This document shows, in pieces, positions 1 through 64,000 of a DNA stretch of 64,000 bases. Below the pieces are notes generated by a model, which was given only the letters and a program-made list of their open reading frames with translations, was not told the origin of the DNA and did no database searches. Location of the stretch: IMG/VR virus record IMGVR_UViG_3300001460_000004, positions 1 through 64,000 of that record. One strand, written 5' to 3'. Numbering within the stretch: position 1 is the first letter of the stretch; each line of letters begins with the position of its first letter. Both the position numbers and the translations under genes were made by a program.

Positions 1-2
1 TT

Positions 3-293
3 AAATTTGCAACTGCTGGCGGACGCGGCACACCAGAAGCAGGTAGCTACTTTGCTAATGAGCTTGCTAATTTTGATGATAGCTTTGAAGTTAAAGAAGG
101 TAGCAAGTATATCAAACTAATCCGAGGCGGAGGCGTTTGGGGCTTTATTGTTAACACTGATACAGACAAAAAGTTTGCTAAAGGTGANATACTAANNGCG
201 GCGGGTTACAATGCTCCTGCTAGAAACAAAGCTAGAGGTAACGTGTTTGGTGAGTATAGTGTTGCCTGGACCGGCCCACACTACTTGGTGTAA
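3..293 (+). CDS. conserved phage hypothetical protein, 5'-truncated (not in ORF track)
   Basis: Open frame from the window edge, ...KYIKLIRGGGVWGFIVNTDTDKKFAKGxILxAAGYNAPARNKARGNVF...WTGPHYLV*, stop at 291-293. Confidence 0.7.
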   Translation, partial: KFATAGGRGTPEAGSYFANELANFDDSFEVKEGSKYIKLIRGGGVWGFIVNTDTDKKFAKGXILXAAGYNAPARNKARGNVFGEYSVAWTGPHYLV

Positions 294-299
294 GGAAAC

Positions 300-809
300 T
301 TGATGACTGTTATTATAGATAAAGCAAGATACTTTGCAACTGCGGCACACGCCGCAGTTGGACAAGTAAGAAAATATGATGGTGCACCTTACATTGTTCA
401 CCCTCAGAGAGTTGCTGATACTGTTAAGCAATATGGTGGCACTGAACAAATGATTGCCGCTGCATACTTGCATGATGTTGTAGAGGACACAAATGTTGAT
501 ATGGATACTATCACTGGCATGTTCGGCAGTGTTGTTGCAAGTCTTGTTAAAGACCTTACAGATGTCAGTGTTGCTAGTGATGGTAACAGAGAAGCACGTA
601 AAGCCATTGACAGGCAACATACCGCAGACGCTAGTGCCGATGCACAGTTCATAAAATGTGCAGACATTATTGACAACGCTGCAGACATTGCTGATAACGA
701 TCCTAGCTTCTGGAAAGTTTATCAAAGAGAAATGTCACTATTGTTGGATGAAATGGTCCGTGTTAAAGGTACTGACATATACATGAAAGCATTGGCAAAT
801 ATTGGTTGA
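300..809 (+). CDS. HD-domain small alarmone hydrolase (Mesh1/SpoT-hydrolase-like)
   Basis: RKYDGAPYIVHP, AAYLHDVVEDT, LTD and KCADIIDN match RSH hydrolase motifs; no synthetase domain. Confidence 0.85.
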   Translation: MMTVIIDKARYFATAAHAAVGQVRKYDGAPYIVHPQRVADTVKQYGGTEQMIAAAYLHDVVEDTNVDMDTITGMFGSVVASLVKDLTDVSVASDGNREARKAIDRQHTADASADAQFIKCADIIDNAADIADNDPSFWKVYQREMSLLLDEMVRVKGTDIYMKALANIG

Positions 810-847
810 CATATTTGCCAATGTATGCTATATTATTAATATAAATA
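806..847 (+). promoter_or_regulatory. sigma70-type promoter plus T4-type late promoter
   Basis: TTGACA(806-811)-N17-TATATT(829-834) with extended TG; TATAAATA at 840-847. Confidence 0.7.
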
Positions 848-864
848 CTTGACGAGGATATAAA

Positions 865-1344
865 ATGAAAAATATATTTTACATAACAGCTCTTGCAGTA
901 GCATTAGGTGGAACTGTAGCCCAGGCAAATCAAACTAGTCCTGTTACGAATACTCACGTGAAGGATTTTTACAGAACTGAACAAATTCCAGTTCCGGTTA
1001 CACAGCGTATTTGCCGAGAAGTGCAGGTACCAACATACTACAATCAACAAGGAAATAACAACAACACTGCTAACACTATTGTTGGTGCACTCATTGGTGG
1101 AGCACTTGGTAATCAGGTAGGCGGCGGCAGTGGCAAAGATGCAATGACTGTTTTAGGTGCAATTGTTGGAGCAGATGTAGCTCGTAATAATACTAGACGA
1201 AATAATAATGTAGCTGGGTATCAAACCCAAACACAATGCACTAACGAAACAACATACAATTATAATACACAAACAGTGTATGACTATAGTATTATTACGT
1301 TTACACAAGATAACCAAACTCATAGGGTTAGATTTATTAAGTAA
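865..1344 (+). CDS. secreted glycine-zipper 2TM protein
   Basis: Signal peptide; GALIGGALGNQVGGGSGKDAMTVLGAIVG glycine zipper. Confidence 0.8.
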   Translation: MKNIFYITALAVALGGTVAQANQTSPVTNTHVKDFYRTEQIPVPVTQRICREVQVPTYYNQQGNNNNTANTIVGALIGGALGNQVGGGSGKDAMTVLGAIVGADVARNNTRRNNNVAGYQTQTQCTNETTYNYNTQTVYDYSIITFTQDNQTHRVRFIK

Positions 1345-1355
1345 TTTAGAAAGGC

Positions 1356-1748
1356 ATGAAAATCATGCTACATTTAAATAGAATATTAATAGTTTTTACG
1401 CTAGTGGCGTTTTCACTAGCGTATGTTAGTATGGCAAATGCACAGGAAGAAAATACAGCAAAACAATTTTATGCTAGCCAACCGTGCGATAATGCTGTAA
1501 CCATATTTAAAACCATTACACAATATAAAGAAAAATTATTATTCCAAGGGTTAGGACAACAATTTACATTGCCTAGTGGACAACTATTTTATGGAAAAAT
1601 GATGTTTTTTACTAATCAAGAGACTGGTAGTTTTACTATTGTTTCTGTATATCCAGATGGTGTTGCATGTATGGTTATGTCTGGAAAAGAATTTGAACCT
1701 TACATGGGTGAACAGCCGTATGATAAGGAACCTAGGTCAAAGGGGTGA
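1356..1748 (+). CDS. hypothetical secreted protein
   Basis: Signal peptide ending ANA; operon context. Confidence 0.6.
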   Translation: MKIMLHLNRILIVFTLVAFSLAYVSMANAQEENTAKQFYASQPCDNAVTIFKTITQYKEKLLFQGLGQQFTLPSGQLFYGKMMFFTNQETGSFTIVSVYPDGVACMVMSGKEFEPYMGEQPYDKEPRSKG

Positions 1749-1814
1749 AGTGTTATGGAAGCACGGGAGATTCCAAATCTTCAAGCTGGGGTTCGACTCC
1801 CTGCACCTCTGCCA
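1741..1814 (+). tRNA. trnW: tRNA-Trp(CCA)
   Basis: Acceptor AGGGGTG/CACCTCT, discriminator G, encoded CCA; anticodon stem GGAGA/TCTTC with loop TTCCAAA; T-loop GTTCGAC. Confidence 0.9.
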
Positions 1815-1829
1815 ACATAAATAATAATA

Positions 1830-2153
1830 ATGTTTAGGTGGTTTGCTAATACATATTTTAAAGAACACATTGACAATATTGTTGAAAAAAAATTTCACGA
1901 GAAATTAGTGGAAAGCTATCATGAAGCAAGGAAAGTACAGTTACAAAAAAGAATCCAAGCAGTTAGAAAAACTATCTCAGGAAAAATCTCAACAGAGACA
2001 CCTGGTGAGATACAAAGCACCAAAAAAACGTCGGCCTCCAACGAAGTATTGTCCAGTAGTAACATACGACGGAAAAACCAAGAACCCTCTACATCACAGT
2101 CGGATAATTCGTTACGGTTAATAAAAGATAAACTAAAGCCTAGAAGGAAATAA
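1830..2153 (+). CDS. hypothetical basic protein
   Basis: ORF with TAAATA 6 nt upstream of the ATG. Confidence 0.55.
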   Translation: MFRWFANTYFKEHIDNIVEKKFHEKLVESYHEARKVQLQKRIQAVRKTISGKISTETPGEIQSTKKTSASNEVLSSSNIRRKNQEPSTSQSDNSLRLIKDKLKPRRK

Positions 2154-2154
2154 T

Positions 2155-2352
2155 TTGTTTAGTAAAAAATGTAAATTACATTTAGAAGAAGTTGGTGAGA
2201 CACGATGGCAACATTTTAAACATGCTTGCTGGGTGTCTTGGCAACTTGAGAAGGCGGCATACGCATGTTTTATTCATGCGTTTGCACCACGCTGGTTCAC
2301 TACATATGCTAGTGACAAATGCAAAGAAGTATTAGACGTTAGGAAAAATTGA
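2155..2352 (+). CDS. small conserved protein (DUF6356-like)
   Basis: HLEEVGETRWQHF...IHAFAPRWFTTYASD pattern. Confidence 0.6.
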   Translation: MFSKKCKLHLEEVGETRWQHFKHACWVSWQLEKAAYACFIHAFAPRWFTTYASDKCKEVLDVRKN

Positions 2353-3020
2353 TGACAGTAAAACTAATAAGTCACAGTATGGCGTCAAAAGAACTTTTTG
2401 ATACTGACAGTAGTCTGCGTGATGCACAAGGGCTAATTGCGTTTTGTGCAAGAGTAAGTAACCCAACCAACCAAATGAACAGTGATACTAGTGAAAAACT
2501 TATTAAATATCTAATTAAACATGCACACTGGTCACCACTTGAAATGGTAAGTGCTTGTTTAGAGATTAATACAACACGTGATATTGCACATCAAATTGTT
2601 AGACATCGATCATTTGCATTCCAGGAATTTAGTCAGCGTTATGCAGATCCTAAAGACCAAGGTGAGCTATTTGAGTACAGCGAAGCACGTTTACAGGATA
2701 CTAAAAATAGACAAAACAGCATTGAAACAGATGATCGCGAATTACAAATGTGGTGGGATGCTCAACAAAAGTTTATTGCCGAAGCTGCAAAAAGCATTTA
2801 TGATAATGCTATTAGCAAAGGTCTAGCTAAAGAACAAGCACGTAAAGTACTACCCGAAGGTCTTACCAAAACACGATTGTATATGAATGGCACAATACGT
2901 AGTTGGGTTCATTATATTGAACTACGTGGCGCAAATGGTACACAAAAGGAACACATGGAAGTTGCACATGCTTGTGCAAAAGTAATTGCTGAGATATTTC
3001 CATTAGCCTCTGACATATAA
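2349..3020 (+). CDS. thyX: flavin-dependent thymidylate synthase
   Basis: HWSPLE and the RHRSFAFQEFSQRY ThyX motif; EQARKVLP. Confidence 0.97.
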   Translation: MMTVKLISHSMASKELFDTDSSLRDAQGLIAFCARVSNPTNQMNSDTSEKLIKYLIKHAHWSPLEMVSACLEINTTRDIAHQIVRHRSFAFQEFSQRYADPKDQGELFEYSEARLQDTKNRQNSIETDDRELQMWWDAQQKFIAEAAKSIYDNAISKGLAKEQARKVLPEGLTKTRLYMNGTIRSWVHYIELRGANGTQKEHMEVAHACAKVIAEIFPLASDI

Positions 3021-3042
3021 TTACCAAGTAAATTATTAAGTT

Positions 3043-3078
3043 AATTACGCATAATTTATTTTTGTGCGTAATTTTTTT
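3043..3078 (+). terminator. rho-independent terminator
   Basis: AATTACGCA...TGCGTAATT stem followed by a T-run after thyX. Confidence 0.65.
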
Positions 3079-3230
3079 GGTTTTTTACACATTTTTTTTA
3101 AATTTTAACCAAGTTTTTTGCAATAATATACCAAAAAATTTAATATGTGGTAAATAAAACTGTACAAACAAAGTTTATTAATTATAATAAACTTTTATTA
3201 CAATTCATATTACATTTAAGGAGACTCCAT

Positions 3231-3929
3231 ATGAAACTAGCAAGTGAATTTGTCGCTGACATTGTTGCCGACAATCAAGCACTATTTGACGCAAGCAAAA
3301 GTAATGTTAAAGCATACTTTGAAGCAAATCCAGATCAAAATGATCAAGTTGAACATTTTATCGGCCGCATGGTCAACGAACGCATGAACATGAGTGAAAT
3401 CAGTCGTGCAATTAGTAATGCCCCAGCAGATACACCTGCAGAAGAACTCGAATTGCTTGCCAAGCAAGCACAAGACGAAGCTCGTCACTTCCGTATGGTC
3501 AAAGAAGTAATTGAGCACATCAAAGGTGAAGAAATTGACGTAGCCGCAGCTATCGAAGCTGAAGCTGCAAAGCCTACTGCTAAAGGTGCAGACTTGTTGG
3601 AAAAATATGGTGCACAAGATGATGAAGCAGCACTTGCTGCATATCAGTTAGTAGCTGAAGGTCGTGCAGAAGCTGTATGGGATCAAATGGCTGACAGCAT
3701 CGAAGACAAGTATATTGCTAGTCGTTATGCAAAAATTGCACGTGATGAAGGTTTTCATGCTACACTAGGAGCACGTAAACTTGAGCAACTAGCAACCAAC
3801 GAAGAAACACAAACTCGTGTGATCGATATTGTAGATCGGATGCGTAAAGACTTATACGATGTAAGTTGCAAAAACACCACTTCAACCGAAGATGGAGCAA
3901 AACTCATTTCGGATGCTTACGGTTGGTAA
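3231..3929 (+). CDS. ferritin-like diiron-carboxylate protein
   Basis: E...DEARH and E...DEGFH paired ExxH motifs; AGGAG RBS supports a start at 3231. Confidence 0.8.
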   Translation: MKLASEFVADIVADNQALFDASKSNVKAYFEANPDQNDQVEHFIGRMVNERMNMSEISRAISNAPADTPAEELELLAKQAQDEARHFRMVKEVIEHIKGEEIDVAAAIEAEAAKPTAKGADLLEKYGAQDDEAALAAYQLVAEGRAEAVWDQMADSIEDKYIASRYAKIARDEGFHATLGARKLEQLATNEETQTRVIDIVDRMRKDLYDVSCKNTTSTEDGAKLISDAYGW

Positions 3930-4493
3930 ATGAATATAGGCTTATCCCAACGGATATTGCATTATAACAACACAGCGTATGATTGCTTAGAACATGGATG
4001 GCACAGTCTATTAAGCAATCATACGCTTTTTTCAATCCCAAACATACTAGAAGTTGATCACAAAGAAACTGTAAGAGCATGTGATTTAATTGTGTTTACA
4101 GGAGGGGATGCCAGTGCAATGCGAACCATTACCGAAACACGATTGCTTACAGAATGCTACCAACAGAATACTGCTGTACTTGGTGTTTGCCATGGAGCAT
4201 TGTTTATCAATCAGTTAGAAGGTGGAGCCAATACCGAATGTGAAAACCACAGTGGAACACAGCACTCAGTAACACTAGATGGTGCAAAACAAATGGTAAA
4301 CAGTTATCACTCCTTTGCAATTGAACAATTAGCATCAAAATTGATACCAACTGGATGGGCAGATGATAAAAGCATAGAATCATTTAAACATCAAGCATTG
4401 AATGTGTGGGGGTTGATTTGGCACCCTGAAAGAATGAAGCAACCCGTTTTACCAATGGACCTAAGGAGGTTTTTAAATGAACGGAATGATTAA
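3930..4493 (+). CDS. class I glutamine amidotransferase / peptidase C26-like
   Basis: TGG, GVCHG nucleophile, VNSYH, WHPE. Confidence 0.9.
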   Translation: MNIGLSQRILHYNNTAYDCLEHGWHSLLSNHTLFSIPNILEVDHKETVRACDLIVFTGGDASAMRTITETRLLTECYQQNTAVLGVCHGALFINQLEGGANTECENHSGTQHSVTLDGAKQMVNSYHSFAIEQLASKLIPTGWADDKSIESFKHQALNVWGLIWHPERMKQPVLPMDLRRFLNERND

Positions 4494-5145
4494 CGTAAAA
4501 CAAACACTTGCTGTACAAGATAGATGGAATCTTAAAATTACCAAAGTTGCTGAAGGCGAAGTTGTAGACTTTAAACCCAAAGGCAGTGCTTATGTAATGA
4601 TGAGAAATGCTGGTTTTAAAAATAAAAATATAAACTTGCATCGTGCAAATGCTTGTGTGAATATATGGGATAACTTTTCTATAGATTGTTCATTGGGACC
4701 AAGTAGTGCATGCGTAATTGAATATCCTGGGTTATGCCCACAAGAAGCAAGAGTTTATATACAAAACAATTTAGATATAGGTAACCTTAGTTACATAGAT
4801 GGTGGATCAAATACCACAGCCATCAATCCTGGGAGACTAGGAGATCCAGTTGTTAATTATGTACACTTTCCTGCACACATGTATCAAACTTTGCACACAC
4901 ATCCAAGTCATAGAATAGGTTTTATACTAAAAGGAAATGGCAGAGTAGAGTTAGACAACAATCAGTTTCACCATATAAACGAAGGTGACATTTTTTACAT
5001 GCGCCGTAATACATTACATAATTTTATATGCGACGATGAAGATGTAATACTGTTTGTATTTGCGCCTGATAGTGGCACAGGCCCTACTGATGAAGTTAAC
5101 CCTCTTAAAATAAGAACATACATAGGACAGCAAAGACATGTCTAA
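4477..5145 (+). CDS. cupin-domain protein
   Basis: QTLHTHPSHRIG...G.G and EGD...H cupin metal-binding motifs. Confidence 0.8.
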   Translation: MNGMINVKQTLAVQDRWNLKITKVAEGEVVDFKPKGSAYVMMRNAGFKNKNINLHRANACVNIWDNFSIDCSLGPSSACVIEYPGLCPQEARVYIQNNLDIGNLSYIDGGSNTTAINPGRLGDPVVNYVHFPAHMYQTLHTHPSHRIGFILKGNGRVELDNNQFHHINEGDIFYMRRNTLHNFICDDEDVILFVFAPDSGTGPTDEVNPLKIRTYIGQQRHV

Positions 5146-5797
5146 CAAACGATTATTAATCGTAACAGGACCACAAGGAAGTGGTAATCATGTGTTTAGT
5201 CGCTTGTTTAGTTTACACCCTTTTGTTAAAGGGTGGGATGCATTGCAAGACGAATATTGGATACCCAGTGATCTTGAACCATTTGCTGATTATTGGGTAA
5301 ACCCTGAAAGATTAGATGAGTTTGACTTTTCGTTGTGTGATTACTGGGTAGCTAATGTAAGTGTTCCTTTTGTGTATGACGGAGTTAAACAAGTACCTAA
5401 AATTTTAGAGTTTGCTAATAAATGTAAACAATTGGGCATTGAAGTTGTGATTGCTATAATTGTACGAGATCAAAACATAAACAGCGAGCAACAAAAACGA
5501 GTACGAAACGAAATAACATTACCAATAGCACAGAATTATTATTACACGCAATTATTACCTAGTGAGTTTAATGTACATTTTTTAGATCACGAAGCATTTT
5601 TCTTACATCGCGATCACTATCTCAAATACTGCGAAAATATACTAAAGTTTCCTGTTGCATGGTACGATGAAAAGATAACCGATTTCATTGACAAAGATGC
5701 TAATTCCAAGTATGTTAAATATGTAGATGAATACTGGCTAGATGAACAAGTTTGGCACGGTATTCAAAAGAAAGAAGACCGAGCAATACCGAAATAA
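5138..5797 (+). CDS. P-loop protein, sulfotransferase/kinase-like
   Basis: LLIVTGPQGSGNH at the N-terminus; IIVRD. Confidence 0.55.
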   Translation: MSNKRLLIVTGPQGSGNHVFSRLFSLHPFVKGWDALQDEYWIPSDLEPFADYWVNPERLDEFDFSLCDYWVANVSVPFVYDGVKQVPKILEFANKCKQLGIEVVIAIIVRDQNINSEQQKRVRNEITLPIAQNYYYTQLLPSEFNVHFLDHEAFFLHRDHYLKYCENILKFPVAWYDEKITDFIDKDANSKYVKYVDEYWLDEQVWHGIQKKEDRAIPK

Positions 5798-5807
5798 GTA
5801 TTTCGTA

Positions 5808-5897
5808 GGACAGTTGGCTGAGAGGTTTAAAGCACCGGTTTACTAAACCGACGAAGGTTAACGCCTTCCCAGGGTTCGAATCCCTGACTGTCCGCCA
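5808..5897 (+). tRNA. trnS: tRNA-Ser with anticodon ACT
   Basis: GGACAGT/ACTGTCC acceptor, G73, CCA; long variable arm GAAGG/CCTTC; anticodon loop TTACTAA. Confidence 0.85.
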
Positions 5898-5975
5898 GAA
5901 TGGGGTCACTACCTAATAAGTGCGTGGGAGGCCACGGTAAGCCTCCCAACTTAATTTAAGATAAGGAACAAGTAG

Positions 5976-6395
5976 TTGGGCAGTAACAAATTTCATTTAG
6001 CCATTGAAGCAGGTCATTTAGTAACAACAATCCCTTTTTATACCGATATACTAGGATGTAAATTAGATATGTACGAAGAAGGTAAATGGCAAGACATAGA
6101 CTTTTGGGGCAATGAATTAACGTTACATCAAAGCGAACCTAGGCCAAACAAAGGTCCGGAACGGAGTCGGCATAGTGTTGATATGGGGGAAGTGTGCGTA
6201 CCACATTTAGGTATACACTTGCCGCTAGACGAATATACACAAGTAAAAGCACGAGTTGAATTAACTGTTGGGTTTTTAGATAAACCATATACACGATTTG
6301 CAGATAATAATGAATATCAGCAAGAAACTTTTTTCGTTGAAGATCCTAATTACAATGTAATTGAAATTAAAAGTATGATGAAAGATGAAAAGTAA
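5976..6395 (+). CDS. VOC/glyoxalase-family protein (COG3565-like)
   Basis: FHLAI, FYTDILGC, DFWGNELTLH, VPHLG, DPNYNVIEIK. Confidence 0.85.
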   Translation: MGSNKFHLAIEAGHLVTTIPFYTDILGCKLDMYEEGKWQDIDFWGNELTLHQSEPRPNKGPERSRHSVDMGEVCVPHLGIHLPLDEYTQVKARVELTVGFLDKPYTRFADNNEYQQETFFVEDPNYNVIEIKSMMKDEK

Positions 6396-6599
6396 ATGGC
6401 AACAGGAAGATCAAAAAAATCTAAAAAATTATTAAATGTGTTTAACCTTGCAACTTATGGACAAAGAGACCTTGTCAAGGTACTAGACGAGACTAATTAC
6501 GCTCTCACAGAATGTCAATTGTCTCAACTAACATGCCCCGAATGTCGAGCCGAATTAGGACATGGAGATTTTTGTCCTAATTGTCGAGTACGGCGCTAA
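6396..6599 (+). CDS. small zinc-ribbon protein
   Basis: CPEC...CPNC at the C-terminus. Confidence 0.5.
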   Translation: MATGRSKKSKKLLNVFNLATYGQRDLVKVLDETNYALTECQLSQLTCPECRAELGHGDFCPNCRVRR

Positions 6600-6638
6600 A
6601 AGGTAAATATATGTAACATAAACCAAGGAACAATTAAA

Positions 6639-6980
6639 ATGCAACAAGTCCCAACTAATCCACCCACACCAACTACTGATGNAAGTATTGCCCCTACTCC
6701 TAATATGCAATACTTTACAATCGATTATATAAATGCAATTAACGGCTCAGCTGGTCCTAGAGGAGCCCAACAAGCAGTAATAACACAAGTGTTACTAACA
6801 GCAACATGTCTTGATGTTGGTCCACTTGGAAATAGCAATACTGAACAAACCTTTTGTACAGAAGTTGACTCAGTTGACGTGTCAGACTTGCAAGCCCGTG
6901 TCAGAGCACTTGGTACATATGATGGTATAGATTTGTCGTCAGCGACAGTTACAGCAAAAGACCTTTATATATCAGTATAA
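6639..6980 (+). CDS. hypothetical late protein (possibly virion)
   Basis: TAAATA at ~6604, AAGGA RBS, Thr/Pro-rich N-terminus. Confidence 0.55.
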   Translation: MQQVPTNPPTPTTDXSIAPTPNMQYFTIDYINAINGSAGPRGAQQAVITQVLLTATCLDVGPLGNSNTEQTFCTEVDSVDVSDLQARVRALGTYDGIDLSSATVTAKDLYISV

Positions 6981-6986
6981 TAAAAC

Positions 6987-7559
6987 ATGAATCAAACATT
7001 TATTCCTAAACGGTGGGAAAAGGAAGAGTATCAATCACGAGCTCACACTGTTTTTGAACAAGTTGATTCGTATCTTTCTACTCCCCCCAAACGTATACTT
7101 GATATTGGCTGTGGGTATGCATATATTAGTCAGCAGTTTCAAAAAAAGTATGGGACTGAGCTGTGGCTACTTGAAGGTGACTTTAATGCAACCAATGACC
7201 GCGAACGCAAAGCTAGTTGGGGTGATGTTGATACTATGAAGTTCTATTTGCCGGTTAAACAGTTAAAGAAATACTGGGACGATCAAAACATTTTGTATAA
7301 TTTTGTAGATGCTAACAATATACATATTAACAATAATTTAACATTTGATTTTGTTTGCAGTTGGTTAAGTTGCGGATATCATTATCCAGTTGCCACATAC
7401 CAATCATTAATTAAAAAACACACTAACAGTTCTAGTGTTATTATTATGGATATTAGAACAAAAACATTAAACAAGCAACAAAGTATAGAAGTTGTAAAGA
7501 AATTAGATCACGACAGTGGTAAAAGAAGTCGTTTACATTATAAATTTAAAACAAACTAG
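6987..7559 (+). CDS. class I SAM-dependent methyltransferase
   Basis: ILDIGCG motif I; FDFVCSW..C GYHY. Confidence 0.85.
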   Translation: MNQTFIPKRWEKEEYQSRAHTVFEQVDSYLSTPPKRILDIGCGYAYISQQFQKKYGTELWLLEGDFNATNDRERKASWGDVDTMKFYLPVKQLKKYWDDQNILYNFVDANNIHINNNLTFDFVCSWLSCGYHYPVATYQSLIKKHTNSSSVIIMDIRTKTLNKQQSIEVVKKLDHDSGKRSRLHYKFKTN

Positions 7560-8766
7560 TTAATTCAGGCAAGAAATCTTGTATGTTACACTTTTTCATT
7601 TTGTCCTGTAATACTATATTTTTCAAAGCTCTTTTAAACAACAGCTCGTCTTGAAATGAATGATTGTCTAAATGCATACGTATAGTTGCACTATCTGTAC
7701 ATGATAATATTGTTTGTTTTATATCTTCCCTTAATGCTCTTGCACTAAAATAATCAGGAGAATATACTGGATTTTCCAAAAATGGAATACTGTGATCATT
7801 AAACCATTGAGCTGTTTGTTCATGATACAAAATATTTAAGTTACTAATTGTATAACTTGCACTTACCATTATACCTTTATCTTGTGCAATTTTAATATTA
7901 TCAACTGTTTGATCCCAACTTAATGGATATCGCATGTATTCAAAAACTTTGCCAGTACCATCCATACTAAAACAAAAGTTTAAATTTGAAAATTGATCAA
8001 GTATGTGTTGTTGTTTTGTTGTTGGCACAAAAGATCCATTTGTTACAAAACTTATACAACACTCAGTGTTGCCAGCGGAAATTAGTTTGCGTAGTATATC
8101 CCAATTGGTTCTAATCATTGTAGGTTCGCCACCAGTAAATCCAATAAACTTTGCAGTTTTATAGTCAATGTCAATACTATCGTGATATTCTTTAACTAAG
8201 TTTACTTCGGGTATATTGGTATTGTTGTATGCGTTCTCTAGTTTTCCCCATCCACTACTACTACCTTTATTGCATGTAACACATGTAGCATTACAAAAAT
8301 TTCCAGCATCAATCTTATAATGAGTAATTACACTTTTACCAGTTTCAGCAATACGATACAATTCTAATAAATCAGTATTGGTGTAATAATCAAGTGTTGA
8401 ATTTTTAATCTGCCTATCGCTCATACGCCCAGCATCTTCTAAGCGCCAACATGCACTACACTGGTTATTTCGTTTGTTTTTTAACAAGTCTTGTTGTATT
8501 GATTCGATATCATACCCAGTTGGCAACTGACAGCAATGTACATCAGCAGGATATTCTCTACCATAAAATGGTAATACACAAAAATTTGTAATGTTGTCTA
8601 ATTGTTGCTGGTGCGATCCTAACATTTGATCTATTTCTTTAGCAACAAATGGTTCAAGATTAATACCAGATGCAAAATCTTTGTATGCAGGCCAATCCTC
8701 GCCAGACATTGCAACATAATCATTTTCGTTTATATTTTGATAGCGAGGTTTTTGTTTTACTTGCAT
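7546..8766 (-). CDS. radical SAM enzyme with N-terminal twitch/SPASM-like Cys cluster
   Basis: FCVLPF..CC..CSACW, CNATCVTC, GGEP, TNG, SMDG..YMRYP. Confidence 0.9.
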   Translation of the reverse strand: MQVKQKPRYQNINENDYVAMSGEDWPAYKDFASGINLEPFVAKEIDQMLGSHQQQLDNITNFCVLPFYGREYPADVHCCQLPTGYDIESIQQDLLKNKRNNQCSACWRLEDAGRMSDRQIKNSTLDYYTNTDLLELYRIAETGKSVITHYKIDAGNFCNATCVTCNKGSSSGWGKLENAYNNTNIPEVNLVKEYHDSIDIDYKTAKFIGFTGGEPTMIRTNWDILRKLISAGNTECCISFVTNGSFVPTTKQQHILDQFSNLNFCFSMDGTGKVFEYMRYPLSWDQTVDNIKIAQDKGIMVSASYTISNLNILYHEQTAQWFNDHSIPFLENPVYSPDYFSARALREDIKQTILSCTDSATIRMHLDNHSFQDELLFKRALKNIVLQDKMKKCNIQDFLPELTSLF

Positions 8767-8771
8767 TCGTA

Positions 8772-8807
8772 TATTTATAAGGTTATGAAAACCCTTGCGT
8801 ATAAATA
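8772..8807. promoter_or_regulatory. divergent pair of T4-type late promoters
   Basis: TATAAATA on the minus strand (8779-8772, facing the rSAM) and on the plus strand (8800-8807, facing the endolysin). Confidence 0.75.
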
Positions 8808-8838
8808 CTGCTGTAATGCAGTAGAAGGATTAATTTTA

Positions 8839-9696
8839 ATGTTAACATCAGAACAATTTGCAAAACTATTTCCTCGTTGTAAAGATCCAAGTGGATGGAC
8901 CGATGCAATGAACGAAGTATTTCCAAAGTATAGTATAGATACTCCCAAACGCATCGCATCATTTATTGCACAGTGTGGTCATGAAAGTGGTGGATGGAGA
9001 GTATTTTCAGAAAATCTCAACTATAGTGCTAAAGCACTTGATGCAATCTTTGGCAAATATTTTGTACGTGGAGGAAGAGACGCTCAGGAATATCATAGGC
9101 AACCTGAAAAAATAGCCAATGTTGTGTACGCTGGCCGTATGAGCAACGGTGATACAGCAAGTGGAGATGGTTGGTGCTATCGAGGGCGTGGTCCAATTCA
9201 GTTAACTGGGAAAGCAAACTATAGTGCGTTTAGCAGTGATATGGGAGTTAATGCTGTTGACAATCCCGATCAGGTTTCAGAGGACAAAAAAGTAGCACTA
9301 ATGAGTGCTATTTGGTATTGGAATAAAAACAACCTAAATCGTTATGCCGATAGTGGAGACATCAAAACAATGACCAAACGTATCAACGGTGGGTATATTG
9401 GACTTGAGGATCGTATACATCATTGGGAAATGGCTCTCGAAGCAATGGGAGAATCTGTTGCTCATCATGATAGCAGTGTAAGTGACGATGATCATGTTGA
9501 TGCAGAAAATTACGGTGTGTTGCGTAAAGGTATGCGGGGTGCAGGGGTAAAACTAATGCAAGAAGCATTGGGTATTGGCGCCGATGGAATATTTGGTCCG
9601 GGCACAGAAACAAAATTAAAAGAATGGCAAGCCAGTAAAGGGCTTGAGGCTGATGGAATTGCTGGTCCAGCAACATTAGGAGAACTTTTAGGATGA
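8839..9696 (+). CDS. endolysin: GH19 catalytic domain plus C-terminal peptidoglycan-binding domain
   Basis: AQCGHESGG, ENLNYS, YRGRGPIQLTG, TKRINGG; LRKGMRG..V..Q..LG..ADGIFGPGT. Confidence 0.92.
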   Translation: MLTSEQFAKLFPRCKDPSGWTDAMNEVFPKYSIDTPKRIASFIAQCGHESGGWRVFSENLNYSAKALDAIFGKYFVRGGRDAQEYHRQPEKIANVVYAGRMSNGDTASGDGWCYRGRGPIQLTGKANYSAFSSDMGVNAVDNPDQVSEDKKVALMSAIWYWNKNNLNRYADSGDIKTMTKRINGGYIGLEDRIHHWEMALEAMGESVAHHDSSVSDDDHVDAENYGVLRKGMRGAGVKLMQEALGIGADGIFGPGTETKLKEWQASKGLEADGIAGPATLGELLG

Positions 9697-9721
9697 TTGA
9701 AACGTTACTTGGTTTTTCCCG

Positions 9722-9750
9722 TTGACTAATCGTATATAATCGTATATAAT
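9722..9750 (+). promoter_or_regulatory. sigma70-type promoter
   Basis: TTGACT-N17-TATAAT; contains a 10-bp tandem duplication CGTATATAAT. Confidence 0.75.
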
Positions 9751-9774
9751 AGTATTTTTAGCCCAGGAGTATAA

Positions 9775-10194
9775 ATGTCACAAGTAGACTTAAACAAGTA
9801 CAAAGATTTTGTAAAAGAAGTAACCAGCGACGAATCACTATCAAGTATGCAGATGTATAATCGTATTATTGAAATTGAAACAACTGAAAGTGCTGCAAAA
9901 GTAAACATGGCGCAACTAATGACTGGTGCTATTGGCATTAGTGCAGAAGGTGGCGAGTTTATGGAAATTGTAAAGAAGTGTGTATTCCAAGGCAAGCCCA
10001 TGGACAAAGATACACAGTATCATGCCATGCGTGAACTTGGTGACATCATGTGGTACTGGATGAACAGTTGCAGTGCATTGGGCATTGATCCCAATGATGT
10101 CATTGCAGAGAATGTTAAAAAACTTGAGAAACGTTACCCAGGCGGAAGTTTTGATCCATACTATTCAGAAAACAGAAAAGAAGGCGATATCTAA
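9775..10194 (+). CDS. mazG: MazG-like NTP pyrophosphohydrolase
   Basis: EGGEFMEIVKK, ELGDIMWY, NVKKLEKRYP. Confidence 0.9.
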   Translation: MSQVDLNKYKDFVKEVTSDESLSSMQMYNRIIEIETTESAAKVNMAQLMTGAIGISAEGGEFMEIVKKCVFQGKPMDKDTQYHAMRELGDIMWYWMNSCSALGIDPNDVIAENVKKLEKRYPGGSFDPYYSENRKEGDI

Positions 10195-10197
10195 CTG

Positions 10198-10842
10198 CTA
10201 CGTATCATTTAATGGATTGTCTAGGGCCTCTTCGATTCGTTCTTTGAGGTCTTTTTCAAGCCTGTCCATCCTCTCTTCAATATCTTTTCTAGTATTTTTC
10301 ATTGTATCTCTAGTATCTTTTTCACTGTCACGCATATTTGATTCAACATCACGTAAGGTTTCGCCGGTTTCGCTTCTTATTTCACCCATTGTATCTCGGA
10401 TCTTTTCAAGTTCATTGGCTATGTCTTTAGCCATTTGTTCTAATTCTTTTTGAGCTTCTTTAAGATCACGTTCAGCTAAGTCTAGTAGAGTTCGAGTTTT
10501 ATTTTCAAAATTTTCTACTTCACTTTCTACATGTTCTTTACTAACCTCAACTTTTCCTTTTAGTTTATCCAAACCTATGTCTATCCTTCCAATGTCATCT
10601 TTAAGATCGTTTTTGATATCTCGTGTATAACCAATAGCTTCATCAAGTTTTATTTCAATTTCATTATTACGTGCAGCAATAGCTTTGGTATCAATGTTTT
10701 GGACAACTTGTTTCATATCCATGTAATCTTTGTAAAATTCAAAAGCCGCCCAGGTAGCACCACCTAAAGTAGATAGTGCTGTAAGGACTACAAATATTTT
10801 GCCTCCTTTAAATTTTACACCAGCAAATTCTAATTCTGCCAT
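10198..10842 (-). CDS. membrane-anchored coiled-coil protein
   Basis: N-terminal TM helix followed by long heptad/11-mer helical repeats. Confidence 0.7.
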   Translation of the reverse strand: MAELEFAGVKFKGGKIFVVLTALSTLGGATWAAFEFYKDYMDMKQVVQNIDTKAIAARNNEIEIKLDEAIGYTRDIKNDLKDDIGRIDIGLDKLKGKVEVSKEHVESEVENFENKTRTLLDLAERDLKEAQKELEQMAKDIANELEKIRDTMGEIRSETGETLRDVESNMRDSEKDTRDTMKNTRKDIEERMDRLEKDLKERIEEALDNPLNDT

Positions 10843-10844
10843 TT

Positions 10845-13340
10845 TTAATTCCTCTCATATTGTTGTCTCACCATGTTGTAATGAGTTTCATCACTTGCAC
10901 CATTAAAAAATCGGGCTGAAGGATTGTCAAACACACGTTGATCTCCATAGATGTCTTTAGGTGCATAAAAGCTATTGTCTAGCATTTGCGGTTGTTGGTA
11001 TTGTCTTATTTTAGGATTATATCCTAACAAAGCAGCTCTTTCATCTTCTCCGGTATCACCTGCAAGTGCTGCTTCTACTAAATTATCCTCTAAATTTTGT
11101 TGCAATGCCAGTTGTTCTTCACTAACTTCGTTTAAATTATCTGAAATTGATTCATCTATTTGATTTTGTAGCACTTTATTAATTAGCGAGTTTAATTCTG
11201 TATTCAATGCTGCTACTACATCAAAAGTCAATACAGCATCATTTGTTGTTATTTCAGCAGTGTAACTACTAGGTGATCCATAATCAATTGTGCTAATGCC
11301 ACTGTTTAAATTATTTTCGCCTAACAATAATGATTCTGATTCACCTGATATCAGTTCAATATTGTCCCCAGATGCTTGTAAATTTGTTTGACCTGTTATG
11401 GTAAAATTGCTGTTGTTTGTATTAGATTGTTGCGATTGGGTTCCATCGCTGCTGTTATTTGAACTGTAGGATGTATCGTTTGATGTACTTCCATTATCGA
11501 TACTCGCACCACTAGAATTTTGCATATTATTGCTGTTACTATTGCTTACTTGAAAATTTCCACGGTTAGCATTGTTGTTGTTACCACTGGTTGCTAAACT
11601 ACTAGCAGCATTATCTTGTGCTATATTTTCAGCAACTCGGGCAACAGTTGCTGCCGCTGATAATGTCCTTCGTTGTTTTGAGCTTAATGTTGGTTTAGGT
11701 TCTTCAACTATTTCTGCAACTTCTTCCACATCAACATCGTCAACACTTGCTATATCAACTGATACTTCTTCAGCAATCTCTTCAACGGGTTCCTCTTTTA
11801 ATACTTTGGCAGTGTCTAATTCTTGAATTACCTCTACAGTTTCAGCTAATAATACTTCTTGTTCAATTATAACTTGTTCTTCGTTTAACTGTGTAGCGTT
11901 TTTAGGACCTGCATCCTGTACGGCTATTTCTTGTGGCAATGGTTCAGGATCATTGAGCTCAACACCAGTTGTTTGTTCAATATCAACACCAGAACTTTGT
12001 TCAATATCAACACCGGTTGTTGCTTGTACATCAATACCTTCGTTTAACTGTTCGGTAATTACGGATATTGGTTGTTGTTGCTGTTCCCTTTGTTCTATTG
12101 TTGTATCAAGTTGTGTGATGTCAACTGTGGTTAAATCAACAGTGTTGATATCAGCAACAATATCTCCAGTTGTCAAGTCAGGATTGGTATTCATATCAAT
12201 TGGATCAGTTATAACTACTATGGTACCTGCAGACTGATCTTCGGATAACCCAGTAGGCACAGTAGTATCAAAAATATCACTACCATCATTTGCAGTTTGT
12301 CCATCATCACTACCACTGGTTATAGTAGTATCGAGTCCTTGATTTTCTTCACTGATAATAACGTCAGTTTGTGTAGCAATTAACACAGTACCTTCATTAT
12401 TAACACTTAACGCAGAACCGCTACTGTCGGTGCTGTTTCCATTGCTACCACTTGTATCAAGTCCAGCTAATCCTTCATTTAATGCATCTGACATTGTGGT
12501 TGTGTTATCAAATGTTTCAGTGTTTTCACCGTTGTTAGCTGTTTGTGTACCATCATCGCTACCGGTTTCAGTGCCATCATCGTATTCATAACCAGGACAT
12601 GTTGGATTAAACTGCGGATCAATTTGACATTGTTGATCAAATTCACTTGTATTACCACTTGTATCTGGCGCTGTTTGTCCTGGATATAGATAATTAGGAT
12701 CAAAAGTATCAGTTGTTTCGGTTGTTCTGTAAACCATAATAAATTCTAAATCACCAATACCATCACCGGCAGTATCACCAGTCATAGTTGCTATTATTTC
12801 ATAGGTGTCTAACGAATTAACTCTATAAGGTGGTGGATTATCAATACTGTCTTGGTATCCATCTAATTCATTATAATTGGTATAATCTACTGAAGCACTA
12901 TAAATTGTACTGTTACCGTCTTTAATTTCCATCTTAAACATTAATTCAGCATTCGCACTTTTGTATACTTTGTATTCGTATTTCCAGCCTCTAATTTCTA
13001 AACCCAATCCGGCTTGCTGAAATGCTGCATTGAGTGCAATGGTGGCTTTGGCAAATTGTGTGGCGTATGGATCATCGTTGATAAATCTATATGAATTTGT
13101 GTTTGCATCGTAGTAAGCGGTGTCTTCGGTTAAATCAACGGCATCGGCACCATCTAGCATATTCATAGTGACAGTATTACACAGTATGTCATCAGTAAAA
13201 GTGGCTTGCCCATAGCCTGGAGCCAAATAGTCACCAGCGTAGTAACTTGCACCACAACTGTGAGTAGCAGTTTGTGCTAATGCATTAGAGCAATAAAAGG
13301 AGCAAACCAACACCGCCAACAGCTTTGAGGATTGTTGCAT
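10845..13340 (-). CDS. large secreted acidic low-complexity protein
   Basis: Signal peptide; CQIDPQFNPTCPGY motif; D/E/T/N/S-rich tracts. Confidence 0.75.
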   Translation of the reverse strand: MQQSSKLLAVLVCSFYCSNALAQTATHSCGASYYAGDYLAPGYGQATFTDDILCNTVTMNMLDGADAVDLTEDTAYYDANTNSYRFINDDPYATQFAKATIALNAAFQQAGLGLEIRGWKYEYKVYKSANAELMFKMEIKDGNSTIYSASVDYTNYNELDGYQDSIDNPPPYRVNSLDTYEIIATMTGDTAGDGIGDLEFIMVYRTTETTDTFDPNYLYPGQTAPDTSGNTSEFDQQCQIDPQFNPTCPGYEYDDGTETGSDDGTQTANNGENTETFDNTTTMSDALNEGLAGLDTSGSNGNSTDSSGSALSVNNEGTVLIATQTDVIISEENQGLDTTITSGSDDGQTANDGSDIFDTTVPTGLSEDQSAGTIVVITDPIDMNTNPDLTTGDIVADINTVDLTTVDITQLDTTIEQREQQQQPISVITEQLNEGIDVQATTGVDIEQSSGVDIEQTTGVELNDPEPLPQEIAVQDAGPKNATQLNEEQVIIEQEVLLAETVEVIQELDTAKVLKEEPVEEIAEEVSVDIASVDDVDVEEVAEIVEEPKPTLSSKQRRTLSAAATVARVAENIAQDNAASSLATSGNNNNANRGNFQVSNSNSNNMQNSSGASIDNGSTSNDTSYSSNNSSDGTQSQQSNTNNSNFTITGQTNLQASGDNIELISGESESLLLGENNLNSGISTIDYGSPSSYTAEITTNDAVLTFDVVAALNTELNSLINKVLQNQIDESISDNLNEVSEEQLALQQNLEDNLVEAALAGDTGEDERAALLGYNPKIRQYQQPQMLDNSFYAPKDIYGDQRVFDNPSARFFNGASDETHYNMVRQQYERN

Positions 13341-14439
13341 TATTATCTTCCTTTTCGGTTACTATTGCTTTATCGCTGGGATGTACAATAGGTTCCGGTT
13401 CTCCTTCTTTAACACCGTCCCATTCTTCTGTAGCTTCTTCGCCAATTTTACCTTTAAACGGACAAGGTGTACCAGCCATCATCATTGCATCAAAAATACG
13501 TTTGTCTTGACACATCAATGCAATAGCTGCAACTTTCATTCCCATATTGTACAGTGTTTTTGATTGCTTTAGCATTTCACAATTCATATCTCTTACATGA
13601 GATCCTGCGGCAATACCTACAATTTGTGTTTGTACTGACCCAGTAACACTGGTTGTACATGTATCATTGCCGCCTGCGTTTACTGTAGGTGCAATAGCAC
13701 TTGGGGGAGGTGCAATAATTGTTTGTTCCTGCTTTACATTGCTGTTGTTATTATTGTTATTAGTATTTTCAGCAGTGCTGTTAACTGTAGTATTGTTGGT
13801 ATTTTGGTTTGTGTTAGTATTTGTATTGGTGTTTACATTAGTGTTATTGCTAGTACTGTTTACTGTTTGGTCAACTGTACTTGTACTAGTACTGTTTACT
13901 GTTTGGTCAACTGTACTTGTGCTAGTGTTAACATTAGTATTGTTATTAGTGTTTGTGTTGGTTGTACCACCACTTAATATGTTATTATTGGTATTTGTGT
14001 TTGTGTTCGTACTGGTACCGGTGTAATTTGTAGTGTTATTATTTGTATTAGAATTTGTATTGGTGTTTACATTAGTGTTATTGTTGGTATTGGTACTAGT
14101 GCTTGTGTTTGTATTGGTGTTGTTGTTTGTATTGGTATTGTTGTTTGTATTGGTATTGGTTGTACCACCACTTAATATGTTATTATTGGTATTTGTGTTA
14201 GTGTTAGTGTTTGTATTGTTATTAGTGTTTGTGTTGGTACTGTTAATAGTAGTGTTATTAGTGTTGGTATTTGTACCTGTGGTAGTGACTGCACTAGTTG
14301 TTGAAGTAGTGCTATCAGTTAATACACAATCAATGCCGGTTGTTGCACAGTCTGATGTGTTAACAACTTGTGCTGACGTAGGATTTGTGTACAAAACAGC
14401 TATAAGAAAAACAGTAAAATAGGTTAGTTTAATATTCAT
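13285..14439 (-). CDS. secreted Thr/Asn-repeat protein with Cys-containing C-terminal domain and C-terminal hydrophobic tail
   Basis: Signal peptide; (TN)n repeats; PPPSAIAP..C..C..MCQD..GTPCP; GGAG RBS supports a start at 14439. Confidence 0.8.
   Translation of the reverse strand: MNIKLTYFTVFLIAVLYTNPTSAQVVNTSDCATTGIDCVLTDSTTSTTSAVTTTGTNTNTNNTTINSTNTNTNNNTNTNTNTNTNNNILSGGTTNTNTNNNTNTNNNTNTNTSTSTNTNNNTNVNTNTNSNTNNNTTNYTGTSTNTNTNTNNNILSGGTTNTNTNNNTNVNTSTSTVDQTVNSTSTSTVDQTVNSTSNNTNVNTNTNTNTNQNTNNTTVNSTAENTNNNNNNSNVKQEQTIIAPPPSAIAPTVNAGGNDTCTTSVTGSVQTQIVGIAAGSHVRDMNCEMLKQSKTLYNMGMKVAAIALMCQDKRIFDAMMMAGTPCPFKGKIGEEATEEWDGVKEGEPEPIVHPSDKAIVTEKEDNNATILKAVGGVGLLLLLL
13735..14310 (-). repeat. coding low-complexity repeats (TNTNTNNN; NILSGGTT x2; STSTVDQTVN x2)
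   Basis: Direct repeats visible in DNA and protein. Confidence 0.9.
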
Positions 14440-14458
14440 TAAAGTCGAGCTCCACAAT

Positions 14459-14490
14459 AGTGGGAGCCATACATCCCACTTTAATATTTA
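14459..14490 (-). promoter_or_regulatory. late promoter followed by a 5' stem-loop
   Basis: TAAATA (14490-14485), then an AGTGGGA/TCCCACT hairpin. Confidence 0.55.
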
Positions 14491-14584
14491 CCGATTGATA
14501 GAAAATATTATCATCCCATTTTACTAAGAAAAATGTTAAAAATTTTACACCATCAACCGTCAAAATTTTGACAGTTATTATGAC

Positions 14585-14613
14585 TTGACATTGCACGTTA
14601 AACGTGTTATATT
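14585..14613 (+). promoter_or_regulatory. sigma70-type promoter
   Basis: TTGACA-N17-TATATT with extended TG. Confidence 0.75.
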
Positions 14614-14638
14614 CAAAGTATTAGCAAAGGAAATCATA

Positions 14639-14875
14639 ATGTCAAATGTCACTCATAATAATTTAATTAACGCTGTTGGAAATGCATACGATGCAGCTAT
14701 TTTATTAGCAAAACGAACACGTGATTTAAAAAATGGGTCAAATTCTTTACTTGAATACACAGAATTTGATACTCATCGGATTGTGGCTACACGTGAAATT
14801 GAACAGGGTATTATTACTATGCAATATTTTTACGAACAGAATAACAGTGACCTACTCGAAGATGAAATGTTTTAA
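14639..14875 (+). CDS. rpoZ: RNA polymerase omega subunit homolog
   Basis: VT....NAVGNAYDAAILLAKRTRDL..G....A.REIEQG aligns with the omega pattern (VT.....GNRFDLVLVAARRARQ..G..ALREIEEG); AGGA RBS. Confidence 0.7.
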   Translation: MSNVTHNNLINAVGNAYDAAILLAKRTRDLKNGSNSLLEYTEFDTHRIVATREIEQGIITMQYFYEQNNSDLLEDEMF

Positions 14876-14952
14876 ATTTATGCATGTTAGCGCCTAACAG
14901 TGCAACAATCATGTAAATACTTTCAACTACATTTTCTGGAAAGGATATAAAA

Positions 14953-15174
14953 ATGGTTGTTGCCAAAAGCATGGAAAGATTAACGAATGAAGATTTAAAG
15001 TATCTCGAAGTATTACTTGGTAGGGAATTTGCAACTGAAAGCGATAGATGTAAATCTTGGCAACAAAAAAACAAATACGACAAGCCTTTTGGAAAACAAA
15101 ATCAAATATTAAATTGTTTAAATGCAATTAGAGATTGCCGAAGAGTTAAAGAAATGCTGGACGCCAAATGGTAA
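14953..15174 (+). CDS. hypothetical protein
   Basis: AAGGA RBS; TAAATA upstream. Confidence 0.55.
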   Translation: MVVAKSMERLTNEDLKYLEVLLGREFATESDRCKSWQQKNKYDKPFGKQNQILNCLNAIRDCRRVKEMLDAKW

Positions 15175-15193
15175 AAACTACAAAAAATTTTTC

Positions 15194-15224
15194 TTGACAT
15201 CTTGAACAATTTATGTTATAAATA
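15194..15224 (+). promoter_or_regulatory. overlapping sigma70 and late promoter for the tmRNA
   Basis: TTGACA(15194)-N17-TATAAATA(15217-15224). Confidence 0.75.
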
Positions 15225-15228
15225 ACAT

Positions 15229-15540
15229 TGTAACGTTGAAGCAATTCAAACGCTATACAGGACTCGGGGGCAGTACCCGACGCCTCCACCATAAACACAT
15301 CTAGACTGGTTTTTATATCTGATCAGATAGATGCATTGACAACTTAGGTGTGTTTATGATGGGGGCGAACTAGGATCGACTGGTGGTTAATAGAGTTAGT
15401 GGAGTTATCCGGATCTAAGCACGGTTATCGCGAAGAAAACTTATAATTGCAAATGACAATTATGCGCCAGCAATGGCAATTGCAGCCTAATTAGGTATGC
15501 GGGGTATGGGTTCCACCTAGCAACAGAACGGGCCTGCTAC
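15229..15540 (+). ncRNA. ssrA: two-piece (circularly permuted) tmRNA, alphaproteobacterial type; tag ANDNYAPAMAIAA
   Basis: Acceptor piece ends CGCCTCCACCA (15291) with T-arm GGGGCAGTACCC; intervening hairpin ATAAACACATCTA/TAGGTGTGTTTAT; coding piece starts GGGGGCGAA (15361) giving G3.U70; tag ORF 15449-15490. Outer ends approximate. Confidence 0.93.
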
Positions 15541-15561
15541 AATTTTACACACCGTAAACGG

Positions 15562-15590
15562 TTGACTTTCCACCTTTTCTATGCTATATA
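15562..15590 (+). promoter_or_regulatory. sigma70-type promoter
   Basis: TTGACT-N17-TATATA with extended TG. Confidence 0.6.
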
Positions 15591-15630
15591 TTATAGTATA
15601 AACAGACACAAACACACTGAAAGAAATAAT

Positions 15631-15996
15631 ATGAATAAATCTCCAGAACCCATCGGTTGGGCAAATACACTAACATCACTTACTGGCGAAGTTAAGTTCC
15701 TTTGGAGTTTAGTGATGACAATTGAAAATTCACCACTACGAAAATTAGATCCAATAGTTGCTCATATGGTATTCCAGACCTTAGCATTTGTTTGGTCAGG
15801 TATTTTTGGCCTAATGGTTGGCAGTATTTGGGCAGTAGGCATAAGCGGTATAGCACATGTGATTTTTATTGCTGGTATTGTTATTACTGCTACAACATTC
15901 CGCCAAGCAGATCAAAATCCAAATGTTGTAAACAAGATGTTTACTCCACGTGACAATGTTACTAGTGGACGTATGAACGGCGGGGAACATGAGTAA
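15631..15996 (+). CDS. hypothetical membrane protein (2 TM)
   Basis: Hydrophobic helices; start reassigned to the ATG downstream of the promoter. Confidence 0.65.
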   Translation: MNKSPEPIGWANTLTSLTGEVKFLWSLVMTIENSPLRKLDPIVAHMVFQTLAFVWSGIFGLMVGSIWAVGISGIAHVIFIAGIVITATTFRQADQNPNVVNKMFTPRDNVTSGRMNGGEHE

Positions 15997-16150
15997 TCCA
16001 AACGAACCGTATCACAACAAAGGTGTAGGACTAGCATTCTTAATTATTATTATTGGAATGGTAGGTATGCCTATCCTTGGATCAGCGATTGCTTATCCAG
16101 ATCAGTGTAAACAATCTATTCTTATTCCTTGTTTAGGATTAGAGAAATGA
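15989..16150 (+). CDS. small membrane protein, 53 aa (not in ORF track)
   Basis: MSNPNEPYHNKGVGLAFLIIIIGMVGMPILGSAIAYPDQCKQSILIPCLGLEK; overlaps both neighbours. Confidence 0.6.
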   Translation: MSNPNEPYHNKGVGLAFLIIIIGMVGMPILGSAIAYPDQCKQSILIPCLGLEK

Positions 16151-16443
16151 AGTGGGCAATAGTAATGTATGCTTTTCTTGGGTTTCAGGATAGTAATCAA
16201 ACGCAACAGGTTATAAGTTGGAATCTACCTTTTCAAACTATGGGTCAGTGTATTCAGTTTCATGATAAAAATCAATTAAAACTTAGACAAGGTGTGGTAA
16301 CACACGGTGCTGAAATGTATGGTAAAACTCCTTATGTAAAAGAAATGGGTTGTGTAAGAGCAGAAGCTTATGCAGAAAGCCCTGACGAATTACCTACACT
16401 AACAGAGCGTCAGAAACTATTTGAAGGCGGTCCAACAATATGA
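16147..16443 (+). CDS. hypothetical secreted protein
   Basis: MKWAIVMYAFL N-terminus; Cys pair; ATGA coupling. Confidence 0.6.
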   Translation: MKWAIVMYAFLGFQDSNQTQQVISWNLPFQTMGQCIQFHDKNQLKLRQGVVTHGAEMYGKTPYVKEMGCVRAEAYAESPDELPTLTERQKLFEGGPTI

Positions 16444-16631
16444 AATACTCAATATTAAATGTTGACACAGGTGATGTCCAAGAAATGTTTTTTGAAGATA
16501 CATTACAATTTACAAACTGGTTTAAAATTGCACCTGGTAATTTTAAATCGTTAGGCAAAGTAGACGCATACTTACCAACAAGACATGTGAGGATGCAAAA
16601 CAAAGAGGAGTTTGCTGGATGGGGCAGTTAA
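16440..16631 (+). CDS. hypothetical protein
   Basis: Translationally coupled ORF. Confidence 0.55.
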   Translation: MKYSILNVDTGDVQEMFFEDTLQFTNWFKIAPGNFKSLGKVDAYLPTRHVRMQNKEEFAGWGS

Positions 16632-16831
16632 CACCTAGGAAAGAAGCAGAACTTGAAGCAGAACGTACTTACGAAGCGTTCTTAGTATGGGCAAAGAGAG
16701 TAACACTCGGTGCTATATTCTTTTTGCTTGTAGTCGTTGTTGGTTGTAATAGCGGCGTTGAAGAAGGTCCACGTAAAACTGGATCGGGTTATAACGGAGG
16801 CCAATATTCTCCTACAAATCTTAAAATATAA
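16619..16831 (+). CDS. single-TM protein resembling aa3-type cytochrome c oxidase subunit IV
   Basis: EAERTYEAFLVWAKRVTLGAIFFLLVVVVGCNS resembles the alphaproteobacterial COX IV pattern; GAGGAG RBS. Confidence 0.5.
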   Translation: MGQLTPRKEAELEAERTYEAFLVWAKRVTLGAIFFLLVVVVGCNSGVEEGPRKTGSGYNGGQYSPTNLKI

Positions 16832-16841
16832 AGGATAACAA

Positions 16842-17285
16842 ATGAATAAATCAATATTAATAGTTATGATTGTAACATTTTTTGCTACTATGTTTGTACA
16901 AGCTGCGAATGCAGAAGATATAACTATTGAAATGCTTAACAAGCGTGATGACGGTGCTAAAATGGTATTCAGTGAAGATATTGCAAGAATTGACGTTGGT
17001 GATACTATTACATGGGTACCAACTGCAAAAGGACACAATGTACATTTTACTGCGGGTCCGGACGGATGGGATATTCCTAAGAAGTCAAAGAACAACAAAG
17101 AAGTTGAAATTACATTTGACACACCTGGCGTATACTTTTATCAGTGTACACCACACAAAGGCATGGGCATGATTGCTCTTGTTGTTGTAGGAGACGACAC
17201 ATCAAATGCAGATACAATTATGAAAGCAAGCAAAGCCAAAGGCAAAAGCAAAAAGAAACTTAAAGGATTACTTGAAGAACTATGA
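16842..17285 (+). CDS. pseudoazurin (type I blue copper protein)
   Basis: Signal peptide; MLNK...MVF...GDTITW...GHN; CTPHKGMGM copper ligands. Confidence 0.92.
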   Translation: MNKSILIVMIVTFFATMFVQAANAEDITIEMLNKRDDGAKMVFSEDIARIDVGDTITWVPTAKGHNVHFTAGPDGWDIPKKSKNNKEVEITFDTPGVYFYQCTPHKGMGMIALVVVGDDTSNADTIMKASKAKGKSKKKLKGLLEEL

Positions 17286-17686
17286 GTTTTGTAAAACATA
17301 TTCCTGAGTTTTGTTTGAGTCATTGGTTACTGCGAATACCGCTAGCCATTGTATTCATACAACAGGGATTGAGTAAATTTCCAGTAATACTAGAAGATGC
17401 CGAAGCATTTGAACTTCCATACATAGTATGGTGGTTCGCTGCATATGGAGAACTAGGCGCAGGTATTGGTTTACTTGTNGCTGGTTTATTAGCATCTTGG
17501 TCTTTGACAAGTGACTATGGCGATATGCTAACACGTTTTTGTGGTATTACAATTTGTAGTATTATGACAGGTGTTATCTGGGTAGGACAACCAGAAAGTT
17601 TCTGGGACGTTATACTATATGACAACCTCCACGTACTGTTATGGGTAGGTGGATTATTTTTTGCTCTAAGAGGTAATAGAACATGA
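17282..17686 (+). CDS. DoxX-family membrane protein
   Basis: LLRIPLAIVFIQQGLSKF; ELGAGIGLL; four TM segments. Confidence 0.8.
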   Translation: MSFVKHIPEFCLSHWLLRIPLAIVFIQQGLSKFPVILEDAEAFELPYIVWWFAAYGELGAGIGLLXAGLLASWSLTSDYGDMLTRFCGITICSIMTGVIWVGQPESFWDVILYDNLHVLLWVGGLFFALRGNRT

Positions 17687-17811
17687 TTGAAATTATAGGT
17701 TACTTTACCGATCATGTAGTATCACGTATGTTTGATGATATTCACGATGCTATTGAATTCCGAGATCTACTTGATGCAAACTATGTACGAGTAGAATGGA
17801 TACAACGATGA
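17683..17811 (+). CDS. small hypothetical protein, 42 aa (not in ORF track)
   Basis: MIEIIGYFTDHVVSRMFDDIHDAIEFRDLLDANYVRVEWIQR; ATGA overlaps. Confidence 0.55.
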   Translation: MIEIIGYFTDHVVSRMFDDIHDAIEFRDLLDANYVRVEWIQR

Positions 17812-17990
17812 AGCCCAATAACAATTTTAAATTGGATATAAAAGATATTGATACAATCGAACAAGGATTGTTTCAATTGCAAAAAGAAACAAGTTGTCAT
17901 AATGGCAAACGAGTTATTATTGATGTTCTTGCAAAATTACATCATCAAAAAATTTGGTATAGGCCAAAAAATAACTACGTTAGTGGTTGA
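17796..17990 (+). CDS. hypothetical protein
   Basis: Coupled ORF ending KIWYRPKNNYVSG; true start may be 17808. Confidence 0.55.
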   Translation: MDTTMKPNNNFKLDIKDIDTIEQGLFQLQKETSCHNGKRVIIDVLAKLHHQKIWYRPKNNYVSG

Positions 17991-18015
17991 CAAATACCAA
18001 TTTAACCACTATATT
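17987..18015 (+). promoter_or_regulatory. sigma70-type promoter
   Basis: TTGACA-N17-TATATT. Confidence 0.7.
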
Positions 18016-18044
18016 AGTAGTACACACATACACAGGAGAATACA

Positions 18045-18353
18045 ATGTCAATAGAAACAAAATATGGTGAAGCCATCTTTAAACAAACACAGGAAGTTGC
18101 TGAAATGTTTAAAGCCGCAATGCCAAAAATCACAACAAACAAAAATGGTTATGAAATCCGCACCAAGGTGCTGGAGATGGCACAGAACAATGTATGGCAG
18201 GATTACCACGCCAAGTTTGCAGGATACGAAACAACAGTTACCAAAATGGGCACGGAAGACTTTGTTATTAAGGTAGAGATGCCTACTGTTCCTGGGGCGG
18301 ATGCTGTGCTAGAAGCGGCGGAGAAGTTTTACGCTTTTGTAAACCAAAAATAG
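18045..18353 (+). CDS. hypothetical phage protein
   Basis: AGGAG RBS; KNGYEIR...AEKFYAFV. Confidence 0.7.
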   Translation: MSIETKYGEAIFKQTQEVAEMFKAAMPKITTNKNGYEIRTKVLEMAQNNVWQDYHAKFAGYETTVTKMGTEDFVIKVEMPTVPGADAVLEAAEKFYAFVNQK

Positions 18354-18428
18354 TGTTGCATATGAACAACATTTGTTAATACAATATTCCAACTCTTAGG
18401 ATATTTAAAGATTTAAAAAAACACACTT

Positions 18429-18463
18429 TATAAATAAAACGTGGGCAATAAATGCCCACGTTT
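18429..18463 (+). promoter_or_regulatory. late promoter and 5' stem-loop upstream of the porin
   Basis: TATAAATA 18429-18436; AAACGTGGGCA/TGCCCACGTTT hairpin. Confidence 0.65.
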
Positions 18464-18508
18464 CTTTGATACTCTATCAAAAACAATCCCAGGAAAGGAT
18501 ATTTTTTA

Positions 18509-19264
18509 ATGCGTAATGTATTTATTACAGCAATGGCTCTTGCTTTGTCAAGCACCGCAGCTTTTGCAAACCCTACAATCTCAGGAGAAGTTGAATTGAA
18601 ATTTGCTGAATCAGCAAATGAAAATATTGGCGGATCTATGGGCGTTGACTTAAACGTTGATGCAGGAATGGGAGCAGTTGCTCTTGAATTTTCTGTTGCA
18701 GACGGTGGTGATCTTACACTTGATAATTGGGCTGTAGGAACAAGTGTTTCAGGCATTGGTGTACATTTTGGTGATGACTTAGGTGTTATGCCGGGTGCTG
18801 AAGGCGAACACACACTAGCTGCTCCAGTGATGGCAGAGTCTCTACGTGTAACAGTTGGCGATGCACAAGTTGCATTTGGTCTTACTGATTGGAGTACTGA
18901 CGTCACAGACATTAGTAACATCCAAGGTTCATACAAAGTTGGAGCTTATACTTTTGCAGGCGACTATAACTTAGATAGCGAAAATATTGTAGTAGGTGCC
19001 GGTTTAGGTGGTTTTAATCTAGGAGTTGCTGACGCTTCTGGTGCAATTACATATGACACAGATGCAGAAGTATTTGGGTTTGAAGGTGTACTAGCTTCAA
19101 ACAGGTTAACTGCTTATGCTAACGGTGACGACGAGGATCCACTACAAAATATTGGTGGCGATTATGCCTACAACATGGGCCCAGCCGATGTTACTTTTGG
19201 TGCTAACTATAATCTTGATGAAGAAGAAATTACCCCAACTGCAACAATTGGTTTTAGCTTCTAA
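18509..19264 (+). CDS. outer-membrane beta-barrel porin
   Basis: Signal peptide ending AFA; amphipathic beta strands; acidic; C-terminal IGFSF BAM-type signal. Confidence 0.8.
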   Translation: MRNVFITAMALALSSTAAFANPTISGEVELKFAESANENIGGSMGVDLNVDAGMGAVALEFSVADGGDLTLDNWAVGTSVSGIGVHFGDDLGVMPGAEGEHTLAAPVMAESLRVTVGDAQVAFGLTDWSTDVTDISNIQGSYKVGAYTFAGDYNLDSENIVVGAGLGGFNLGVADASGAITYDTDAEVFGFEGVLASNRLTAYANGDDEDPLQNIGGDYAYNMGPADVTFGANYNLDEEEITPTATIGFSF

Positions 19265-19290
19265 GCAACACTTGTATTGCAGACAAACTT

Positions 19291-19317
19291 AAAAGCAACG
19301 TTCGCGTTGCTTTTTTT
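19291..19317 (+). terminator. rho-independent terminator
   Basis: AAAAGCAACG-TTCG-CGTTGCTTTTTTT. Confidence 0.9.
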
Positions 19318-19497
19318 ACACCGTTAGTAATACTGGCATAATTAAATTATGCAGCGCCAACAATCAGTTGACGCCGGTTTTAAATCTAAAGTGACGCTTG
19401 ATATGTTATTATCTTTACTGTTCTATTAGTACATAACGCCGCTTCAACCGTATGTAAATCTAGCAATTTTTAACAAACAATTTACGAGGAGAATATA

Positions 19498-20868
19498 ATG
19501 GATGCAATGATTATTGGATTATTGATCTTTATTGCGATCATGGGTTATGTGAGCTATAACATTAACCGAAAATATCAAACATCAAAAGAAGGTTACTTAC
19601 TAGCAGGCAGAGATTTGTCAATCTTTGATATTACAATGAGTATTACAGCAAGCTGGACATTTGCACTAGGTGTGTTGATGATTAGTTTTTTTACTTTTAC
19701 TAAAGGTGCAGCTGGGTGGACATGGTTTGTAGTTCCACAACTAGGCGGCTTGGCTTTAATGGCACTCCTGGCATGGAATATTCTTAAAAAAATGCCTAAT
19801 GGTTTTACTACTATTCAGTTTGTTCGAGAGCGTTATAAAGATAAACGTGTAACTGCATTTTTTCAATTGGTTGCAATTCTCGGTGTATTAAATGCATTAA
19901 TCGGTAACTTAACTGCACTAGGAAATATCAGTGCATATATGAGTGGCGGACTTGTAAGCTATGAAGTATTAGTATGTGTAATGAGTCTTGGTATTCTAGG
20001 GTATACACTCTGGGGAGGGTTAAAATCAAGCGTTGCTACTGACAAAGTACAAACTGGTTTCCTTGTACTACTAGCAGTATTTGGTTTTGGATCTTGGATT
20101 GCATATGGCAACCCAGAAGGTATTAGTGCTACACTTTCAAGTGTAGAAGGTGCAAGTCCAGTATTTGGTAGTATTATGTATGCAATGGGTGCTAACTTAT
20201 TAATGCTAATGAGTGCAAGTCTTGTAAACGACAATGGACTATATCAACGGGTACTTGCTGTTAAAGACAAAGCTCGTGCCTGGCAAGGATTTGTTTGGGC
20301 TGGTGCATTGTTTACAGTTATTGCACTAGGTATTGGAGCATTGGCTGCAACTGGTATCCACACTGGTGTTGAAGTAGTTGACGGTAAATTAAGTACAACT
20401 GCAACACTCGAAGCATTGTTTGGTGGGGTTGGTCTAATTATTATGACATTAGCTATTTTAAGTGCTAGTGCTAGTACTATTGATACAGCATACAATAGTT
20501 TTGGTGCTATGGTTGCAAACGATATGCTTCCCAATAATGAAGATCCAGTACGTACTAGTCGACTAGCAATGTGTGGGCTGTTTATTTTTGTTACAGCCGT
20601 TGCATTATTTAAAATTGATATTTGGATCATCTTTACAACATTTGCACTATTGCGATTAATTACAGTTGCACCAATGGTAATTGGCATTGTAAGTAACTGG
20701 AGTTTTAACACTACACCTATTCTTATTGGTATTGGTCTTGCATTAGTTTATGCATTGTGTGTTAAAACAGGAAATGCATTACCACTAAGTGGTACAACAA
20801 ATAATTTGATTGTACTATTGCTCCCGGCATTAGGAACATTTTTAGCAATTCGTAAAGAACATACTTAA
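19498..20868 (+). CDS. sodium:solute symporter (SSS) family transporter
   Basis: YLLAGR, SITASW, YTLWGGLKSSVATDKVQ, YQRVLA, SASASTID; about 13 TM. Confidence 0.92.
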   Translation: MDAMIIGLLIFIAIMGYVSYNINRKYQTSKEGYLLAGRDLSIFDITMSITASWTFALGVLMISFFTFTKGAAGWTWFVVPQLGGLALMALLAWNILKKMPNGFTTIQFVRERYKDKRVTAFFQLVAILGVLNALIGNLTALGNISAYMSGGLVSYEVLVCVMSLGILGYTLWGGLKSSVATDKVQTGFLVLLAVFGFGSWIAYGNPEGISATLSSVEGASPVFGSIMYAMGANLLMLMSASLVNDNGLYQRVLAVKDKARAWQGFVWAGALFTVIALGIGALAATGIHTGVEVVDGKLSTTATLEALFGGVGLIIMTLAILSASASTIDTAYNSFGAMVANDMLPNNEDPVRTSRLAMCGLFIFVTAVALFKIDIWIIFTTFALLRLITVAPMVIGIVSNWSFNTTPILIGIGLALVYALCVKTGNALPLSGTTNNLIVLLLPALGTFLAIRKEHT

Positions 20869-20870
20869 TA

Positions 20871-22010
20871 ATGAATCCGTGGGATAACCCTAAATTAGGA
20901 TACTATCGTGTTGGAAACAGCACGATGGTATCTAAAATTACTGCCTTTGAAGAAGGTACAAAACAAAATATTCACCCAACTTGGCATTTTGACGACCATA
21001 TATGGAATGCACAAGATTGGAAAACTGAACCCCAAATTGATATATTAGAATTGTACAAAATGCGGGCTCGACAAATACGAGACACATATGATATAGTTGT
21101 AATTGATTATAGTGCCGGTAGCGACAGCCAAACTATAGTAAATGCATTTTTAGACAGTGGGTGTTTTATTGATGAAATAGTGACAGTCTGGAATAGCACT
21201 ATAGACAATAATGTTACCCAAAATAGTGCAGATCCCACCAACATCGAAAATGAATTTAAACATACAACTGCGCCTGGCATAAACGAAATTTTAAAACGCT
21301 CACCTAAAACTAATATTAATTATATTGACATCAGTGAGCAAGCAATACAGTCATATAACCACAGAGAAGATTATACGTGGATTTACCAAACTGCAGAGCA
21401 TTTAAATCCTATATACCAAACTCGATGGGATCCAACAATTAAAAAACCAATACAACAAATACTAGATACTGGTAAAAGTGTTGCATTTGTTAGTGGTATT
21501 GATAAACCCCGAGTAACAATTAAAGACGGAAAATATGCACTATATTTTATAGATAGTCTAGTTAACAATGGTAAAATTGCTAAACCAGGTCATATGTACG
21601 ACAACTATGATAAGGTTTACTTTTTTTGGTCAAGTGACTTTCCTGAAATAGTAATTAAACAAGCTCACTTGGTACGCAAATGGTTTAAAGCTAATCCAGG
21701 GCTAGAACCAATGTTAAATTGGGGCACCAAAACCTATGATAATTTAAGAGTATACGAAACACTAGTGAGAAGTATTGTTTATCCAGAATGGCCAGTGAAT
21801 ACATTTCAATGTTTAAAAGTAACAAGTCCAATTTGGACTGAATGGGACAACTATTTTTGGAAAAACTTTGGAAATAAAGATGAAGGTAAACAATGGTTTG
21901 CTGGGATTGAATACATTGTTAATAATATTGATCACAAATATTTAGACTTCAAAGATGGACGACTAAATAATTTTACTGGAATGATAAATGGACTCTTTGA
22001 AATAGAATGA
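20871..22010 (+). CDS. PP-loop (adenine nucleotide alpha hydrolase-like) protein
   Basis: YSAGSDS variant of SGGxDS; GIDKP. Confidence 0.6.
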   Translation: MNPWDNPKLGYYRVGNSTMVSKITAFEEGTKQNIHPTWHFDDHIWNAQDWKTEPQIDILELYKMRARQIRDTYDIVVIDYSAGSDSQTIVNAFLDSGCFIDEIVTVWNSTIDNNVTQNSADPTNIENEFKHTTAPGINEILKRSPKTNINYIDISEQAIQSYNHREDYTWIYQTAEHLNPIYQTRWDPTIKKPIQQILDTGKSVAFVSGIDKPRVTIKDGKYALYFIDSLVNNGKIAKPGHMYDNYDKVYFFWSSDFPEIVIKQAHLVRKWFKANPGLEPMLNWGTKTYDNLRVYETLVRSIVYPEWPVNTFQCLKVTSPIWTEWDNYFWKNFGNKDEGKQWFAGIEYIVNNIDHKYLDFKDGRLNNFTGMINGLFEIE

Positions 22011-23203
22011 AAATCATAACGGCTAATAATAAATGCTTTACCCGGACATCTCTTAGAGATAAAATTAATCAATACAAAAAAGAATTAAAATCCAAACCAT
22101 ACGTTAATATGTTAAGCAAAGAATGGGAAGACCACTTGGCCGTGTACACTGCATGGCAAGAAGTAGGTGGTACGGTATTAATTAATAATCCACTCAACCC
22201 CCTAGACTTTCAAACAAGAACGTTAGAAAATATGGATCGGTTAAGCCCCAAAGATGCTATATGCTTTCTAACTAGTGGCACCACTGGGCTTAATAAAATT
22301 GTAGTTAACAAAGAAAAACAATTATTACATGCAGCTCGAGTTGTGCAAAGCATGCCTGGATGGGATCCAGATGATCCGCTTGATTATGTTAGCACAATGC
22401 CAGCGTTTACTAGTGGCTTTTGGCACATTGTATTAGCTCCAGCAGTTATGGTGAATAAAACTTGTACCATGATTACTCCTGCTACTAATCCTACTGGCTT
22501 AGGAAATGTACTAATGACATCAACTGGGGCATTAGAACAATTTAAACTGCAACATCCAACACTTAATTTTCACGGATACAAATATGTAAATGCCGGAGCA
22601 AGTCAAGTTTTACCAAAGCATGCAGATATTGCATTTGATCGAGGTGCTGAAAATTTTTACATCACATACGGAATGAGTGAAACAACATCTCCTTCATTAA
22701 CTCGTGTTACTAACATTAGAGATAAAAATGTTGACTGTATGGATTTTAAACCTATTGAGGGAAGCCCATACGAAATAAAACTAGTTGATGGTGAGTTATG
22801 GGTGCGTGGAGATGGTGTATGCGAAAATGCCGCAGACTTTAATAGCGAAGATGGTTGGTTTAAAACAAATGATTACTTTGATCATGTAACCGATGACTTA
22901 GTTAGATTTAACGGTCGTGCAAGTGACTATGTACAAATGAATGGATTTAAAGCAAGTTTACTAGTGATAGAAAACGTTATTGCAGAAAGTGATTGTATTA
23001 ACGGTGAAGTGCTAGCTGTAAAACACAACCGACTAGGAAGCGACTATATTGAGCTCAAACACACAGATCCTAATATAAAGATAACCATAGCACAAATACA
23101 AGACCTATTACAAGACAAATTACCCAAATGTAATATTCCAAGACAATTTACATTTGTTGACTCAATACCAAAAAACCCATTGGGTAAGAAAATGCGCCGA
23201 TGA
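22007..23203 (+). CDS. acyl-adenylate-forming (AMP-binding) ligase
   Basis: TSGTTGLNK, YGMSET, GWFKTND, FNGR, IPKNPLGK. Confidence 0.9.
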   Translation: MKIITANNKCFTRTSLRDKINQYKKELKSKPYVNMLSKEWEDHLAVYTAWQEVGGTVLINNPLNPLDFQTRTLENMDRLSPKDAICFLTSGTTGLNKIVVNKEKQLLHAARVVQSMPGWDPDDPLDYVSTMPAFTSGFWHIVLAPAVMVNKTCTMITPATNPTGLGNVLMTSTGALEQFKLQHPTLNFHGYKYVNAGASQVLPKHADIAFDRGAENFYITYGMSETTSPSLTRVTNIRDKNVDCMDFKPIEGSPYEIKLVDGELWVRGDGVCENAADFNSEDGWFKTNDYFDHVTDDLVRFNGRASDYVQMNGFKASLLVIENVIAESDCINGEVLAVKHNRLGSDYIELKHTDPNIKITIAQIQDLLQDKLPKCNIPRQFTFVDSIPKNPLGKKMRR

Positions 23204-23898
23204 AAAAATTAATATTTCTTGGCACTAGCTCAGGCATCTCAATATTTGAAGAAGCTGCCGAAGCTATGGGATACGAAGTTTACGGTGTTATGGACGGAGA
23301 CTATACAAAAGGTGATGAATATTGGGGTATTCCAGTTATTAACAGCGAAACAGTATTTGATAATCCAAAATTAGCACAGTACTACAAACAAAACTTTGTG
23401 TTCTTTAATGCTATAAATTGGTTACCAATGAACGACAAAATTTCTGTACGCAACACACAAAAACGACATAAGTTTATGCAGTTAATACAACAACACAATT
23501 TAGAGTGTATTAATATTATTGAAGAAGGTTCGTATGTTAGTACAAAATCTACAAAGTTAGGNACAAACATTTATCTTGGGCATTGGATTGCAATTGAACC
23601 TCATTGTGTTGTGGAAGATTTTGTTAGTTTGTTTGGGCACACGTTTTTAGGGCACCATACACAGGTGGGAGAAAATTCTCAAATACAACGACATGGAGAA
23701 ATGTACGGAAATGTTAGATTGGGGAAAAATTCTTATGTAGGCACCCATGCTGGCATAGTACAAGATTGTGTTGTAGGAGACAATGTATGGATACAACCAG
23801 GTATTAGAGTGTGCAGAAACGTAGAAAATAATGAAATAATTGGTGCTACTAAAAAAAGTCTAAGAAAAACAGTACCATACTATGGTACTTTTCCTTAA
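23200..23898 (+). CDS. NeuD/PglD-like left-handed beta-helix sugar acetyltransferase
   Basis: N-terminal Rossmann-like start, hexapeptide repeats, GHH. Confidence 0.8.
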   Translation: MKKLIFLGTSSGISIFEEAAEAMGYEVYGVMDGDYTKGDEYWGIPVINSETVFDNPKLAQYYKQNFVFFNAINWLPMNDKISVRNTQKRHKFMQLIQQHNLECINIIEEGSYVSTKSTKLXTNIYLGHWIAIEPHCVVEDFVSLFGHTFLGHHTQVGENSQIQRHGEMYGNVRLGKNSYVGTHAGIVQDCVVGDNVWIQPGIRVCRNVENNEIIGATKKSLRKTVPYYGTFP

Positions 23899-23916
23899 TT
23901 TTCTGACATTATCCGG

Positions 23917-23945
23917 TTGACATATGAGTAATTGTACCGTATACT
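23917..23945 (+). promoter_or_regulatory. sigma70-type promoter
   Basis: TTGACA-N17-TATACT. Confidence 0.8.
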
Positions 23946-23977
23946 ATATATATAAAGTTAGAAATTAGGAGCAACAT

Positions 23978-25075
23978 ATGTCAGAGACAAGAACAGTAAC
24001 GGCGTTAACAGCAACAAATGCAATTCAAAAGTGCTTTGCTAAAAAACGCCCTGTGTTTTTATGGGGTCCTCCCGGTATTGGTAAAAGTGAGATAGTCGAA
24101 AGCATTATCGCTAAAATGGGCGGTTTAATGATTGACTTACGTTTGGGTCAAATGGATCCAACTGATATACGAGGTATTCCTTTTTACAATAAAGAGAAAG
24201 GTGTTATGGACTGGGCACCACCTGTAGAGCTACCAAGTGAAGAACTTGCATCCCAGTTTCCCATTGTGGCTGTATTCTTTGATGAAATGAACAGTAGTGC
24301 TCCTGCTGTACAAGCTGCATCGTACCAGTTAATACTTAATCGTCGAATTGGACAATACAAATTACCCGATAATGTAGTAATGATTGCAGCTGGTAATAGA
24401 GAAAGTGACAAAGGTGTTACATATCGTATGCCTACTCCGCTTGCTAACCGTTTCGTACATTTAGAAATGCGTCCTGATTTTAATTGCTGGTTAGATTGGG
24501 CTGTACAAAACAACGAACACAAAGACGTTGTAGGTTATTTGCAATTTGCAAAACAAGACTTATATGATTTTGATCCTAAAAGCTCAAGTCGTTCTTTTGC
24601 TACACCACGTACTTGGAGTTTTGTAAGTGAACTTATTGAAGATGATGACGGTACTGATCCAAGTGGATTAACAGATCTTATTGCTGGTACGATTGGTGAA
24701 GGACTTGCTATTAAGTTTATGGCACATCGTAAGTTTGCAGGTGATCTACCAAATCCTGAGGATATCTTAGATGGTTCTGTAAAAGAACTTAAAGTAAAAG
24801 AGATCAGTGCAATGTACAGTTTAGTTGTTAGCTTGTGTTACGAGCTAAAAGCAAGTCTCGAAGATGACAGTGTTAATGATAAAAAATGGCACGAGTATGT
24901 TGATAACTTCTTTGCTTATATGATGGACAATTTTGAAACTGAAATTGTTGTTATGGGTGCAAGGATTGCATTAACTACATACGAACTACCAATGCAACCA
25001 ACTAAACTTAAAAACTTTGATCGGTTATATGAAAAATATGGCAAATATATTGTTAAGTCCAACCAGGCCGCTTAA
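23978..25075 (+). CDS. MoxR-like AAA+ ATPase
   Basis: GPPGIGKS, FFDEMN, AAGNR, LANRF, TPRTW. Confidence 0.92.
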   Translation: MSETRTVTALTATNAIQKCFAKKRPVFLWGPPGIGKSEIVESIIAKMGGLMIDLRLGQMDPTDIRGIPFYNKEKGVMDWAPPVELPSEELASQFPIVAVFFDEMNSSAPAVQAASYQLILNRRIGQYKLPDNVVMIAAGNRESDKGVTYRMPTPLANRFVHLEMRPDFNCWLDWAVQNNEHKDVVGYLQFAKQDLYDFDPKSSSRSFATPRTWSFVSELIEDDDGTDPSGLTDLIAGTIGEGLAIKFMAHRKFAGDLPNPEDILDGSVKELKVKEISAMYSLVVSLCYELKASLEDDSVNDKKWHEYVDNFFAYMMDNFETEIVVMGARIALTTYELPMQPTKLKNFDRLYEKYGKYIVKSNQAA

Positions 25076-25334
25076 TCGAGAGGGTCAACTAAATCGTGCA
25101 ATGCAGAATCCTGAAGGAGCTGTGTTGCACACTCGTAGTTTTGACCATAACGATCAACAAAATCTAACAAGAATGATTAAAGATCTCTGTATAGAATTTG
25201 GAAGACCAAATACTGAAGACTGGGGTTTTTATTGTTTGTATGCAGGTGATGAAGTTAACTTAAAAATATGGTTCAATGATCCAAGGCTGGCTATGATGTA
25301 TGTGTTAAAGTTTGGAAATTCTAATCTTCAATGA
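25017..25334 (+). CDS. hypothetical protein (start uncertain)
   Basis: ORF between the AAA and vWA genes. Confidence 0.5.
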   Translation: MIGYMKNMANILLSPTRPLNREGQLNRAMQNPEGAVLHTRSFDHNDQQNLTRMIKDLCIEFGRPNTEDWGFYCLYAGDEVNLKIWFNDPRLAMMYVLKFGNSNLQ

Positions 25335-25687
25335 AATACGAAATACAAAAACTTGATGGTAGATTTACATTCAAACGTCATTTTGATTATGCAATTGCGT
25401 TTGAAAACAGAATGGCACATGATAAAGGTCCATTGTATTGGGCTAAATGTCATGCATGGTTAACCGAAACATATGGCCCAAGTTTAGAAATGAGCATATG
25501 GAATGAAATTAAAACTTGGGATGAAATGCGATACATGGTTAGCCTTGGGCCGGACCCAGAGGTTGCAGAACTATGTAATCCTGATTGGGCTTGGAGCATA
25601 GCAGTTCCAGCAAAAATACGTATATATCTAAAAAATCATGAAGTTTTGACATGGTTTTCTTTGAAGTTTAGTCAGAATATTGATTAA
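25331..25687 (+). CDS. hypothetical protein
   Basis: Coupled ORF. Confidence 0.6.
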   Translation: MKYEIQKLDGRFTFKRHFDYAIAFENRMAHDKGPLYWAKCHAWLTETYGPSLEMSIWNEIKTWDEMRYMVSLGPDPEVAELCNPDWAWSIAVPAKIRIYLKNHEVLTWFSLKFSQNID

Positions 25688-25693
25688 ATATGG

Positions 25694-25722
25694 TTGACAA
25701 TACATATTCATTGTGCTATAAT
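25694..25722 (+). promoter_or_regulatory. consensus sigma70 promoter
   Basis: TTGACA-N17-TATAAT with extended TG. Confidence 0.85.
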
Positions 25723-25753
25723 ATATGTATAAATTAGAAAAGAGGATATAGGA

Positions 25754-27031
25754 ATGAGTCTAGAAACTGATGCTAAATCTAATAATAAACCTCTTAAATA
25801 TCTACTAGGTGATACTGACCCTAAACTTGATGCAGAAATGCGTGAAAAACTTATTACAGCACGAGTTGGGTTGTTGCTAAACAATCAATTTTTTGGTAAC
25901 TTGGCTACACGACTTAAATTAGTAAATGCCGATAAGTGGTGTACTACTGCCGCAACTGATGGGAGACATTTTTATTACAACAGTCGATTCATTGAAATGT
26001 TGTCTCAAAAAGAAGTTGAATTTTTGTTTGGGCACGAAGTATTGCATGTAGCATATGATCATTTTGGTCGTAAAGGTGAACGAGATCACCAACTTTGGAA
26101 TGTTGCTTGCGACTATGCTGTAAATGGAGATCTCAAGTGGCACAAGGTAGGACAATTTATTACAACAGTNCCGGCATTGTATGATCCTAAATACAAAGAT
26201 ATTGCAAGCGAAGAAATATATGATGAACTGTACGAAAATGCAGAAAAAATTAATATTGATGATTTAATTGACAAACTATTAGATGAACACATTGATGCCG
26301 ATGATGCAAATGAAGAAGGTGCAGGACCTGGTGAAGAAGGACACGATACTAGTAAGCCAATTCCGTTAACCAAAGAACAAAAAGAACAAATTAAAGATGA
26401 AATGAAAGAAGCATTAATTAATGCGGCTAGTACAAGTGAAGCTGGAAAAGTACCAGCTGGCATACAACGTATTATTAAAGATCTCACTGAGCCTCAAATG
26501 GACTTTAGAGAATTGTTGCAAATGAATATTCAAAGTTTAATTAAAAATGATTTTACATTTGCAAAAGTAAGTCGCAAAGGTTGGCATTTTGATGCAGTAC
26601 TACCTGGTATGAACAACGACGAAGCAATTGATATTGCAATTGGATTGGATCTAAGTGGTAGTATTACTAACGAAATGGGCCGAGATATGATAAGTGAAAT
26701 ATACGGCATTACACAACAATTTGGTACATTTAAAATACATTTGTTTACATTTGACACAGAAGTATATAACTATCAAGTTTTTGATAGTGACAGTGGTCAA
26801 GATATTAGCGAATACGAACTTAAAGGAGGTGGCGGCACTTCATATGAATGCATATTTAACTTCCTTAAAGAAGAGGGCATTGAACCTCAAAAATTAGTAG
26901 TGTTTACAGATGGATATCCGTGGAATACATGGGGTGATCCAAACTACTGCGAAACATTATGGATTATACATAGCAACCCTAATCCAGAACCAGAGTTTGG
27001 TGATTGGGTTCCATATCAACTAGCGGCATGA
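25754..27031 (+). CDS. zincin metallopeptidase plus vWA domain protein (DUF2201-like)
   Basis: TAATDG, HEVLH, WNVACD; MIDAS DLSGS, GGGGT, FTDG. Confidence 0.9.
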   Translation: MSLETDAKSNNKPLKYLLGDTDPKLDAEMREKLITARVGLLLNNQFFGNLATRLKLVNADKWCTTAATDGRHFYYNSRFIEMLSQKEVEFLFGHEVLHVAYDHFGRKGERDHQLWNVACDYAVNGDLKWHKVGQFITTXPALYDPKYKDIASEEIYDELYENAEKINIDDLIDKLLDEHIDADDANEEGAGPGEEGHDTSKPIPLTKEQKEQIKDEMKEALINAASTSEAGKVPAGIQRIIKDLTEPQMDFRELLQMNIQSLIKNDFTFAKVSRKGWHFDAVLPGMNNDEAIDIAIGLDLSGSITNEMGRDMISEIYGITQQFGTFKIHLFTFDTEVYNYQVFDSDSGQDISEYELKGGGGTSYECIFNFLKEEGIEPQKLVVFTDGYPWNTWGDPNYCETLWIIHSNPNPEPEFGDWVPYQLAA

Positions 27032-27069
27032 TTATTTTACATGCCCTGTAATTGACGGTAAATATTAGT

Positions 27070-27315
27070 ATGACAGAAGAAACAAAAAATCCAGATGATG
27101 TTACTCTTAACGTTCAAGATTTGACTAACATTAAAACTATTATTGAAATTGCTCAATCTCGCGGTGCATTTGAAGCACAAGAATTAACCACTGTTGGTCA
27201 GACATTTGATAAGTTGACTAACTTTTTAAACGTTGTTGTTGCAGCGGCACAAGTAAAAGCTGACGAGAATAACACTAATGAAGAAGAAACTGTAGGAGAC
27301 CAAAAAGATGATTAA
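27070..27315 (+). CDS. hypothetical phage protein
   Basis: QDL..IIE.AQSRGAF..EL..VG; ATG 5 nt after TAAATA. Confidence 0.7.
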   Translation: MTEETKNPDDVTLNVQDLTNIKTIIEIAQSRGAFEAQELTTVGQTFDKLTNFLNVVVAAAQVKADENNTNEEETVGDQKDD

Positions 27316-28000
27316 ACACGTTGGAAGACACGGTGATCGAAAGGTTGCTATTGTTTTTAGAGAAGTCCCAAATGAAGCTCATATGGCACTAGTAGTTTAT
27401 ACGGAAACAATGGCTGTTGGCATGCATGATCGACTAATGCAAGTTATTGAAACACCAGAAGCACAATCTGCTGAAAGTTTAGCTGATGTAATGAATCGTC
27501 AATTGTTTTCAGATGGACGTAATATGTTACAAACATGCCATGGTGAAGGCATGCTTAAAAAAGTTCAAACAAAAGAAATTACAGTAATTGCTAATTCAAA
27601 AAGTAGCGTTATTCTATCAGAACTTAATAGTATTATTACTGAAATGAAAGCTGGTGAGGATGCTGTTACTCGGCTACAACAGTTAGATAATCAATCAGGA
27701 ATGACTGGTACAGTAGGTCAGCAAGACGACTTTGGTCGTGAAATTGGTGCTCCGGCACTACCGGTTAATAGTGCTGAAATTGCTGGCAGTGATGCTGCAA
27801 AAGCTCAAGCGTTAGACGATGCTAGTATTAGTCATGACTTGCTAGCTCAAAGCAAACGCATGGAAGCTGAAGCCAAGGCACTAATAGCCGAAAGTAAACG
27901 CTTAGCCAAAGATGCTGCTGCAATGAAGCCCAAAGTCGTAAAGACTCGTGCTAAAACTACACGCACTAAAAAGGCTAAAACCACTGATGGAGCTACCTGA
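27308..28000 (+). CDS. hypothetical phage protein with basic C-terminal tail
   Basis: AGGAG RBS; coupled ORF. Confidence 0.7.
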   Translation: MIKHVGRHGDRKVAIVFREVPNEAHMALVVYTETMAVGMHDRLMQVIETPEAQSAESLADVMNRQLFSDGRNMLQTCHGEGMLKKVQTKEITVIANSKSSVILSELNSIITEMKAGEDAVTRLQQLDNQSGMTGTVGQQDDFGREIGAPALPVNSAEIAGSDAAKAQALDDASISHDLLAQSKRMEAEAKALIAESKRLAKDAAAMKPKVVKTRAKTTRTKKAKTTDGAT

Positions 28001-28289
28001 AAATCAAATCGAAAAATGGGAAAAGATTGTTAACAGTGTTGACAAAGAAATTATCCCTGTAGAAGTAATTCGAAAAGTAATTTTTAAACTCACTAACGGT
28101 AAACAAAAAACAATTAATATGGAACGTCTGCGGAAACGTGGCGCTAATATTGATGAGCTATACGAAATCTTAGATACTTTTGTTGCTGATAATGATGTTA
28201 ATATAAAGAATATGGATTTTGTTTTAGACATACCTGCTATAGCTGAGATGCTACAAGAAGAATCAGACGAAATACTCAAAAATATTTAG
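27987..28289 (+). CDS. hypothetical protein
   Basis: Start reassigned to the MELPEN ATG. Confidence 0.65.
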   Translation: MELPENQIEKWEKIVNSVDKEIIPVEVIRKVIFKLTNGKQKTINMERLRKRGANIDELYEILDTFVADNDVNIKNMDFVLDIPAIAEMLQEESDEILKNI

Positions 28290-28297
28290 GAAATCAA

Positions 28298-29308
28298 ATG
28301 AGTGAAGATAGAGACGTTATTCCTACAGTTTTAGTAACAGGTGGATTAGGGTTAATTGGGCATCATGTTGTAAGTCAACTTGAAGAACAAGGCTATGATG
28401 TAGTTGTTACTGACACTAAGACCAACTACAACGGACTTATACCTAATGACGAACTCAACTATTTGATTGGCGAGCGTTCAAAGAAAATAAGAACGCAAGA
28501 AATATACAATGTTGATATTTGCGACTCTGGTCGTATGGAAGCTATTTTTAACAAATATCGTCCCGAAACAATTGTGCATTTAGCAAGTTTTCCAAGACAA
28601 AAAGTAGTAAATGCTAATCCTCAAAGTGGTAGTAGAACTATGAGTGAAGGATTACTTAACTTATTGGAACTTAGTGCCAAGTATAGTAGCAAACGATTTG
28701 TTTACATAAGCAGTAGTATGGTTTATGGTAGTTTTGAAGATGATGTTAAAGAAGATGCCGCAATGAATCCACAAGGACAATACGGTATTATGAAACTAGC
28801 TGGTGAATGGTTAGTTAAAGATTACACACGTAAATGTGGTATTGAGCATGTTATTATTCGCCCAAGTGCAGTTTATGGTCCTTTGGATGTACAAGATCGA
28901 GTTGTAAGTAAGTTTATGATCTCGGCAATGCAAGGCAAAGAGCTTAGTGTAAACGGTAAAAGTGAAACATTAGATTTTACGTATGTAACAGATGCAGCCG
29001 ACGGTGTTGTTGCAGCAGCAACTATTCCGCAAGCAGCCAACAATACATATAACATTACCAAAAGTCATAGTTGGACATTATATGATGCAGCCGAGTTAGC
29101 TGTAAAAATTGCTGGTAACGGAACAATAAATGTAAAAGACAAAGATATGGATTTTCCCAGCCGAGGTGCGTTAAATATTGATTCGGCTAGAGCTGATTTA
29201 GGATTTGACCCTAAAGTTGACTTAGAAGAAGGGTTTGAACGCTACTATGAATGGTTTAAAGATTCCGTTTACTGGTCTGAAAAAGCAGTACCTCAATCTC
29301 AAGACTGA
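28298..29308 (+). CDS. NAD-dependent NDP-sugar epimerase/dehydratase (extended SDR)
   Basis: VTGGLGLIG, SSSMVYG, YGIMK, RPSAVYGP, DFTYV. Confidence 0.93.
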   Translation: MSEDRDVIPTVLVTGGLGLIGHHVVSQLEEQGYDVVVTDTKTNYNGLIPNDELNYLIGERSKKIRTQEIYNVDICDSGRMEAIFNKYRPETIVHLASFPRQKVVNANPQSGSRTMSEGLLNLLELSAKYSSKRFVYISSSMVYGSFEDDVKEDAAMNPQGQYGIMKLAGEWLVKDYTRKCGIEHVIIRPSAVYGPLDVQDRVVSKFMISAMQGKELSVNGKSETLDFTYVTDAADGVVAAATIPQAANNTYNITKSHSWTLYDAAELAVKIAGNGTINVKDKDMDFPSRGALNIDSARADLGFDPKVDLEEGFERYYEWFKDSVYWSEKAVPQSQD

Positions 29309-30347
29309 AATACTCGACACAAGTGACGCTGTGTATCATAGCGGAAAACTGATTGACGGTAATCAAACTATTGAATTTGAAAATTGGCTTGCAAAGAAAA
29401 ATAATGTTCGTTATGCAATCACAATGCATAGCGGTACGCAAGCACTAGAAACTATTGCAAGATTTAATAAGAACAAACTTATTGTTGAAACTCCTCTAGT
29501 ATTACTTCCAACATTTACTTATATTGCAACTGCAAATGCATTTTTAACCGCTGGTTGGAAAGTTCAATTTGCTGATTGCAACAGCCACGGCGTGAGTACA
29601 TATACCAAAAATGAAATTGATGAAAGCATTGATGCCGCTGTATTGGTTGGAATTTTTGGCAAACAAGTCAACGATCCTTGGGAAGAACGTATACACAATA
29701 AAAATTGGAAACTTTCCAATACTGAATTAATAGAAGATGGTGCACAACATTGGTTATCAGCTGGATGTAAACGAGTTGCTGATACTGCTATTAGTTTTGA
29801 TCCAATGAAAAACTTTAACAGTTATGGCAACGGTGGTGCAGTTGTAACAAATGATATTGAATTGTACAACTTTTCTAATCACTTTCGTACAAACGGGAAA
29901 GACTGGCAACAAAGTTCACAGTACGGAACCAACAGTCGTATGAGTGAAATTGATTGTGCTCAAATGTTAGTAAAGAGTCGTTACATTGACAAATGGCAAA
30001 CTAAACGTCAAGAAATAGCAGAATATTGGATTGAAAGATTTACTGAAGCCCGGATTGAATGTCTAATAACACGAAGTGAATTAAAAAATCACGCTATAAG
30101 TAAATTTGTTATTAATATTGAAAATAGAAATGAAATAAAACGTAAATTGGATACAAGGCAAATAGAAACAAAGATACATTACCAAACACCTTTACACGAA
30201 AGATTTCCAGAGTTTAAAGGTCCTAAAGGAATGTGTACAGCAGGTGCGTTAGCTAGACATACGTTATCATTACCAATGTATCCAGAACTTACTGATCTTG
30301 AAGTTGAGTATATTGCTGATCAAGTAATTTCTTGTGTAGCCGGGTAA
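29247..30347 (+). CDS. DegT/DnrJ/EryC1/StrS PLP-dependent sugar aminotransferase
   Basis: SGTQAL, TYIAT, EDGAQ, SFDPMKN (catalytic Lys), LSLPMYP. Confidence 0.92.
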   Translation: MNGLKIPFTGLKKQYLNLKTEILDTSDAVYHSGKLIDGNQTIEFENWLAKKNNVRYAITMHSGTQALETIARFNKNKLIVETPLVLLPTFTYIATANAFLTAGWKVQFADCNSHGVSTYTKNEIDESIDAAVLVGIFGKQVNDPWEERIHNKNWKLSNTELIEDGAQHWLSAGCKRVADTAISFDPMKNFNSYGNGGAVVTNDIELYNFSNHFRTNGKDWQQSSQYGTNSRMSEIDCAQMLVKSRYIDKWQTKRQEIAEYWIERFTEARIECLITRSELKNHAISKFVINIENRNEIKRKLDTRQIETKIHYQTPLHERFPEFKGPKGMCTAGALARHTLSLPMYPELTDLEVEYIADQVISCVAG

Positions 30348-32106
30348 AGTGTTGTTTTAGCCAAGCCCAATCATAACTTTTCTTTAAATCTTCAAAATTT
30401 CCATCAACACTTGTATAAAATTCTTGTGCATTGTTTGCTCCTATTGCACTCCAGTCATGATTGCCGGTTGCTGTTAACCAACATTTTAAACGATATTGAT
30501 TTTCAATAGTTGTATTGTCATCTAGTAATTTTAATGTTTCTCTAAATGCAGTTCTCCAGGCCATCCAAGGATCAACTGCATAATGTGCAGTTCCACTTAA
30601 TATTGGGACTACTTCATGTAAATTATCTAATGTAAAGTCTAATCCATGCCCATTATTTGCAAGAACCAGTTCTTTATTGTATGCAATCATTGCCATGTGT
30701 CCATATTCTAATCCATTGATTGGATTGCGAGCATGAAATATATAGTGCTTGGGAGATTGTAAAAAGTCTGGTTGCCATTGCCAATTAAAATTAGATTCAA
30801 CTTCTAACTTAGCAAACACTGCAAAGAACCAAGGAGTGTTACTAGCTTTGGCTGCAGCATGGTAAGCGGCTACACGTCCATTAACACCGTCTATACGCAT
30901 AACTCGGTTGCTACAGGCGCTTGTACTGCGTTGTAGGGCATTATAATTTGCTTCTGCATTTGTTTCCCCGTTGCTAATAAAAACAATGTCTAAAGGTGTA
31001 TCTGTATAATTTTTAAAAGTTAAGTCTACATAAGGATAGTCGTATAATTGTGCAATAGTTCCAGCAACTGCATCTTTAGGTATTAGTGTTGTACTGCCAC
31101 TTGAAGTTAATGGAACAACAGCTCTAGTTTTTGATCTCCACAGTGGCATTGTAGGCACAGGAGGTAAATTAATTGTATGTTGGGTAGTAAACAACGCATA
31201 ATGCCCGGGCCATGCATGCTTTGCAATTTCATTTACGTGACTGTTGCTGTTGTGTTTTATAATATTTGGCACAGTACGAGGCACAATAATATCATCAACA
31301 AAGTTTAAATCGTACCATTCAAGCAATTCAAACTCTTGTATCTTATTTGTAAATGTTGGTACATGCATAAAAAAAGTGTCGCCAAACTTTTGTTCATTAC
31401 TAGCAAATACATGCAACATTTGATTTTGCCATGTTTCGGGATGCCAACTAAAATCAAAGCTACTGTAATCACAGCAATCACTGGTAATCCAAATATACTC
31501 TTTGTTACTATAATAGTTTGCAATGCGTTTTAGTGTACCTAAATAAGTGTCAAAAAATCTAAACGTTTTATCTATGTTTGTACAAGATGGTGCATTCGTG
31601 TGTGCAATGCTACAACGTATATCAGCAACGGCAACAGCTAGGCTATTACTTTGACTAACATACTTGTCATCCTTAGCACCAGGCATTGCATATATTGGTC
31701 CGCCTGTTTTTTGCCATTGAGTTCCAAACTTATATAAAAAAGCTGGACTGCTATAATCAGGATGCCAAGTGTAGTCAAAATCTTTAACTGTGCCTGTGTT
31801 GTCCCACAATGTCATATCAGTGTATGTGCGTAGCTGTGTGTTGTGGTAATGGGTATCCGTGTAGCCTTGTTTGGGTATTAGGTATGTTCCACTGTCTTTC
31901 TGCCACACACTGCCAAACGCATGTCTTTGTGTTGATTCCCATGGTTTTGGTTCATAAAGAAAATCATGCTGTTTGTAGTCAACTAAGTAATTGAGTATCC
32001 AAAAATACCTAGTGCGGGACAATGTTTGAGCATGAAGTATACTTTCAACACACATTTCGTGAGGCAATACCCCAGGTGCTTTTCCTATATAGAATACATC
32101 ATACAT
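30289..32106 (-). CDS. multi-module GT-A-like protein (paralog of 49903-50826)
   Basis: RIDGVNG..AYHAAA, NPINGLEYG and AWRTAFRE are shared with 49903-50826; repeated F.W.P..W modules. Confidence 0.6.
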   Translation of the reverse strand: MYDVFYIGKAPGVLPHEMCVESILHAQTLSRTRYFWILNYLVDYKQHDFLYEPKPWESTQRHAFGSVWQKDSGTYLIPKQGYTDTHYHNTQLRTYTDMTLWDNTGTVKDFDYTWHPDYSSPAFLYKFGTQWQKTGGPIYAMPGAKDDKYVSQSNSLAVAVADIRCSIAHTNAPSCTNIDKTFRFFDTYLGTLKRIANYYSNKEYIWITSDCCDYSSFDFSWHPETWQNQMLHVFASNEQKFGDTFFMHVPTFTNKIQEFELLEWYDLNFVDDIIVPRTVPNIIKHNSNSHVNEIAKHAWPGHYALFTTQHTINLPPVPTMPLWRSKTRAVVPLTSSGSTTLIPKDAVAGTIAQLYDYPYVDLTFKNYTDTPLDIVFISNGETNAEANYNALQRSTSACSNRVMRIDGVNGRVAAYHAAAKASNTPWFFAVFAKLEVESNFNWQWQPDFLQSPKHYIFHARNPINGLEYGHMAMIAYNKELVLANNGHGLDFTLDNLHEVVPILSGTAHYAVDPWMAWRTAFRETLKLLDDNTTIENQYRLKCWLTATGNHDWSAIGANNAQEFYTSVDGNFEDLKKSYDWAWLKQHFTRLHKKLLDQQYTQLQDQ

Positions 32107-33220
32107 GATTAGAATCGACGAAATTTATAATAATATATTCTGGCCTTTTATTGATAAAAATATTCGAAATACTCGAATGTTTTATTGTGATCCACCTGGT
32201 ACAACTCGTCCTGAAAATTTGTTTAATTATGGAAATGAAAGTATTGAGGACAAGTATATAATTTTTCATGATCAAGAACCAATACATTTGGATGTTCATT
32301 ACGACTTGTTTACAACAATTGATGCTAGTGTACAAGACTTGTGTGAAGGTAGTGGGGCACTGTTTAGCGGTTTGGTTAGCAGTGAGTTTCGAAGCGAGGC
32401 GGCTAAAAAAGTTTGTGATTTTTACGAACTTAATCATTACTATTATTTTTTCCATGGGTGGGCGGCGCTTGATTGGTACAGAGGGTATGATAAAACTTTT
32501 TTAATAAGTGCTCCAGAAGATCGCAAATTAAAATACAGCATGATAAACCCTAATCGAATTATAGGTGGTAAACGTGATCATCGTGTAATACTATTTTACA
32601 TGATGAACCAGCTAGGTGTCAAGAACTCATTGACGTCATTTCCACAAATTTGTCCGGAAGAGCAGTCTAATATACTAACAATTGCTCAACGCTTTAGTAA
32701 AAGATATCCTGACATCGTTAATATACTTAGCGAGCAAAATTTACCATTAGATTTTCCCAACGAATCCGGTCACCCTATGCACAGTTGTTGGTTAAGTTTA
32801 TTTGACTTGTGTGAACAAAGTTTGCTGCATGTTGTTACTGAAACAGTATTTTTTGGAAAACGCAATCATCTAACTGAAAAAACATTCAAACCTATATGTC
32901 TTAAAATGCCATTTGTACTAGCAAGCTCGGCTAACAGTCTAGATTATTTGCATCGATATGGATTTAAAACATTTAGTTCTATATGGGATGAAAGTTATGA
33001 TGACGAACAAGACGATTTTGTCAGATTAGAAAAAATTGCAAAATTACTTAAAGATATTGACAACCTAAGTCTTAAAGAACAAAATCAATTACACAAGCAT
33101 GCTATTCCAATTGTAGAGCACAACTTCAATTATTTTTATGGAGGTGAATTTGAACGTGTATTATGGGATGAGCTCAGTCGAATGTTACAACGTATGGAAA
33201 ACAATTTTTTATTTAAATGA
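32105..33220 (+). CDS. putative glycosyltransferase (GT-B/GT10-like)
   Basis: VVTETVF..LTEKTFKPI..PF..GFKTF..DESYD. Confidence 0.6.
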   Translation: MIRIDEIYNNIFWPFIDKNIRNTRMFYCDPPGTTRPENLFNYGNESIEDKYIIFHDQEPIHLDVHYDLFTTIDASVQDLCEGSGALFSGLVSSEFRSEAAKKVCDFYELNHYYYFFHGWAALDWYRGYDKTFLISAPEDRKLKYSMINPNRIIGGKRDHRVILFYMMNQLGVKNSLTSFPQICPEEQSNILTIAQRFSKRYPDIVNILSEQNLPLDFPNESGHPMHSCWLSLFDLCEQSLLHVVTETVFFGKRNHLTEKTFKPICLKMPFVLASSANSLDYLHRYGFKTFSSIWDESYDDEQDDFVRLEKIAKLLKDIDNLSLKEQNQLHKHAIPIVEHNFNYFYGGEFERVLWDELSRMLQRMENNFLFK

Positions 33221-34374
33221 TATTTGTTTATGATAATTTAGATCCTGTAACAGGAAAACCTATACCAAACTTAGCAGATCCTAATGCTAAAAACTGGGAC
33301 CAATCGTGGCCACGTGTTGTGAATTTAAGATTGTTAGAGTTTTTTGATCGTGCAGGATTACAATACAGTGTTACTGACACAAACAGCACAGGATGGTATC
33401 CTATAGCATTTAGTTGGTTTGATTTTGAAATTGATTATATTAAATTAATTCCAAAAGCAGTATTTGAACACATCCAAAACAATCGTATACAACTATTATT
33501 TTATTATCACGAAGGAGATAATCCTAAACTGATTAGTAAACGTATTGATGATTTATGCAAACAATGGAACTTGCCAGATAGTTGGCGGTTTATTAGTGCA
33601 AATACTAATGTAAGTACAGTTAAGAATGGTGTTTATTTTAATGACCATGTAAACTTTTTTGCTAGAATAAACAGACATCAAATTTTTACGCCAGATGTAT
33701 ATACAAAAGTATATACATTTACTTTGCTTAATCGTCATCATAAAAATTGGAGAGGTACTATTACTAGCCAGTTGTGGGGCAAAGGATTATTGATTGATGC
33801 ACTGTACAGTTATAATACTGCAAAAGATGTAATTGAACCTACTGATCATTTGGATAATCCAATATCACTAAGTGATCTAGACAATGGTATTGATTGGTAT
33901 AATACATTTAAATTTGAACAACCCATGTATGCTGACAACAACAATAGTGACTTACACAATAATCATTCACAAGTAAATCAATTTCTTTATACTAACAGCT
34001 ATTTTCAAGTTGTAATGGAAACTCATTTTGATAACGATGGCAGCAATGGTGTATTTTTAACTGAAAAAACTTATAAATGTATAAAGTATCAACAGCCGTT
34101 TGTAATTGCTAGCGGTGCATACAGTGTTGCACATTTACGTGATGAGGGCTACAATGTGTACGATGATGTTATTGATCATAGTTATGATAAAATCAAAGAT
34201 AATACACAAAGATGTATAGCACTAATAAATGAAATTCAAAGATTATCTAATATAGTGGGTCCATTATGGACAGCTCAAACAATGCGTACAAGCGAATACA
34301 ATGCATATAAATTTACCCAAGCATGTATTGAATCAGTAAATAATGTTTATAAGGAGTTATTATGTCAAAAATAA
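33217..34374 (+). CDS. putative glycosyltransferase (GT-B/GT10-like)
   Basis: VVMETHF..FLTEKTYK.I..PF..DHSYD. Confidence 0.6.
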   Translation: MIFVYDNLDPVTGKPIPNLADPNAKNWDQSWPRVVNLRLLEFFDRAGLQYSVTDTNSTGWYPIAFSWFDFEIDYIKLIPKAVFEHIQNNRIQLLFYYHEGDNPKLISKRIDDLCKQWNLPDSWRFISANTNVSTVKNGVYFNDHVNFFARINRHQIFTPDVYTKVYTFTLLNRHHKNWRGTITSQLWGKGLLIDALYSYNTAKDVIEPTDHLDNPISLSDLDNGIDWYNTFKFEQPMYADNNNSDLHNNHSQVNQFLYTNSYFQVVMETHFDNDGSNGVFLTEKTYKCIKYQQPFVIASGAYSVAHLRDEGYNVYDDVIDHSYDKIKDNTQRCIALINEIQRLSNIVGPLWTAQTMRTSEYNAYKFTQACIESVNNVYKELLCQK

Positions 34375-35399
34375 AAGCCTACACCAGTTGGCAACCACTT
34401 GAAGAAGTAATTGTTGGAAGTGTTTATACTCCTGATTACTTTGATTTTATTGAAGATGCAAACACACGAGATCAACTTGGGCAAATATTACATGAAACCA
34501 ATGAAGATCTTAATAATCTACAAAAATTAATAGAAGAATACGGTGCCCGGGTAATGCGTCCAAACTTACCCAATAAAGATCAATTTCAACTACAGCAAGT
34601 AAACAATACTGGAGTTACTCCTCCTCCATTAACTCCAAGAGATTGGCAAATTGTGTTAGGTGAAAAATTATTACGTATATTACCTATACCTGAAACAGAT
34701 GATATTTGCAATGATGTTAATCAACAATACCCAGGGAGTGTAATTGATGTACACAAAGGAAAATGGATTGACAATCATCCAATGATTAATGCCGCAGCAA
34801 GTTGTATTGTAAGATGTGGCACTGATATATTTTTTGATAACAGTGATTTCATGCAACCACATCAAGTTGAATGGATTAAAGAAAATGTATTAGATGATCG
34901 GTTTACAGTACGACAAGCAAAAACAGACGGGCACGGGGATAGTGTATTTGCTATACTCAAACCAGGTGTTATTCTCAGTAGCTTACACGATGCTGAGATA
35001 AACTATAAAGAGAGTTTTCCAGGCTGGGAAGTACATAAGATTTGGGATAGTACCATAATGGCAGCAATGGAAATAGGAAAATTTACATACGAAAACTGGG
35101 ACGGGCGTTGGTATGTACACAACCAAAATCCAACTGATAAATTTAAAACTTTTGTTGATACATACTTGACAGAATGGACAGGTTTTGTTAAAGAAACAGT
35201 GTTTGATGTAAATTGTTTAGTACTAGATGAACAAAACGTTGTGTTTAGTAGTTATAACAGTCCAGTGTTTAAGTTTTGTGAATCTCACGGTATTACACCT
35301 ATTATATGCGAGCAAAGACACAAATACTTCTTTGATAGTGGGATAAGTTGTGCTACACAAGATCTCAAACGCAAAGGCGAATTAGAAAGTTATTTTTGA
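34362..35399 (+). CDS. amidinotransferase (glycine/inosamine-phosphate type)
   Basis: WQPLEEVIVG, PRD, GHGD, DSGISCAT; catalytic His and Cys present. Confidence 0.85.
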   Translation: MSKIKAYTSWQPLEEVIVGSVYTPDYFDFIEDANTRDQLGQILHETNEDLNNLQKLIEEYGARVMRPNLPNKDQFQLQQVNNTGVTPPPLTPRDWQIVLGEKLLRILPIPETDDICNDVNQQYPGSVIDVHKGKWIDNHPMINAAASCIVRCGTDIFFDNSDFMQPHQVEWIKENVLDDRFTVRQAKTDGHGDSVFAILKPGVILSSLHDAEINYKESFPGWEVHKIWDSTIMAAMEIGKFTYENWDGRWYVHNQNPTDKFKTFVDTYLTEWTGFVKETVFDVNCLVLDEQNVVFSSYNSPVFKFCESHGITPIICEQRHKYFFDSGISCATQDLKRKGELESYF

Positions 35400-36223
35400 T
35401 CTTGAAGCCATTGCTTTGCAATGCGATTATAATTTTTATTGTCTAAAAATGATTTAATTTCTTTTCGTACTACATCAAAGTTTTTTGCACGATCAGGATC
35501 TTCAAGCCCACCACTGTTGTCAACAACATGAAAGTCTTTAGCACCAAAGACTTGTTGGAATTGCATAATATTTTGCTGTACTTTTTCCCACATAGATGTT
35601 ACGTTTTTGCTGGGTATCTGTCGTGGTCTCATTTTATTACGTTGTTGTGCAATATTTAAACTAGTGTTAACAAACAACATCATAGTATCGTACCCTAATT
35701 CTTTAAGAGCATCTGAGTCTTGTTTTACTTTGGCTACATCTTTACCTGTGCCATCAATAATAACACCTAACCGTCCTTCTAAATAACCACCTTTACGCAT
35801 GCCAGTGAGNTTTTTAGCACGATCTCTAACATCTTGTCCTTGTTTACTATAAACAACATCGGGATCTGACAAATCTAAGTTATTTTTCTTTGCCAAGTAT
35901 TCGTATATGTCATCGCTGTTGATTGTTTTTAAACCAGTTCCTGTTAATAACTTGCCACTGACAAAACTTTTACCACTGCCAGGTCCGCCTGCAAGAAATA
36001 TTGCTTTAAAAATGTCAGGATCGTTAGGACCTTCGGTTACTTTTTGTGCTAGTTTATCTCCCATTCGATCAATAAATTTTTTAACTTTGTATGCACCTTT
36101 AGCAGTTTTAAGCATACCTTTAACTGCGGCCACACTTACTTTGGCAGCCGCTGCAACTGCTACTATAGTGGCTGCATCAGGTATAGTACCTAAATCTTCA
36201 TTTGTAAATTCTGTGCTACGCAT
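35390..36223 (-). CDS. zeta-toxin/AAA_33-like P-loop kinase with putative capsid-targeting leader
   Basis: AGGPGSGKS, INSDD, IIDGTG, RN..R.R; N-terminus MRSTEFTNE. Confidence 0.75.
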   Translation of the reverse strand: MRSTEFTNEDLGTIPDAATIVAVAAAAKVSVAAVKGMLKTAKGAYKVKKFIDRMGDKLAQKVTEGPNDPDIFKAIFLAGGPGSGKSFVSGKLLTGTGLKTINSDDIYEYLAKKNNLDLSDPDVVYSKQGQDVRDRAKXLTGMRKGGYLEGRLGVIIDGTGKDVAKVKQDSDALKELGYDTMMLFVNTSLNIAQQRNKMRPRQIPSKNVTSMWEKVQQNIMQFQQVFGAKDFHVVDNSGGLEDPDRAKNFDVVRKEIKSFLDNKNYNRIAKQWLQDQK

Positions 36224-36235
36224 TAGTATTTTCTT

Positions 36236-36478
36236 TTAGTCCATGTCTACGACCCACTCGTTACCTCGCCATTCAGCAGTAACGGGATCTCCAAGATTGA
36301 TATCTTTAATTCGTACTTTAAGAATTGGAGCCATTCGATGATCTAGCTCATGTCCAATTATATGAGCTTCTTTATACCCTAGGTCAGATCCGTAACCACT
36401 ATTGACTACTTTAATCTTCATAGATTCTGAACCTTCATTAAGGCCTGCATTTCGTTTGAGTACCTCTAAGTCTGACAT
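36236..36478 (-). CDS. small late protein, possible internal head protein
   Basis: LKRNAGLNE leader; TAAATA at 36507-36502; AAGGA RBS. Confidence 0.6.
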   Translation of the reverse strand: MSDLEVLKRNAGLNEGSESMKIKVVNSGYGSDLGYKEAHIIGHELDHRMAPILKVRIKDINLGDPVTAEWRGNEWVVDMD

Positions 36479-36504
36479 TGTTATTTCCTTTGTTAATATA
36501 TTAT

Positions 36505-38010
36505 TTATGTAAAAACCTTAACGCCATACATTGTAGCAAATTCTTGAGCATCTGTTAAGTCATTTACTATGGGTTTGCCTTTAATATTTAAACTTGTGTT
36601 CAGTAACATTGGGCATCCTGTTTTTCGGTGCCACGCTTCGAGTAGTCTTCGTATGCCACTGCCGTCTGGAGCAACTGTTTGTACTCTACTTGTTCCGTCT
36701 GCGTGACAGATTGCAGGATACAAGTCTGGATGCTTACAGGTTGAGGTATACTGCATATAGTTGTTGTAGTATCCTTCAAAGTTATCACTTGCATATTCTT
36801 CTAGTATAACTGGAGCAAAAGGTCTAAATTCTTGTCTTCGTTTAATTCTGTTGACTCTGTCTTTGATGTCATGGCCACGAGGATCAGCAAGCAAACTACG
36901 ATTACCAAAAGCCCGCGGGCCAAACTCTGCTTTGCCGTTAGCAACTCCGCAGATGCCAGTCTCGGCAAGTTCCTTGACTGTTTGTAAAACTGGGTATTCT
37001 CCTTTTATGTCATATCCTAAAAATGCATGATCCATCTTCATGTGTTGTTTTTTATGTGCTAACACTGCTCCTACTGCACTGCCAGCATCACCAGGATTAG
37101 GCATAATCCATACTCGATCAAAGTAATCATATGCTATGCTATTAGCACTGCAATTTAATGCACATCCTCCCATTAAAACTAAGTTTTTACTGTCTACATT
37201 TCGTTGCATCCATATCAATGCTTTTCTAAACATATCTTCATACAGTTTTTGCGTTGCTGCGGCAATATCAAACATATCTTGTTCTGTATCAAGATCAGGA
37301 CGCCAGCGTTGACATCCTCTATGTAAATTTTCCCAAAACAGTGTAGCCGGTTCTTCGATATAAAATCTAGTAGCAACAGTACTAATCAGATCCCATCCTT
37401 CAACAACAAAATGTTCTTTTATATCATTGTATAATCTATTAGGATCGCCATACGCCGCCATACCCATAAGAATGTATTCATCTTCGTTTGGTTTTAATCC
37501 TATACGTTGAGTCATTGCACTGTACCAAAGTCCTATGCTGTGTGGATAACCTTGTGTGTAAACACGTTTTAGTTCCGTGTCTTTGGCTTCCCAGACTGTA
37601 AAGGTTTCAAATTCGCCAATGCTGTCAATACATATGACTGTAGCATCTCTAAAGTTACTAGTATAATAACCAGCGGCAGCATGACTAAGATGATGATCAA
37701 CACACTTAATAGGAGCATCGAGTTTGTAGCTTTTAAGATAACTTTTAATATTGTTTTCATTATACCTCCAACCCTGGCCTGCCCAAAGCTGTCTCAGTGT
37801 TTTTTTAAAAGGACGTTCATACCAAATGATTTCATCCGGTTCTCCCCATTGTTTAGCATAATCAATCAACGCTGTGTTTAAATGTGCATCATTCTTAACA
37901 CCGCTGAAACGTTCGCTGTGACTAGCAAATTCTAATCCGTCGTTGTTGAATACTGCTAGTGCAGCATCGTGGCTGTTGGCACTAATGCCCCAAGTTATTT
38001 TACTATGCAT
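36505..38010 (-). CDS. O-carbamoyltransferase (NodU/CmcH/TobZ family)
   Basis: HDAA, HHLSHAA, GGCALN, GDAGSAVG, EFGPRAFGNRS, RPFAP, LNTSLN. Confidence 0.95.
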   Translation of the reverse strand: MHSKITWGISANSHDAALAVFNNDGLEFASHSERFSGVKNDAHLNTALIDYAKQWGEPDEIIWYERPFKKTLRQLWAGQGWRYNENNIKSYLKSYKLDAPIKCVDHHLSHAAAGYYTSNFRDATVICIDSIGEFETFTVWEAKDTELKRVYTQGYPHSIGLWYSAMTQRIGLKPNEDEYILMGMAAYGDPNRLYNDIKEHFVVEGWDLISTVATRFYIEEPATLFWENLHRGCQRWRPDLDTEQDMFDIAAATQKLYEDMFRKALIWMQRNVDSKNLVLMGGCALNCSANSIAYDYFDRVWIMPNPGDAGSAVGAVLAHKKQHMKMDHAFLGYDIKGEYPVLQTVKELAETGICGVANGKAEFGPRAFGNRSLLADPRGHDIKDRVNRIKRRQEFRPFAPVILEEYASDNFEGYYNNYMQYTSTCKHPDLYPAICHADGTSRVQTVAPDGSGIRRLLEAWHRKTGCPMLLNTSLNIKGKPIVNDLTDAQEFATMYGVKVFT

Positions 38011-38110
38011 TGTCTATTGAATGTTGAAACATACGATAAGGTATACTACCTATTCCCATATAAGCAGTCCAAAATACTATGTTATATAAAATAATTTCTA
38101 TTTCTTCCAT
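38003..38110 (-). CDS. 35-aa membrane peptide (not in ORF track)
   Basis: MEEIEIILYNIVFWTAYMGIGSIPYRMFQHSIDNA; AGGAGG RBS; fills the operon gap. Confidence 0.55.
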   Translation of the reverse strand: MEEIEIILYNIVFWTAYMGIGSIPYRMFQHSIDNA

Positions 38111-38317
38111 TTACAACCTCCTTATTATTACTGTGCCATATCTTGGCCAGGATATTTCGCAACCAATTGTTTCGAGTGCATGTGTTACTAATTCAATCAT
38201 CTTATGGCTATTTCCGCATATAATAGTTAATGGTAACGCATGTTGATTTAAATACACAAAGTTTTCTACTTCGCGGTCAACTTGATAATGTCTTATGCCG
38301 TGCAAGTCTAATTGCAT
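38111..38317 (-). CDS. stand-alone Smr-domain protein
   Basis: LDLHG...IICGNS. Confidence 0.7.
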   Translation of the reverse strand: MQLDLHGIRHYQVDREVENFVYLNQHALPLTIICGNSHKMIELVTHALETIGCEISWPRYGTVIIRRL

Positions 38318-38883
38318 TACAAAACTTTAAGAATCTCAGTTACACCATTTGCTACATTTGTTTGCCATGTATCTGCTTGATGTGGCGTACCCACATAGTC
38401 GGTTATATATTTGTAGCATGTGAACTGTACATTCATTTGTTTGCATACATGTGCAATAGCATACGCTTCCATATCAACTACATCAATATTATTTTGTACT
38501 ACCCACTGCTCTAGTTCATGTACAAACTGATCACCTGTGCCTAATGTAAGACCGTGTTTCATGTCAGGCGAAAAATCCAAGTAAGGTAATCCTGCTTCAA
38601 ACGGCGTAACGCCTCTTGGTGCCTGTGGCTCTGCGTTCATATCACGCTGCACAAACTTGGTAATACGATACATACCTTGCAAGTCTTTGTTGCAACTACC
38701 AACTGTGCCGTAGTTGTATACTTCAGGATGAAAGCCCAGGCTGTGTGCTTCTGCAATAGCTTGTGTGGCTGCAAACGCTGCATTAACTTTGCCTACACCT
38801 GTGTACACTACTTTGTAGTCGCCCGGTGCTTGTTTGTAAGGCAGTTCTGCTTCTAGTGCAACTAATAATATACGATATCTCAT
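38317..38883 (-). CDS. mtnN: 5'-methylthioadenosine/S-adenosylhomocysteine nucleosidase
   Basis: TGVGKVNAA, GTVG, TGDQFV, VDMEAYA, KYITD. Confidence 0.9.
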   Translation of the reverse strand: MRYRILLVALEAELPYKQAPGDYKVVYTGVGKVNAAFAATQAIAEAHSLGFHPEVYNYGTVGSCNKDLQGMYRITKFVQRDMNAEPQAPRGVTPFEAGLPYLDFSPDMKHGLTLGTGDQFVHELEQWVVQNNIDVVDMEAYAIAHVCKQMNVQFTCYKYITDYVGTPHQADTWQTNVANGVTEILKVL

Positions 38884-39068
38884 TTGTAAATAAACGGATC
38901 TCTTTTACGTAACTGTTTTAGTTTTTTTCGATATGCAATATCAGATTTAATTTGTTGATATTGCTTTTTAATCCACTTAAACATTGATCGCTCCTTTCTG
39001 TCTGTTTTGTTTTTTTGAACAGTTTGTTCATAGTTCATTCGATCTTGCCTTTGTCGAGCTGTGGCCAT
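38880..39068 (-). CDS. small basic protein
   Basis: Coupled on both sides; ends RKKLKQLRKRDPFIYK. Confidence 0.6.
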   Translation of the reverse strand: MATARQRQDRMNYEQTVQKNKTDRKERSMFKWIKKQYQQIKSDIAYRKKLKQLRKRDPFIYK

Positions 39069-40132
39069 TATTTAAGTACCTCAATTTGTCGTTGTTTGTA
39101 GTCACGATCGTTCCATTTATATTGATAGACTGTACTCTTATTGCTAGTACTAATGCTATATACATCTAAATGATTTTGTAATACTGCCCATATTTGTTGG
39201 TAATCCTCAGTTCCAAAACTACGTTTTAAATCTACACTTGCAACTTGTGGATGACCTATTGTTAAACTTTTATCATTAGGATCAAAATTATTACGTACTA
39301 GCCAATTTTTAAATTCTGCAATCTCATCTTGTTGAAATTTATAACTACCAGGATCTCTTGCCCATTCAATGTCAAAGTCTGCAGCTGCTTCTGTTTGCGA
39401 TGCCAAGTTACTAGTTGTTAAGTTATCTATTACTGCGTCAGGGCCTTCGTCACAAAACACTTCCCAATGATGTTTTCCTACAGCTTTATTTACTCCAACA
39501 TATACACCGCCTAGCGGTCTATTTAATGTCTCAATCCCAAATAATTCATAGTCAGTAGCATCTAATTTAAATCTTGGTGCTTGCAGCCAACACATTAATT
39601 GACTAGGGCGTTGCCATTCCGGTGCTTGTACTTGTTTGCGATAACTTAATGCCCAACATTCAAATTCGTGACACAATAAATTTAATTGTCGTATGTGCCA
39701 ACGGGTTTCTGGATCAGCTTGTGTGTAGTAACTGCTTATGTTAGTACTACTACCTTGCAGTTTTTCAAAATGATAGTGCAATTGATTCATAGCATCATGA
39801 TTTGGACCTCCGGCAGCTGAGTCAGGCGCACGTTTACCTGGAATAATACAGTTCCCCCAACTATACACATCATCAATTGTATAGTCTAACTGGCTATTAT
39901 TAATTGCCTGGACACTGTTGTTAATTTCATTTATAATAAAATTTCCGTTACGGTCGTTGTTAGCAAAACCCATAAAACAATAATTTTTTTCTAATATTAA
40001 ATTAGAATCTATAACATTGTTTAATGATGTTAGCCATTTACGTGATAGTGTGTTGTCGTGTACATCAATGTGTACAGTAACAAAACTTTCACTATCCCAA
40101 TCTCTAAGTACTATGTTAATTTGATCAAGCAA
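39068..40132 (-). CDS. hypothetical protein in the modification operon
   Basis: NQLHYHFE, LNLLCHEFE, VGKHHWE conserved-looking His/Glu motifs. Confidence 0.7.
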   Translation of the reverse strand: MLDQINIVLRDWDSESFVTVHIDVHDNTLSRKWLTSLNNVIDSNLILEKNYCFMGFANNDRNGNFIINEINNSVQAINNSQLDYTIDDVYSWGNCIIPGKRAPDSAAGGPNHDAMNQLHYHFEKLQGSSTNISSYYTQADPETRWHIRQLNLLCHEFECWALSYRKQVQAPEWQRPSQLMCWLQAPRFKLDATDYELFGIETLNRPLGGVYVGVNKAVGKHHWEVFCDEGPDAVIDNLTTSNLASQTEAAADFDIEWARDPGSYKFQQDEIAEFKNWLVRNNFDPNDKSLTIGHPQVASVDLKRSFGTEDYQQIWAVLQNHLDVYSISTSNKSTVYQYKWNDRDYKQRQIEVLK

Positions 40133-41432
40133 TTGATTTCCACCACTCTAACAACTCATTATCTTGTTGTTGTAATATTTGTTCCATTCCATACGAATCT
40201 TTACGTATTTCTTCAAGTCTAAGTATTCTCTTTTTTCCTTTACTAAGTCCTTGTTGCCATTCATTAGGCCATTGTTCCATAAACACAGGTCTTGTTTTTA
40301 ACTGCTCAAGTGTATCAATTAATGTTTGATTGCTTAACTGTGGTATTATTTTATCAATTTGTAAGTGCAATAAATCTCGAGGTAAAGCCAAAGGACTTAA
40401 TATAATGTCAGGCGTGAAGCTGAATACTACTTTACTTAGTATTCCAACTCCAAGNTGATTAGCAAAGTNGTCAATGTTTACCATCTCAAACAATCCAGGC
40501 AATGTTAGTGTAAAATCTATACGCATCTGCCTGGGATGCTTGGCTAATTCAACTCCTTGTTTGAAGTTTTCTTTCCATTTTTCCCAGACGAGACCGGTTC
40601 TAATATATTCCCCAATTCGTCCAGTTCCGTCAATACTTGCACACACTTGCCAATCCCTAATTTTAGCAAGTATATCAGTATATAAGTTAATACCGCGATA
40701 TTCAATCCTACTAAGATTTGTATTGTATCTTGCATAAATGTTTGGTCCGTCTCCTAAATCAATTATTTGTTTCATGTACCGCCAATGCTGTTCATACATT
40801 AACGGTTCGCCACCTACCCAGTATATTTCTTCAATTCTATGCTCTTGTACTGCTTGTAAAAATTCAGCTTCAACTTGTGTGTCTTGGAACTTGCTAATTT
40901 GTTGACGAACTGACTTTTGCATCCAGTTATTTTTGGGATCATCCCAATTAACCATATTGTTTTGTTTTTGTTCTGATTCCCAACTACTGCTCAACATGTC
41001 GCCACACATTCGACATTTGAAGTTGCATAGATTACTAAAACGATAATCCCAACTAACTGGTTTTAATGTTGTATGCCCGTTTTCGTCAGTGTTCTCCCAT
41101 ATGCTTTCGTATTTTTGTTTAAACAAATGCCAAAAATAGTCCTTGTATACATCAGTATTTAACAACTTATTGTTACACACATCACACTCTGACAGTGTTT
41201 CCCCATTCATCATACGCTTTCGGACACTTTGCATATGATCACTATTCCAGTGTTGTTCTAGTGTCAATGGCTTGTATTCCCCAGTGCCACTTTCTGTATC
41301 AATATACTGCTCAAAATTTTGTGCAGGCTCTCTACTAGCACAGCACAATCTACGCTCAGTTTGTGGGCTAAGATATGTGTGAGTCCACGGTGCTAAACAA
41401 AGGCTTTCGGGTTTGATATCAGGAACCTTCAT
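40125..41432 (-). CDS. N-terminal twitch radical SAM enzyme
   Basis: CLAPW..CC..CDVC; CNFKCRMC; GGEP; SIDG..YIR. Confidence 0.93.
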   Translation of the reverse strand: MKVPDIKPESLCLAPWTHTYLSPQTERRLCCASREPAQNFEQYIDTESGTGEYKPLTLEQHWNSDHMQSVRKRMMNGETLSECDVCNNKLLNTDVYKDYFWHLFKQKYESIWENTDENGHTTLKPVSWDYRFSNLCNFKCRMCGDMLSSSWESEQKQNNMVNWDDPKNNWMQKSVRQQISKFQDTQVEAEFLQAVQEHRIEEIYWVGGEPLMYEQHWRYMKQIIDLGDGPNIYARYNTNLSRIEYRGINLYTDILAKIRDWQVCASIDGTGRIGEYIRTGLVWEKWKENFKQGVELAKHPRQMRIDFTLTLPGLFEMVNIDXFANXLGVGILSKVVFSFTPDIILSPLALPRDLLHLQIDKIIPQLSNQTLIDTLEQLKTRPVFMEQWPNEWQQGLSKGKKRILRLEEIRKDSYGMEQILQQQDNELLEWWKSIA

Positions 41433-42630
41433 AAGCAATAGCCTTTGCAAATTCACTATGATGCGTTGCTAGGTTTTGTTTGCGGCGATTGTCTAATAAT
41501 GCAACTTGCTCTCTTAATACGTTGCCATCCAAACTGTTGCCGCCTTTAATAAAATCAATAATTCGATCAAATTCCAAACGGTGAGACTTGCTCACTTTAG
41601 CACTGCGTAGGTTGTCTATTGCTAATTTTTTTGCATACTCTGGCAATGTGCTTATACTAAAATAATAGGCTTCGTGCATCATATTCCAATAAACAAAATC
41701 AAATCCTTGTTGATCAATCCAATTGGCAAGACCTTCGAGATAAAAAATATTAAATACATTTACCGTACTACACACTTGCAACTGTAAATTTGGCATAGTT
41801 GTTTTAAGATCAACATAACGACTTATGTTATGTTGTACTTCTTTCCATACTGCATTAGTGCGTTGATATTCAAATCGCTCGTTGAGGTCGTCAATACTAA
41901 ATGCAATTTCAACTGTTTTAAAATGTTTCCAAATTTCTGGGCCTTGCTTTGGATATTGTGTTCCATTAGTATTATAATGTATTTCTACATTTTTTGCAAC
42001 CCCTTTTTTAACAATACTTGACAAAAGATCAAAATGTTCTTGAATCATAAACGGCTCGCCGCCTGTAAATTCAATGTATTTGATATCATCAACTATAGTG
42101 TCCATTTGTTCCCAAAAAGTTTGACTTTTTCTTGGCCATGCACCTTTTTGTAACATAGTATGATGAAAACTTCCTTTGCGTTCTGCTTTATTTGTAAACT
42201 TTAATTCTTCTGCAGCAAATTGACTACTGCTCCAGCTACCGCATATACGACATTTTAAGTTACATATATTTCCAAGTTTTAAATCTAAAAACTGTAGCCC
42301 TTTACTTTTGTTGGTCCATTCTGTATCTGGTATTACATGCTTTAATCTGTCTAATGTGTGCATCCTCTTACTTGTACGCCCACTTGCTTCTTCATTCCAA
42401 CATTTACGACAGGTTGGTGGTTTTTCTTTGTTTAAAAACTCCTCACGCAACTTAGTCATATAATTACCATCAAGTACGTTGTTGAGATCAGCACTTTGTA
42501 AATCAAATTTATTACCGTTGCTGTCCGTTATTTCATCTTCTGCTAAACAACACGGGCGTAAACTTCCAATTGGACTAGTTTCTAAACTAGTCCAGGGTAA
42601 CACACAAAAATTATCGTGTGGTATTTTCAT
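41419..42630 (-). CDS. N-terminal twitch radical SAM enzyme
   Basis: CVLPW..PCC..CRKCW; CNLKCRIC; GGEP; TNG. Confidence 0.93.
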   Translation of the reverse strand: MKIPHDNFCVLPWTSLETSPIGSLRPCCLAEDEITDSNGNKFDLQSADLNNVLDGNYMTKLREEFLNKEKPPTCRKCWNEEASGRTSKRMHTLDRLKHVIPDTEWTNKSKGLQFLDLKLGNICNLKCRICGSWSSSQFAAEELKFTNKAERKGSFHHTMLQKGAWPRKSQTFWEQMDTIVDDIKYIEFTGGEPFMIQEHFDLLSSIVKKGVAKNVEIHYNTNGTQYPKQGPEIWKHFKTVEIAFSIDDLNERFEYQRTNAVWKEVQHNISRYVDLKTTMPNLQLQVCSTVNVFNIFYLEGLANWIDQQGFDFVYWNMMHEAYYFSISTLPEYAKKLAIDNLRSAKVSKSHRLEFDRIIDFIKGGNSLDGNVLREQVALLDNRRKQNLATHHSEFAKAIAYEGS

Positions 42631-44333
42631 CGTATTACTTCCAACTCTGGTAAAATATCTAATGCACCCTCTTTACGTAATACATCAAGTTGATCAGTTC
42701 TACGCCAAAATTCTGGAATTAAATGACTGTGATCTCCATTTTTTAAAAAGTTAATAGCACTTTCAAATCCAACTGTTGCCCTGTTTAGTTTATCGTGGGG
42801 TCGTAACCATTCTAAATGTTTTTCATAACGATCAATCAATTCTTTTTTAACATTGTTGGGTGCAATGTCAATTCTAAAATGTGCAGGATCTTGTAGGCAA
42901 TTTACATTCAAGTCTTGATGTCTAATATATCCTTTTTCNACCCAGCTTTTATGAAAATCAGTAATGTGCCAAGCATTCATTATGCTAAGTGTGGGACTGA
43001 CGTAAAAGTCTACATTTGGGCAAACTTTCATCATTAATTCCCTGTTTCGTTCTACCACATCCCATTTAGTACCTTTACGTATGTACTCGGCTTGCGGGCC
43101 CATTCCGTCTAAACTTGCTCCTACTGCTACACTATCAAATTTTTTCCAGTAATCAAACACTTCTCGATCTTTTAGTTTAGTATGTGTAAAGTTTGTATTG
43201 TACACAAGACGCACGTCAAACTTTCCTCGCTTTTCAAGTTCATCTAAAATATTATAATGTTCTTTCATCATCAGTGGCTCGCCACCTGCAAAGTAAATTT
43301 GTTCTACAAATTCTAAGTGTGGTTCTAATTGCTCCCACATATCCATTTCAGTACGACCAGCATAGTTAAGTACCTGATTTTGTTTTTTCCATTCAGGCCC
43401 GGCTAGTGCAGCTTGATCTTTATACCAACTACTACTAAAAATATGCCCACAACTTCTACAACTCAAATTACACAAATTGCTAAATCGAATATCCCAATAG
43501 GTCATTTCAAATTTATCAGCTGACCCATCTGATTGAGTAGCTAATGCACGTTCAATATGATGCCCGTGGTGTTTGTTTGCACTTTTTCTACCACTAAAAA
43601 ATCCACTGTTTTCACTCTCATAGCAACGCACACATGCTTTGCTTGGTTTTTCATTTAGCATGTTATTGCGTATTTCACGCATGCCAGGTCCATTCCAAAT
43701 TTCTTCAAGTGTATTTTCTTTTGTGTTTCCTACATCACCATCATGTTCTGCCATACAACAAGGATATGCACCGCCAGTAGGCCATGCATGCAAATGTACC
43801 CAAGGATACATGCAAAACATTTTACTTTCGTCTAATAAAAAGTTCTCACGATTGCTTAATTGTTTTAAATCTATTTTAAGAGGATTAGCACTTCCATATT
43901 CGTATATTTCTTTTTCACTAAGTGGATGTTTGTTTATTTTATGTTTTTTCCATCCTTCATCGATGCATGCTTTTACAGTAATTGGAACTTCGTCTGAACT
44001 CATAGCTTTCAGTAATTCAAACTCGTCTCCAATATGAGGATTTGATGAAAGTAATATTACAAAAAAATTACTAATGTCTTGTTGATTTAATTCATTTTGT
44101 AAATTTCGTAATACTAAACCAACTTTACTGTTTGGTGTGTATAAATCTCCTGTACTATGTTTGACAATAATGCGATCTTTATTTTGATACTTGTCTTTTC
44201 GTATCGATGCAATAGTATTAGCTAGAGCTGTTTGTGAACTTTCGTAATCTGTAAAGTCCCAAACATCTAAATCAATTCGTCCAACAATGTTGTAAACTTT
44301 TTCTAAGTCATTTAGTCTGTTTATTATTTTCAT
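42627..44333 (-). CDS. twitch radical SAM enzyme with an extra ~170-aa N-terminal domain
   Basis: CMYPW..PCC..CVRC; CNLSCRSC; GGEP; SLDG..YIR. Confidence 0.93.
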   Translation of the reverse strand: MKIINRLNDLEKVYNIVGRIDLDVWDFTDYESSQTALANTIASIRKDKYQNKDRIIVKHSTGDLYTPNSKVGLVLRNLQNELNQQDISNFFVILLSSNPHIGDEFELLKAMSSDEVPITVKACIDEGWKKHKINKHPLSEKEIYEYGSANPLKIDLKQLSNRENFLLDESKMFCMYPWVHLHAWPTGGAYPCCMAEHDGDVGNTKENTLEEIWNGPGMREIRNNMLNEKPSKACVRCYESENSGFFSGRKSANKHHGHHIERALATQSDGSADKFEMTYWDIRFSNLCNLSCRSCGHIFSSSWYKDQAALAGPEWKKQNQVLNYAGRTEMDMWEQLEPHLEFVEQIYFAGGEPLMMKEHYNILDELEKRGKFDVRLVYNTNFTHTKLKDREVFDYWKKFDSVAVGASLDGMGPQAEYIRKGTKWDVVERNRELMMKVCPNVDFYVSPTLSIMNAWHITDFHKSWXEKGYIRHQDLNVNCLQDPAHFRIDIAPNNVKKELIDRYEKHLEWLRPHDKLNRATVGFESAINFLKNGDHSHLIPEFWRRTDQLDVLRKEGALDILPELEVIR

Positions 44334-45667
44334 AGTGTATTGTACCATTCGGATATTTCTGGGAATGTGTCCTGGAAATTCTTATCACGACGAACATCAT
44401 ATTGTGAAAAGAAATGTTTGAAGTCGTTGTGTAATTTGGGCATATCAAAACTATCACTATGTGGAGTTTTAACCACGTCCAAATAATCAATTAGTCTTTG
44501 TGTATGATTAATTTCATGTTCGTGTATAATATCATCGCGGTGTGAATACTTGTCTAACCAATTTTGCAATCTTTCTTTAAATCTTGTTCTCAAATAATTA
44601 GGCATTATCAAAGCACTTTGAAAACTAGGAAAACGTAATATATTAAGTGTGAAATTAACTCTTTCCTTTCCATATTGTTCTTTTAATGTTACCATCTCAT
44701 CTAAGTATTCAGGTAAACTTTCTAAACACAATGCATTAATTGTACACATACTGTGTACTGCGGTTAACTTACTGTTTAACAATACATGCATATTATCTAT
44801 CCATTGTTGATAATCTAATCCATCACGTATGTATTCAGCTTGGGTACCAACAGCTTCACAACTGGTATAAATTTCTACACTAGGAAGATCCTCTGTAGCA
44901 TCTAAAAACTCTTGAACTTTTTTAGTATCAAAGCCTAGATTGCTATTAATTGCTAATTTTGTTTTTGACTTGCCTCTATTTTCTTTAAACCATTCTATTA
45001 ACTTCCAAGTATGGCCACTCATCAATGGTTCTCCGCCTGTAATACGTAGTTCATCTAACGTGCGATGTAAGTCACTTTCCCACCATTTAAAAAATGCTTC
45101 AATATAAGGATTTGTTTCAGTATATTTATACAGCTGACTACTGGCATGCTCATGAGTAAAATGGTTTCTACCATCACTAGCAAGTTCTGTATAAGCACCG
45201 TTTTTCTTAATGTCTTTGACCCATGTTGTGCTAAACGCTGGGTTACAGTAGCTACATGCAAACTGACATGTCCTATCAAATGCAATTTCTAATGTTTTTA
45301 AATTAACATCTTCTTCAACTGGGGTTTGATATGCTTGTATTAATTCTTGCTCAGGATAAATTTTACTCTTATATACACGATCGCTTATGTTGTTGCGATC
45401 AATATCTTCAATTTTCCAACAATACTCACAACCTTTTGGACGCTTACCGCATTTCATTAAACGCCTATCGTCTTTCTTTTCTGGTGTATTGTGCAACATT
45501 TTTGGATTTTCAATCACAGCATTTACATCAATTTTATGTGCAGGCGGATGATGGCAACTAGTTGTCATCCCACTTCCTAACCATATAGTAGCGTTATACC
45601 ATTTTGCACCGCAAAATGAAGGACTTATTTTATCAAGTACTTGCTGGCGAAATTCAAGATCATTCAT
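44330..45667 (-). CDS. N-terminal twitch radical SAM enzyme
   Basis: CGAKW..SCHHP..CEYCW; CQFACSYC; GGEP. Confidence 0.93.
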   Translation of the reverse strand: MNDLEFRQQVLDKISPSFCGAKWYNATIWLGSGMTTSCHHPPAHKIDVNAVIENPKMLHNTPEKKDDRRLMKCGKRPKGCEYCWKIEDIDRNNISDRVYKSKIYPEQELIQAYQTPVEEDVNLKTLEIAFDRTCQFACSYCNPAFSTTWVKDIKKNGAYTELASDGRNHFTHEHASSQLYKYTETNPYIEAFFKWWESDLHRTLDELRITGGEPLMSGHTWKLIEWFKENRGKSKTKLAINSNLGFDTKKVQEFLDATEDLPSVEIYTSCEAVGTQAEYIRDGLDYQQWIDNMHVLLNSKLTAVHSMCTINALCLESLPEYLDEMVTLKEQYGKERVNFTLNILRFPSFQSALIMPNYLRTRFKERLQNWLDKYSHRDDIIHEHEINHTQRLIDYLDVVKTPHSDSFDMPKLHNDFKHFFSQYDVRRDKNFQDTFPEISEWYNTL

Positions 45668-46803
45668 TATAATGTTTCAATCCATTTCTTAAAATTATTT
45701 GGAAATTCATCTTTTAGCTGCTGGCTATATTCTAAAAATCTTTGTTGATTATGCAGGCATATATTTTTTGCTTGTTGTTGAAAAGTATTTAAGTCGCTTT
45801 TACACATAGATAAAATAGTTTGTGCTATTCCTTCGGCTCTAGTCTCGCCATCTTCTATACTATCCCAACTTTCATCAATGAGACTGCTAAACGTTTGAAA
45901 CCCTAAATTATGCAAATGTTTGTAGAAATACTGACTACCCATTGCAACAAACGGGTGCCCAATAATTATAGGTTTCCAAATTTTTTCAGTTCTAAACATT
46001 GGGGATTCTTGGAAAATAGTTTCACTTACTAAACTAAAATATGTATCAATATAAGGTTCGGGTTTTATGTATGCCTCTCCCCATTCAGCATGTCCACCAA
46101 CTTTAAACAAATGACTTTTTATATTACGATCAATTGAAGGTCTAGCTATACGCTGTGCATAACGGTCAACTTCATACTGTTTTGGTAATAACACAATTGG
46201 TTCTATTTCATCCATTAAGTTTGTATCAGCTTCGTATACCTGCATGCCACCACGTGGTGCTGCACGTTCATGTAGGTTAGTGTACAAACTGTCTTGCAAT
46301 AAATTAAGTTGCCGTAAACGTGCTAGCATCCATTTGCGATGTGTTCGCATACGCCCGTTTAAAAATAAAAATGTATATGGTTTATCTTTTTTGTTATGTA
46401 TTGCACTCACACTTGACATTGCTTGAATGTTTTCATCAAAGTTGCTTAACTTAACTGCAAAGTTATCGTGATTATAGTAATCAACATCTTCTGCTATTTC
46501 ACCTCCACTAATAACTGACATTTTTCGATCTAACACTAAATCTAAAATATTTAAATGCACAAATTGCCCTGACATTGTAGTGCTACCTTCTGCAGGATTA
46601 CTAAACACAAACTTTACACCTTGATCAATAAAACTTCTTATTTTTTCATTGTGTTCTGCAACAGTCGTCCTGCCAACAATGTAAGTTGCATTAACATCAA
46701 ATTCCTCTTTGCCAAAATCAAAAAAGTCACTATGTGCTAACGGAGCTAGTAATTCTGGCACTTCACAATTATAATCAATCAATAGTTTATGTGTTGTCAG
46801 CAT
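45667..46803 (-). CDS. putative glycosyltransferase (GT-B/GT10-like)
   Basis: LVSETIF..RTEKIWKPI..HPF..GFQTF..DESWD. Confidence 0.6.
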   Translation of the reverse strand: MLTTHKLLIDYNCEVPELLAPLAHSDFFDFGKEEFDVNATYIVGRTTVAEHNEKIRSFIDQGVKFVFSNPAEGSTTMSGQFVHLNILDLVLDRKMSVISGGEIAEDVDYYNHDNFAVKLSNFDENIQAMSSVSAIHNKKDKPYTFLFLNGRMRTHRKWMLARLRQLNLLQDSLYTNLHERAAPRGGMQVYEADTNLMDEIEPIVLLPKQYEVDRYAQRIARPSIDRNIKSHLFKVGGHAEWGEAYIKPEPYIDTYFSLVSETIFQESPMFRTEKIWKPIIIGHPFVAMGSQYFYKHLHNLGFQTFSSLIDESWDSIEDGETRAEGIAQTILSMCKSDLNTFQQQAKNICLHNQQRFLEYSQQLKDEFPNNFKKWIETL

Positions 46804-48220
46804 GGTACTTACATTCTTTCCACCAGTCTATCATTTCTGGAAATGTTGCTTTAAAATTTGTATTGCGTCTAGTATCGTGTTCTGTAAAAAACCTATAAAA
46901 GTCAGCACGATTTTGTTTTTGGTAATCTAAATCAAGCTCACTCCCTTTGCTCATCCATGTAATATCACGTTGCATACGTTGTACTTCATAGTCTTTAAAT
47001 CCATGAAATCTTGTTGCTTCTGTTTCCATATTAGATTTCATAAATTCTAGTATGCTTTGCATATAACTAACGTAGCTTGCCGGCAATAGTTGCAGACTTT
47101 GCCATGTGGGTTGTCTTAACAACGGAGTATCAAACCATATACGTTGATATGTCTTACTGTGTGTTTGCCGTAATTTTAATATGTTTTCAAGTAAAGTTTT
47201 TAAACTTGTGACGCTTAAATTATTCATTGTAATAATAAATGTTAAACTATTTCTCTCAGGAACATCTACTAGGTATTCGGTAACTCTATCCCACATTAAA
47301 TCAAAATTAAGACCATTACGCATGTATTCAGCTGGTTTACCCCACCCGTCAACGCTTACATATTGCATAAAGTGTTCTAATGTATCCGGTGTATTGCAAA
47401 GTTTTTGCAAGTATACTTTATATTTTTCCCATAACTTTTGTTCAACACTAAAATTACTAGTAGTAGATAAGTGCAAATTAGGTTTTGGATTATCTAATAC
47501 ATAATCAAAAACTCGATATGTATTTTTATCCATTATGGGTTCTCCGCCTGTCATTCTAAAATGTTCTAACTCTGGGTATAACTCAGGCCACCATTCCCAA
47601 AACGATTCCACATATGGATTGTGTTCTCTATTTGGGATTGGGCGTCTTTCTCCAGTAAAATATTCTGGTGCATTGTGCGGTTTTTTTGTAGGATATGCAC
47701 CACTGGCTTTACTTTCTTGCATCCAACTACTACTAAACTGTGGTGAACAATAACTGCATTTTAAATTACATACATTGTTAAAGTTAACTTCAACATAACT
47801 GGGATTTATATCTTTGAGACTATCACTTGTAATAATTGTATCAAAGTCTTTAGCTGCCCAAGGCTCTCCACTGCGATAACTTCTATCACTTAGTTGCCCG
47901 CTATCTTCAATTGCCCAACAATAACTACATTCTTTAGGACGAACACCCTCAAGCATTAACTTACGTTGCGACTTTTTATATGCGGTGTTGTGTAATCCAC
48001 TTCGACTGTTTTGTAAATCGCTTTGTTGTATTTTATGCAATGGTGGATGATAACAACTGTTGGTGTGCCCAGTTGGCAAATGCAAGCTCACTTGTTTCCA
48101 TTTGGCAAGACACATACTTGGACTGACTTTATTCAGCCTTTGTTGCATTAACTCTGCATCGCTTAAGAACTTGCTTTTGAAGTTAACGTCTGATTCGTCA
48201 CCTTTATTCATTTTAGCCAA
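46787..48220 (-). CDS. N-terminal twitch radical SAM enzyme
   Basis: CLAKW..SCYHP..CSYCW; CNLKCSYC; GGEP. Confidence 0.93.
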   Translation of the reverse strand: MAKMNKGDESDVNFKSKFLSDAELMQQRLNKVSPSMCLAKWKQVSLHLPTGHTNSCYHPPLHKIQQSDLQNSRSGLHNTAYKKSQRKLMLEGVRPKECSYCWAIEDSGQLSDRSYRSGEPWAAKDFDTIITSDSLKDINPSYVEVNFNNVCNLKCSYCSPQFSSSWMQESKASGAYPTKKPHNAPEYFTGERRPIPNREHNPYVESFWEWWPELYPELEHFRMTGGEPIMDKNTYRVFDYVLDNPKPNLHLSTTSNFSVEQKLWEKYKVYLQKLCNTPDTLEHFMQYVSVDGWGKPAEYMRNGLNFDLMWDRVTEYLVDVPERNSLTFIITMNNLSVTSLKTLLENILKLRQTHSKTYQRIWFDTPLLRQPTWQSLQLLPASYVSYMQSILEFMKSNMETEATRFHGFKDYEVQRMQRDITWMSKGSELDLDYQKQNRADFYRFFTEHDTRRNTNFKATFPEMIDWWKECKYHADNT

Positions 48221-49227
48221 TCTAAGTAGTTGTGGTTAGCACGTTGAGGAAAATAATTACTTTTTCCACCGTCTCTTTCAATATCTAATGTTAAACAATG
48301 CATACCTCCATCCCAAAAACCTTTGTGTGTAAAGTTACATTGTAGCACATTTATACCCAACTTGTCAAGGAATTCTAACAGCCTCGGGTTAGTGCTTATG
48401 CTCAATACTGTGTTGTTGTTAAGTACTAACATGTTAACACTAAACTGGGTTTCTTTATAATTGCCTACCCAATTCTGTGCATGTTTTTGTATGTGTTCTG
48501 CAAATTTGCCATTACCATTTACATTAGAATTTACCCACCATTCCCCAAAATGATCGTTACGGGCAGGCATCTCTTCTGGCATATGAAACACTTGCCAATT
48601 TGGAAAACTTTCTTTGTAATCTTGTTTCCAATGTGTTGTAACTATTACTCCTGGGGCAACTGGACAAAAAACACCATCGCTGTGTCCGCCAGTGCGTATC
48701 ATGTGTACTCGGTAATCCTGTGCCCACTTCAAAAACTCTATACTTACTTGCGGCATAACATGTTCATGACTTTCAGCATCAACAAAAATATCCTTGCCAA
48801 CACGTACAACACTAGGACCGCACAAACAGTTGTTATCTTCACCTGGCCTAGTTACAATTATTTCTCCTTCTAATTCTCTTAATGCATATTCCCAAGGATC
48901 TTTGTAACTTTCATCTAATTGATGATACAATGTATTTCCTAACACAAGTCCTCTATCACGTGGCATAATAGGTGGCTTAACAAGATATCCACTTGTATCA
49001 CAGTGCTGCCCTCTATTAACGCTATTAAAACTTGGACGAGTAACTTTTACCCCGTGTTCAACGAGTATTTTTTCAATGTTTTTTAAATCATTTTTTGTAG
49101 TTTCGGTTATTTCAATAAATGCTTCTGCTACATCTGGATTGTACTCACTGTAAAACTCTATAGGATATACATCTCCTAACCATACATGTTTTAATTGGTC
49201 CCATCCAGTGTGACTATTGATTTGCAT
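48208..49227 (-). CDS. amidinotransferase, second paralog
   Basis: WDQLKHVWLG, PRD, GGHSDG, WDGGMHCLT. Confidence 0.87.
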   Translation of the reverse strand: MQINSHTGWDQLKHVWLGDVYPIEFYSEYNPDVAEAFIEITETTKNDLKNIEKILVEHGVKVTRPSFNSVNRGQHCDTSGYLVKPPIMPRDRGLVLGNTLYHQLDESYKDPWEYALRELEGEIIVTRPGEDNNCLCGPSVVRVGKDIFVDAESHEHVMPQVSIEFLKWAQDYRVHMIRTGGHSDGVFCPVAPGVIVTTHWKQDYKESFPNWQVFHMPEEMPARNDHFGEWWVNSNVNGNGKFAEHIQKHAQNWVGNYKETQFSVNMLVLNNNTVLSISTNPRLLEFLDKLGINVLQCNFTHKGFWDGGMHCLTLDIERDGGKSNYFPQRANHNYLDWLK

Positions 49228-49906
49228 AATAAACTTTCCATACCTCGTCAAATAATTCGTTACTCTGGGCCTCTAGTTCACGTTGCATATTAACACAAAA
49301 TAAATTATAGTCATCATTAATATCTATAATTTGATCAGCATAGTCATCATTAACTTTTACATCTTGATAGTAACTCCAATGAAAATCAATAGTGTTCCAT
49401 GCACTTTCAACTGTTTGAATAAGTCCACTAAGTGGTGTATTGTTAGCAACTTCGTTCTGTCTTTTAACGTCTCTAAAATCTTTTTGAACCTCTTGATATA
49501 TATCAAATGCTAACTCATTTAATTGTTCTGCATTATTGCACTCAGGCCAACTTTCATCACGTATACTGTTGTAATGCTCAACAGGATCAATATCAGGTGC
49601 AGGTGCTTCTCGATATCTACCGTTAATATTCCATTCTCTACATAATGCGTCTTTAAGTTTTGTTTTTATTACTGTAATACGTGCTTTTGGATATGTTCTT
49701 CGTAAGAGTGCAGTATCTCTACAATGCGTTAACAAAAACGGTCTATCCCAAGACTTGTCTAGATAATACTTGTCGTTGCTGGTATATTCCTTTGCTTCGG
49801 AATGAAAATCAAAACTAGTATTGGGTGTTTTCCATTCTTTGTCAACTAAACAACGATAATAACGGTTTCCTCCTCCGCCAGGATAATAACTAATAATTTG
49901 CATCAC
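49214..49906 (-). CDS. hypothetical protein with a sulfotransferase-like N-terminus
   Basis: YYPGGGGN; internal YNSIRDESWP module. Confidence 0.5.
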   Translation of the reverse strand: MMQIISYYPGGGGNRYYRCLVDKEWKTPNTSFDFHSEAKEYTSNDKYYLDKSWDRPFLLTHCRDTALLRRTYPKARITVIKTKLKDALCREWNINGRYREAPAPDIDPVEHYNSIRDESWPECNNAEQLNELAFDIYQEVQKDFRDVKRQNEVANNTPLSGLIQTVESAWNTIDFHWSYYQDVKVNDDYADQIIDINDDYNLFCVNMQRELEAQSNELFDEVWKVYYANQ

Positions 49907-50826
49907 CAGCCCTCTGCTTTCCTTATTACATCAATTTCTTTTTTCATTATATCTAAATTAGTCCAATTTGATTGATAGTGGTGTTTAAAAAATTTACTAA
50001 CAGTTGAGTCAGCTATGTCAATGACAGGCAAATCTAATTGTACACTTAAAGCATTACTCACCTGTTGCATATCAACAGATTGATACTCACTGTAAATAGT
50101 TTCAAGGCTGTCAAATGATTGTACTTGAGTATAATCCCAGTCATTAAGCATTGTTAGCCAAGTGCCGTAGCGTGATCCAAGAATGGCTTGCTCACCGTAT
50201 TCAACGTCACGGCCTACATTGTGCCATATACTGAGATTGTCCATATTACGCTTATGTACTGCATCCTTAAATTCAACAACATTGGGTTTGCGTCCTCGGT
50301 TTAAGCACATTTTAACACCTTCTCTAAACCCTGCTCTCCAGGCGTGGAATGCACTTCCATTAGGGTAAGTTGTGCTATAACAATCATGCATTGCCCAATA
50401 CAGTGGATCAAAACAAAATTCTACATCTGTTTCATCATTGCCTAAACTATTTTCATGTGTACGCATGTTGTACACAAATTCTTTTGTCCAGCTGCTTAAT
50501 CCACCATTACCATATGTTAGTCCATTTATATGATTTTTTGCTCTCCATCTGAACACAGCACGTTCGCTTTCTAGGGAATCAAATCGTAAAGTTTGATTGA
50601 AAAAGTCCCAGTCTGGTAAATTGTCTCCATCAATTAATATAAACCGATCTGTGTTACTAGCATCAGCGGCAGCCTTGTGTGCAGCATCGCTTCCTTTAAC
50701 ACCATCTACACGTTCAGCCCACGGAATATGATTTCGTATGCTTATCCAAAATTCTTCTTTCTGAGGTTCATCATAGCTGAGATATATGCAGTCTAAATCT
50801 GCTACATCAACTGTTTTAATGTCCAT
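49903..50826 (-). CDS. GT-A fold glycosyltransferase
   Basis: SYDE, GVKG..AAHKAAA, FILIDGDN (DxD), YGNGG, AWRAGFREGVK. Confidence 0.75.
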   Translation of the reverse strand: MDIKTVDVADLDCIYLSYDEPQKEEFWISIRNHIPWAERVDGVKGSDAAHKAAADASNTDRFILIDGDNLPDWDFFNQTLRFDSLESERAVFRWRAKNHINGLTYGNGGLSSWTKEFVYNMRTHENSLGNDETDVEFCFDPLYWAMHDCYSTTYPNGSAFHAWRAGFREGVKMCLNRGRKPNVVEFKDAVHKRNMDNLSIWHNVGRDVEYGEQAILGSRYGTWLTMLNDWDYTQVQSFDSLETIYSEYQSVDMQQVSNALSVQLDLPVIDIADSTVSKFFKHHYQSNWTNLDIMKKEIDVIRKAEGW

Positions 50827-51146
50827 TGTTTTGCCTGTTCTGTGCTGCTTAAAAGTTCAACATGATGTTGATGTGTTGAGTACTCACCAGCATTGCTGGG
50901 TATAAGTTTATTTACGTGTACATCTAGGTTGATGTAATAAATTTTACTATCTTTAACAAATACATTTGAAGAATTTAAATTATACTGGTCTTGTGTAATT
51001 TCAATATAGTCTCCTGGTATGTCTTCCATAGTGTATACAATTGGTTCACCTGTTTGTTTGTTGTAATACAATCTCCAAAAAGGAACTATCTCTTCAGGCC
51101 AAACATAATTTTTCCAAAACTCTTCAAAGATCTCATTGTTGTTCAT
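50802..51146 (-). CDS. hypothetical protein
   Basis: Coupled ORF in the operon. Confidence 0.6.
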   Translation of the reverse strand: MNNNEIFEEFWKNYVWPEEIVPFWRLYYNKQTGEPIVYTMEDIPGDYIEITQDQYNLNSSNVFVKDSKIYYINLDVHVNKLIPSNAGEYSTHQHHVELLSSTEQAKQWTLKQLM

Positions 51147-51957
51147 ATTCTTTTATCCAATCTTTTATATAGTAATGAAATACTCCTTGCTGATGCACTG
51201 TATTAATTTTTAAACCAGTTGGTACTCTTTCCCAAACTAATTCACGTGTCCAATCGTTTGTTTGTGATTTAATAATGTGTTTTTTCATATGCACAATTGA
51301 TGGAGAATTTGTTAACGTAACTTTTTCTTTTCCAATTACAGTAGCAGCCATTGCATATACTACATCAGTTGTTGGTATAGTTTCGGGAAATTTTATTAAT
51401 GTTTTAAATTGCTCCCAGTTTTGAAATATATTTCTAACCAACTCAAAAAACTCTTTTGCAGTATTACTTAGCCTCCAATACACCATTGCATTATATGTAT
51501 CAGGTAAACAATTTTGATCAAATATACTTCGATAATGTCTGCTGTTGCTTGTGTTGTTATAATAATCTCGACAACCTGTACTAATTACAAGATCTCTTTT
51601 TCTAAATATATCCCAGTAATAATCAATATTACTAGTAACCAGGCAATCGGCTTCAAGTTTAATTGTTTCTCTAAACGGGCTAGTGTTAAACACTTGCCAA
51701 TCATTTGCAAATGCATTAGCATTTGGGTTTTGCATAATGCGTACATAATCAAACAATGGATCTTCAATTAATACATCAGTTAACAAGCAAACTTGATTGT
51801 ATGTGTTGTGTTGTTTAATACTGCCAGCCAGGCACTTTGCACACTCTATGTACTCGTTGCCTGTTGCTACAATCATATACCCTTGTTCACTTAGTACTGG
51901 CAACAATGTCTCCCAAGTGATGTTTGCCCATGGCATGAAAATCTGTATCTTGCACAA
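51133..51957 (-). CDS. GT8-like glycosyltransferase (true start probably near 51906)
   Basis: GY..A...Y..A..LA.SIK, SPFRETIKLEAD, TTDVVYA, VHMK. Confidence 0.65.
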   Translation of the reverse strand: MCKIQIFMPWANITWETLLPVLSEQGYMIVATGNEYIECAKCLAGSIKQHNTYNQVCLLTDVLIEDPLFDYVRIMQNPNANAFANDWQVFNTSPFRETIKLEADCLVTSNIDYYWDIFRKRDLVISTGCRDYYNNTSNSRHYRSIFDQNCLPDTYNAMVYWRLSNTAKEFFELVRNIFQNWEQFKTLIKFPETIPTTDVVYAMAATVIGKEKVTLTNSPSIVHMKKHIIKSQTNDWTRELVWERVPTGLKINTVHQQGVFHYYIKDWIKEYEQQ

Positions 51958-52687
51958 ATATATGTTTTCTAAGTTTTTTATTATCTTGAAACTGTATTTT
52001 AAACGTTTGATTGTCCTGGCTTGACAATTGATGTATTGGATCTATACTGGCCATACGCCAAGGTAGCACAGGCCATTTTCCAGTATTGCCGTATATTGTA
52101 TTCATTGCAATACTCAATGCAAAATCGTTACGGTATTGACTTTGGCCAATGCGATACAAATACCTATAATAGTCCCAATTGTTTTGTATTAACCCAATCA
52201 TTTCAAATATCAATTGTGCAGCACAGCTCTTTTTAAAATAAAGTACAGTAGCCCAACTCATGTTAAAATTAGTAGCACCAAAGCTATTGAGATGACTATA
52301 ATCTGTAACACCGGTTATGTCATATGCACTTCCCATTGGAAGTATGTCAGCATCAATATCAAGTACAACACGTAGCTGATCGCTGCATACTACATAGTCT
52401 GCATCTAGTAATATTGTTTGATCATACGGGCTAAGTTCATACACATTATATCTATTTTTATTCTGCCAGGCTACGGTTTCTTTTAAATCATCAAACCATC
52501 TCTCACCGTTTTCTTTAGGTGCTGCAACTTGTATTGTATTAGCATACTGAAGTTTTCTATCACTGTTGGTTATTACAGTGGTTGGTAAATTGAGATGTTT
52601 TTGTATTCGGTTTGCATTCCAATCTGCCATCTCTGTATAGGAAATAGCAGGATTGTCAAATGCAAATATGATTACACCTTGGCTCAT
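51887..52687 (-). CDS. GT8-like glycosyltransferase
   Basis: SPYDQTILLDADY (DxD), WATVLYF, RNDFALSIA, HAMGK. Confidence 0.7.
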   Translation of the reverse strand: MSQGVIIFAFDNPAISYTEMADWNANRIQKHLNLPTTVITNSDRKLQYANTIQVAAPKENGERWFDDLKETVAWQNKNRYNVYELSPYDQTILLDADYVVCSDQLRVVLDIDADILPMGSAYDITGVTDYSHLNSFGATNFNMSWATVLYFKKSCAAQLIFEMIGLIQNNWDYYRYLYRIGQSQYRNDFALSIAMNTIYGNTGKWPVLPWRMASIDPIHQLSSQDNQTFKIQFQDNKKLRKHIFVQDTDFHAMGKHHLGDIVASTK

Positions 52688-52992
52688 CTATTTTTACGTG
52701 ACATTTCGTATTCTTGTAACCAAGCGTTCATTTGTTCTTGCCAATGTTGCATTACTAAGTTCTTAAATGTTGATACATTTATTTTTATTGGAGTATCGTA
52801 TACATCCAATAATACAACTTCATCATCAGTGCATGCTGATAGCAAACTAATCAACTCTGGTCCAGTTTTCCACAAGCCATTATTGTGTGCAAAAAGCATC
52901 TTTGCTTGGTATTTTTCTTTTAGCACTCTACGGCTAGCACTGTGGTCAAAACGACTTCGTGCGTGTTGTACAACTTGTTCAATATTATTCAT
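52684..52992 (-). CDS. hypothetical protein, first gene of the modification operon
   Basis: ATG at 52992 lies immediately after a sigma70 -10 box. Confidence 0.65.
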   Translation of the reverse strand: MNNIEQVVQHARSRFDHSASRRVLKEKYQAKMLFAHNNGLWKTGPELISLLSACTDDEVVLLDVYDTPIKINVSTFKNLVMQHWQEQMNAWLQEYEMSRKNR

Positions 52993-52998
52993 GTAACT

Positions 52999-53027
52999 AT
53001 TATAACAAAGATTTATGATAAAGTCAA
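52999..53027 (-). promoter_or_regulatory. sigma70-type promoter heading the modification operon
   Basis: Minus-strand TTGACT-N17-TATAAT with extended TG. Confidence 0.8.
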
Positions 53028-53041
53028 GTACTTTGCTCAAA

Positions 53042-53068
53042 ATAAAAGAGCCACTTGGGCTCTTTTAT
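53042..53068 (-). terminator. rho-independent (bidirectional) terminator after the tail genes
   Basis: ATAAAAGAGCC-N5-GGCTCTTTTAT. Confidence 0.85.
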
Positions 53069-53091
53069 CAAGATGTTATTATTATATCTTA

Positions 53092-54084
53092 TTACGTTGT
53101 TGTAGCTGCAACTGATTGAGTACCCCAGGTGTTTGTTAAGAATGTAGTACTTGGTGGTGTAACTGTTACAATAGTAGCTGGTGCAGTACCAAAGCTACCA
53201 AATGGTGAGCTAGTTGCAGTACCGCCTGTGATAACATCACTACTACCAGCGCCTGATCCACCTGGATCACTCCAAGTTGTTGTTAATACTATCTGTGTTA
53301 AAGAACTAGCTGTTTTTGCTTGAACTTGAATAAACTGTCCTGTGTATGGAGCAGTGTCAGCAAATTGCTTATAAAGTAGTGTATCACTTGTAGTTAAATC
53401 GTACCATCCAGTATTACTTGCTAATGTATTTGGCGTACCTGTACCACCAACTTTTGTAGTTCCTGTATAACTTACACCGTTGATGTTTTGTGTAGCAGTA
53501 CCGCCAGAGAGGTAAATGTCACCAACTAGTGTAGTTGCAAGATCATTCCATTCTGCATCAGCTAAGTTACCAGTTGATGTTTTACTGCAAGCCCATTTAA
53601 TTAAACCGCCGCTGTTAAAGAAATAACGTGCCTCGTTTGCACTACCAAATGTTATAGTGTGAGAGAACACAATAGTCCAGGCACTACTACCAGAACCAGT
53701 AGATGATGTTTTGCTTGATGTGCCAGAAAATGCTACAATAGGTGTTCCACTTCCTGCAGCACTTCCTCTGTTTGTGTTCAGTGTTCCTAAGTCACTAGCA
53801 ACCGCAGTTAAAATTGAAATAGTGTCACCTGCACTTGGTGCTGTTCTACTAGTAATTGAAGTGCCTTGATGTGATGCAATGGTACTAATAGTGTTAACTA
53901 GCGTTGCCCATTGTGTTGCGGAGATCGTTGCTGCTGCCGAAACTGTTGCAATTGTTCCTGCTTGCCCGTATCCTTTATCTGCACTTCCTGTACCGTAGAT
54001 GTCGTTTACATTGCCGTCTGCTGTATTAGCTGCGAAACCATTATAGTCAGTGGCAACGATTTGAGATCCTGATGTGTATGTCAT
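53092..54084 (-). CDS. virion structural (tail-associated) protein
   Basis: G/S/T-rich; GYGQ; ARYFFNSGG; structural gene block. Confidence 0.75.
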   Translation of the reverse strand: MTYTSGSQIVATDYNGFAANTADGNVNDIYGTGSADKGYGQAGTIATVSAAATISATQWATLVNTISTIASHQGTSITSRTAPSAGDTISILTAVASDLGTLNTNRGSAAGSGTPIVAFSGTSSKTSSTGSGSSAWTIVFSHTITFGSANEARYFFNSGGLIKWACSKTSTGNLADAEWNDLATTLVGDIYLSGGTATQNINGVSYTGTTKVGGTGTPNTLASNTGWYDLTTSDTLLYKQFADTAPYTGQFIQVQAKTASSLTQIVLTTTWSDPGGSGAGSSDVITGGTATSSPFGSFGTAPATIVTVTPPSTTFLTNTWGTQSVAATTT

Positions 54085-54136
54085 ATTTTAGTTCTTCCCG
54101 ATTTAATGTACGAGGCCTTCACAAAAGTCCTAGCAT

Positions 54137-55531
54137 CTAGTTAATTGTTACAATGGCCTCTACTAGGCCTATATTGTTTGAGGACTTACTTTCAAGTGCT
54201 CGGCCAATTACATTAAATGCCTTAGCTTCGTTCTTTCTCGCTGCTCTTGCCAATCCGTCACCGGCTGGCACAAGTCGATCGCCTTTGTTGATTGAACCTG
54301 CAACTTTTACAGGAACACGTCCTGTCATCGCTACAGGTGGATGTGTGTTGTCGTCACCTGCGCCAGCATTCATAAGATATGCAGCACTCGTACTTATCAC
54401 ACCAAATACTTTTTCGCTAAGTTCAATGGCACATTCGGTAATTTCTTTTTCTCCACCCAACATAACCACTGTTCCTGGCTCGTATACATCGTCTGATGCA
54501 AACCTTTCTGCAACGTCAGCATATTGAGCACTAGTACTGGTAGCAAATACAGTATTAAAATAACTACTGGCACTACCAATATTACCAACACCGTTACCGG
54601 CACTGTTAACAATTGCACTAGCAGCTGCATTTACATTAAGATTAAGTGCATTAGGAATGCTAACTTCAGTTGTGCTACCGTTAATAAAGATAGCATTGTT
54701 TGTAACTCCGCCATCGTTGACTCTAATAGCAACGTTAGCATCTTGTGTTACATTTGAAATTTGTACTTCGCTAGTTGCAGTGTTAACACTAATTTTAGCA
54801 TCTTGGTCTGCACCAACTGTAAGTCCTGTATCATTTAGTACTCCAAGTGTTCCCGAAGTGGTATCATTGGCATCGGATCTAAGGAACTGTGTACTATCTA
54901 AACTGTCAAGTAGTTGTGAATCTGTTGCTGTTCCTCTAAACAGTACACTACTTACACTACTGCTCAATTGCATGCCTGGGCCAATTGTTGAAAAACCTGT
55001 TATGGCTGGATTTGGAGTGAAAGTCGAATCCTTAGACATAATAGCAACAATTGAATCTTTAACATAAAATTGAATAATAACATGGTCTACTGCGGTATTA
55101 TCTGCTACTGTTGTAACAATTGCACCACTAGTACCTTGTCCACTTGAACTTGCAGGACCTACTAGAATAAATGCTGATCCGTTGTAGACTTTAAGTTGTT
55201 GGTTAGTTGTGTCAAACCAAAGATCACCAGCAACGTTGTTTGTGGGCTGGCTTGCACTTGCTGTACTAGCACTGATAACTTTGAAAATTGTACCATTATA
55301 AACTTTCATAACAGCGTTTGTGGTATCCCACCAAAGCTGTCCAGTTAGAGGTGCAGATGGGGCACTTGTATTTGCTCCACTTTCCAGCAAATGTATAAAG
55401 TTTTCATCTAAGAATTCTCCATACCCTGCGTAGTTTTTTCCCACAAGCACCATGCTTGAGGTTGTATTAATAGTACCGTCGGCAATTGTTGCAAACGTTG
55501 TACCATTAGTTAAATTAATTGTATATGCCAT
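54137..55531 (-). CDS. tail fiber protein with C-terminal intramolecular-chaperone (peptidase G2-like) domain
   Basis: LVGKNYAGYGE..ENF, GQLWWD repeats; YADVAERF...PGTVV..GVIST..AYLMN..GRVPVKV..KGDRLV. Confidence 0.8.
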   Translation of the reverse strand: MAYTINLTNGTTFATIADGTINTTSSMVLVGKNYAGYGEFLDENFIHLLESGANTSAPSAPLTGQLWWDTTNAVMKVYNGTIFKVISASTASASQPTNNVAGDLWFDTTNQQLKVYNGSAFILVGPASSSGQGTSGAIVTTVADNTAVDHVIIQFYVKDSIVAIMSKDSTFTPNPAITGFSTIGPGMQLSSSVSSVLFRGTATDSQLLDSLDSTQFLRSDANDTTSGTLGVLNDTGLTVGADQDAKISVNTATSEVQISNVTQDANVAIRVNDGGVTNNAIFINGSTTEVSIPNALNLNVNAAASAIVNSAGNGVGNIGSASSYFNTVFATSTSAQYADVAERFASDDVYEPGTVVMLGGEKEITECAIELSEKVFGVISTSAAYLMNAGAGDDNTHPPVAMTGRVPVKVAGSINKGDRLVPAGDGLARAARKNEAKAFNVIGRALESKSSNNIGLVEAIVTIN

Positions 55532-55587
55532 TTTGTTTCACTCCAGAAATTGCAATTGTATTTATCTTTATCTTAAACTACACATAT

Positions 55588-56187
55588 TTATACGGTACTT
55601 AAATCTGTTAGGGTTTGTATTCTCACAGTGTAATCTATCTGGATTTGTCTGTTTAAACTTTTTTGCACAGGATGGAAAATTACATGTGTTAATAGTAATT
55701 GATCTATTCCTGATCCCTGCCATGCTTTTAATCCTAATTCATCAAAAACATAATCACCGTTAAAATTGGTACTATTATCAAATGCCTGTTGACCAGTTGG
55801 TTCACCATAATCTAATAAACATGTTACCAACACATCAGTGTATACTTTACCTGATGTATGTAGTACTGTCAGCTTGTTTTGTGTTGGATCTGTATTAGCA
55901 GCTGAATTATCATCAACTACTTTTGAAAATGTTTGATTGTATAAATCAGCATTTTGTCCTGTTGTATTTGGTGGCAAGTATGTGATAACACCGGTTGGGT
56001 CAACACTACTACCACCATTGCCAAATGCCATAGTGTAAATATATCCAATGTTTCTATTGGCAATACTTTGAGCTAGAGCTTGACTAATATTTTCATAATG
56101 AATAGCGTTCTTTTTATCAACAAGAACCTCGCCATTGTTGGGATCAAATATTTTAACTTTCCCTTGTACTGCTACTGGAATTCTCAT
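55588..56187 (-). CDS. virion/baseplate structural protein
   Basis: MAFGNGG, LDYGEP, FDELGL, HVIFHPVQKSLNR; located in the structural block. Confidence 0.7.
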   Translation of the reverse strand: MRIPVAVQGKVKIFDPNNGEVLVDKKNAIHYENISQALAQSIANRNIGYIYTMAFGNGGSSVDPTGVITYLPPNTTGQNADLYNQTFSKVVDDNSAANTDPTQNKLTVLHTSGKVYTDVLVTCLLDYGEPTGQQAFDNSTNFNGDYVFDELGLKAWQGSGIDQLLLTHVIFHPVQKSLNRQIQIDYTVRIQTLTDLSTV

Positions 56188-56318
56188 GATCTCTGCTCCA
56201 CATATATTTCTTTGGTCTCGGGATCGAATATTTTCACAAAGGTGTCAACCTGTACGATACCTTTATCGTCAGGTTTTTTCTGCGGTTGATCCTTAACTGA
56301 TTCATCTGTCTTATTCAT
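56184..56318 (-). CDS. 44-aa late protein
   Basis: TATAAATA (56331-56324) 5 nt before the ATG; VKIFDP motif. Confidence 0.6.
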   Translation of the reverse strand: MNKTDESVKDQPQKKPDDKGIVQVDTFVKIFDPETKEIYVEQRS

Positions 56319-56334
56319 ATTGATATTTATACCA

Positions 56335-59300
56335 TTATGCATTACGTATAAACCTTGCTGCTTGAGTGTTTGTGTACTGTAAAGGAACACCATTGCTAGG
56401 TGTACTTCCACCATTCTTATACATTGTTTGTCCTTTGTCTACACCAACAACAACCTCTACTCCTACGCCTGGTGGTTGACTTAATACGCTACTATCGTCT
56501 TGGGTAGCATCTAGTCTTACACCTACTGGATTAGCAGTTGTAACTTGGAATTCAGTTGGTTTTAACTGTGTTCCGCCTACAAACACTATTACTGCCCCAT
56601 CAACTTCTGTACTATCACTTCCGACAATACTAATATCAGTAGTTACAAAATCTATAGTTGTTCCATCTCCTGTAAATTTTTGTTTATCAAATTTATTTTG
56701 ATAAGCAACTGGTAATTTGTTGCCAGTGCCAATTGATATTACTTTGTCTAATCTAGTGTGTGTAGCAGCGCCAGTTCCAGCTGTCCCTCGCCGAACTCCA
56801 CTAATAGTATTAAGTGTTGTATCTCGCTCCCGATAAGCAATACGTTCTCCATTAATCGTTACTAGCCCAAATATCCCGTTTGCAGGATCTGGTTGTGGTA
56901 GTTTACTAGCATCTGCAACATAAATTATATCATCAAGTGCAGTACACGGATTGGTTAATTCTGTATTTGTTTCTTCTATTATACGATACATCTGTTGTAA
57001 TTGTCTCATGTCTTGGAAAATTCTAAATCCAATTTCTTCTTGCACAGTTTCTTGTGTAAATGTTTCAATTACAACTACATCGTTGGTACTAATTGTAGGT
57101 CCACTTATTATAACATTAGTTCCGTCAGTTGTAAAGCCTTCATTTGCAAAAAGGTATCTGCCATTTAATGTTACAACCAATCGTATGGCATTAGTTAATG
57201 TTACTCCAGTGTTAAATCCATTGTTATATACAACTAATCCAGTGCTTTCATCAAATGAACCACTGTCGTATCCTGTGGCGTCGAACGCTACACTTACTGT
57301 TACACCTGTTTGATTTGGTCCTACAAAGATTTGAGTATACAAACTTTGTTCGCTAGTATCATTAAAGCTGGTAATACTTATTTTTTCGCCAGTTACTGGA
57401 AACAACCCTTGCGATGGTTGGAATACCAACTGTTGATCTGTAATCCAATACTGTGCTTTTGTTCTGACACTTATAAGAACTGTGCTGTTTGCAGTCGGGG
57501 CTGTAGTTAGTATTACTAATCTATTTTCAGCTGCAGGTTGAGAAACTAACCCAAGATCAATACTAACACTAACACTTGATGCAACTGATCCTAAATCTTC
57601 ACTTGCAGTTACAGCTCCGGTTACTAACCCAAAGTCAGCATCATTTGTAAATTCAGTTTGAGGTTCTAGTGTAAATCCTACACCTGCAACTAACTCAGTA
57701 TTGTCAACCCAAACACTCACATCATTTTGAGATACTAGTTGTAAATCGTAGTTGTCTCCTTGTGGAATTTGAAAGCCAGTAGTACTGCCATCGCCGGTGT
57801 AGCGTATACTTTCACTTGGTCGAGCACGACGACCATCTACATTAACAATAGCATTAGCAGAATTAGTTCCCATCATGCTGTTGGTTAAAGTTATGCTAAG
57901 ACTACCGTCGCTAATTAAATCTTGTGTCTGAGGAGTGCTCCAACTTTGTCCTGCTGTTAGAGGAGTGCCTAATACTGCAACAGTAATTCTATCAGTTGCA
58001 GTATACACTGTGTCAAAATCAATTCTACTAGTAGTAGTTGTTACTGCTACAACACTGTATGCTGTTGTTGGTACTCCATTTACAAATACTGCTACACTGG
58101 TTATAACGTTATTTCCAACTGGTACAAGTAATCCACTACCAGTTAAGTCACCGGTTGTTGTGTCTAAATACAACTGATTAGCGCCACCAAGGCCGTATAC
58201 TATAATTTTGATTACGTCACCATTGGCGCTTGCACTTCCTTGCAATGTAATCAAACGATCTATCCAGTTAATTGTATAATCTGTACCTAATTGTAAATTA
58301 GACTGAGATGTTTGATTGTATACTTCAAGATGGAATACTTCATCTAATAGCCCGTCCCAACTAACAACAACCAACCCACCTGATAATAGTGCGTTAACTT
58401 CTTTTGTTGGGAACCCGTGTCCGTTTCCTTCCCAGTCAGCACCGGGACTAGTGTGTACTCTAAAATCTAATGTGTCAAAATTTGCACCAGGTATTAATTC
58501 TTCTGGGGCATAAGAACTGTATGTGTCTACAAATCCATTGCTTTGTACATTGATGTCTGTAGCACGAGTACCTAAATAGCTGTCAGTAAATTGACTTTGA
58601 TACTCAACGTCAAGTATGCTTGGGTCATAACTTGGATTTCCAAGTTCATCAAATATAATATTATCAAAAGGAGTACTGTCAAATGCACTAACATCAAATC
58701 CTGTATTGCTACTAAAATTCAATCCTTCAACTTGTACACCTGGATAATCAAGTCCACTTATTACTAACGATAAATCTCTGCCTGGCATATCCACAGTGGG
58801 AGCATAGTATCCTTGTGTACGATCAATACCATTGAGGTCGCTTGCAGGTATAAGAGTCCATTGCTCTAAAATAAAAGTACTAGCACTAGTAGCAGTAATA
58901 CAGTTATAAACTTTGTTCAAGTAACGAACTCTGTCATTAACTGCATAAATTGTTCCGGATACCCAGTCAGTAATGTTGCTTGTATATTGATATCTGTCGT
59001 ATTTTACACTTACGTCAACATTTCTCACCATATTATTTGTGAGAACTGGTACACCAATTGCGCCACTACCGCTGCTACTACTAATGGTAACAGTTGGAGT
59101 TGTAATATATCCACTGCCTTCGGTTAATACAGTTATTCCAGTTACTTGTCCTGCACTGTTAATTATTGCTGTAGCTGTTGCATCTGTTGTTGCATCGCCA
59201 CTAATAGTGACAGTCGGAACACTACTGTATCCGCTGCCTGCTTCGGCAAGGGTTATGCTAGTGAGACTTAACTTATAGTTGTTAAACCATTGATTGTAAG

Positions 59301-62300
59301 GAAATTCAGTCCAAACTGTGTTGCTACTTGGTCTACTGCTTGTGGTACTAAGGGATCCGCCAGCAGTATTATCTAATACTGGACTAACAAACATTAATTC
59401 AGTTGTATCATACTCAGCTGGAAGATCAAAGTCAGCTAGACTTCCTAAGAAACTATCAATCCCTTGATATTGGAGATTAAATTCTCTAATTTGTACATGG
59501 TACGGCTTGACTTCTTTGATATAATTTAATACAAAGTCTTGATCATCTTGTCTATATGTTTTGTAAGGTATTAACTCACGTATCACATGATCTACATCAA
59601 CTAAACTGGTTTTGTCTAACCAGTCCGGTGAAGTTTGTTCACTAAACACATAATTAAACATTGTAATTAATAATTTGTTTCTTTGTATTAGTAAGTCACC
59701 AGTAAACAATTGTGTATTGAGAGCATCAATAATTTTTCTTGTTTCTGTGATCGGTGCTTGATCAAAATATTGTGCGTCAAAAACCTCAGCATCAAAACCA
59801 AATCTACTGGTACTATAGTCGTATATACTACTGCTAATTGCAATTGTGCCATCCTCAAGACCAACACGATTCCACACACTGTCCTCAAGTAAATAAATTT
59901 CCCATTTACCATCGCTGTTGGCTAGTACTTTTGCACTACTTCCTTCTGCAACATCTAGACTTGCTAGATTACTATAGTTTTGCACTTCAGCAATAATTCT
60001 AGTAGTTGTGGTATAACCTATGCGATACCAATCAATGTAGCTCCAGAAGTTTGTAGTGTCAAAATTTTGTACCCGAGTGAGGGATGTTTCTCTTTGTATA
60101 GTACTTCCAGTTACTAACTGAACTGTATATATTGTCCAAAGATTACTGTTGGTTTCATCAGTTGCAACTAGGTATTTGTAGCCCAAAGCTACATTGTTTA
60201 TGTTTTGGTATCCTAATTCTTCGTATGTAAGCAGACGTTTGTCGTACGCACTTGCATTTGGTTCAGGTTCTTTACTGTTCAATAATGCAAAACTTTTTGT
60301 TTCGCTAATTGGCATTGTTTTAAGTATACGATTGGACGCAACAATATAGTTTTGAAGAGCAGTAAATCTATTTTTAAACATGCTCTGGCGAGGACGTATT
60401 TGTATACCATATTTTTCAGCTTCAGGCAACAATGGATCAGGTACAGCTTGTCCTGCTGCCGTACTGCCTGATAAACTGTCAACAAACTTTGTGTACAATC
60501 TTGCATCTAAAAAGCTGTCAGCTTTGTCTTGTGTGATTAATTCATACTCTACATGAACTCGATTTGATGTTTCTTCTTTGTCAAATTCAATGTGTAATAT
60601 GGTATCTTGGGCATTTAAGTATTGTTGCGTATTATATATTGCAATTGTACTATTGTTAATGGGTGCCAGATATGCAATACCACTACTGCTTGGTGATAAA
60701 ATATAACTTTCTAAACTACTTGCACTGAGTGTTTTACTTGCATCTTTGTTTACTGCGGTAACAGAGCTTACCCAGAAGTAATACACAGTTTCAATAAAGC
60801 CACTTTGATTAACTTGATCAACACTCACATAGCTGGTTAAACTGTGAGGTACACCAGAGCCTGTCCAATTAGTTGGAGTGTCATTGCTGATAACCCAACT
60901 GTATACCCGAGCTATACTTCCTGGAAACAATGTTCCCCATTTTTTACTTGAATACACTGGATCGTTTTGATTAGGATCAATATATCTTAATACACTAGTA
61001 TCCCACCATAACTGCCCTACTTGTGCTTCTGCCCAACGCATACCGTTGTTGTTATATTGCCCATTATTGTAACTGGCTGGATCAATTCCACCAATATAAT
61101 CTATATTTTCGCTAATAACACCTAGCATTTTTCCTTGTAGTGGATCAAAATAATCGAGGTAAACATCTGTAGTATTATTAACAAAGTTATACATGCTAAC
61201 AGTGTTAAACAACGATATATCAACAGTGGGGCTTTGTATTCTTTTTTGATTCCACGCTGGTTTCTTGTCAGCATTTATAAATTGTAATACAACCCCAAAG
61301 TTTGCACTACTGCTATCGTCTCTATCACTCTTTGGTACGCCTACTAGTAGCGTACTACCTCTATAGTCAACGCTATAGCCATATTTGTCTAAACTTTCAA
61401 TATTTTCTGGGGTAAATTGTTGACCAAATACAAACTGATATGGATTGCTAACTGTAGCTTTATAAGGAGCTAGACTATCAAATTGATACACAACACCACT
61501 TTGAACAATTGTTGTATCAAAGCGTGTGCTGTTGTCATCAAATAATGTTTTATTGCTATCAAATGTGTTTGGTAGTATCAAATTTCCGTCAGGTGCACCT
61601 ACAATAAGTGTGTTTGTTTCAGTGTCAACACTTATATCAAATCCAAATTGTGAATACGGTTGAGGATTAGGTGCTTTAATAGTTTGTTGCCATACATACA
61701 AATCTATATCTAAATCAGCAAAGGCAGTACCTGTGCCTGGTAATACACTCAAGTTATCTAAATTATTTGTTATTGCTAAATCAGTTAATGTAAATGTAAT
61801 TCTACCACTTACTACTTTGATTACTGCATTATTAATTGGAGCTATGCTAAATGTTATTTGTTTTGTTGAGTTGTCATATGTGTATGCAACACCTGCTGTT
61901 TGTTCAACATCATTAACCAACACAACTGTATTGTATCCACTGGCATCACTGTAAATATTGCCAACCCCAAATACTGTTGTTGTACCATCGCCACTTAGTG
62001 TGGTATCGGCAGTTGCACTTACTACTAAATTTGGAATAGTTGCAGCTGTAATATCTGCTATTAATTGTGTAATAGTAGTTCCAGTTAATTGCACATAGTA
62101 TCCATTGATACTAATATAATCGCCAATTGTGAACGCAGGATTAGAAAACTTACTTGTTGCTGTTGAGTATGTGTTCATTTGGTTTGCCCAATACTCAACA
62201 GCTCCACTTTGTTCTTCTGTTGTTGAATCCATACGTGCGCCTACATATAAGCTACAATTTGTTCTGCAGTGATCTAAACTGTATCCAAACTCGCTTTTGA

Positions 62301-64000
62301 TTGTAGTATTTTTGCCTAATATAGTTTCAATAAGGGTAAATTGATTTGTCCCAATTTCAACAATATCACCTATTTGTAATGTCTGCGAAATTGTAGCTGT
62401 TTGTGTTGCTGTATTCAGTGTATATCCATTGCCAGTATTTAAATTTTGATTTGTTAGTGCAACATCGTTTACACTTACATTAACAATACCAGGTGCAGTC
62501 ATACTACTTATAGTTGTAAATGACTGATTTGCACCAGCAGTTGTTACAATAAATTTTTGACTGTTACGACTATACACATATGCACTGCCTTTGTTAGTGC
62601 TTGAATACGGTAACCCAACAACAAGAACACTTCCATCAGTACTTGCTGTTAAACTATGTCCAAAGTTATCTCCAACATCTAACCCACTTGGTGCAATAGT
62701 TTCGCTATAGTTCCAATAAGTTCCAGCATCTATCATAATAGTTGAGCCAGCTGCTGGAACTGTTAAAAATTCTAATTCATTTAACAAGGTAGCACTGTCA
62801 CTGTTGAATTCATAATCAATGTGTGGTCTTTGAATTTTGTCATCAACTTTAACAGTGAAACTGTATATGTCTCCAATTTGTGCAAAGTACTGATCTAATG
62901 GGAAAGTAATTTCTGTGCTTATGCCACTACCACTAGCAGTAAATCCAACAACTCCGGTTGTATCATTGACACTTGTTACTAGAATTTTTAGATCATGCGA
63001 GAATGTCAAGTTACCTGTTGGCGTAATACTTGGTGCTGCACTGGTTGTAATCTGTGTTGCACCATCGACGCTTACAACTGTTTGTCCACTTACAAAACCA
63101 TTGCCCGCAATAGTCATCCCTGCAACAATCCCAGTGGTGCTTCCAACAACTAGTGCTGTTCCACCATGAGAAGTATACGGAGTAACTATTGCGGCTGGGG
63201 GTGTACTGTCTACTGTGTCAATGTCAGCTTGTGCTATAGTAATAAGATCGTTTACTGCATAGCCTGTGCCTGCACTTGTTACTTCAACAGTGTAAACGCC
63301 TCGGACGTTGCTAACTAAAAATTTAGCACCATCACCAGTTCCAACTGTGTTTGTTCCTATGATCTTATTACTTCTGAATTGGTCTAGCTGAACACTAACA
63401 CGGCGTGTTATAATTAATTTTTGGTCAGCCGTTACGTTTTGGAAAACAATATCACTAGCAGTAATAGTATAATCTACATTAGGTATTTGTTCAATATTGT
63501 TTAACACCACTACCATTTGATAAATGTCTGTAGCACCTGTATCAACTTTTATATAGTTGCTCCAGTTGTAGTTAAACTGATTTTCAGTTGTTGTGTATGT
63601 TATTGTTTGCAATGCAACTGTTTCTTTTGCAAATGCATGCACACGATTTGCCCCTGGGCTACCTATAAACATCCAGTTTTCATCTAGTGCCATTAATACA
63701 CTTTGACCAAATTTACCCTCGCCAAAGTTTTGATCTGGGCTTACTAGTACTTGTTTTATAACCGGAGCGTTACTGCTAGCTGCTGTAAAAATAGTAGCAG
63801 CATATCCACTGTTGGTGTCGCTTTCTGGTGCACCTGCAATAGTCCATTCGCTATTACCGACATCTGCACTGGCGCCAAATTTACTTGTGCCAGTTGCATT
63901 TAATGTTATTTGATTAGCAAAACTATATGCATTATCTTGTGTACGTACATAAGTGTATAGAATACCGGGGTCTGTTGCCGTGTTGTTAGGATTATAATTA
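56335..64000 (-). CDS. giant (>2500 aa) baseplate/tail structural protein, 5'-truncated by the window edge
   Basis: Frame remains open upstream of 63693; FG-GAP-like propeller repeats (FG.S..L.VGAP), GDGTT..F repeats, YIKEVKPYH. Confidence 0.85.
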   Translation of the reverse strand, partial: NYNPNNTATDPGILYTYVRTQDNAYSFANQITLNATGTSKFGASADVGNSEWTIAGAPESDTNSGYAATIFTAASSNAPVIKQVLVSPDQNFGEGKFGQSVLMALDENWMFIGSPGANRVHAFAKETVALQTITYTTTENQFNYNWSNYIKVDTGATDIYQMVVVLNNIEQIPNVDYTITASDIVFQNVTADQKLIITRRVSVQLDQFRSNKIIGTNTVGTGDGAKFLVSNVRGVYTVEVTSAGTGYAVNDLITIAQADIDTVDSTPPAAIVTPYTSHGGTALVVGSTTGIVAGMTIAGNGFVSGQTVVSVDGATQITTSAAPSITPTGNLTFSHDLKILVTSVNDTTGVVGFTASGSGISTEITFPLDQYFAQIGDIYSFTVKVDDKIQRPHIDYEFNSDSATLLNELEFLTVPAAGSTIMIDAGTYWNYSETIAPSGLDVGDNFGHSLTASTDGSVLVVGLPYSSTNKGSAYVYSRNSQKFIVTTAGANQSFTTISSMTAPGIVNVSVNDVALTNQNLNTGNGYTLNTATQTATISQTLQIGDIVEIGTNQFTLIETILGKNTTIKSEFGYSLDHCRTNCSLYVGARMDSTTEEQSGAVEYWANQMNTYSTATSKFSNPAFTIGDYISINGYYVQLTGTTITQLIADITAATIPNLVVSATADTTLSGDGTTTVFGVGNIYSDASGYNTVVLVNDVEQTAGVAYTYDNSTKQITFSIAPINNAVIKVVSGRITFTLTDLAITNNLDNLSVLPGTGTAFADLDIDLYVWQQTIKAPNPQPYSQFGFDISVDTETNTLIVGAPDGNLILPNTFDSNKTLFDDNSTRFDTTIVQSGVVYQFDSLAPYKATVSNPYQFVFGQQFTPENIESLDKYGYSVDYRGSTLLVGVPKSDRDDSSSANFGVVLQFINADKKPAWNQKRIQSPTVDISLFNTVSMYNFVNNTTDVYLDYFDPLQGKMLGVISENIDYIGGIDPASYNNGQYNNNGMRWAEAQVGQLWWDTSVLRYIDPNQNDPVYSSKKWGTLFPGSIARVYSWVISNDTPTNWTGSGVPHSLTSYVSVDQVNQSGFIETVYYFWVSSVTAVNKDASKTLSASSLESYILSPSSSGIAYLAPINNSTIAIYNTQQYLNAQDTILHIEFDKEETSNRVHVEYELITQDKADSFLDARLYTKFVDSLSGSTAAGQAVPDPLLPEAEKYGIQIRPRQSMFKNRFTALQNYIVASNRILKTMPISETKSFALLNSKEPEPNASAYDKRLLTYEELGYQNINNVALGYKYLVATDETNSNLWTIYTVQLVTGSTIQRETSLTRVQNFDTTNFWSYIDWYRIGYTTTTRIIAEVQNYSNLASLDVAEGSSAKVLANSDGKWEIYLLEDSVWNRVGLEDGTIAISSSIYDYSTSRFGFDAEVFDAQYFDQAPITETRKIIDALNTQLFTGDLLIQRNKLLITMFNYVFSEQTSPDWLDKTSLVDVDHVIRELIPYKTYRQDDQDFVLNYIKEVKPYHVQIREFNLQYQGIDSFLGSLADFDLPAEYDTTELMFVSPVLDNTAGGSLSTTSSRPSSNTVWTEFPYNQWFNNYKLSLTSITLAEAGSGYSSVPTVTISGDATTDATATAIINSAGQVTGITVLTEGSGYITTPTVTISSSSGSGAIGVPVLTNNMVRNVDVSVKYDRYQYTSNITDWVSGTIYAVNDRVRYLNKVYNCITATSASTFILEQWTLIPASDLNGIDRTQGYYAPTVDMPGRDLSLVISGLDYPGVQVEGLNFSSNTGFDVSAFDSTPFDNIIFDELGNPSYDPSILDVEYQSQFTDSYLGTRATDINVQSNGFVDTYSSYAPEELIPGANFDTLDFRVHTSPGADWEGNGHGFPTKEVNALLSGGLVVVSWDGLLDEVFHLEVYNQTSQSNLQLGTDYTINWIDRLITLQGSASANGDVIKIIVYGLGGANQLYLDTTTGDLTGSGLLVPVGNNVITSVAVFVNGVPTTAYSVVAVTTTTSRIDFDTVYTATDRITVAVLGTPLTAGQSWSTPQTQDLISDGSLSITLTNSMMGTNSANAIVNVDGRRARPSESIRYTGDGSTTGFQIPQGDNYDLQLVSQNDVSVWVDNTELVAGVGFTLEPQTEFTNDADFGLVTGAVTASEDLGSVASSVSVSIDLGLVSQPAAENRLVILTTAPTANSTVLISVRTKAQYWITDQQLVFQPSQGLFPVTGEKISITSFNDTSEQSLYTQIFVGPNQTGVTVSVAFDATGYDSGSFDESTGLVVYNNGFNTGVTLTNAIRLVVTLNGRYLFANEGFTTDGTNVIISGPTISTNDVVVIETFTQETVQEEIGFRIFQDMRQLQQMYRIIEETNTELTNPCTALDDIIYVADASKLPQPDPANGIFGLVTINGERIAYRERDTTLNTISGVRRGTAGTGAATHTRLDKVISIGTGNKLPVAYQNKFDKQKFTGDGTTIDFVTTDISIVGSDSTEVDGAVIVFVGGTQLKPTEFQVTTANPVGVRLDATQDDSSVLSQPPGVGVEVVVGVDKGQTMYKNGGSTPSNGVPLQYTNTQAARFIRNA

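What the first reader, a model, noticed from the sequence alone, without database searches (positions are those of the whole stretch)
28298..52992. ~25-kb phage glycan-hypermodification island with aminoglycoside-like enzymology
Seen: epimerase/dehydratase, DegT aminotransferase, two amidinotransferases, TobZ-type carbamoyltransferase, five twitch radical SAM enzymes, three GT10-like and four GT-A-like proteins, and MTAN. Most are translationally coupled and abut the tail genes. Known: the same families build aminoglycoside amino-sugars and cyclitols (BtrN twitch-rSAM dehydrogenase, StrS/BtrR aminotransferases, StrB1 amidinotransferase, TobZ). Inference: iterative oxidation, transamination, amidination and carbamoylation give a cationic, guanidinylated oligosaccharide. 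It could be attached to virion proteins (the adjacent S/T-rich fibres), to the host surface or to DNA, or released as a small molecule. I know of no characterised phage pathway with this composition; this is the best candidate for an undescribed system.
Basis: partly seen in the sequence, partly recalled or inferred. Interest (0 to 1): 0.9.

Follow-up and report, generated by a model that had tools for sequence, protein, structure and literature searches.

The report
Fibre-linked radical-SAM glycan island in phage
An abundant, uncultured aquatic jumbo phage carries, next to its tail-fibre genes, a tightly packed 25-kb gene block of five uncharacterised radical-SAM enzymes plus sugar-transfer, carbamoyl- and amidino-transfer enzymes; it most likely builds an unusual decorated sugar coat, probably for a virion fibre, and no one has yet tested what such blocks make.

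Summary

**Confirmed genes**
- One NDP-sugar epimerase/dehydratase.
- One DegT aminotransferase.
- Two amidinotransferases.
- One NovN/TobZ-type O-carbamoyltransferase.
- One MTAN-like nucleosidase.
- Five radical-SAM paralogues, all in NCBIfam NF033640. Their twitch domain is N-terminal, unlike BtrN.

**Weaker calls:** the "GT10-like" and "GT-A-like" assignments rest on motifs and marginal profile or fold matches.

**Conserved arm (window 36505-52992):** eighteen consecutive gene junctions overlap or abut. The arm runs on from the fibre genes on the same strand. In relatives sampled by R3 and, independently, by the GT-A-like gene, the order FIB-ST330-s118-GT8b-GT8a-s114-GTA-R5-R4-R3-R2-R1-U354-carbamoyltransferase is kept. 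At least 600 IMG/VR contigs carry the GT-A-like gene.

**Variable arm (28298-36223):** epimerase, aminotransferase, amidinotransferases, GT10-like genes and kinase vary between relatives. The "aminoglycoside-like" chemistry is therefore accessory, not core.

**Related cases**
- N-twitch radical-SAM arrays sit beside Pfam-significant glycosyltransferases in two other phage lineages and one bacterium.
- In Bdellovibrionota the arrays stand without them.
- Similar modules were noted, uncharacterised, in Campylobacter phage CP220 (2010) and cyanophage S-SCSM2R (2025).

**Best reading (about 0.4):** a cytoplasmic pathway that puts a radical-tailored, carbamoylated glycan on the S/T-rich fibre protein.

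The parts
28298..29308 (+). EPI: NDP-sugar epimerase/dehydratase (extended SDR); variable arm
   Evidence: Pfam Epimerase 2.5e-47, GDP_Man_Dehyd 3.6e-39. Nearest solved structures are UDP-Glc 4-epimerase 8e-31, UXS and RmlB. Present in only some relatives.
29247..30347 (+). AT: DegT/DnrJ/EryC1-type PLP sugar aminotransferase; the start is 29235 (TTG) or 29247 (ATG); variable arm
   Evidence: Pfam 3.7e-49. Best NCBIfam model is PseC at 9e-34, below its cutoff. Candidate starts.
30289..32106 (-). D605: 605-aa protein whose C-terminal part (residues 372-527) is paralogous to the N-terminal DxD half of GTA
   Evidence: blastp to the 49903 protein, 30% identity, E 2e-9. No significant Pfam hit. Present in some relatives.
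32105..33220 (+). F10a: member of the 'GT10-like' paralogue family; function not shown
   Evidence: Paralogy. No Pfam hit and no PDB hit. The nearest named ESM-Atlas clusters are Glyco_transf_10 at 0.78-0.79, a lead only. Structural neighbours include phage fusions to methyltransferase or epimerase domains.
33217..34374 (+). F10b: second member of the same family; 4-nt overlap with F10a
34362..35399 (+). AMD1: amidinotransferase (AGAT/StrB1 superfamily)
   Evidence: Family profile against AGAT 1e-24, SxtG 2e-20, StrB1 5e-17. A Cys near the C-terminus is invariant. Homologous to CP220 CPT_0086, E 4e-11.
35390..36223 (-). KIN: zeta-toxin/AAA_33-type P-loop kinase with a hydrophobic N-terminus; found only in this genome among the sampled relatives
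   Evidence: Pfam Zeta_toxin 4.7e-12, AAA_33 1.3e-10. Absent from relatives. Hydropathy maximum 1.83 at residue 19. No PDB sequence match.
36505..38010 (-). CBT: O-carbamoyltransferase (NodU/CmcH/NovN/TobZ family); last gene of the conserved coupled run
   Evidence: Carbam_trans_C 7e-47, Carbam_trans_N 1.6e-39. NovN 1e-50, GdmN 1e-44, TobZ 1e-29. Conserved in relatives.
38317..38883 (-). MTN: MTAN-like nucleosidase, probably clearing 5'-deoxyadenosine made by the radical-SAM enzymes (inferred)
   Evidence: PNP_UDP_1 8e-14. Nucleosidase and MTAN models at 3.5e-23 and 3.8e-20, below their curated cutoffs. Present in part of the relatives, there placed between R2 and R1.
39068..40132 (-). U354: conserved 354-aa protein with a confidently predicted fold that has no known relative
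   Evidence: No Pfam hit and no PDB sequence match. AF2 pLDDT 86.5, pTM 0.86. Best Foldseek PDB hit E 0.49. BFVD hits are all uncharacterised phage proteins, including one from Agrobacterium phage Atu_ph07. 670 cluster representatives at E<=1e-3.
40125..41432 (-). R1: N-terminal-twitch radical-SAM enzyme, orthologue group 1
   Evidence: NF033640 4e-86, 290 bits. Clade support 100. Contains two N bases at 40455 and 40469.
41419..42630 (-). R2: N-twitch radical-SAM enzyme, orthologue group 2
   Evidence: NF033640 2.6e-101. Clade support 99. More than 7600 database homologues; the best 120 are 66-88% identical.
42627..44333 (-). R3: N-twitch radical-SAM enzyme with an extra N-terminal extension of about 170 aa
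   Evidence: NF033640 2e-122, matching residues 175-570. Clade support 98.
44330..45667 (-). R4: N-twitch radical-SAM enzyme, R4/R5 subfamily
   Evidence: NF033640 1e-89. 32% identical to R5. Clade support 99.
45667..46803 (-). F10c: third 'GT10-like' paralogue, inserted between R5 and R4
46787..48211 (-). R5: N-twitch radical-SAM enzyme
   Evidence: NF033640 2e-93. Clade support 100.
48208..49227 (-). AMD2: second amidinotransferase; variable in relatives
   Evidence: 26.6% identical to the S-SCSM2R 'glycine amidinotransferase', E 1e-21.
49214..49903 (-). u230: 229-aa protein of unknown function; variable in relatives
   Evidence: No credible family hit. Found in only one other sampled locus.
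49903..50826 (-). GTA: the most conserved island protein; carries an invariant DGDN (DxD-type) motif; GT-A-like glycosyltransferase candidate
   Evidence: 73% mean column identity, D66-G67-D68-N69 invariant. The top Foldseek hits are GT-A / NDP-sugar-transferase folds but weak, E 0.04-1. An ESM-Atlas neighbour cluster is auto-named 'Glycosyltransferase 2-like' at 0.99. At least 600 IMG/VR contigs carry a homologue.
50802..51146 (-). s114: conserved small protein, function unknown
51133..51936 (-). G8a: GT8-like GT-A candidate
   Evidence: phrog_1903 4e-14. Family profile against glycogenin-2, E 0.026. hhalign to the K566 Pfam-GT8 protein, 61% probability, E 8e-5. Asp of the DxD motif (D97) and a downstream His (H251) invariant.
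51887..52687 (-). G8b: paralogue of G8a
52684..52992 (-). s118: conserved small protein and first gene of the coupled run
53092..54084 (-). ST330: 330-aa protein with 32% Ser+Thr; the proposed glycan acceptor (inferred)
   Evidence: Composition. S+T is 25-35% in 25 relatives against 12% for all ORFs. Always directly upstream of s118.
54137..55531 (-). FIB: tail-fibre-like protein with a C-terminal intramolecular-chaperone-type domain
   Evidence: Peptidase_G2 IMC domain 4.7e-5, just below cutoff. PHROG tail-fibre families 3.7e-7 and 4.6e-6.
56335..64000 (-). Giant virion structural protein; runs off the window, and JGI calls it at 4837 aa
   Evidence: phrog_10938 5.6e-73..
7546..8766 (-). R6: a sixth N-twitch radical-SAM gene, outside the island
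   Evidence: Radical_SAM 3.4e-8. hhalign to the R3-family profile, 99.8% probability, E 4e-29.

Best explanation
The island is a two-armed glycan-building and glycan-tailoring gene block belonging to the tail-fibre module of an abundant aquatic jumbo phage.

Conserved arm (s118 to the carbamoyltransferase, window 52992 down to 36505, minus strand). It is read in the same direction as the fibre genes just upstream and is translationally coupled throughout. It encodes:
- three soluble DxD-type (GT-A/GT8-like) transferases;
- five distinct N-terminal-twitch radical-SAM enzymes;
- an orphan-fold protein (U354);
- an O-carbamoyltransferase.
The MTAN-like nucleosidase also sits in this run, but only part of the relatives have it.

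Variable arm (28298-36223), plus insertions inside the conserved run. It supplies strain-specific extras: an NDP-sugar epimerase/dehydratase and aminotransferase (amino sugar), amidinotransferases (guanidino groups), GT10-like proteins and a kinase.

Proposed mechanism, inferred and not shown:
1. Host NDP-sugars are used in the cytoplasm.
2. The GT-A-like enzymes put sugars on Ser/Thr of the S/T-rich 330-aa fibre protein (ST330), and perhaps on neighbouring fibre proteins.
3. The radical-SAM enzymes each carry out one radical step on the sugars, such as C-H oxidation, epimerisation, dehydration or C-C bond formation.
4. The nucleosidase removes inhibitory 5'-deoxyadenosine.
5. The carbamoyltransferase caps a hydroxyl.
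6. The variable genes diversify the glycan between strains, much as O-antigen loci do.
For: Shown:
- Enzyme identities for the epimerase, aminotransferase, amidinotransferases, carbamoyltransferase, nucleosidase and radical-SAM enzymes.
- 18 consecutive junctions of 0 nt or less, and a shared strand with the fibre genes.
- The order FIB-ST330-s118-G8b-G8a-s114-GTA-R5-R4-R3-R2-R1-U354-CBT is kept in about 40 relatives sampled by R3.
- In an independent sample taken by GTA, 50 of 51 sufficiently long loci hold both the fibre/GT block and R5, R4 and R3.
- R1 to R5 are separate, well-supported orthologue clades.
- ST330 is 25-35% Ser+Thr in all relatives, against a 12% background.
- No island protein has a convincing transmembrane segment, and there is no flippase, polymerase or exporter, so the acceptor is reachable from the cytoplasm.

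The link between radical-SAM arrays and glycosyltransferases recurs elsewhere:
- Vibrio phage K566 interleaves four N-twitch radical-SAM genes with two Pfam-significant GT8 genes.
- A distant IMG/VR lineage (L051) has a GT7+lectin protein directly before an eight-gene radical-SAM array.
- A Fluviicola locus joins three N-twitch radical-SAM genes with a carbamoyltransferase and a GT4 fusion.
- Campylobacter phage CP220 has five radical-SAM genes, a homologous amidinotransferase and two NDP-sugar-transferase-like genes.

Precedent, from the literature:
- Glycans have been observed on mycobacteriophage capsid and tail-tube proteins (Freeman et al. 2023, as summarised in PMC12619734).
- The S-SCSM2R amidinotransferase homologue was detected in a virion proteome (PMC12801897; homology).
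Against: - None of the glycosyltransferase calls inside the island is statistically solid. GTA reaches Foldseek E>=0.04 with TM<0.3. G8a/b reach E 0.026 and 61% hhalign probability. F10 has no hit at all.
- The substrate of the NF033640 family is unknown.
- In Bdellovibrionota the same R3/R4/R5-type arrays lie among housekeeping genes with no glycosyltransferase nearby. In Paenibacillus a single member sits in an ACP/KS/KR cluster. The array may therefore act on something other than a glycan.
- All relatives that share the fibre adjacency belong to one lineage, so the synteny may be inherited rather than functional.
- In K566 the cluster is not next to fibre genes but near LpxC and PagP.
- No glycan, transcript timing or protein modification has been observed. 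The metatranscriptome contigs come mostly from relatives and do not prove transcription.
Confidence: 0.4

Rival explanations
1. Host-envelope remodelling. The soluble GT8/GT-A-like enzymes and tailoring enzymes modify the host's lipid-linked LPS/LOS core, or another envelope glycan, at the cytoplasmic face during infection. Host transporters then export it. The effect would be to block superinfection or to stop progeny adsorbing to debris.
For: - To my knowledge GT8 is the family of LPS-core transferases, which are peripheral proteins without transmembrane helices, so the lack of membrane proteins does not exclude this.
- In Vibrio phage K566 the radical-SAM/GT8 cluster lies a few genes from LpxC and PagP homologues.
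- In cyanophage S-SCSM2R the amidinotransferase homologue sits beside KdsA/KdsB and several glycosyltransferases.
- The Fluviicola locus looks like a polysaccharide locus, with an ABC transporter, a methyltransferase and a GT4-UbiA fusion.
Against: - In this lineage the block is welded to the fibre genes on the same strand in 50 of 51 independent loci.
- No lipid A or Kdo genes, initiating transferase, flippase or ligase are in the island.
Confidence: 0.2
2. Radical protein maturation. The five twitch radical-SAM enzymes act directly on a virion protein (ST330, FIB or the giant protein) as RiPP-type maturases do, introducing epimerisation, cross-links or C-H functionalisation. The transferases then add sugars or other groups.
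For: - To my knowledge most characterised SPASM/twitch radical-SAM enzymes modify peptides or proteins.
- Weak NCBIfam hits go to peptide maturases such as PapB, WgkB, StsB and SkfB.
- anSME and SkfB are among the nearest solved structures.
- The genes adjoin the candidate substrate proteins.
Against: - No RRE/PqqD-like recognition domain and no leader-type peptide was detected.
- ST330 and FIB each have a single Cys, which excludes sactionine-type chemistry.
- Bacterial contexts are polysaccharide- or lipid-like, or housekeeping, and none looks RiPP-like.
- K566 and L051 couple the arrays to bona fide glycosyltransferases.
Confidence: 0.12
3. Small-molecule product. The enzymes make a free carbamoylated, guanidinylated sugar or cyclitol-type metabolite, either aminoglycoside-like or a nucleotide analogue. 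It would act on the host or on competitors, or be packaged in the virion.
For: - The family set resembles natural-product tailoring enzymes: NovN/TobZ-type carbamoyltransferase, StrB1/SxtG-type amidinotransferases, DegT and a BtrN-type twitch module.
- The Bdellovibrionota arrays stand without glycosyltransferases, next to a Cof-type HAD phosphatase.
- The radical-SAM core is nearest to viperin and MoaA, which act on nucleotides.
- The authors of the S-SCSM2R paper read similar genes as 'antibiotic synthesis genes'.
Against: - No cyclitol synthase, scaffold-forming enzyme, exporter or self-resistance gene is present.
- The amination and amidination genes are dispensable among relatives.
- The tight linkage to structural genes goes unexplained.
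Confidence: 0.1
4. DNA hypermodification. The transferases and tailoring enzymes decorate phage DNA bases with a modified glycan to escape restriction.
For: - Phage glycosyltransferases are known to hypermodify DNA (Pyle et al. 2024, cited in PMC12619734).
- To my knowledge P-loop kinases and radical-SAM enzymes take part in known thymidine hypermodification pathways.
- A P-loop kinase is present here.
Against: - No base-hydroxymethylase, DNA-binding module or nucleotide-metabolism gene lies in or next to the island.
- The kinase is unique to this genome.
- The block lies in the structural module, not the replication module.
- Only 64 kb of the 230-kb contig could be inspected.
Confidence: 0.06

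Closest known systems
Campylobacter phage CP220/CPt10 'interchangeable module' (Timms et al. 2010, PMC2853527)
   Same: Five radical-SAM genes, one amidinotransferase and two ~260-aa NDP-sugar-transferase-like genes lie in one co-directional cluster. The amidinotransferase CPT_0086 is homologous to AMD1, E 4e-11. The function has never been determined.
   Different: The CP220 radical-SAM proteins are shorter (249-342 aa), have the radical-SAM domain at the N-terminus, and show no full-length BLAST similarity to R1-R5; only one 28-residue match appeared. CP220 has no carbamoyltransferase and no U354. Its module sits after baseplate genes, not fibre genes.
Vibrio phage K566/K567 radical-SAM/GT8 cluster (annotated genomes, no functional study found)
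   Same: Four true N-twitch radical-SAM paralogues, 21-25% identical to R1-R5, are interleaved with two Pfam-significant GT8 proteins and a GT4-like protein. These are cultured phages, so they can serve as an experimental proxy.
   Different: No carbamoyltransferase, amidinotransferase or U354 was found by BLAST. The cluster lies among NAD-salvage genes and LpxC/PagP genes, not next to fibres.
Mycobacteriophage virion O-glycosylation (Freeman et al. 2023, as cited in PMC12619734)
   Same: Glycans decorate virion structural proteins, the same class of target proposed here for ST330.
   Different: To my knowledge those systems use a few ordinary glycosyltransferases. They have no radical-SAM, carbamoyl- or amidino-transferases, and the acceptors are capsid and tail-tube C-termini.
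Aminoglycoside/aminocoumarin tailoring enzymes (BtrN, StrB1, TobZ/NovN, StrS/BtrR)
   Same: The families match for the carbamoyltransferase, amidinotransferases and aminotransferase. The radical-SAM auxiliary-cluster module aligns to the BtrN twitch domain, E 1e-4.
   Different: The twitch domain is N-terminal rather than C-terminal. There is no cyclitol synthase, exporter or resistance gene. The amination and amidination genes are not conserved in relatives.
Cyanophage S-SCSM2R 'antibiotic synthesis genes' (PMC12801897)
   Same: The paper reports a DegT-type aminotransferase, a radical-SAM gene and amidinotransferases in a T4-like marine phage. One amidinotransferase homologue (26.6% identity) was found in the virion proteome.
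   Different: The genes are scattered, with a single radical-SAM gene and no five-gene array, no U354 and no carbamoyltransferase in the region examined. The interpretation in the paper is speculative.

Membership tests
NCBIfam NF033640 (N_Twi_rSAM, twitch domain-containing radical SAM protein) | Full-length HMM score above the curated cutoff of 170 bits | tested here: met
   The five proteins score 289.6, 339.6, 409.1, 301.5 and 313.6 bits.
NCBIfam NF033640 (N_Twi_rSAM) | CX3CX2C radical-SAM cluster motif, plus a Cys-rich twitch module placed N-terminal to it | tested here: met
   C123/C127/C130 and C9/C28/C74/C77 are invariant in the alignment of the five paralogues with the K566 proteins. 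Pfam places SPASM before Radical_SAM.
BtrN-type twitch radical-SAM sugar dehydrogenase | C-terminal twitch domain following the radical-SAM core | tested here: not met
   The twitch module is N-terminal: profile positions 9-82 align to BtrN residues 163-238.
BtrN-type twitch radical-SAM sugar dehydrogenase | Core closest to BtrN; acts on an amino-cyclitol substrate | tested here: not met
   The core region scores best against viperin (3e-5) and anSME (5e-4), and BtrN matches only over the twitch. The substrate cannot be tested with these tools.
Amidinotransferase (AGAT/StrB1/SxtG, pentein fold) | Profile-level homology over the catalytic domain | tested here: met
   E 1e-24 to 5e-17 against AGAT, SxtG, HsvA and StrB1.
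Amidinotransferase (AGAT/StrB1/SxtG, pentein fold) | Catalytic Cys near the C-terminus, with His and Asp partners | tested here: inconclusive
   C319, H190 and D154/D158/D192 are invariant in the family alignment. A residue-by-residue match to the AGAT triad was not printed.
O-carbamoyltransferase (NodU/CmcH/NovN/TobZ) | Both Carbam_trans_N and Carbam_trans_C domains present | tested here: met
   1.6e-39 and 7.3e-47; NovN 1e-50. The N-domain match starts at profile position 122, so the N-terminus is shortened.
MTA/SAH nucleosidase (MTAN) | Score above the curated equivalog cutoff | tested here: not met
   The best models score 82.3 bits (cutoff 129) and 72.3 bits (cutoff 161). The fold family PNP_UDP_1 is met at 8e-14. 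It is MTAN-like, not a proven MTAN.
Glycosyltransferase family 10 (fucosyltransferase) | Match to Pfam PF00852 or to a solved GT10 structure | tested here: not met
   None of 17 family members hits PF00852, even at E<=1. No PDB hit at E<=10. The ESM-Atlas lead is only 0.79. The NxxR...TEK-type motif resemblance is matched from my recollection of GT10 motifs.
Glycosyltransferase family 8 (for G8a/G8b) | Match to Pfam PF01501, or profile homology to a verified GT8 | tested here: inconclusive
   No Pfam hit. Glycogenin-2 E 0.026. hhalign to the K566 GT8 protein gives 61% probability, E 8e-5, over the N-terminal 100 residues.
Glycosyltransferase family 8 (for G8a/G8b) | DxD motif and a downstream metal-binding His | tested here: met
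   D97 and H251 are invariant across 25 sequences, including CP220 CPT_0088 and CPT_0089.
GT-A fold glycosyltransferase (for GTA, 49903) | Rossmann-like N-terminal half with DxD; structural match to GT-A enzymes | tested here: inconclusive
   DGDN is invariant. The model has pLDDT 73. The top Foldseek hits are GT-A and nucleotidyltransferase folds, but at E 0.04-1 and TM<0.3.
Phage virion-glycosylation system | Glycosyltransferase genes embedded in the structural module, next to a Ser/Thr-rich virion protein | tested here: met
Phage virion-glycosylation system | Glycan demonstrated on a virion protein | not testable with these tools
   Requires virions and mass spectrometry.
Aminoglycoside-type biosynthetic gene cluster | Cyclitol-forming enzyme (2-deoxy-scyllo-inosose or inositol-phosphate synthase), exporter and self-resistance gene | tested here: not met
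   Pfam scans of the principal island ORFs, including all of 100 aa or more, found none. No transmembrane proteins.

The most novel reading that the evidence does not exclude
The five N-terminal-twitch radical-SAM enzymes and the orphan-fold U354 form a previously unknown five-step radical pathway. It would make a new class of modified sugar, or a modified residue on a fibre protein, that is displayed on the virions of one of the most abundant aquatic jumbo-phage lineages. This would be the first radical-SAM-dependent virion modification. Predatory Bdellovibrionota keep the same array as a stand-alone module, so the array may also be a portable tool shared between phages and bacterial predators.
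Probability: 0.25. Interest if true: 0.9.

Novelty: new variant of a known kind. Interest (0 to 1): 0.75.

Why it matters
- **An untested enzyme family.** NF033640 is a large radical-SAM family with no characterised member in the papers searched. Here it occurs as five fixed orthologues in a defined operon, with clear candidate partners and a candidate acceptor. That gives enzymologists a concrete system to test.
- **Ecological reach.** The lineage is very common. More than 7600 database homologues of R2 were found, with the best 120 at 66% identity or higher, and at least 600 IMG/VR contigs carry the GT-A-like gene. Whatever the island makes is therefore widespread in marine, fresh and brackish waters.
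- **A new layer of phage-host specificity.** If the product decorates the fibres, it would add strain-variable, chemically exotic fibre glycans to what is known about phage-host recognition.
- **Older puzzles.** It would also explain the 'many radical-SAM genes' puzzle raised for Campylobacter phages in 2010 and the 'antibiotic genes' reported in cyanophages in 2025.
- **A way to test it.** Cultured proxies exist: Vibrio phages K566/K567 and Campylobacter phage CP220.

Tried and rejected
- Megablast of 17 kb of the island against GenBank phages found no match.
- Pfam on every member of the F10 and G8 family alignments found nothing meaningful.
- Profile searches against PDB for U354 and F10 found nothing, even at E<=10 for F10.
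- hhalign of F10 against a cyanophage GT11 protein was not significant.
- hhalign of U354 against the protein that follows the array in L051 showed they are unrelated; that protein is another radical-SAM enzyme.
- ESM-Atlas search for U354 gave only scores of 0.46 or below.
- Fusion proteins with a C-terminal U354 domain (712-775 aa) were checked as a Rosetta-stone clue. Their N-terminal halves have no Pfam hit and no similarity to any island protein.
- The first genome-collection scan, using an alignment of all paralogues, failed because the alignment was too diverse. It was redone with a closer alignment.
- The first six to seven 'bacterial' hits (L053-L059) are phage contigs binned into MAGs, since they carry the whole island. 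They were not used as bacterial context.
- Sigma-70 promoter and terminator scans found fewer sites than in shuffled sequence and were uninformative.
- No RNA run holds this DNA. Metatranscriptome contigs come mostly from relatives, pile up on the conserved GTA gene, and do not prove transcription.
- The 'moraphage' jumbo-phage paper was checked as a possible description of this lineage. It mentions no radical-SAM genes and predicts Bacteroidota hosts, so no link could be made.
- A 7-deazaguanine (Que) pathway was considered, because amidinotransferase and radical-SAM genes co-occur in that literature. It was rejected: the amidinotransferases here are AGAT-type, and no QueC/QueD/DpdA-type hit appeared in the ORFs scanned.

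Full report
**What is there**

The window is the first 64 kb of a 230-kb IMG/VR contig, IMGVR_UViG_3300001460_000004, and window coordinates equal contig coordinates. Between 28298 and 52992 lie about 27 genes in two arms.

- **Epimerase/dehydratase (28298):** an extended-SDR NDP-sugar enzyme, Pfam 2.5e-47. Its nearest solved relatives are UDP-glucose 4-epimerase, UDP-glucuronate decarboxylase and dTDP-glucose 4,6-dehydratase.
- **Aminotransferase (29235):** DegT/DnrJ/EryC1 type, 3.7e-49.
- **Carbamoyltransferase (36505):** both characteristic domains are present. Strong sequence matches to NovN (1e-50), GdmN (1e-44) and TobZ (1e-29).
- **Nucleosidase (38317):** PNP_UDP_1 fold. It scores as a nucleosidase/MTAN at 1e-20 to 1e-23, but below NCBI's curated cutoffs.
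- **Amidinotransferases (34362 and 48208):** two paralogues, 29% identical. Their family profile matches AGAT, SxtG, HsvA and StrB1 at 1e-24 to 5e-17.
- **Radical-SAM enzymes (40125, 41419, 42627, 44330, 46787):** five paralogues. All belong to NCBIfam NF033640, far above its cutoff.

**The radical-SAM enzymes**

In all five the auxiliary-cluster (twitch) module lies N-terminal to the CX3CX2C core. This is the opposite order to BtrN. A family profile aligns its first ~80 positions to the C-terminal twitch domain of BtrN (E 1e-4). Its core aligns best to viperin (3e-5), anSME (5e-4), SkfB and MoaA. No paper in the library describes this family. A sixth member lies outside the island at 7546-8766.

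**The weak calls**

- **"GT10-like" trio (32105, 33217, 45667):** a real paralogue family. It has no Pfam hit for any of 17 members, no PDB hit even at E<=10, and no hhalign match to a phage GT11. What remains is a motif resemblance (FLNGxxRxHR and ETxF...TEKxxKP), which I match from memory to the alpha-1,3-fucosyltransferase motifs, and a sub-threshold ESM-Atlas lead of 0.79. Its structural neighbours include phage proteins fused to methyltransferase or epimerase domains.
- **The 307-aa protein at 49903:** the best conserved protein of the island, at 73% mean column identity, with an invariant DGDN motif. Its AlphaFold model (pLDDT 73) finds mostly GT-A or nucleotidyltransferase folds at the top of the list, but only at E 0.04-1. 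An ESM-Atlas neighbour cluster is auto-named "glycosyltransferase 2-like".
- **The pair at 51133 and 51887 (phrog_1903):** an invariant Asp of the DxD motif and a downstream His, a marginal profile match to glycogenin-2 (E 0.026), and a 61%-probability hhalign match to a Pfam-verified GT8 protein of Vibrio phage K566.
- **The 354-aa protein at 39068 (U354):** no sequence relatives of known function. It has a confident predicted fold (pLDDT 86.5) with no PDB neighbour. Its only structural relatives are uncharacterised phage proteins.

I therefore rate the observation as partly confirmed.

**Anatomy**

Using the public gene calls for this contig, the minus-strand run from s118 (start 52992) to the carbamoyltransferase (end 36505) has 18 consecutive junctions of 0 to -50 nt.

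Directly upstream, on the same strand, lie the following genes:
- a 330-aa protein with 32% Ser+Thr (53092-54084);
- a tail-fibre-like protein with a C-terminal intramolecular-chaperone-type domain (54137-55531);
- a 199-aa protein;
- a giant virion structural protein, called at 4837 aa.

None of the island proteins has a convincing transmembrane segment. There is no flippase, polymerase, initiating transferase or exporter.

**Comparative genomics**

A scan of IMG/VR with R3 gave 51 loci. About 40 share the order FIB-ST330-s118-G8b-G8a-s114-GTA-[variable]-R5-[variable]-R4-R3-R2-[MTAN]-R1-U354-[variable]-CBT. This is followed by a variable set drawn from amidinotransferase, F10, D605, aminotransferase and epimerase.

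Of the 80 loci kept, 51 were at least 19 kb long. All 51 carry FIB, ST330, G8a, G8b and GTA, and 50 also carry R5, R4 and R3.

A tree shows R1 to R5 as five separate, well-supported orthologue clades across relatives.

It is met in part for the genes that gave the island its "aminoglycoside-like" look. Epimerase, aminotransferase, amidinotransferases, kinase and F10 copies come and go.

The lineage is very abundant. R2 has more than 7600 database homologues, and the best 120 are all 66-88% identical.

**Contexts elsewhere**

- **GenBank phages:** only Vibrio phages K566/K567 and Ralstonia phage RsoM2USA (and, at E 0.1, Vibrio phage F86), plus fragments of a marine single-cell virus record, carry detectable N-twitch homologues.
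- **Vibrio phage K566:** four such genes are interleaved with two Pfam-significant GT8 genes and a GT4-like gene, a few genes from LpxC and PagP homologues.
- **A distant IMG/VR lineage (L049/L051):** a GT7+lectin-domain protein lies immediately before an array of eight radical-SAM genes. A cytidylyltransferase-HD protein and the terminase follow.
- **Fluviicola:** three N-twitch genes sit with a carbamoyltransferase, a GT4-UbiA fusion, PhyH/WelO5 oxygenases, an ABC ATPase and a methyltransferase.
- **Paenibacillus:** a single member sits in an ACP/ketosynthase/GT2 cluster.
- **Agaribacillus:** the gene is an orphan.
- **An unclassified bacterium:** seven radical-SAM genes form an array with an asparagine synthase.
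- **Bdellovibrionota:** R3-, R4- and R5-like paralogues occur together, but among housekeeping genes and without glycosyltransferases.

The link between radical-SAM arrays and glycosyltransferases is thus recurrent in phages but not universal.

**Literature**

- Timms et al. (2010, PMC2853527) described in Campylobacter phages CP220 and CPt10 an "interchangeable module" with five radical-SAM genes and a putative glycine amidinotransferase.
- The CP220 record also shows two NDP-sugar-transferase-like genes there. Its amidinotransferase is homologous to AMD1, but its radical-SAM proteins are of a different, shorter type.
- A 2025 paper on cyanophage S-SCSM2R (PMC12801897) called a DegT-type enzyme, a radical-SAM enzyme and an amidinotransferase "antibiotic synthesis genes". 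It found a glycine amidinotransferase, a 26.6%-identical homologue of AMD2, in the virion proteome.
- None of these modules has been characterised.

**Interpretation**

I commit, at about 0.4, to a cytoplasmic pathway that builds a radical-tailored, O-carbamoylated glycan on a virion fibre protein. In this genome the glycan would also be aminated and amidinated. The most likely acceptor is the S/T-rich 330-aa protein.

What is shown:
- the enzyme families;
- the operon structure;
- the conserved linkage to the fibre genes;
- the S/T-rich composition, 25-35% in all relatives;
- the lack of export machinery.

What is inferred:
- that the DxD proteins are glycosyltransferases;
- that the radical-SAM enzymes act on the sugars;
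- that the nucleosidase removes 5'-deoxyadenosine, which to my knowledge is a known role of MTAN with radical-SAM enzymes;
- that ST330 is the acceptor.

Taken more loosely, [quoted passage not shown] deserves about 0.65.

Rivals, with my confidence in each:
- host LPS/LOS-core remodelling, 0.2, favoured by the K566 and cyanophage contexts;
- direct radical maturation of fibre proteins, 0.12;
- a free small molecule, 0.1, favoured by the Bdellovibrionota arrays and the natural-product-type tailoring enzymes;
- DNA hypermodification, 0.06.

**Expression evidence**

No public RNA run holds this DNA. Metatranscriptome contigs of relatives map mainly to the conserved GT-A-like gene. One 269-nt contig is 99% identical within G8b. 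Such contigs can derive from DNA carry-over, and contigs carry no strand information. I count this as weak.

**Verdict**

This is a real, conserved and very widespread phage gene island. Its core is an uncharacterised five-member radical-SAM array plus an orphan-fold protein, a carbamoyltransferase and GT-A-like proteins. It belongs to a known kind of system, phage-encoded glycosylation, but in a new variant. Nothing in the work needed to be referred.

Noticed in passing
window 15190-15538 (+): The phage encodes a permuted tmRNA of the alphaproteobacterial type: Rfam alpha_tmRNA at 132 bits and tmRNA_permuted at 111 bits. ARAGORN reads the tag peptide as ANDNYAPAMAIAA. This suggests an alphaproteobacterial host for this 36%-GC jumbo phage. 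MAG binning of relatives is inconsistent, naming Haliscomenobacter, Legionellales, Rickettsiales and Verrucomicrobia.
   Followed up: partly
window 7546-8766 (-): A sixth N-terminal-twitch radical-SAM gene lies 30 kb from the island (hhalign 99.8%). In the tree it groups loosely with R2-like extras of relatives, on a long branch.
   Followed up: partly
window 56335-64000 (-), running off the window: A giant virion structural protein, called at 4837 aa in the public record, with phrog_10938 at 5.6e-73. The frame stays open to the window end, and no in-frame stop was seen there.
   Followed up: partly
window 23978-27031 (+): A MoxR/CobS-like AAA ATPase (phrog_1297, 1.5e-101), followed after two small ORFs by a DUF2201 metallopeptidase/VWA protein. 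Such pairs are, to my knowledge, common in marine T4-like phages.
   Followed up: no
window 8626-9696 (+): A probable endolysin: glycoside hydrolase family 19 plus a peptidoglycan-binding domain. Its listed ORF overlaps the start region of the divergent radical-SAM gene by about 140 nt.
   Followed up: no
window 3930-5145 (+); 5808-5897 (+): A class-I glutamine amidotransferase and a cupin protein lie side by side. A 90-nt tRNA is called Ser with anticodon ACT by ARAGORN, and a tRNA-Trp sits at 1741-1814.
   Followed up: no
window 40455, 40469, 42939 (and seven other stretches): Single N bases in the assembly fall inside R1 and R3 and give X residues in their translations. They do not interrupt the frames.
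   Followed up: yes
L049 and L051 (IMG/VR), about 870-13630: A more distant phage lineage carries seven N-twitch radical-SAM genes in tandem plus one further radical-SAM gene. A GT7+laminin-G-lectin protein precedes them, and a 1285-aa cytidylyltransferase-HD protein and the terminase follow.
   Followed up: partly
L143 (Bacteriovoracaceae MAG) 8698-14723; L144 (Oligoflexia MAG) 3182-8765: Predatory Bdellovibrionota carry four- to five-gene arrays containing R3-, R4- and R5-type paralogues. The arrays sit among housekeeping genes with no glycosyltransferase nearby. The same array type is thus shared by phages and bacterial predators.
   Followed up: partly
proteins P0207, P0212, P0218, P0219, P0222, P0227, P0252: The U354 fold also occurs as the C-terminal half of 712-775-aa proteins. 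Their ~400-aa N-terminal halves match no Pfam family and no island protein.
   Followed up: partly

What the first reader, a model, noticed from the sequence alone, without database searches (positions are those of the whole stretch)
40125..48220. Five near-tandem radical SAM enzymes with N-terminal auxiliary Cys clusters, in two subfamilies
All have CxxxCxxC and GGEP preceded by a twitch-like module, which in BtrN or anSME is C-terminal. Three have C..PW...CC (40125, 41419, 42627) and two have C.AKW...SCxHP (44330, 46787), suggesting different auxiliary-cluster ligation and chemistry. Such a heavy, oxygen-sensitive Fe-S investment in a probably aerobic marine phage implies strong selection.
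Basis: partly seen in the sequence, partly recalled or inferred. Interest (0 to 1): 0.75.

Follow-up and report, generated by a model that had tools for sequence, protein, structure and literature searches.

The report
Phage radical-SAM sugar-tailoring gene block
A marine jumbo T4-like phage carries five different, conserved radical SAM enzymes of a catalogued but uncharacterised family (iron-sulfur 'twitch' module at the front instead of the back), set among sugar-building and sugar-transferring genes, so they most likely edit a phage-made glycan rather than being redundant copies.

Summary
Five intact minus-strand ORFs (40125-48220) each carry CxxxCxxC, GGEP and an N-terminal four-Cys module. 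All five score well above the curated cut-off of NCBIfam NF033640 (N_Twi_rSAM), so the domain order is already catalogued, though no member appears to be characterised. The N-terminal module is homologous to the C-terminal twitch domain of BtrN, its only significant PDB match. The five share only 16-29% identity, and each has one ortholog in each of five related 316-353 kb phage genomes. All five occur together, in the same order, in 42 of 44 related loci, so they are not redundant. The 230 kb contig holds 12 copies. The block also encodes a GT-B-fold protein, GT-A-like proteins, an amidinotransferase, a carbamoyltransferase and an MTA-nucleosidase-like protein, with NDP-sugar dehydratase and aminotransferase genes nearby. 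Elsewhere, family members sit among GT8 or GT2 genes, and one is fused to GT2. Best reading: a radical sugar/glycan-tailoring set in a tail-fibre-adjacent island. The substrate and the glycan's destination are inferred, not shown. The "two ligation types" idea is weak, because the same four Cys are conserved in both groups.

The parts
40125..41456 (-). r443: N-terminal-twitch radical SAM enzyme (CC type)
   Evidence: NF033640 at 289.6 bits, cut-off 170. C20, C38/C39, C91, C94; CxxxCxxC at 144; GGEP at 215. An ortholog is present in 44/44 related loci.
41419..42630 (-). r403: N-terminal-twitch radical SAM enzyme (CC type)
   Evidence: NF033640 at 339.6 bits. The AF2 model has pLDDT 92.7. Thousands of metagenomic homologues share 61-88% identity.
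42627..44348 (-). r573: N-terminal-twitch radical SAM enzyme (CC type) with an extra ~175-aa N-terminal extension
   Evidence: NF033640 at 409.1 bits over residues 175-570. Pfam SPASM matches residues 179-243 at 1.1e-11. Orthologs are only 419-456 aa.
44330..45667 (-). r445: N-terminal-twitch radical SAM enzyme (SC.HPP type)
   Evidence: NF033640 at 301.5 bits. It is 52% identical to gene _202 of the cultured Ralstonia phage RsoM2USA, which lies two genes from a carbamoyltransferase.
45667..46803 (-). u378: probable GT-B-fold glycosyltransferase embedded among the rSAM genes
   Evidence: The AF2 model has pLDDT 85.9. Foldseek PDB hits are almost all GT-B enzymes (PglA, T4 BGT, FucT, SenB), with E 5e-3 to 0.1 and TM about 0.4. 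AFDB cluster hits include GT1, GT10 and GT47 proteins. Present in 36/44 related loci.
46787..48220 (-). r477: N-terminal-twitch radical SAM enzyme (SC.HPP type)
   Evidence: NF033640 at 313.6 bits. Sister group of r445. The G001 ortholog is 649 aa and also matches u230 at 32% identity.
48208..49251 (-). Amidinotransferase (AGAT/StrB1/HsvA/SxtG family)
   Evidence: phmmer against PDB: HsvA 8.5e-10, AGAT 2.8e-9, StrB1 4.6e-7. A 27-30% identical paralogue is present in 39/44 related loci.
49214..49906 (-). u230: unknown protein
   Evidence: No convincing family hit. It matches part of the 649-aa r477 ortholog of G001 at 32% identity.
49903..50826 (-). u307: probable GT2-like (GT-A) glycosyltransferase
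   Evidence: An Atlas neighbour cluster is auto-named 'Glycosyltransferase 2-like', score 0.99. Three of nine orthologs weakly hit GT2 Pfam families at E 0.013. A conserved D-G-D is present. Present in 38/44 loci.
51133..51957 (-). u274: possible GT-A-fold glycosyltransferase (weak)
   Evidence: The ortholog profile hits only glycogenin-1 (GT8) chains, at E 0.09-1.5, across the region up to the E-A-D motif. It is a paralogue of u266 (hhalign 97.7%).
51887..52687 (-). u266: paralogue of u274, with a D-A-D motif
   Evidence: hhalign probability 97.7%, E 1.4e-12. No Pfam hit.
39068..40132 (-). u354: conserved unknown partner next to r443
   Evidence: Present in 44/44 related loci. No Pfam, NCBIfam, PHROG or PDB match.
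38317..38883 (-). MTA/SAH-nucleosidase-like protein (possible 5'-deoxyadenosine removal)
   Evidence: Pfam PNP_UDP_1 at 8.1e-14. NCBIfam nucleosidase/MTAN models at 3.5e-23 to 2.4e-11, all below their cut-offs. Found in only 4/44 related loci.
36505..38010 (-). NodU/CmcH-type carbamoyltransferase
   Evidence: Carbam_trans_C at 7.3e-47 and Carbam_trans_N at 1.6e-39. phrog_1601 at 6e-99. Present in 44/44 related loci.
28298..29308 (+). NDP-sugar epimerase/4,6-dehydratase
   Evidence: PF01370 at 2.5e-47 and PF16363 at 3.6e-39.
29235..30347 (+). DegT/DnrJ/EryC1-type sugar aminotransferase
   Evidence: PF01041 at 3.7e-49.
7546..8766 (-). Sixth N-terminal-twitch rSAM paralogue in the window
   Evidence: NF033640 at 207.2 bits. 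All motifs are present.
54137..55531 (-). Tail-fibre-like gene at the head of the co-directional block
   Evidence: Weak PHROG hits to tail-fibre and virion structural families. A TATAAATA box lies at 55585-55592 on the minus strand.

Best explanation
The five genes are non-redundant, anciently diverged paralogues of the N-terminal-twitch radical SAM family (NCBIfam NF033640). They form the core of a conserved, tightly packed minus-strand block in a marine T4-like jumbo phage. The block also holds one GT-B-fold and up to three GT-A-like transferases, an amidinotransferase and a carbamoyltransferase. NDP-sugar dehydratase and aminotransferase genes lie about 10 kb away. Proposed mechanism (inferred): each enzyme cleaves SAM at its CxxxCxxC cluster, and the 5'-deoxyadenosyl radical abstracts a hydrogen from a different sugar position of an NDP-sugar or growing glycan. 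The fully Cys-ligated auxiliary cluster then takes the electron, as in BtrN, giving a keto sugar. Variants of this step could give epimerised or deoxygenated sugars. The resulting keto and amino groups would then be aminated, amidinated or carbamoylated by the neighbouring enzymes. The nucleosidase would clear 5'-deoxyadenosine and the phage A-type carrier would supply clusters. No protein in the block has membrane segments, and the block lies downstream of tail-fibre and giant virion genes. The product is therefore most likely a complex glycan made in the cytoplasm. I split its destination roughly evenly between virion proteins and the host envelope.
For: Enzyme identity. All five exceed the NF033640 cut-off. 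The motifs are invariant in 66 sequences. The twitch profile hits the BtrN twitch, E 6e-4 with Cys aligned, and also finds C-terminal twitch modules in canonical-order rSAMs of another cluster.

Non-redundancy. Paralogues share 16-29% identity. Each of the five forms a 1:1 ortholog group across six genomes, SH-aLRT 96-100. All five are present in 42/44 related loci in the same order.

Sugar context in the window. Amidinotransferase, carbamoyltransferase, GT-B-fold u378, GT2-like u307, NDP-sugar dehydratase and DegT aminotransferase.

Independent contexts elsewhere. Vibrio phage K566 has four N_Twi rSAMs interleaved with two GT8 genes above the Pfam cut-off. Metagenome contig L123 has six N_Twi rSAMs among four GT2 genes, one of them a rSAM-GT2 fusion. 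A MAG cluster starts with a nucleotidyltransferase. RsoM2USA pairs the r445 ortholog with the carbamoyltransferase ortholog.

Location and support functions. No TM segments in the block. MTAN-like gene. A-type Fe-S carrier in the genome.

Literature. rSAM cassettes and GT8 genes occur in the host-recognition island of pelagimyophages (PMC7029224). BtrN is a sugar-type two-electron oxidase whose auxiliary cluster has four Cys ligands (PMC9012708).
Against: No family member has a known substrate, and no relevant paper was found. The GT assignments inside the block are weak to moderate: u274 and u266 have no Pfam hit, u378 has TM of only about 0.4, and u307 has E about 0.01. Most SPASM/twitch enzymes modify peptides, and the best Foldseek hits are SkfB, anSME and CteB. 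Some family members are fused to TPR repeats. Several dispersed paralogues sit beside DNA-metabolism genes rather than sugar genes. The sugar-nucleotide genes are about 10 kb away on the other strand. The 44 related loci come from one phage lineage and are not independent samples. The destination of the product is not addressed by any direct evidence. The late-promoter motif is not enriched.
Confidence: 0.55

Rival explanations
1. The block makes a free, aminoglycoside-like or guanidino/carbamoyl sugar metabolite (a secreted or intracellular small molecule), not a glycan attached to a macromolecule.
For: The enzyme set parallels aminoglycoside pathways: a BtrN-like twitch, a StrB1-type amidinotransferase, a carbamoyltransferase of the NodU/CmcH type (that TobZ belongs to this family is from my own knowledge) and a DegT aminotransferase. 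A cyanophage paper called a similar trio 'antibiotic synthesis genes' (PMC12801897). All proteins are soluble.
Against: Three or four transferase-like proteins, and the position next to tail-fibre genes, fit macromolecule decoration better. No exporter or cyclitol synthase was found in the block. The family's other contexts are rich in GT2 and GT8 genes.
Confidence: 0.15
2. The enzymes modify peptides or proteins, such as RiPP-like crosslinks, epimerisation or formylglycine-type oxidation of virion or host proteins.
For: The nearest solved folds are SkfB, anSME and CteB, and AlbA is the top Swiss-Prot model. Family members fused to TPR repeats exist. Giant virion proteins lie nearby.
Against: The fold matches are weak (TM 0.35-0.41) and reflect the generic rSAM core. 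No RiPP recognition element or precursor-like gene was detected. The twitch module matches BtrN, not the sactisynthases. Neighbours are sugar enzymes. A direct fusion to GT2 exists.
Confidence: 0.12
3. The block hypermodifies phage DNA or nucleotides, for example by building a modified sugar on a base.
For: T4 beta-glucosyltransferase is among the fold hits of u378. Weak similarity to viperin and MoaA, which act on nucleotides. A P-loop kinase lies at 35390-36223.
Against: No ThyA-family hydroxymethylase was found in this contig or in four related genomes, three of them complete. The viperin scores are far below cut-off (16-34 bits against 180). The T4 BGT hit is no better than those to PglA or FucT.
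Confidence: 0.05
4. The five are redundant or decaying duplicates of a single activity.
For: They belong to one family and lie side by side.
Against: They share 16-29% identity. Each is conserved 1:1 at 62-72% identity in relatives. All catalytic motifs are intact.
Confidence: 0.03

Closest known systems
NCBIfam NF033640, 'twitch domain-containing radical SAM protein' (N_Twi_rSAM)
   Same: All five, and 11 copies in the contig, match full-length above the curated cut-off. The domain order is the same: N-terminal twitch, then the rSAM core.
   Different: The family is only a catalogued HMM. I found no characterised member and no paper. The five fall in different deep branches of it.
BtrN (PDB 4M7S/4M7T), the twitch radical SAM dehydrogenase of butirosin biosynthesis
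   Same: It is the only significant PDB match of the N-terminal module. It has the same four-Cys pattern (C, C, CxxC) with similar spacing. Its substrate is a carbohydrate-type aminocyclitol. Its auxiliary cluster is fully Cys-ligated.
   Different: In BtrN the twitch follows the core, whereas here it precedes it. The core sequences are not detectably closer to BtrN than to other rSAMs. The enzymes here have an extra ~100-aa helical C-terminal region.
SPASM/twitch peptide maturases and anSME (SkfB, CteB, AlbA, anSMEcpe)
   Same: These are the best whole-model Foldseek hits. They share the rSAM core with GGEP and an auxiliary Fe-S module.
   Different: TM is only 0.35-0.41. Apart from SkfB, which is a twitch enzyme with one auxiliary cluster, they carry two auxiliary clusters C-terminally. 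They use peptide substrates, often with an RRE. None of these features is found here.
Radical SAM cassettes in the host-recognition island of marine T4-like myophages, and the T4-like environmental genome with 12 rSAM genes plus an A-type carrier (PMC7029224, PMC5332604)
   Same: T4-like marine phage. rSAM genes sit beside tail fibres, GT8-type transferases and sugar genes. This genome also has many rSAM genes plus an A-type carrier.
   Different: Those reports only list the genes. Here the block belongs to a 316-353 kb jumbo lineage and is conserved rather than hypervariable.
Cyanophage S-SCSM2R 'antibiotic synthesis' trio (PMC12801897)
   Same: It pairs a DegT-like aminotransferase, a radical SAM 'maturase' and an inosamine-type amidinotransferase in a T4-like marine phage.
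   Different: It has a single rSAM. I did not test whether that rSAM belongs to NF033640.

Membership tests
NCBIfam NF033640 N_Twi_rSAM | Full-length HMM score above the curated cut-off (170 bits) | tested here: met
   289.6, 339.6, 409.1, 301.5 and 313.6 bits for the five ORFs.
NCBIfam NF033640 N_Twi_rSAM | Twitch module N-terminal to the radical SAM core | tested here: met
   The Cys tetrad lies 45-55 residues upstream of CxxxCxxC. Pfam SPASM matches the N-terminus. The profile matches the BtrN twitch.
Radical SAM superfamily | CxxxCxxC cluster motif and GGEP SAM-binding motif | tested here: met
   Invariant in 66/66 aligned sequences. PF04055 hits all five ORFs but exceeds Pfam's cut-off in only three.
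Radical SAM superfamily | Reductive cleavage of SAM | not testable with these tools
   Needs anaerobic biochemistry.
Twitch-domain rSAM enzymes (BtrN type) | One half-SPASM module with 3-4 Cys for one auxiliary [4Fe-4S] cluster | tested here: met
   Four conserved Cys, with no CxxCx5Cx3C second-cluster motif. BtrN residues 163-237 align with Cys matched.
Twitch-domain rSAM enzymes (BtrN type) | Module is a C-terminal extension of the core | tested here: not met
   The module is N-terminal in all copies. The literature defines SPASM/twitch as C-terminal extensions (PMC9012708).
Twitch-domain rSAM enzymes (BtrN type) | Auxiliary cluster actually bound and positioned at the active site | not testable with these tools
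   The AF2 model is confident, but its coordinates and cofactors were not available to measure.
SPASM-domain rSAM enzymes | Seven to eight Cys binding two auxiliary clusters | tested here: not met
   Only four conserved auxiliary Cys.
RiPP-maturing rSAM enzymes | RiPP recognition element and an adjacent precursor peptide gene | tested here: inconclusive
   No RRE-type domain in Pfam or NCBIfam and no obvious precursor gene. Small ORFs were not examined in depth.
Viperin (NF038283 / TIGR04278) | Score above the family cut-off (180 / 450 bits) | tested here: not met
   16-34 bits only.
Host-recognition glyco-island of marine T4-like myophages | Island next to tail-fibre and giant virion genes, containing glycosyltransferases, sugar genes and rSAM cassettes | tested here: met
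   Tail-fibre-like gene 54137-55531 and the giant virion ORF starting at 56335. GT-like genes. T4-type major capsid protein.
Host-recognition glyco-island of marine T4-like myophages | Hypervariable between close relatives | tested here: not met
   Gene order is conserved in 42-44 of 44 related loci.

The most novel reading that the evidence does not exclude
A lineage of marine jumbo phages (and cultured Vibrio and Ralstonia phages) runs a radical glycan-editing assembly line. Five or more distinct permuted-twitch radical SAM enzymes each functionalise a different unactivated sugar C-H. Together with transferases and amidino- and carbamoyl-transferases, they build a heavily modified glycan on the virion or the infected cell. 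This would be enzymology with no characterised precedent in any virus.
Probability: 0.4. Interest if true: 0.8.

Novelty: new member of a known kind. Interest (0 to 1): 0.55.

Why it matters
The family is very large: about 8,700 clusters at 50% identity match at E<=1e-30. Its nearest relatives are almost all viral, and it has no known reaction. Phages that carry 6-13 copies each, with a conserved five-enzyme block wired to sugar genes, point to a substantial unexplored radical carbohydrate chemistry. That chemistry could affect virion surfaces or host recognition in the ocean. Two cultured phages with homologues (Vibrio phage K566 and Ralstonia phage RsoM2USA) make the question directly testable.

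Tried and rejected
- Megablast of the block against isolated phages found no match.
- A genome-contig scan with one protein found no relatives. The paralogue alignment was too divergent to seed a scan.
The MAG locus L124 could not be used as a handle. The cellular range of the family was therefore not mapped.
- Profile searches of u307, u266, u378 and u354 against PDB sequences gave nothing useful.
- hhalign of u274/u266/u307 profiles against a K566 GT8 or RsoM2USA DUF6071 protein showed no relation.
- Pfam, NCBIfam and PHROGs are silent on u354, u230, u114 and u330.
- Foldseek of the r403 model found only generic rSAM cores, with no close solved relative.
- The T4 late-promoter box TATAAATA is not enriched (8 found, 9.6 expected). 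Sigma-70-like and terminator scans are at background.
- No flavodoxin, 2Fe-2S ferredoxin or clear GT2 Pfam match in the contig.
- No ThyA-family gene in five genomes, which argues against hydroxymethyl-pyrimidine DNA glycosylation.
- Literature searches for an N-terminal twitch rSAM returned nothing specific.


Full report
**What is there.** The window is the first 64 kb of a 230,036-bp IMG/VR virus contig that CheckV rates about 66% complete. The contig has a T4-type major capsid protein. That protein is 65-70% identical to those of jumbo myoviruses such as PA5oct, Vibrio phage 2.275.O, Phosso and CBB. One other gene (45667-46803) sits between the fourth and fifth. Neighbouring genes abut or overlap by 1-38 nt. 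Each ORF has one CxxxCxxC, one GGEP and an upstream C...(C)C...CxxC set, and the quoted motifs are correct.

**Family.** All five score 290-409 bits on NCBIfam NF033640, 'twitch domain-containing radical SAM protein' (N_Twi_rSAM), whose cut-off is 170 bits. The unusual domain order is therefore already catalogued and is the defining trait of a named family. Pfam places its SPASM model on the N-terminus in three of the five, one of them below Pfam's cut-off.

I built a profile of only the N-terminal ~100 residues from 11 paralogues. Its single significant hit in the whole PDB is BtrN, at E 6e-4. The hit covers residues 163-237, which is BtrN's C-terminal twitch, and the first Cys, the middle Cys and the CxxC align. 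The same profile also finds C-terminal twitch modules in canonical-order rSAM proteins of an unrelated cluster. That serves as an internal control for 'same module, other end'. The literature defines SPASM/twitch modules as C-terminal extensions. It describes BtrN as a two-electron oxidase of an aminocyclitol whose auxiliary cluster has four Cys ligands (PMC9012708).

**Cysteine ligands and the 'two subfamilies'.** In 66 aligned family members, C9, C74, C77, the rSAM triad, GGEP, S135, N222, S245 and R257 (r403 numbering) are invariant. A Cys is always present at position 27 or 28. The extra Cys of the 'CC' pair occurs in 50 of 66 sequences and is Ser in the SC.HPP proteins. Both groups thus keep the same four candidate ligands. 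In a tree of 56 copies from six genomes, the two SC.HPP proteins fall in one clade (SH-aLRT 96). The three 'CC' proteins do not form a clade.

**Not redundant, and more than five.** The paralogues share only 16-29% identity. The contig holds 12 copies with all motifs, 11 of them above the family cut-off, including a sixth in the window at 7546-8766. It has 14 Radical_SAM Pfam matches in total. Five related viral genomes of 316-353 kb, three of them with terminal repeats, carry 6-13 copies each. Each of the five clustered genes forms a 1:1 ortholog group with one member per genome, with SH-aLRT support of 96-100. Among 44 related viral loci with full flanks, all five are present in 42. The genes r445, r573, r403, r443, the unknown u354 and the carbamoyltransferase are present in 44, always in the same order. 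These loci belong to one lineage, so they show conservation rather than independent recurrence.

The family is very large. About 8,680 clusters at 50% identity match at E<=1e-30, and they include fused double and triple units. The nearest ESM Atlas clusters are 97-100% viral. The region occurs nearly identically in marine and brine metagenomes from at least 15 studies. That confirms 'marine'.

**Context in the window.**
- 48208-49251 is an amidinotransferase of the AGAT/StrB1/HsvA/SxtG family.
- 36505-38010 is a NodU/CmcH-type carbamoyltransferase.
- 38317-38883 resembles MTA/SAH nucleosidases, though it scores below their cut-offs. Such enzymes remove 5'-deoxyadenosine, the inhibitory by-product of radical SAM enzymes (established knowledge).
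- The gene embedded among the rSAMs (u378) gives an AF2 model of pLDDT 85.9. Its PDB matches are almost all GT-B glycosyltransferases, but weak: E 5e-3 to 0.1 and TM about 0.4. Its AFDB cluster matches include GT1, GT10 and GT47 proteins.
- u307 is GT2-like by its Atlas neighbour and by weak Pfam hits in three of nine orthologs.
- u274 and u266 are paralogues, with only faint GT-A hints.
- No protein between 36 and 56 kb has a membrane segment.
- About 10 kb away lie a clear NDP-sugar epimerase/dehydratase and a DegT-type aminotransferase. Further upstream are a hexapeptide acyltransferase and an AMP-binding enzyme.
- The block follows a tail-fibre-like gene and a giant virion ORF on the same strand.
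- Elsewhere the genome encodes an A-type Fe-S carrier and a Stf0-like sulfotransferase.

**Context elsewhere.**
- In the cultured Vibrio phage K566, four N_Twi rSAM genes are interleaved with two GT8 genes above the Pfam cut-off and a GT4-like gene.
- A metagenomic contig has six N_Twi rSAMs among four GT2 genes. One protein there is a direct rSAM-GT2 fusion.
- A MAG cluster begins with a nucleotidyltransferase. It also holds four N_Twi units, B12-rSAMs and an AsnB-type amidotransferase.
- In the cultured Ralstonia jumbo phage RsoM2USA, a 52% identical ortholog of r445 lies two genes from a 47% identical ortholog of the carbamoyltransferase.
- Other members are fused to TPR repeats or stand alone. 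The family as a whole is therefore not proven to be carbohydrate-specific.

**Literature.** A T4-like marine environmental genome with an A-type carrier and 12 rSAM genes was noted in 2017 (PMC5332604). rSAM cassettes, GT8 genes and sugar genes were described in the tail-fibre 'host recognition cluster' of pelagimyophages (PMC7029224). A cyanophage with a DegT-like aminotransferase, an rSAM and an amidinotransferase was read as 'antibiotic synthesis genes' (PMC12801897). I found no paper on the N-terminal-twitch family or its chemistry.

**Most likely mechanism.** Shown here: enzyme family, motifs, twitch homology, divergence, orthology, synteny and neighbours. Inferred: each enzyme uses the 5'-deoxyadenosyl radical to abstract a hydrogen from a different sugar position of an NDP-sugar or nascent glycan. 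The four-Cys auxiliary cluster then accepts the electron, as in BtrN, giving a keto sugar, or in variants an epimer or deoxy sugar. The aminotransferase, amidinotransferase and carbamoyltransferase then elaborate these positions, and the transferases assemble the glycan. The destination (virion proteins or host envelope) is open. The soluble proteins and the tail-fibre-adjacent, co-directional arrangement lean slightly towards virion or cytoplasmic-face targets. A late-promoter box upstream of the tail-fibre-like gene is only a lead, since the motif is not enriched.

**Rivals.**
- A free aminoglycoside-like metabolite fits the enzyme set but not the number of transferases.
- Peptide or protein modification fits the superfamily's habits and the weak fold hits to SkfB, anSME and CteB (TM 0.35-0.41). 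It does not fit the neighbours or the BtrN-type twitch.
- DNA hypermodification is disfavoured, because no ThyA-family hydroxymethylase occurs in five genomes.
- Redundant duplicates are excluded by the orthology pattern.

**Verdict.** This is a real, conserved feature. As sequences, the five are new members of a catalogued but functionally unknown family. The interest lies in the scale and organisation (6-13 copies per phage, a fixed five-enzyme block, sugar wiring), and in the existence of cultured phages in which it can be tested.

Noticed in passing
window 56335-64000 (continues to 70848 in the contig): The ORF listed as 2452 aa in the window is a 4837-aa ORF in the full contig. It matches a virion structural protein family (phrog_10938) and baseplate/head-closure fragments. 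It may correspond to the giant VrlC-type gene that borders host-recognition islands in other T4-like marine phages.
   Followed up: partly
window 42627-44348, residues 1-175: r573 carries a ~175-aa N-terminal extension with no family match. Its orthologs in related phages (419-456 aa) lack it.
   Followed up: partly
L064:4361-6310 (G001): The r477 ortholog of a related complete phage is 649 aa and also matches u230 of this window (32% identity). This suggests a fusion that ties this unknown protein functionally to the rSAM.
   Followed up: partly
window 7546-8766 and 8626-9696: A sixth N-terminal-twitch rSAM lies far from the block. It is convergent on and overlaps (as called) an endolysin-like gene with GH19 and peptidoglycan-binding domains. 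A TATAAATA box sits at 8772-8779 just upstream of the rSAM start.
   Followed up: no
window 19498-25075: A 12-segment membrane protein of unknown family is followed by an unknown gene, an AMP-binding enzyme, a hexapeptide acyltransferase and an AAA ATPase. This may be a second modification or export module, which could bear on where the sugar product goes.
   Followed up: partly
contig 187679-187969 and 183451-184065 (outside the window): An A-type Fe-S carrier (PF01521) and a Stf0-like carbohydrate sulfotransferase are encoded elsewhere in the genome. No flavodoxin or 2Fe-2S ferredoxin was found in the 230 kb available.
   Followed up: partly
proteins P0133-P0166 (metagenomic): Many family members are natural fusions of two or three complete N-terminal-twitch rSAM units in one polypeptide (about 800-1200 aa). 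Others are fused to TPR repeats or GT2.
   Followed up: partly
L129 (Ralstonia phage RsoM2USA 125035-129043): The r445 ortholog is flanked by three DUF6071 paralogues between it and the carbamoyltransferase. DUF6071 has no known function and no detectable counterpart in this window.
   Followed up: partly
window 41419-44348 in sequencing run X3: One run labelled with a single coded organism, rather than a metagenome, holds 95% of the sampled words of this region. This is a possible clue to a host or culture.
   Followed up: no
window 40455, 40469, 42939: Ambiguous bases (N) inside r443 and r573 give X residues. They do not break the frames.
   Followed up: yes
window 35390-36223: A zeta-toxin/AAA_33-type P-loop kinase with a hydrophobic N-terminal segment lies at the downstream edge of the block. 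It is absent from the same position in related phages.
   Followed up: partly
window 25754-27031: A strong match to a phage HNH-endonuclease family (phrog_1314, 366 bits) lies between the sugar-nucleotide genes and the upstream module.
   Followed up: no
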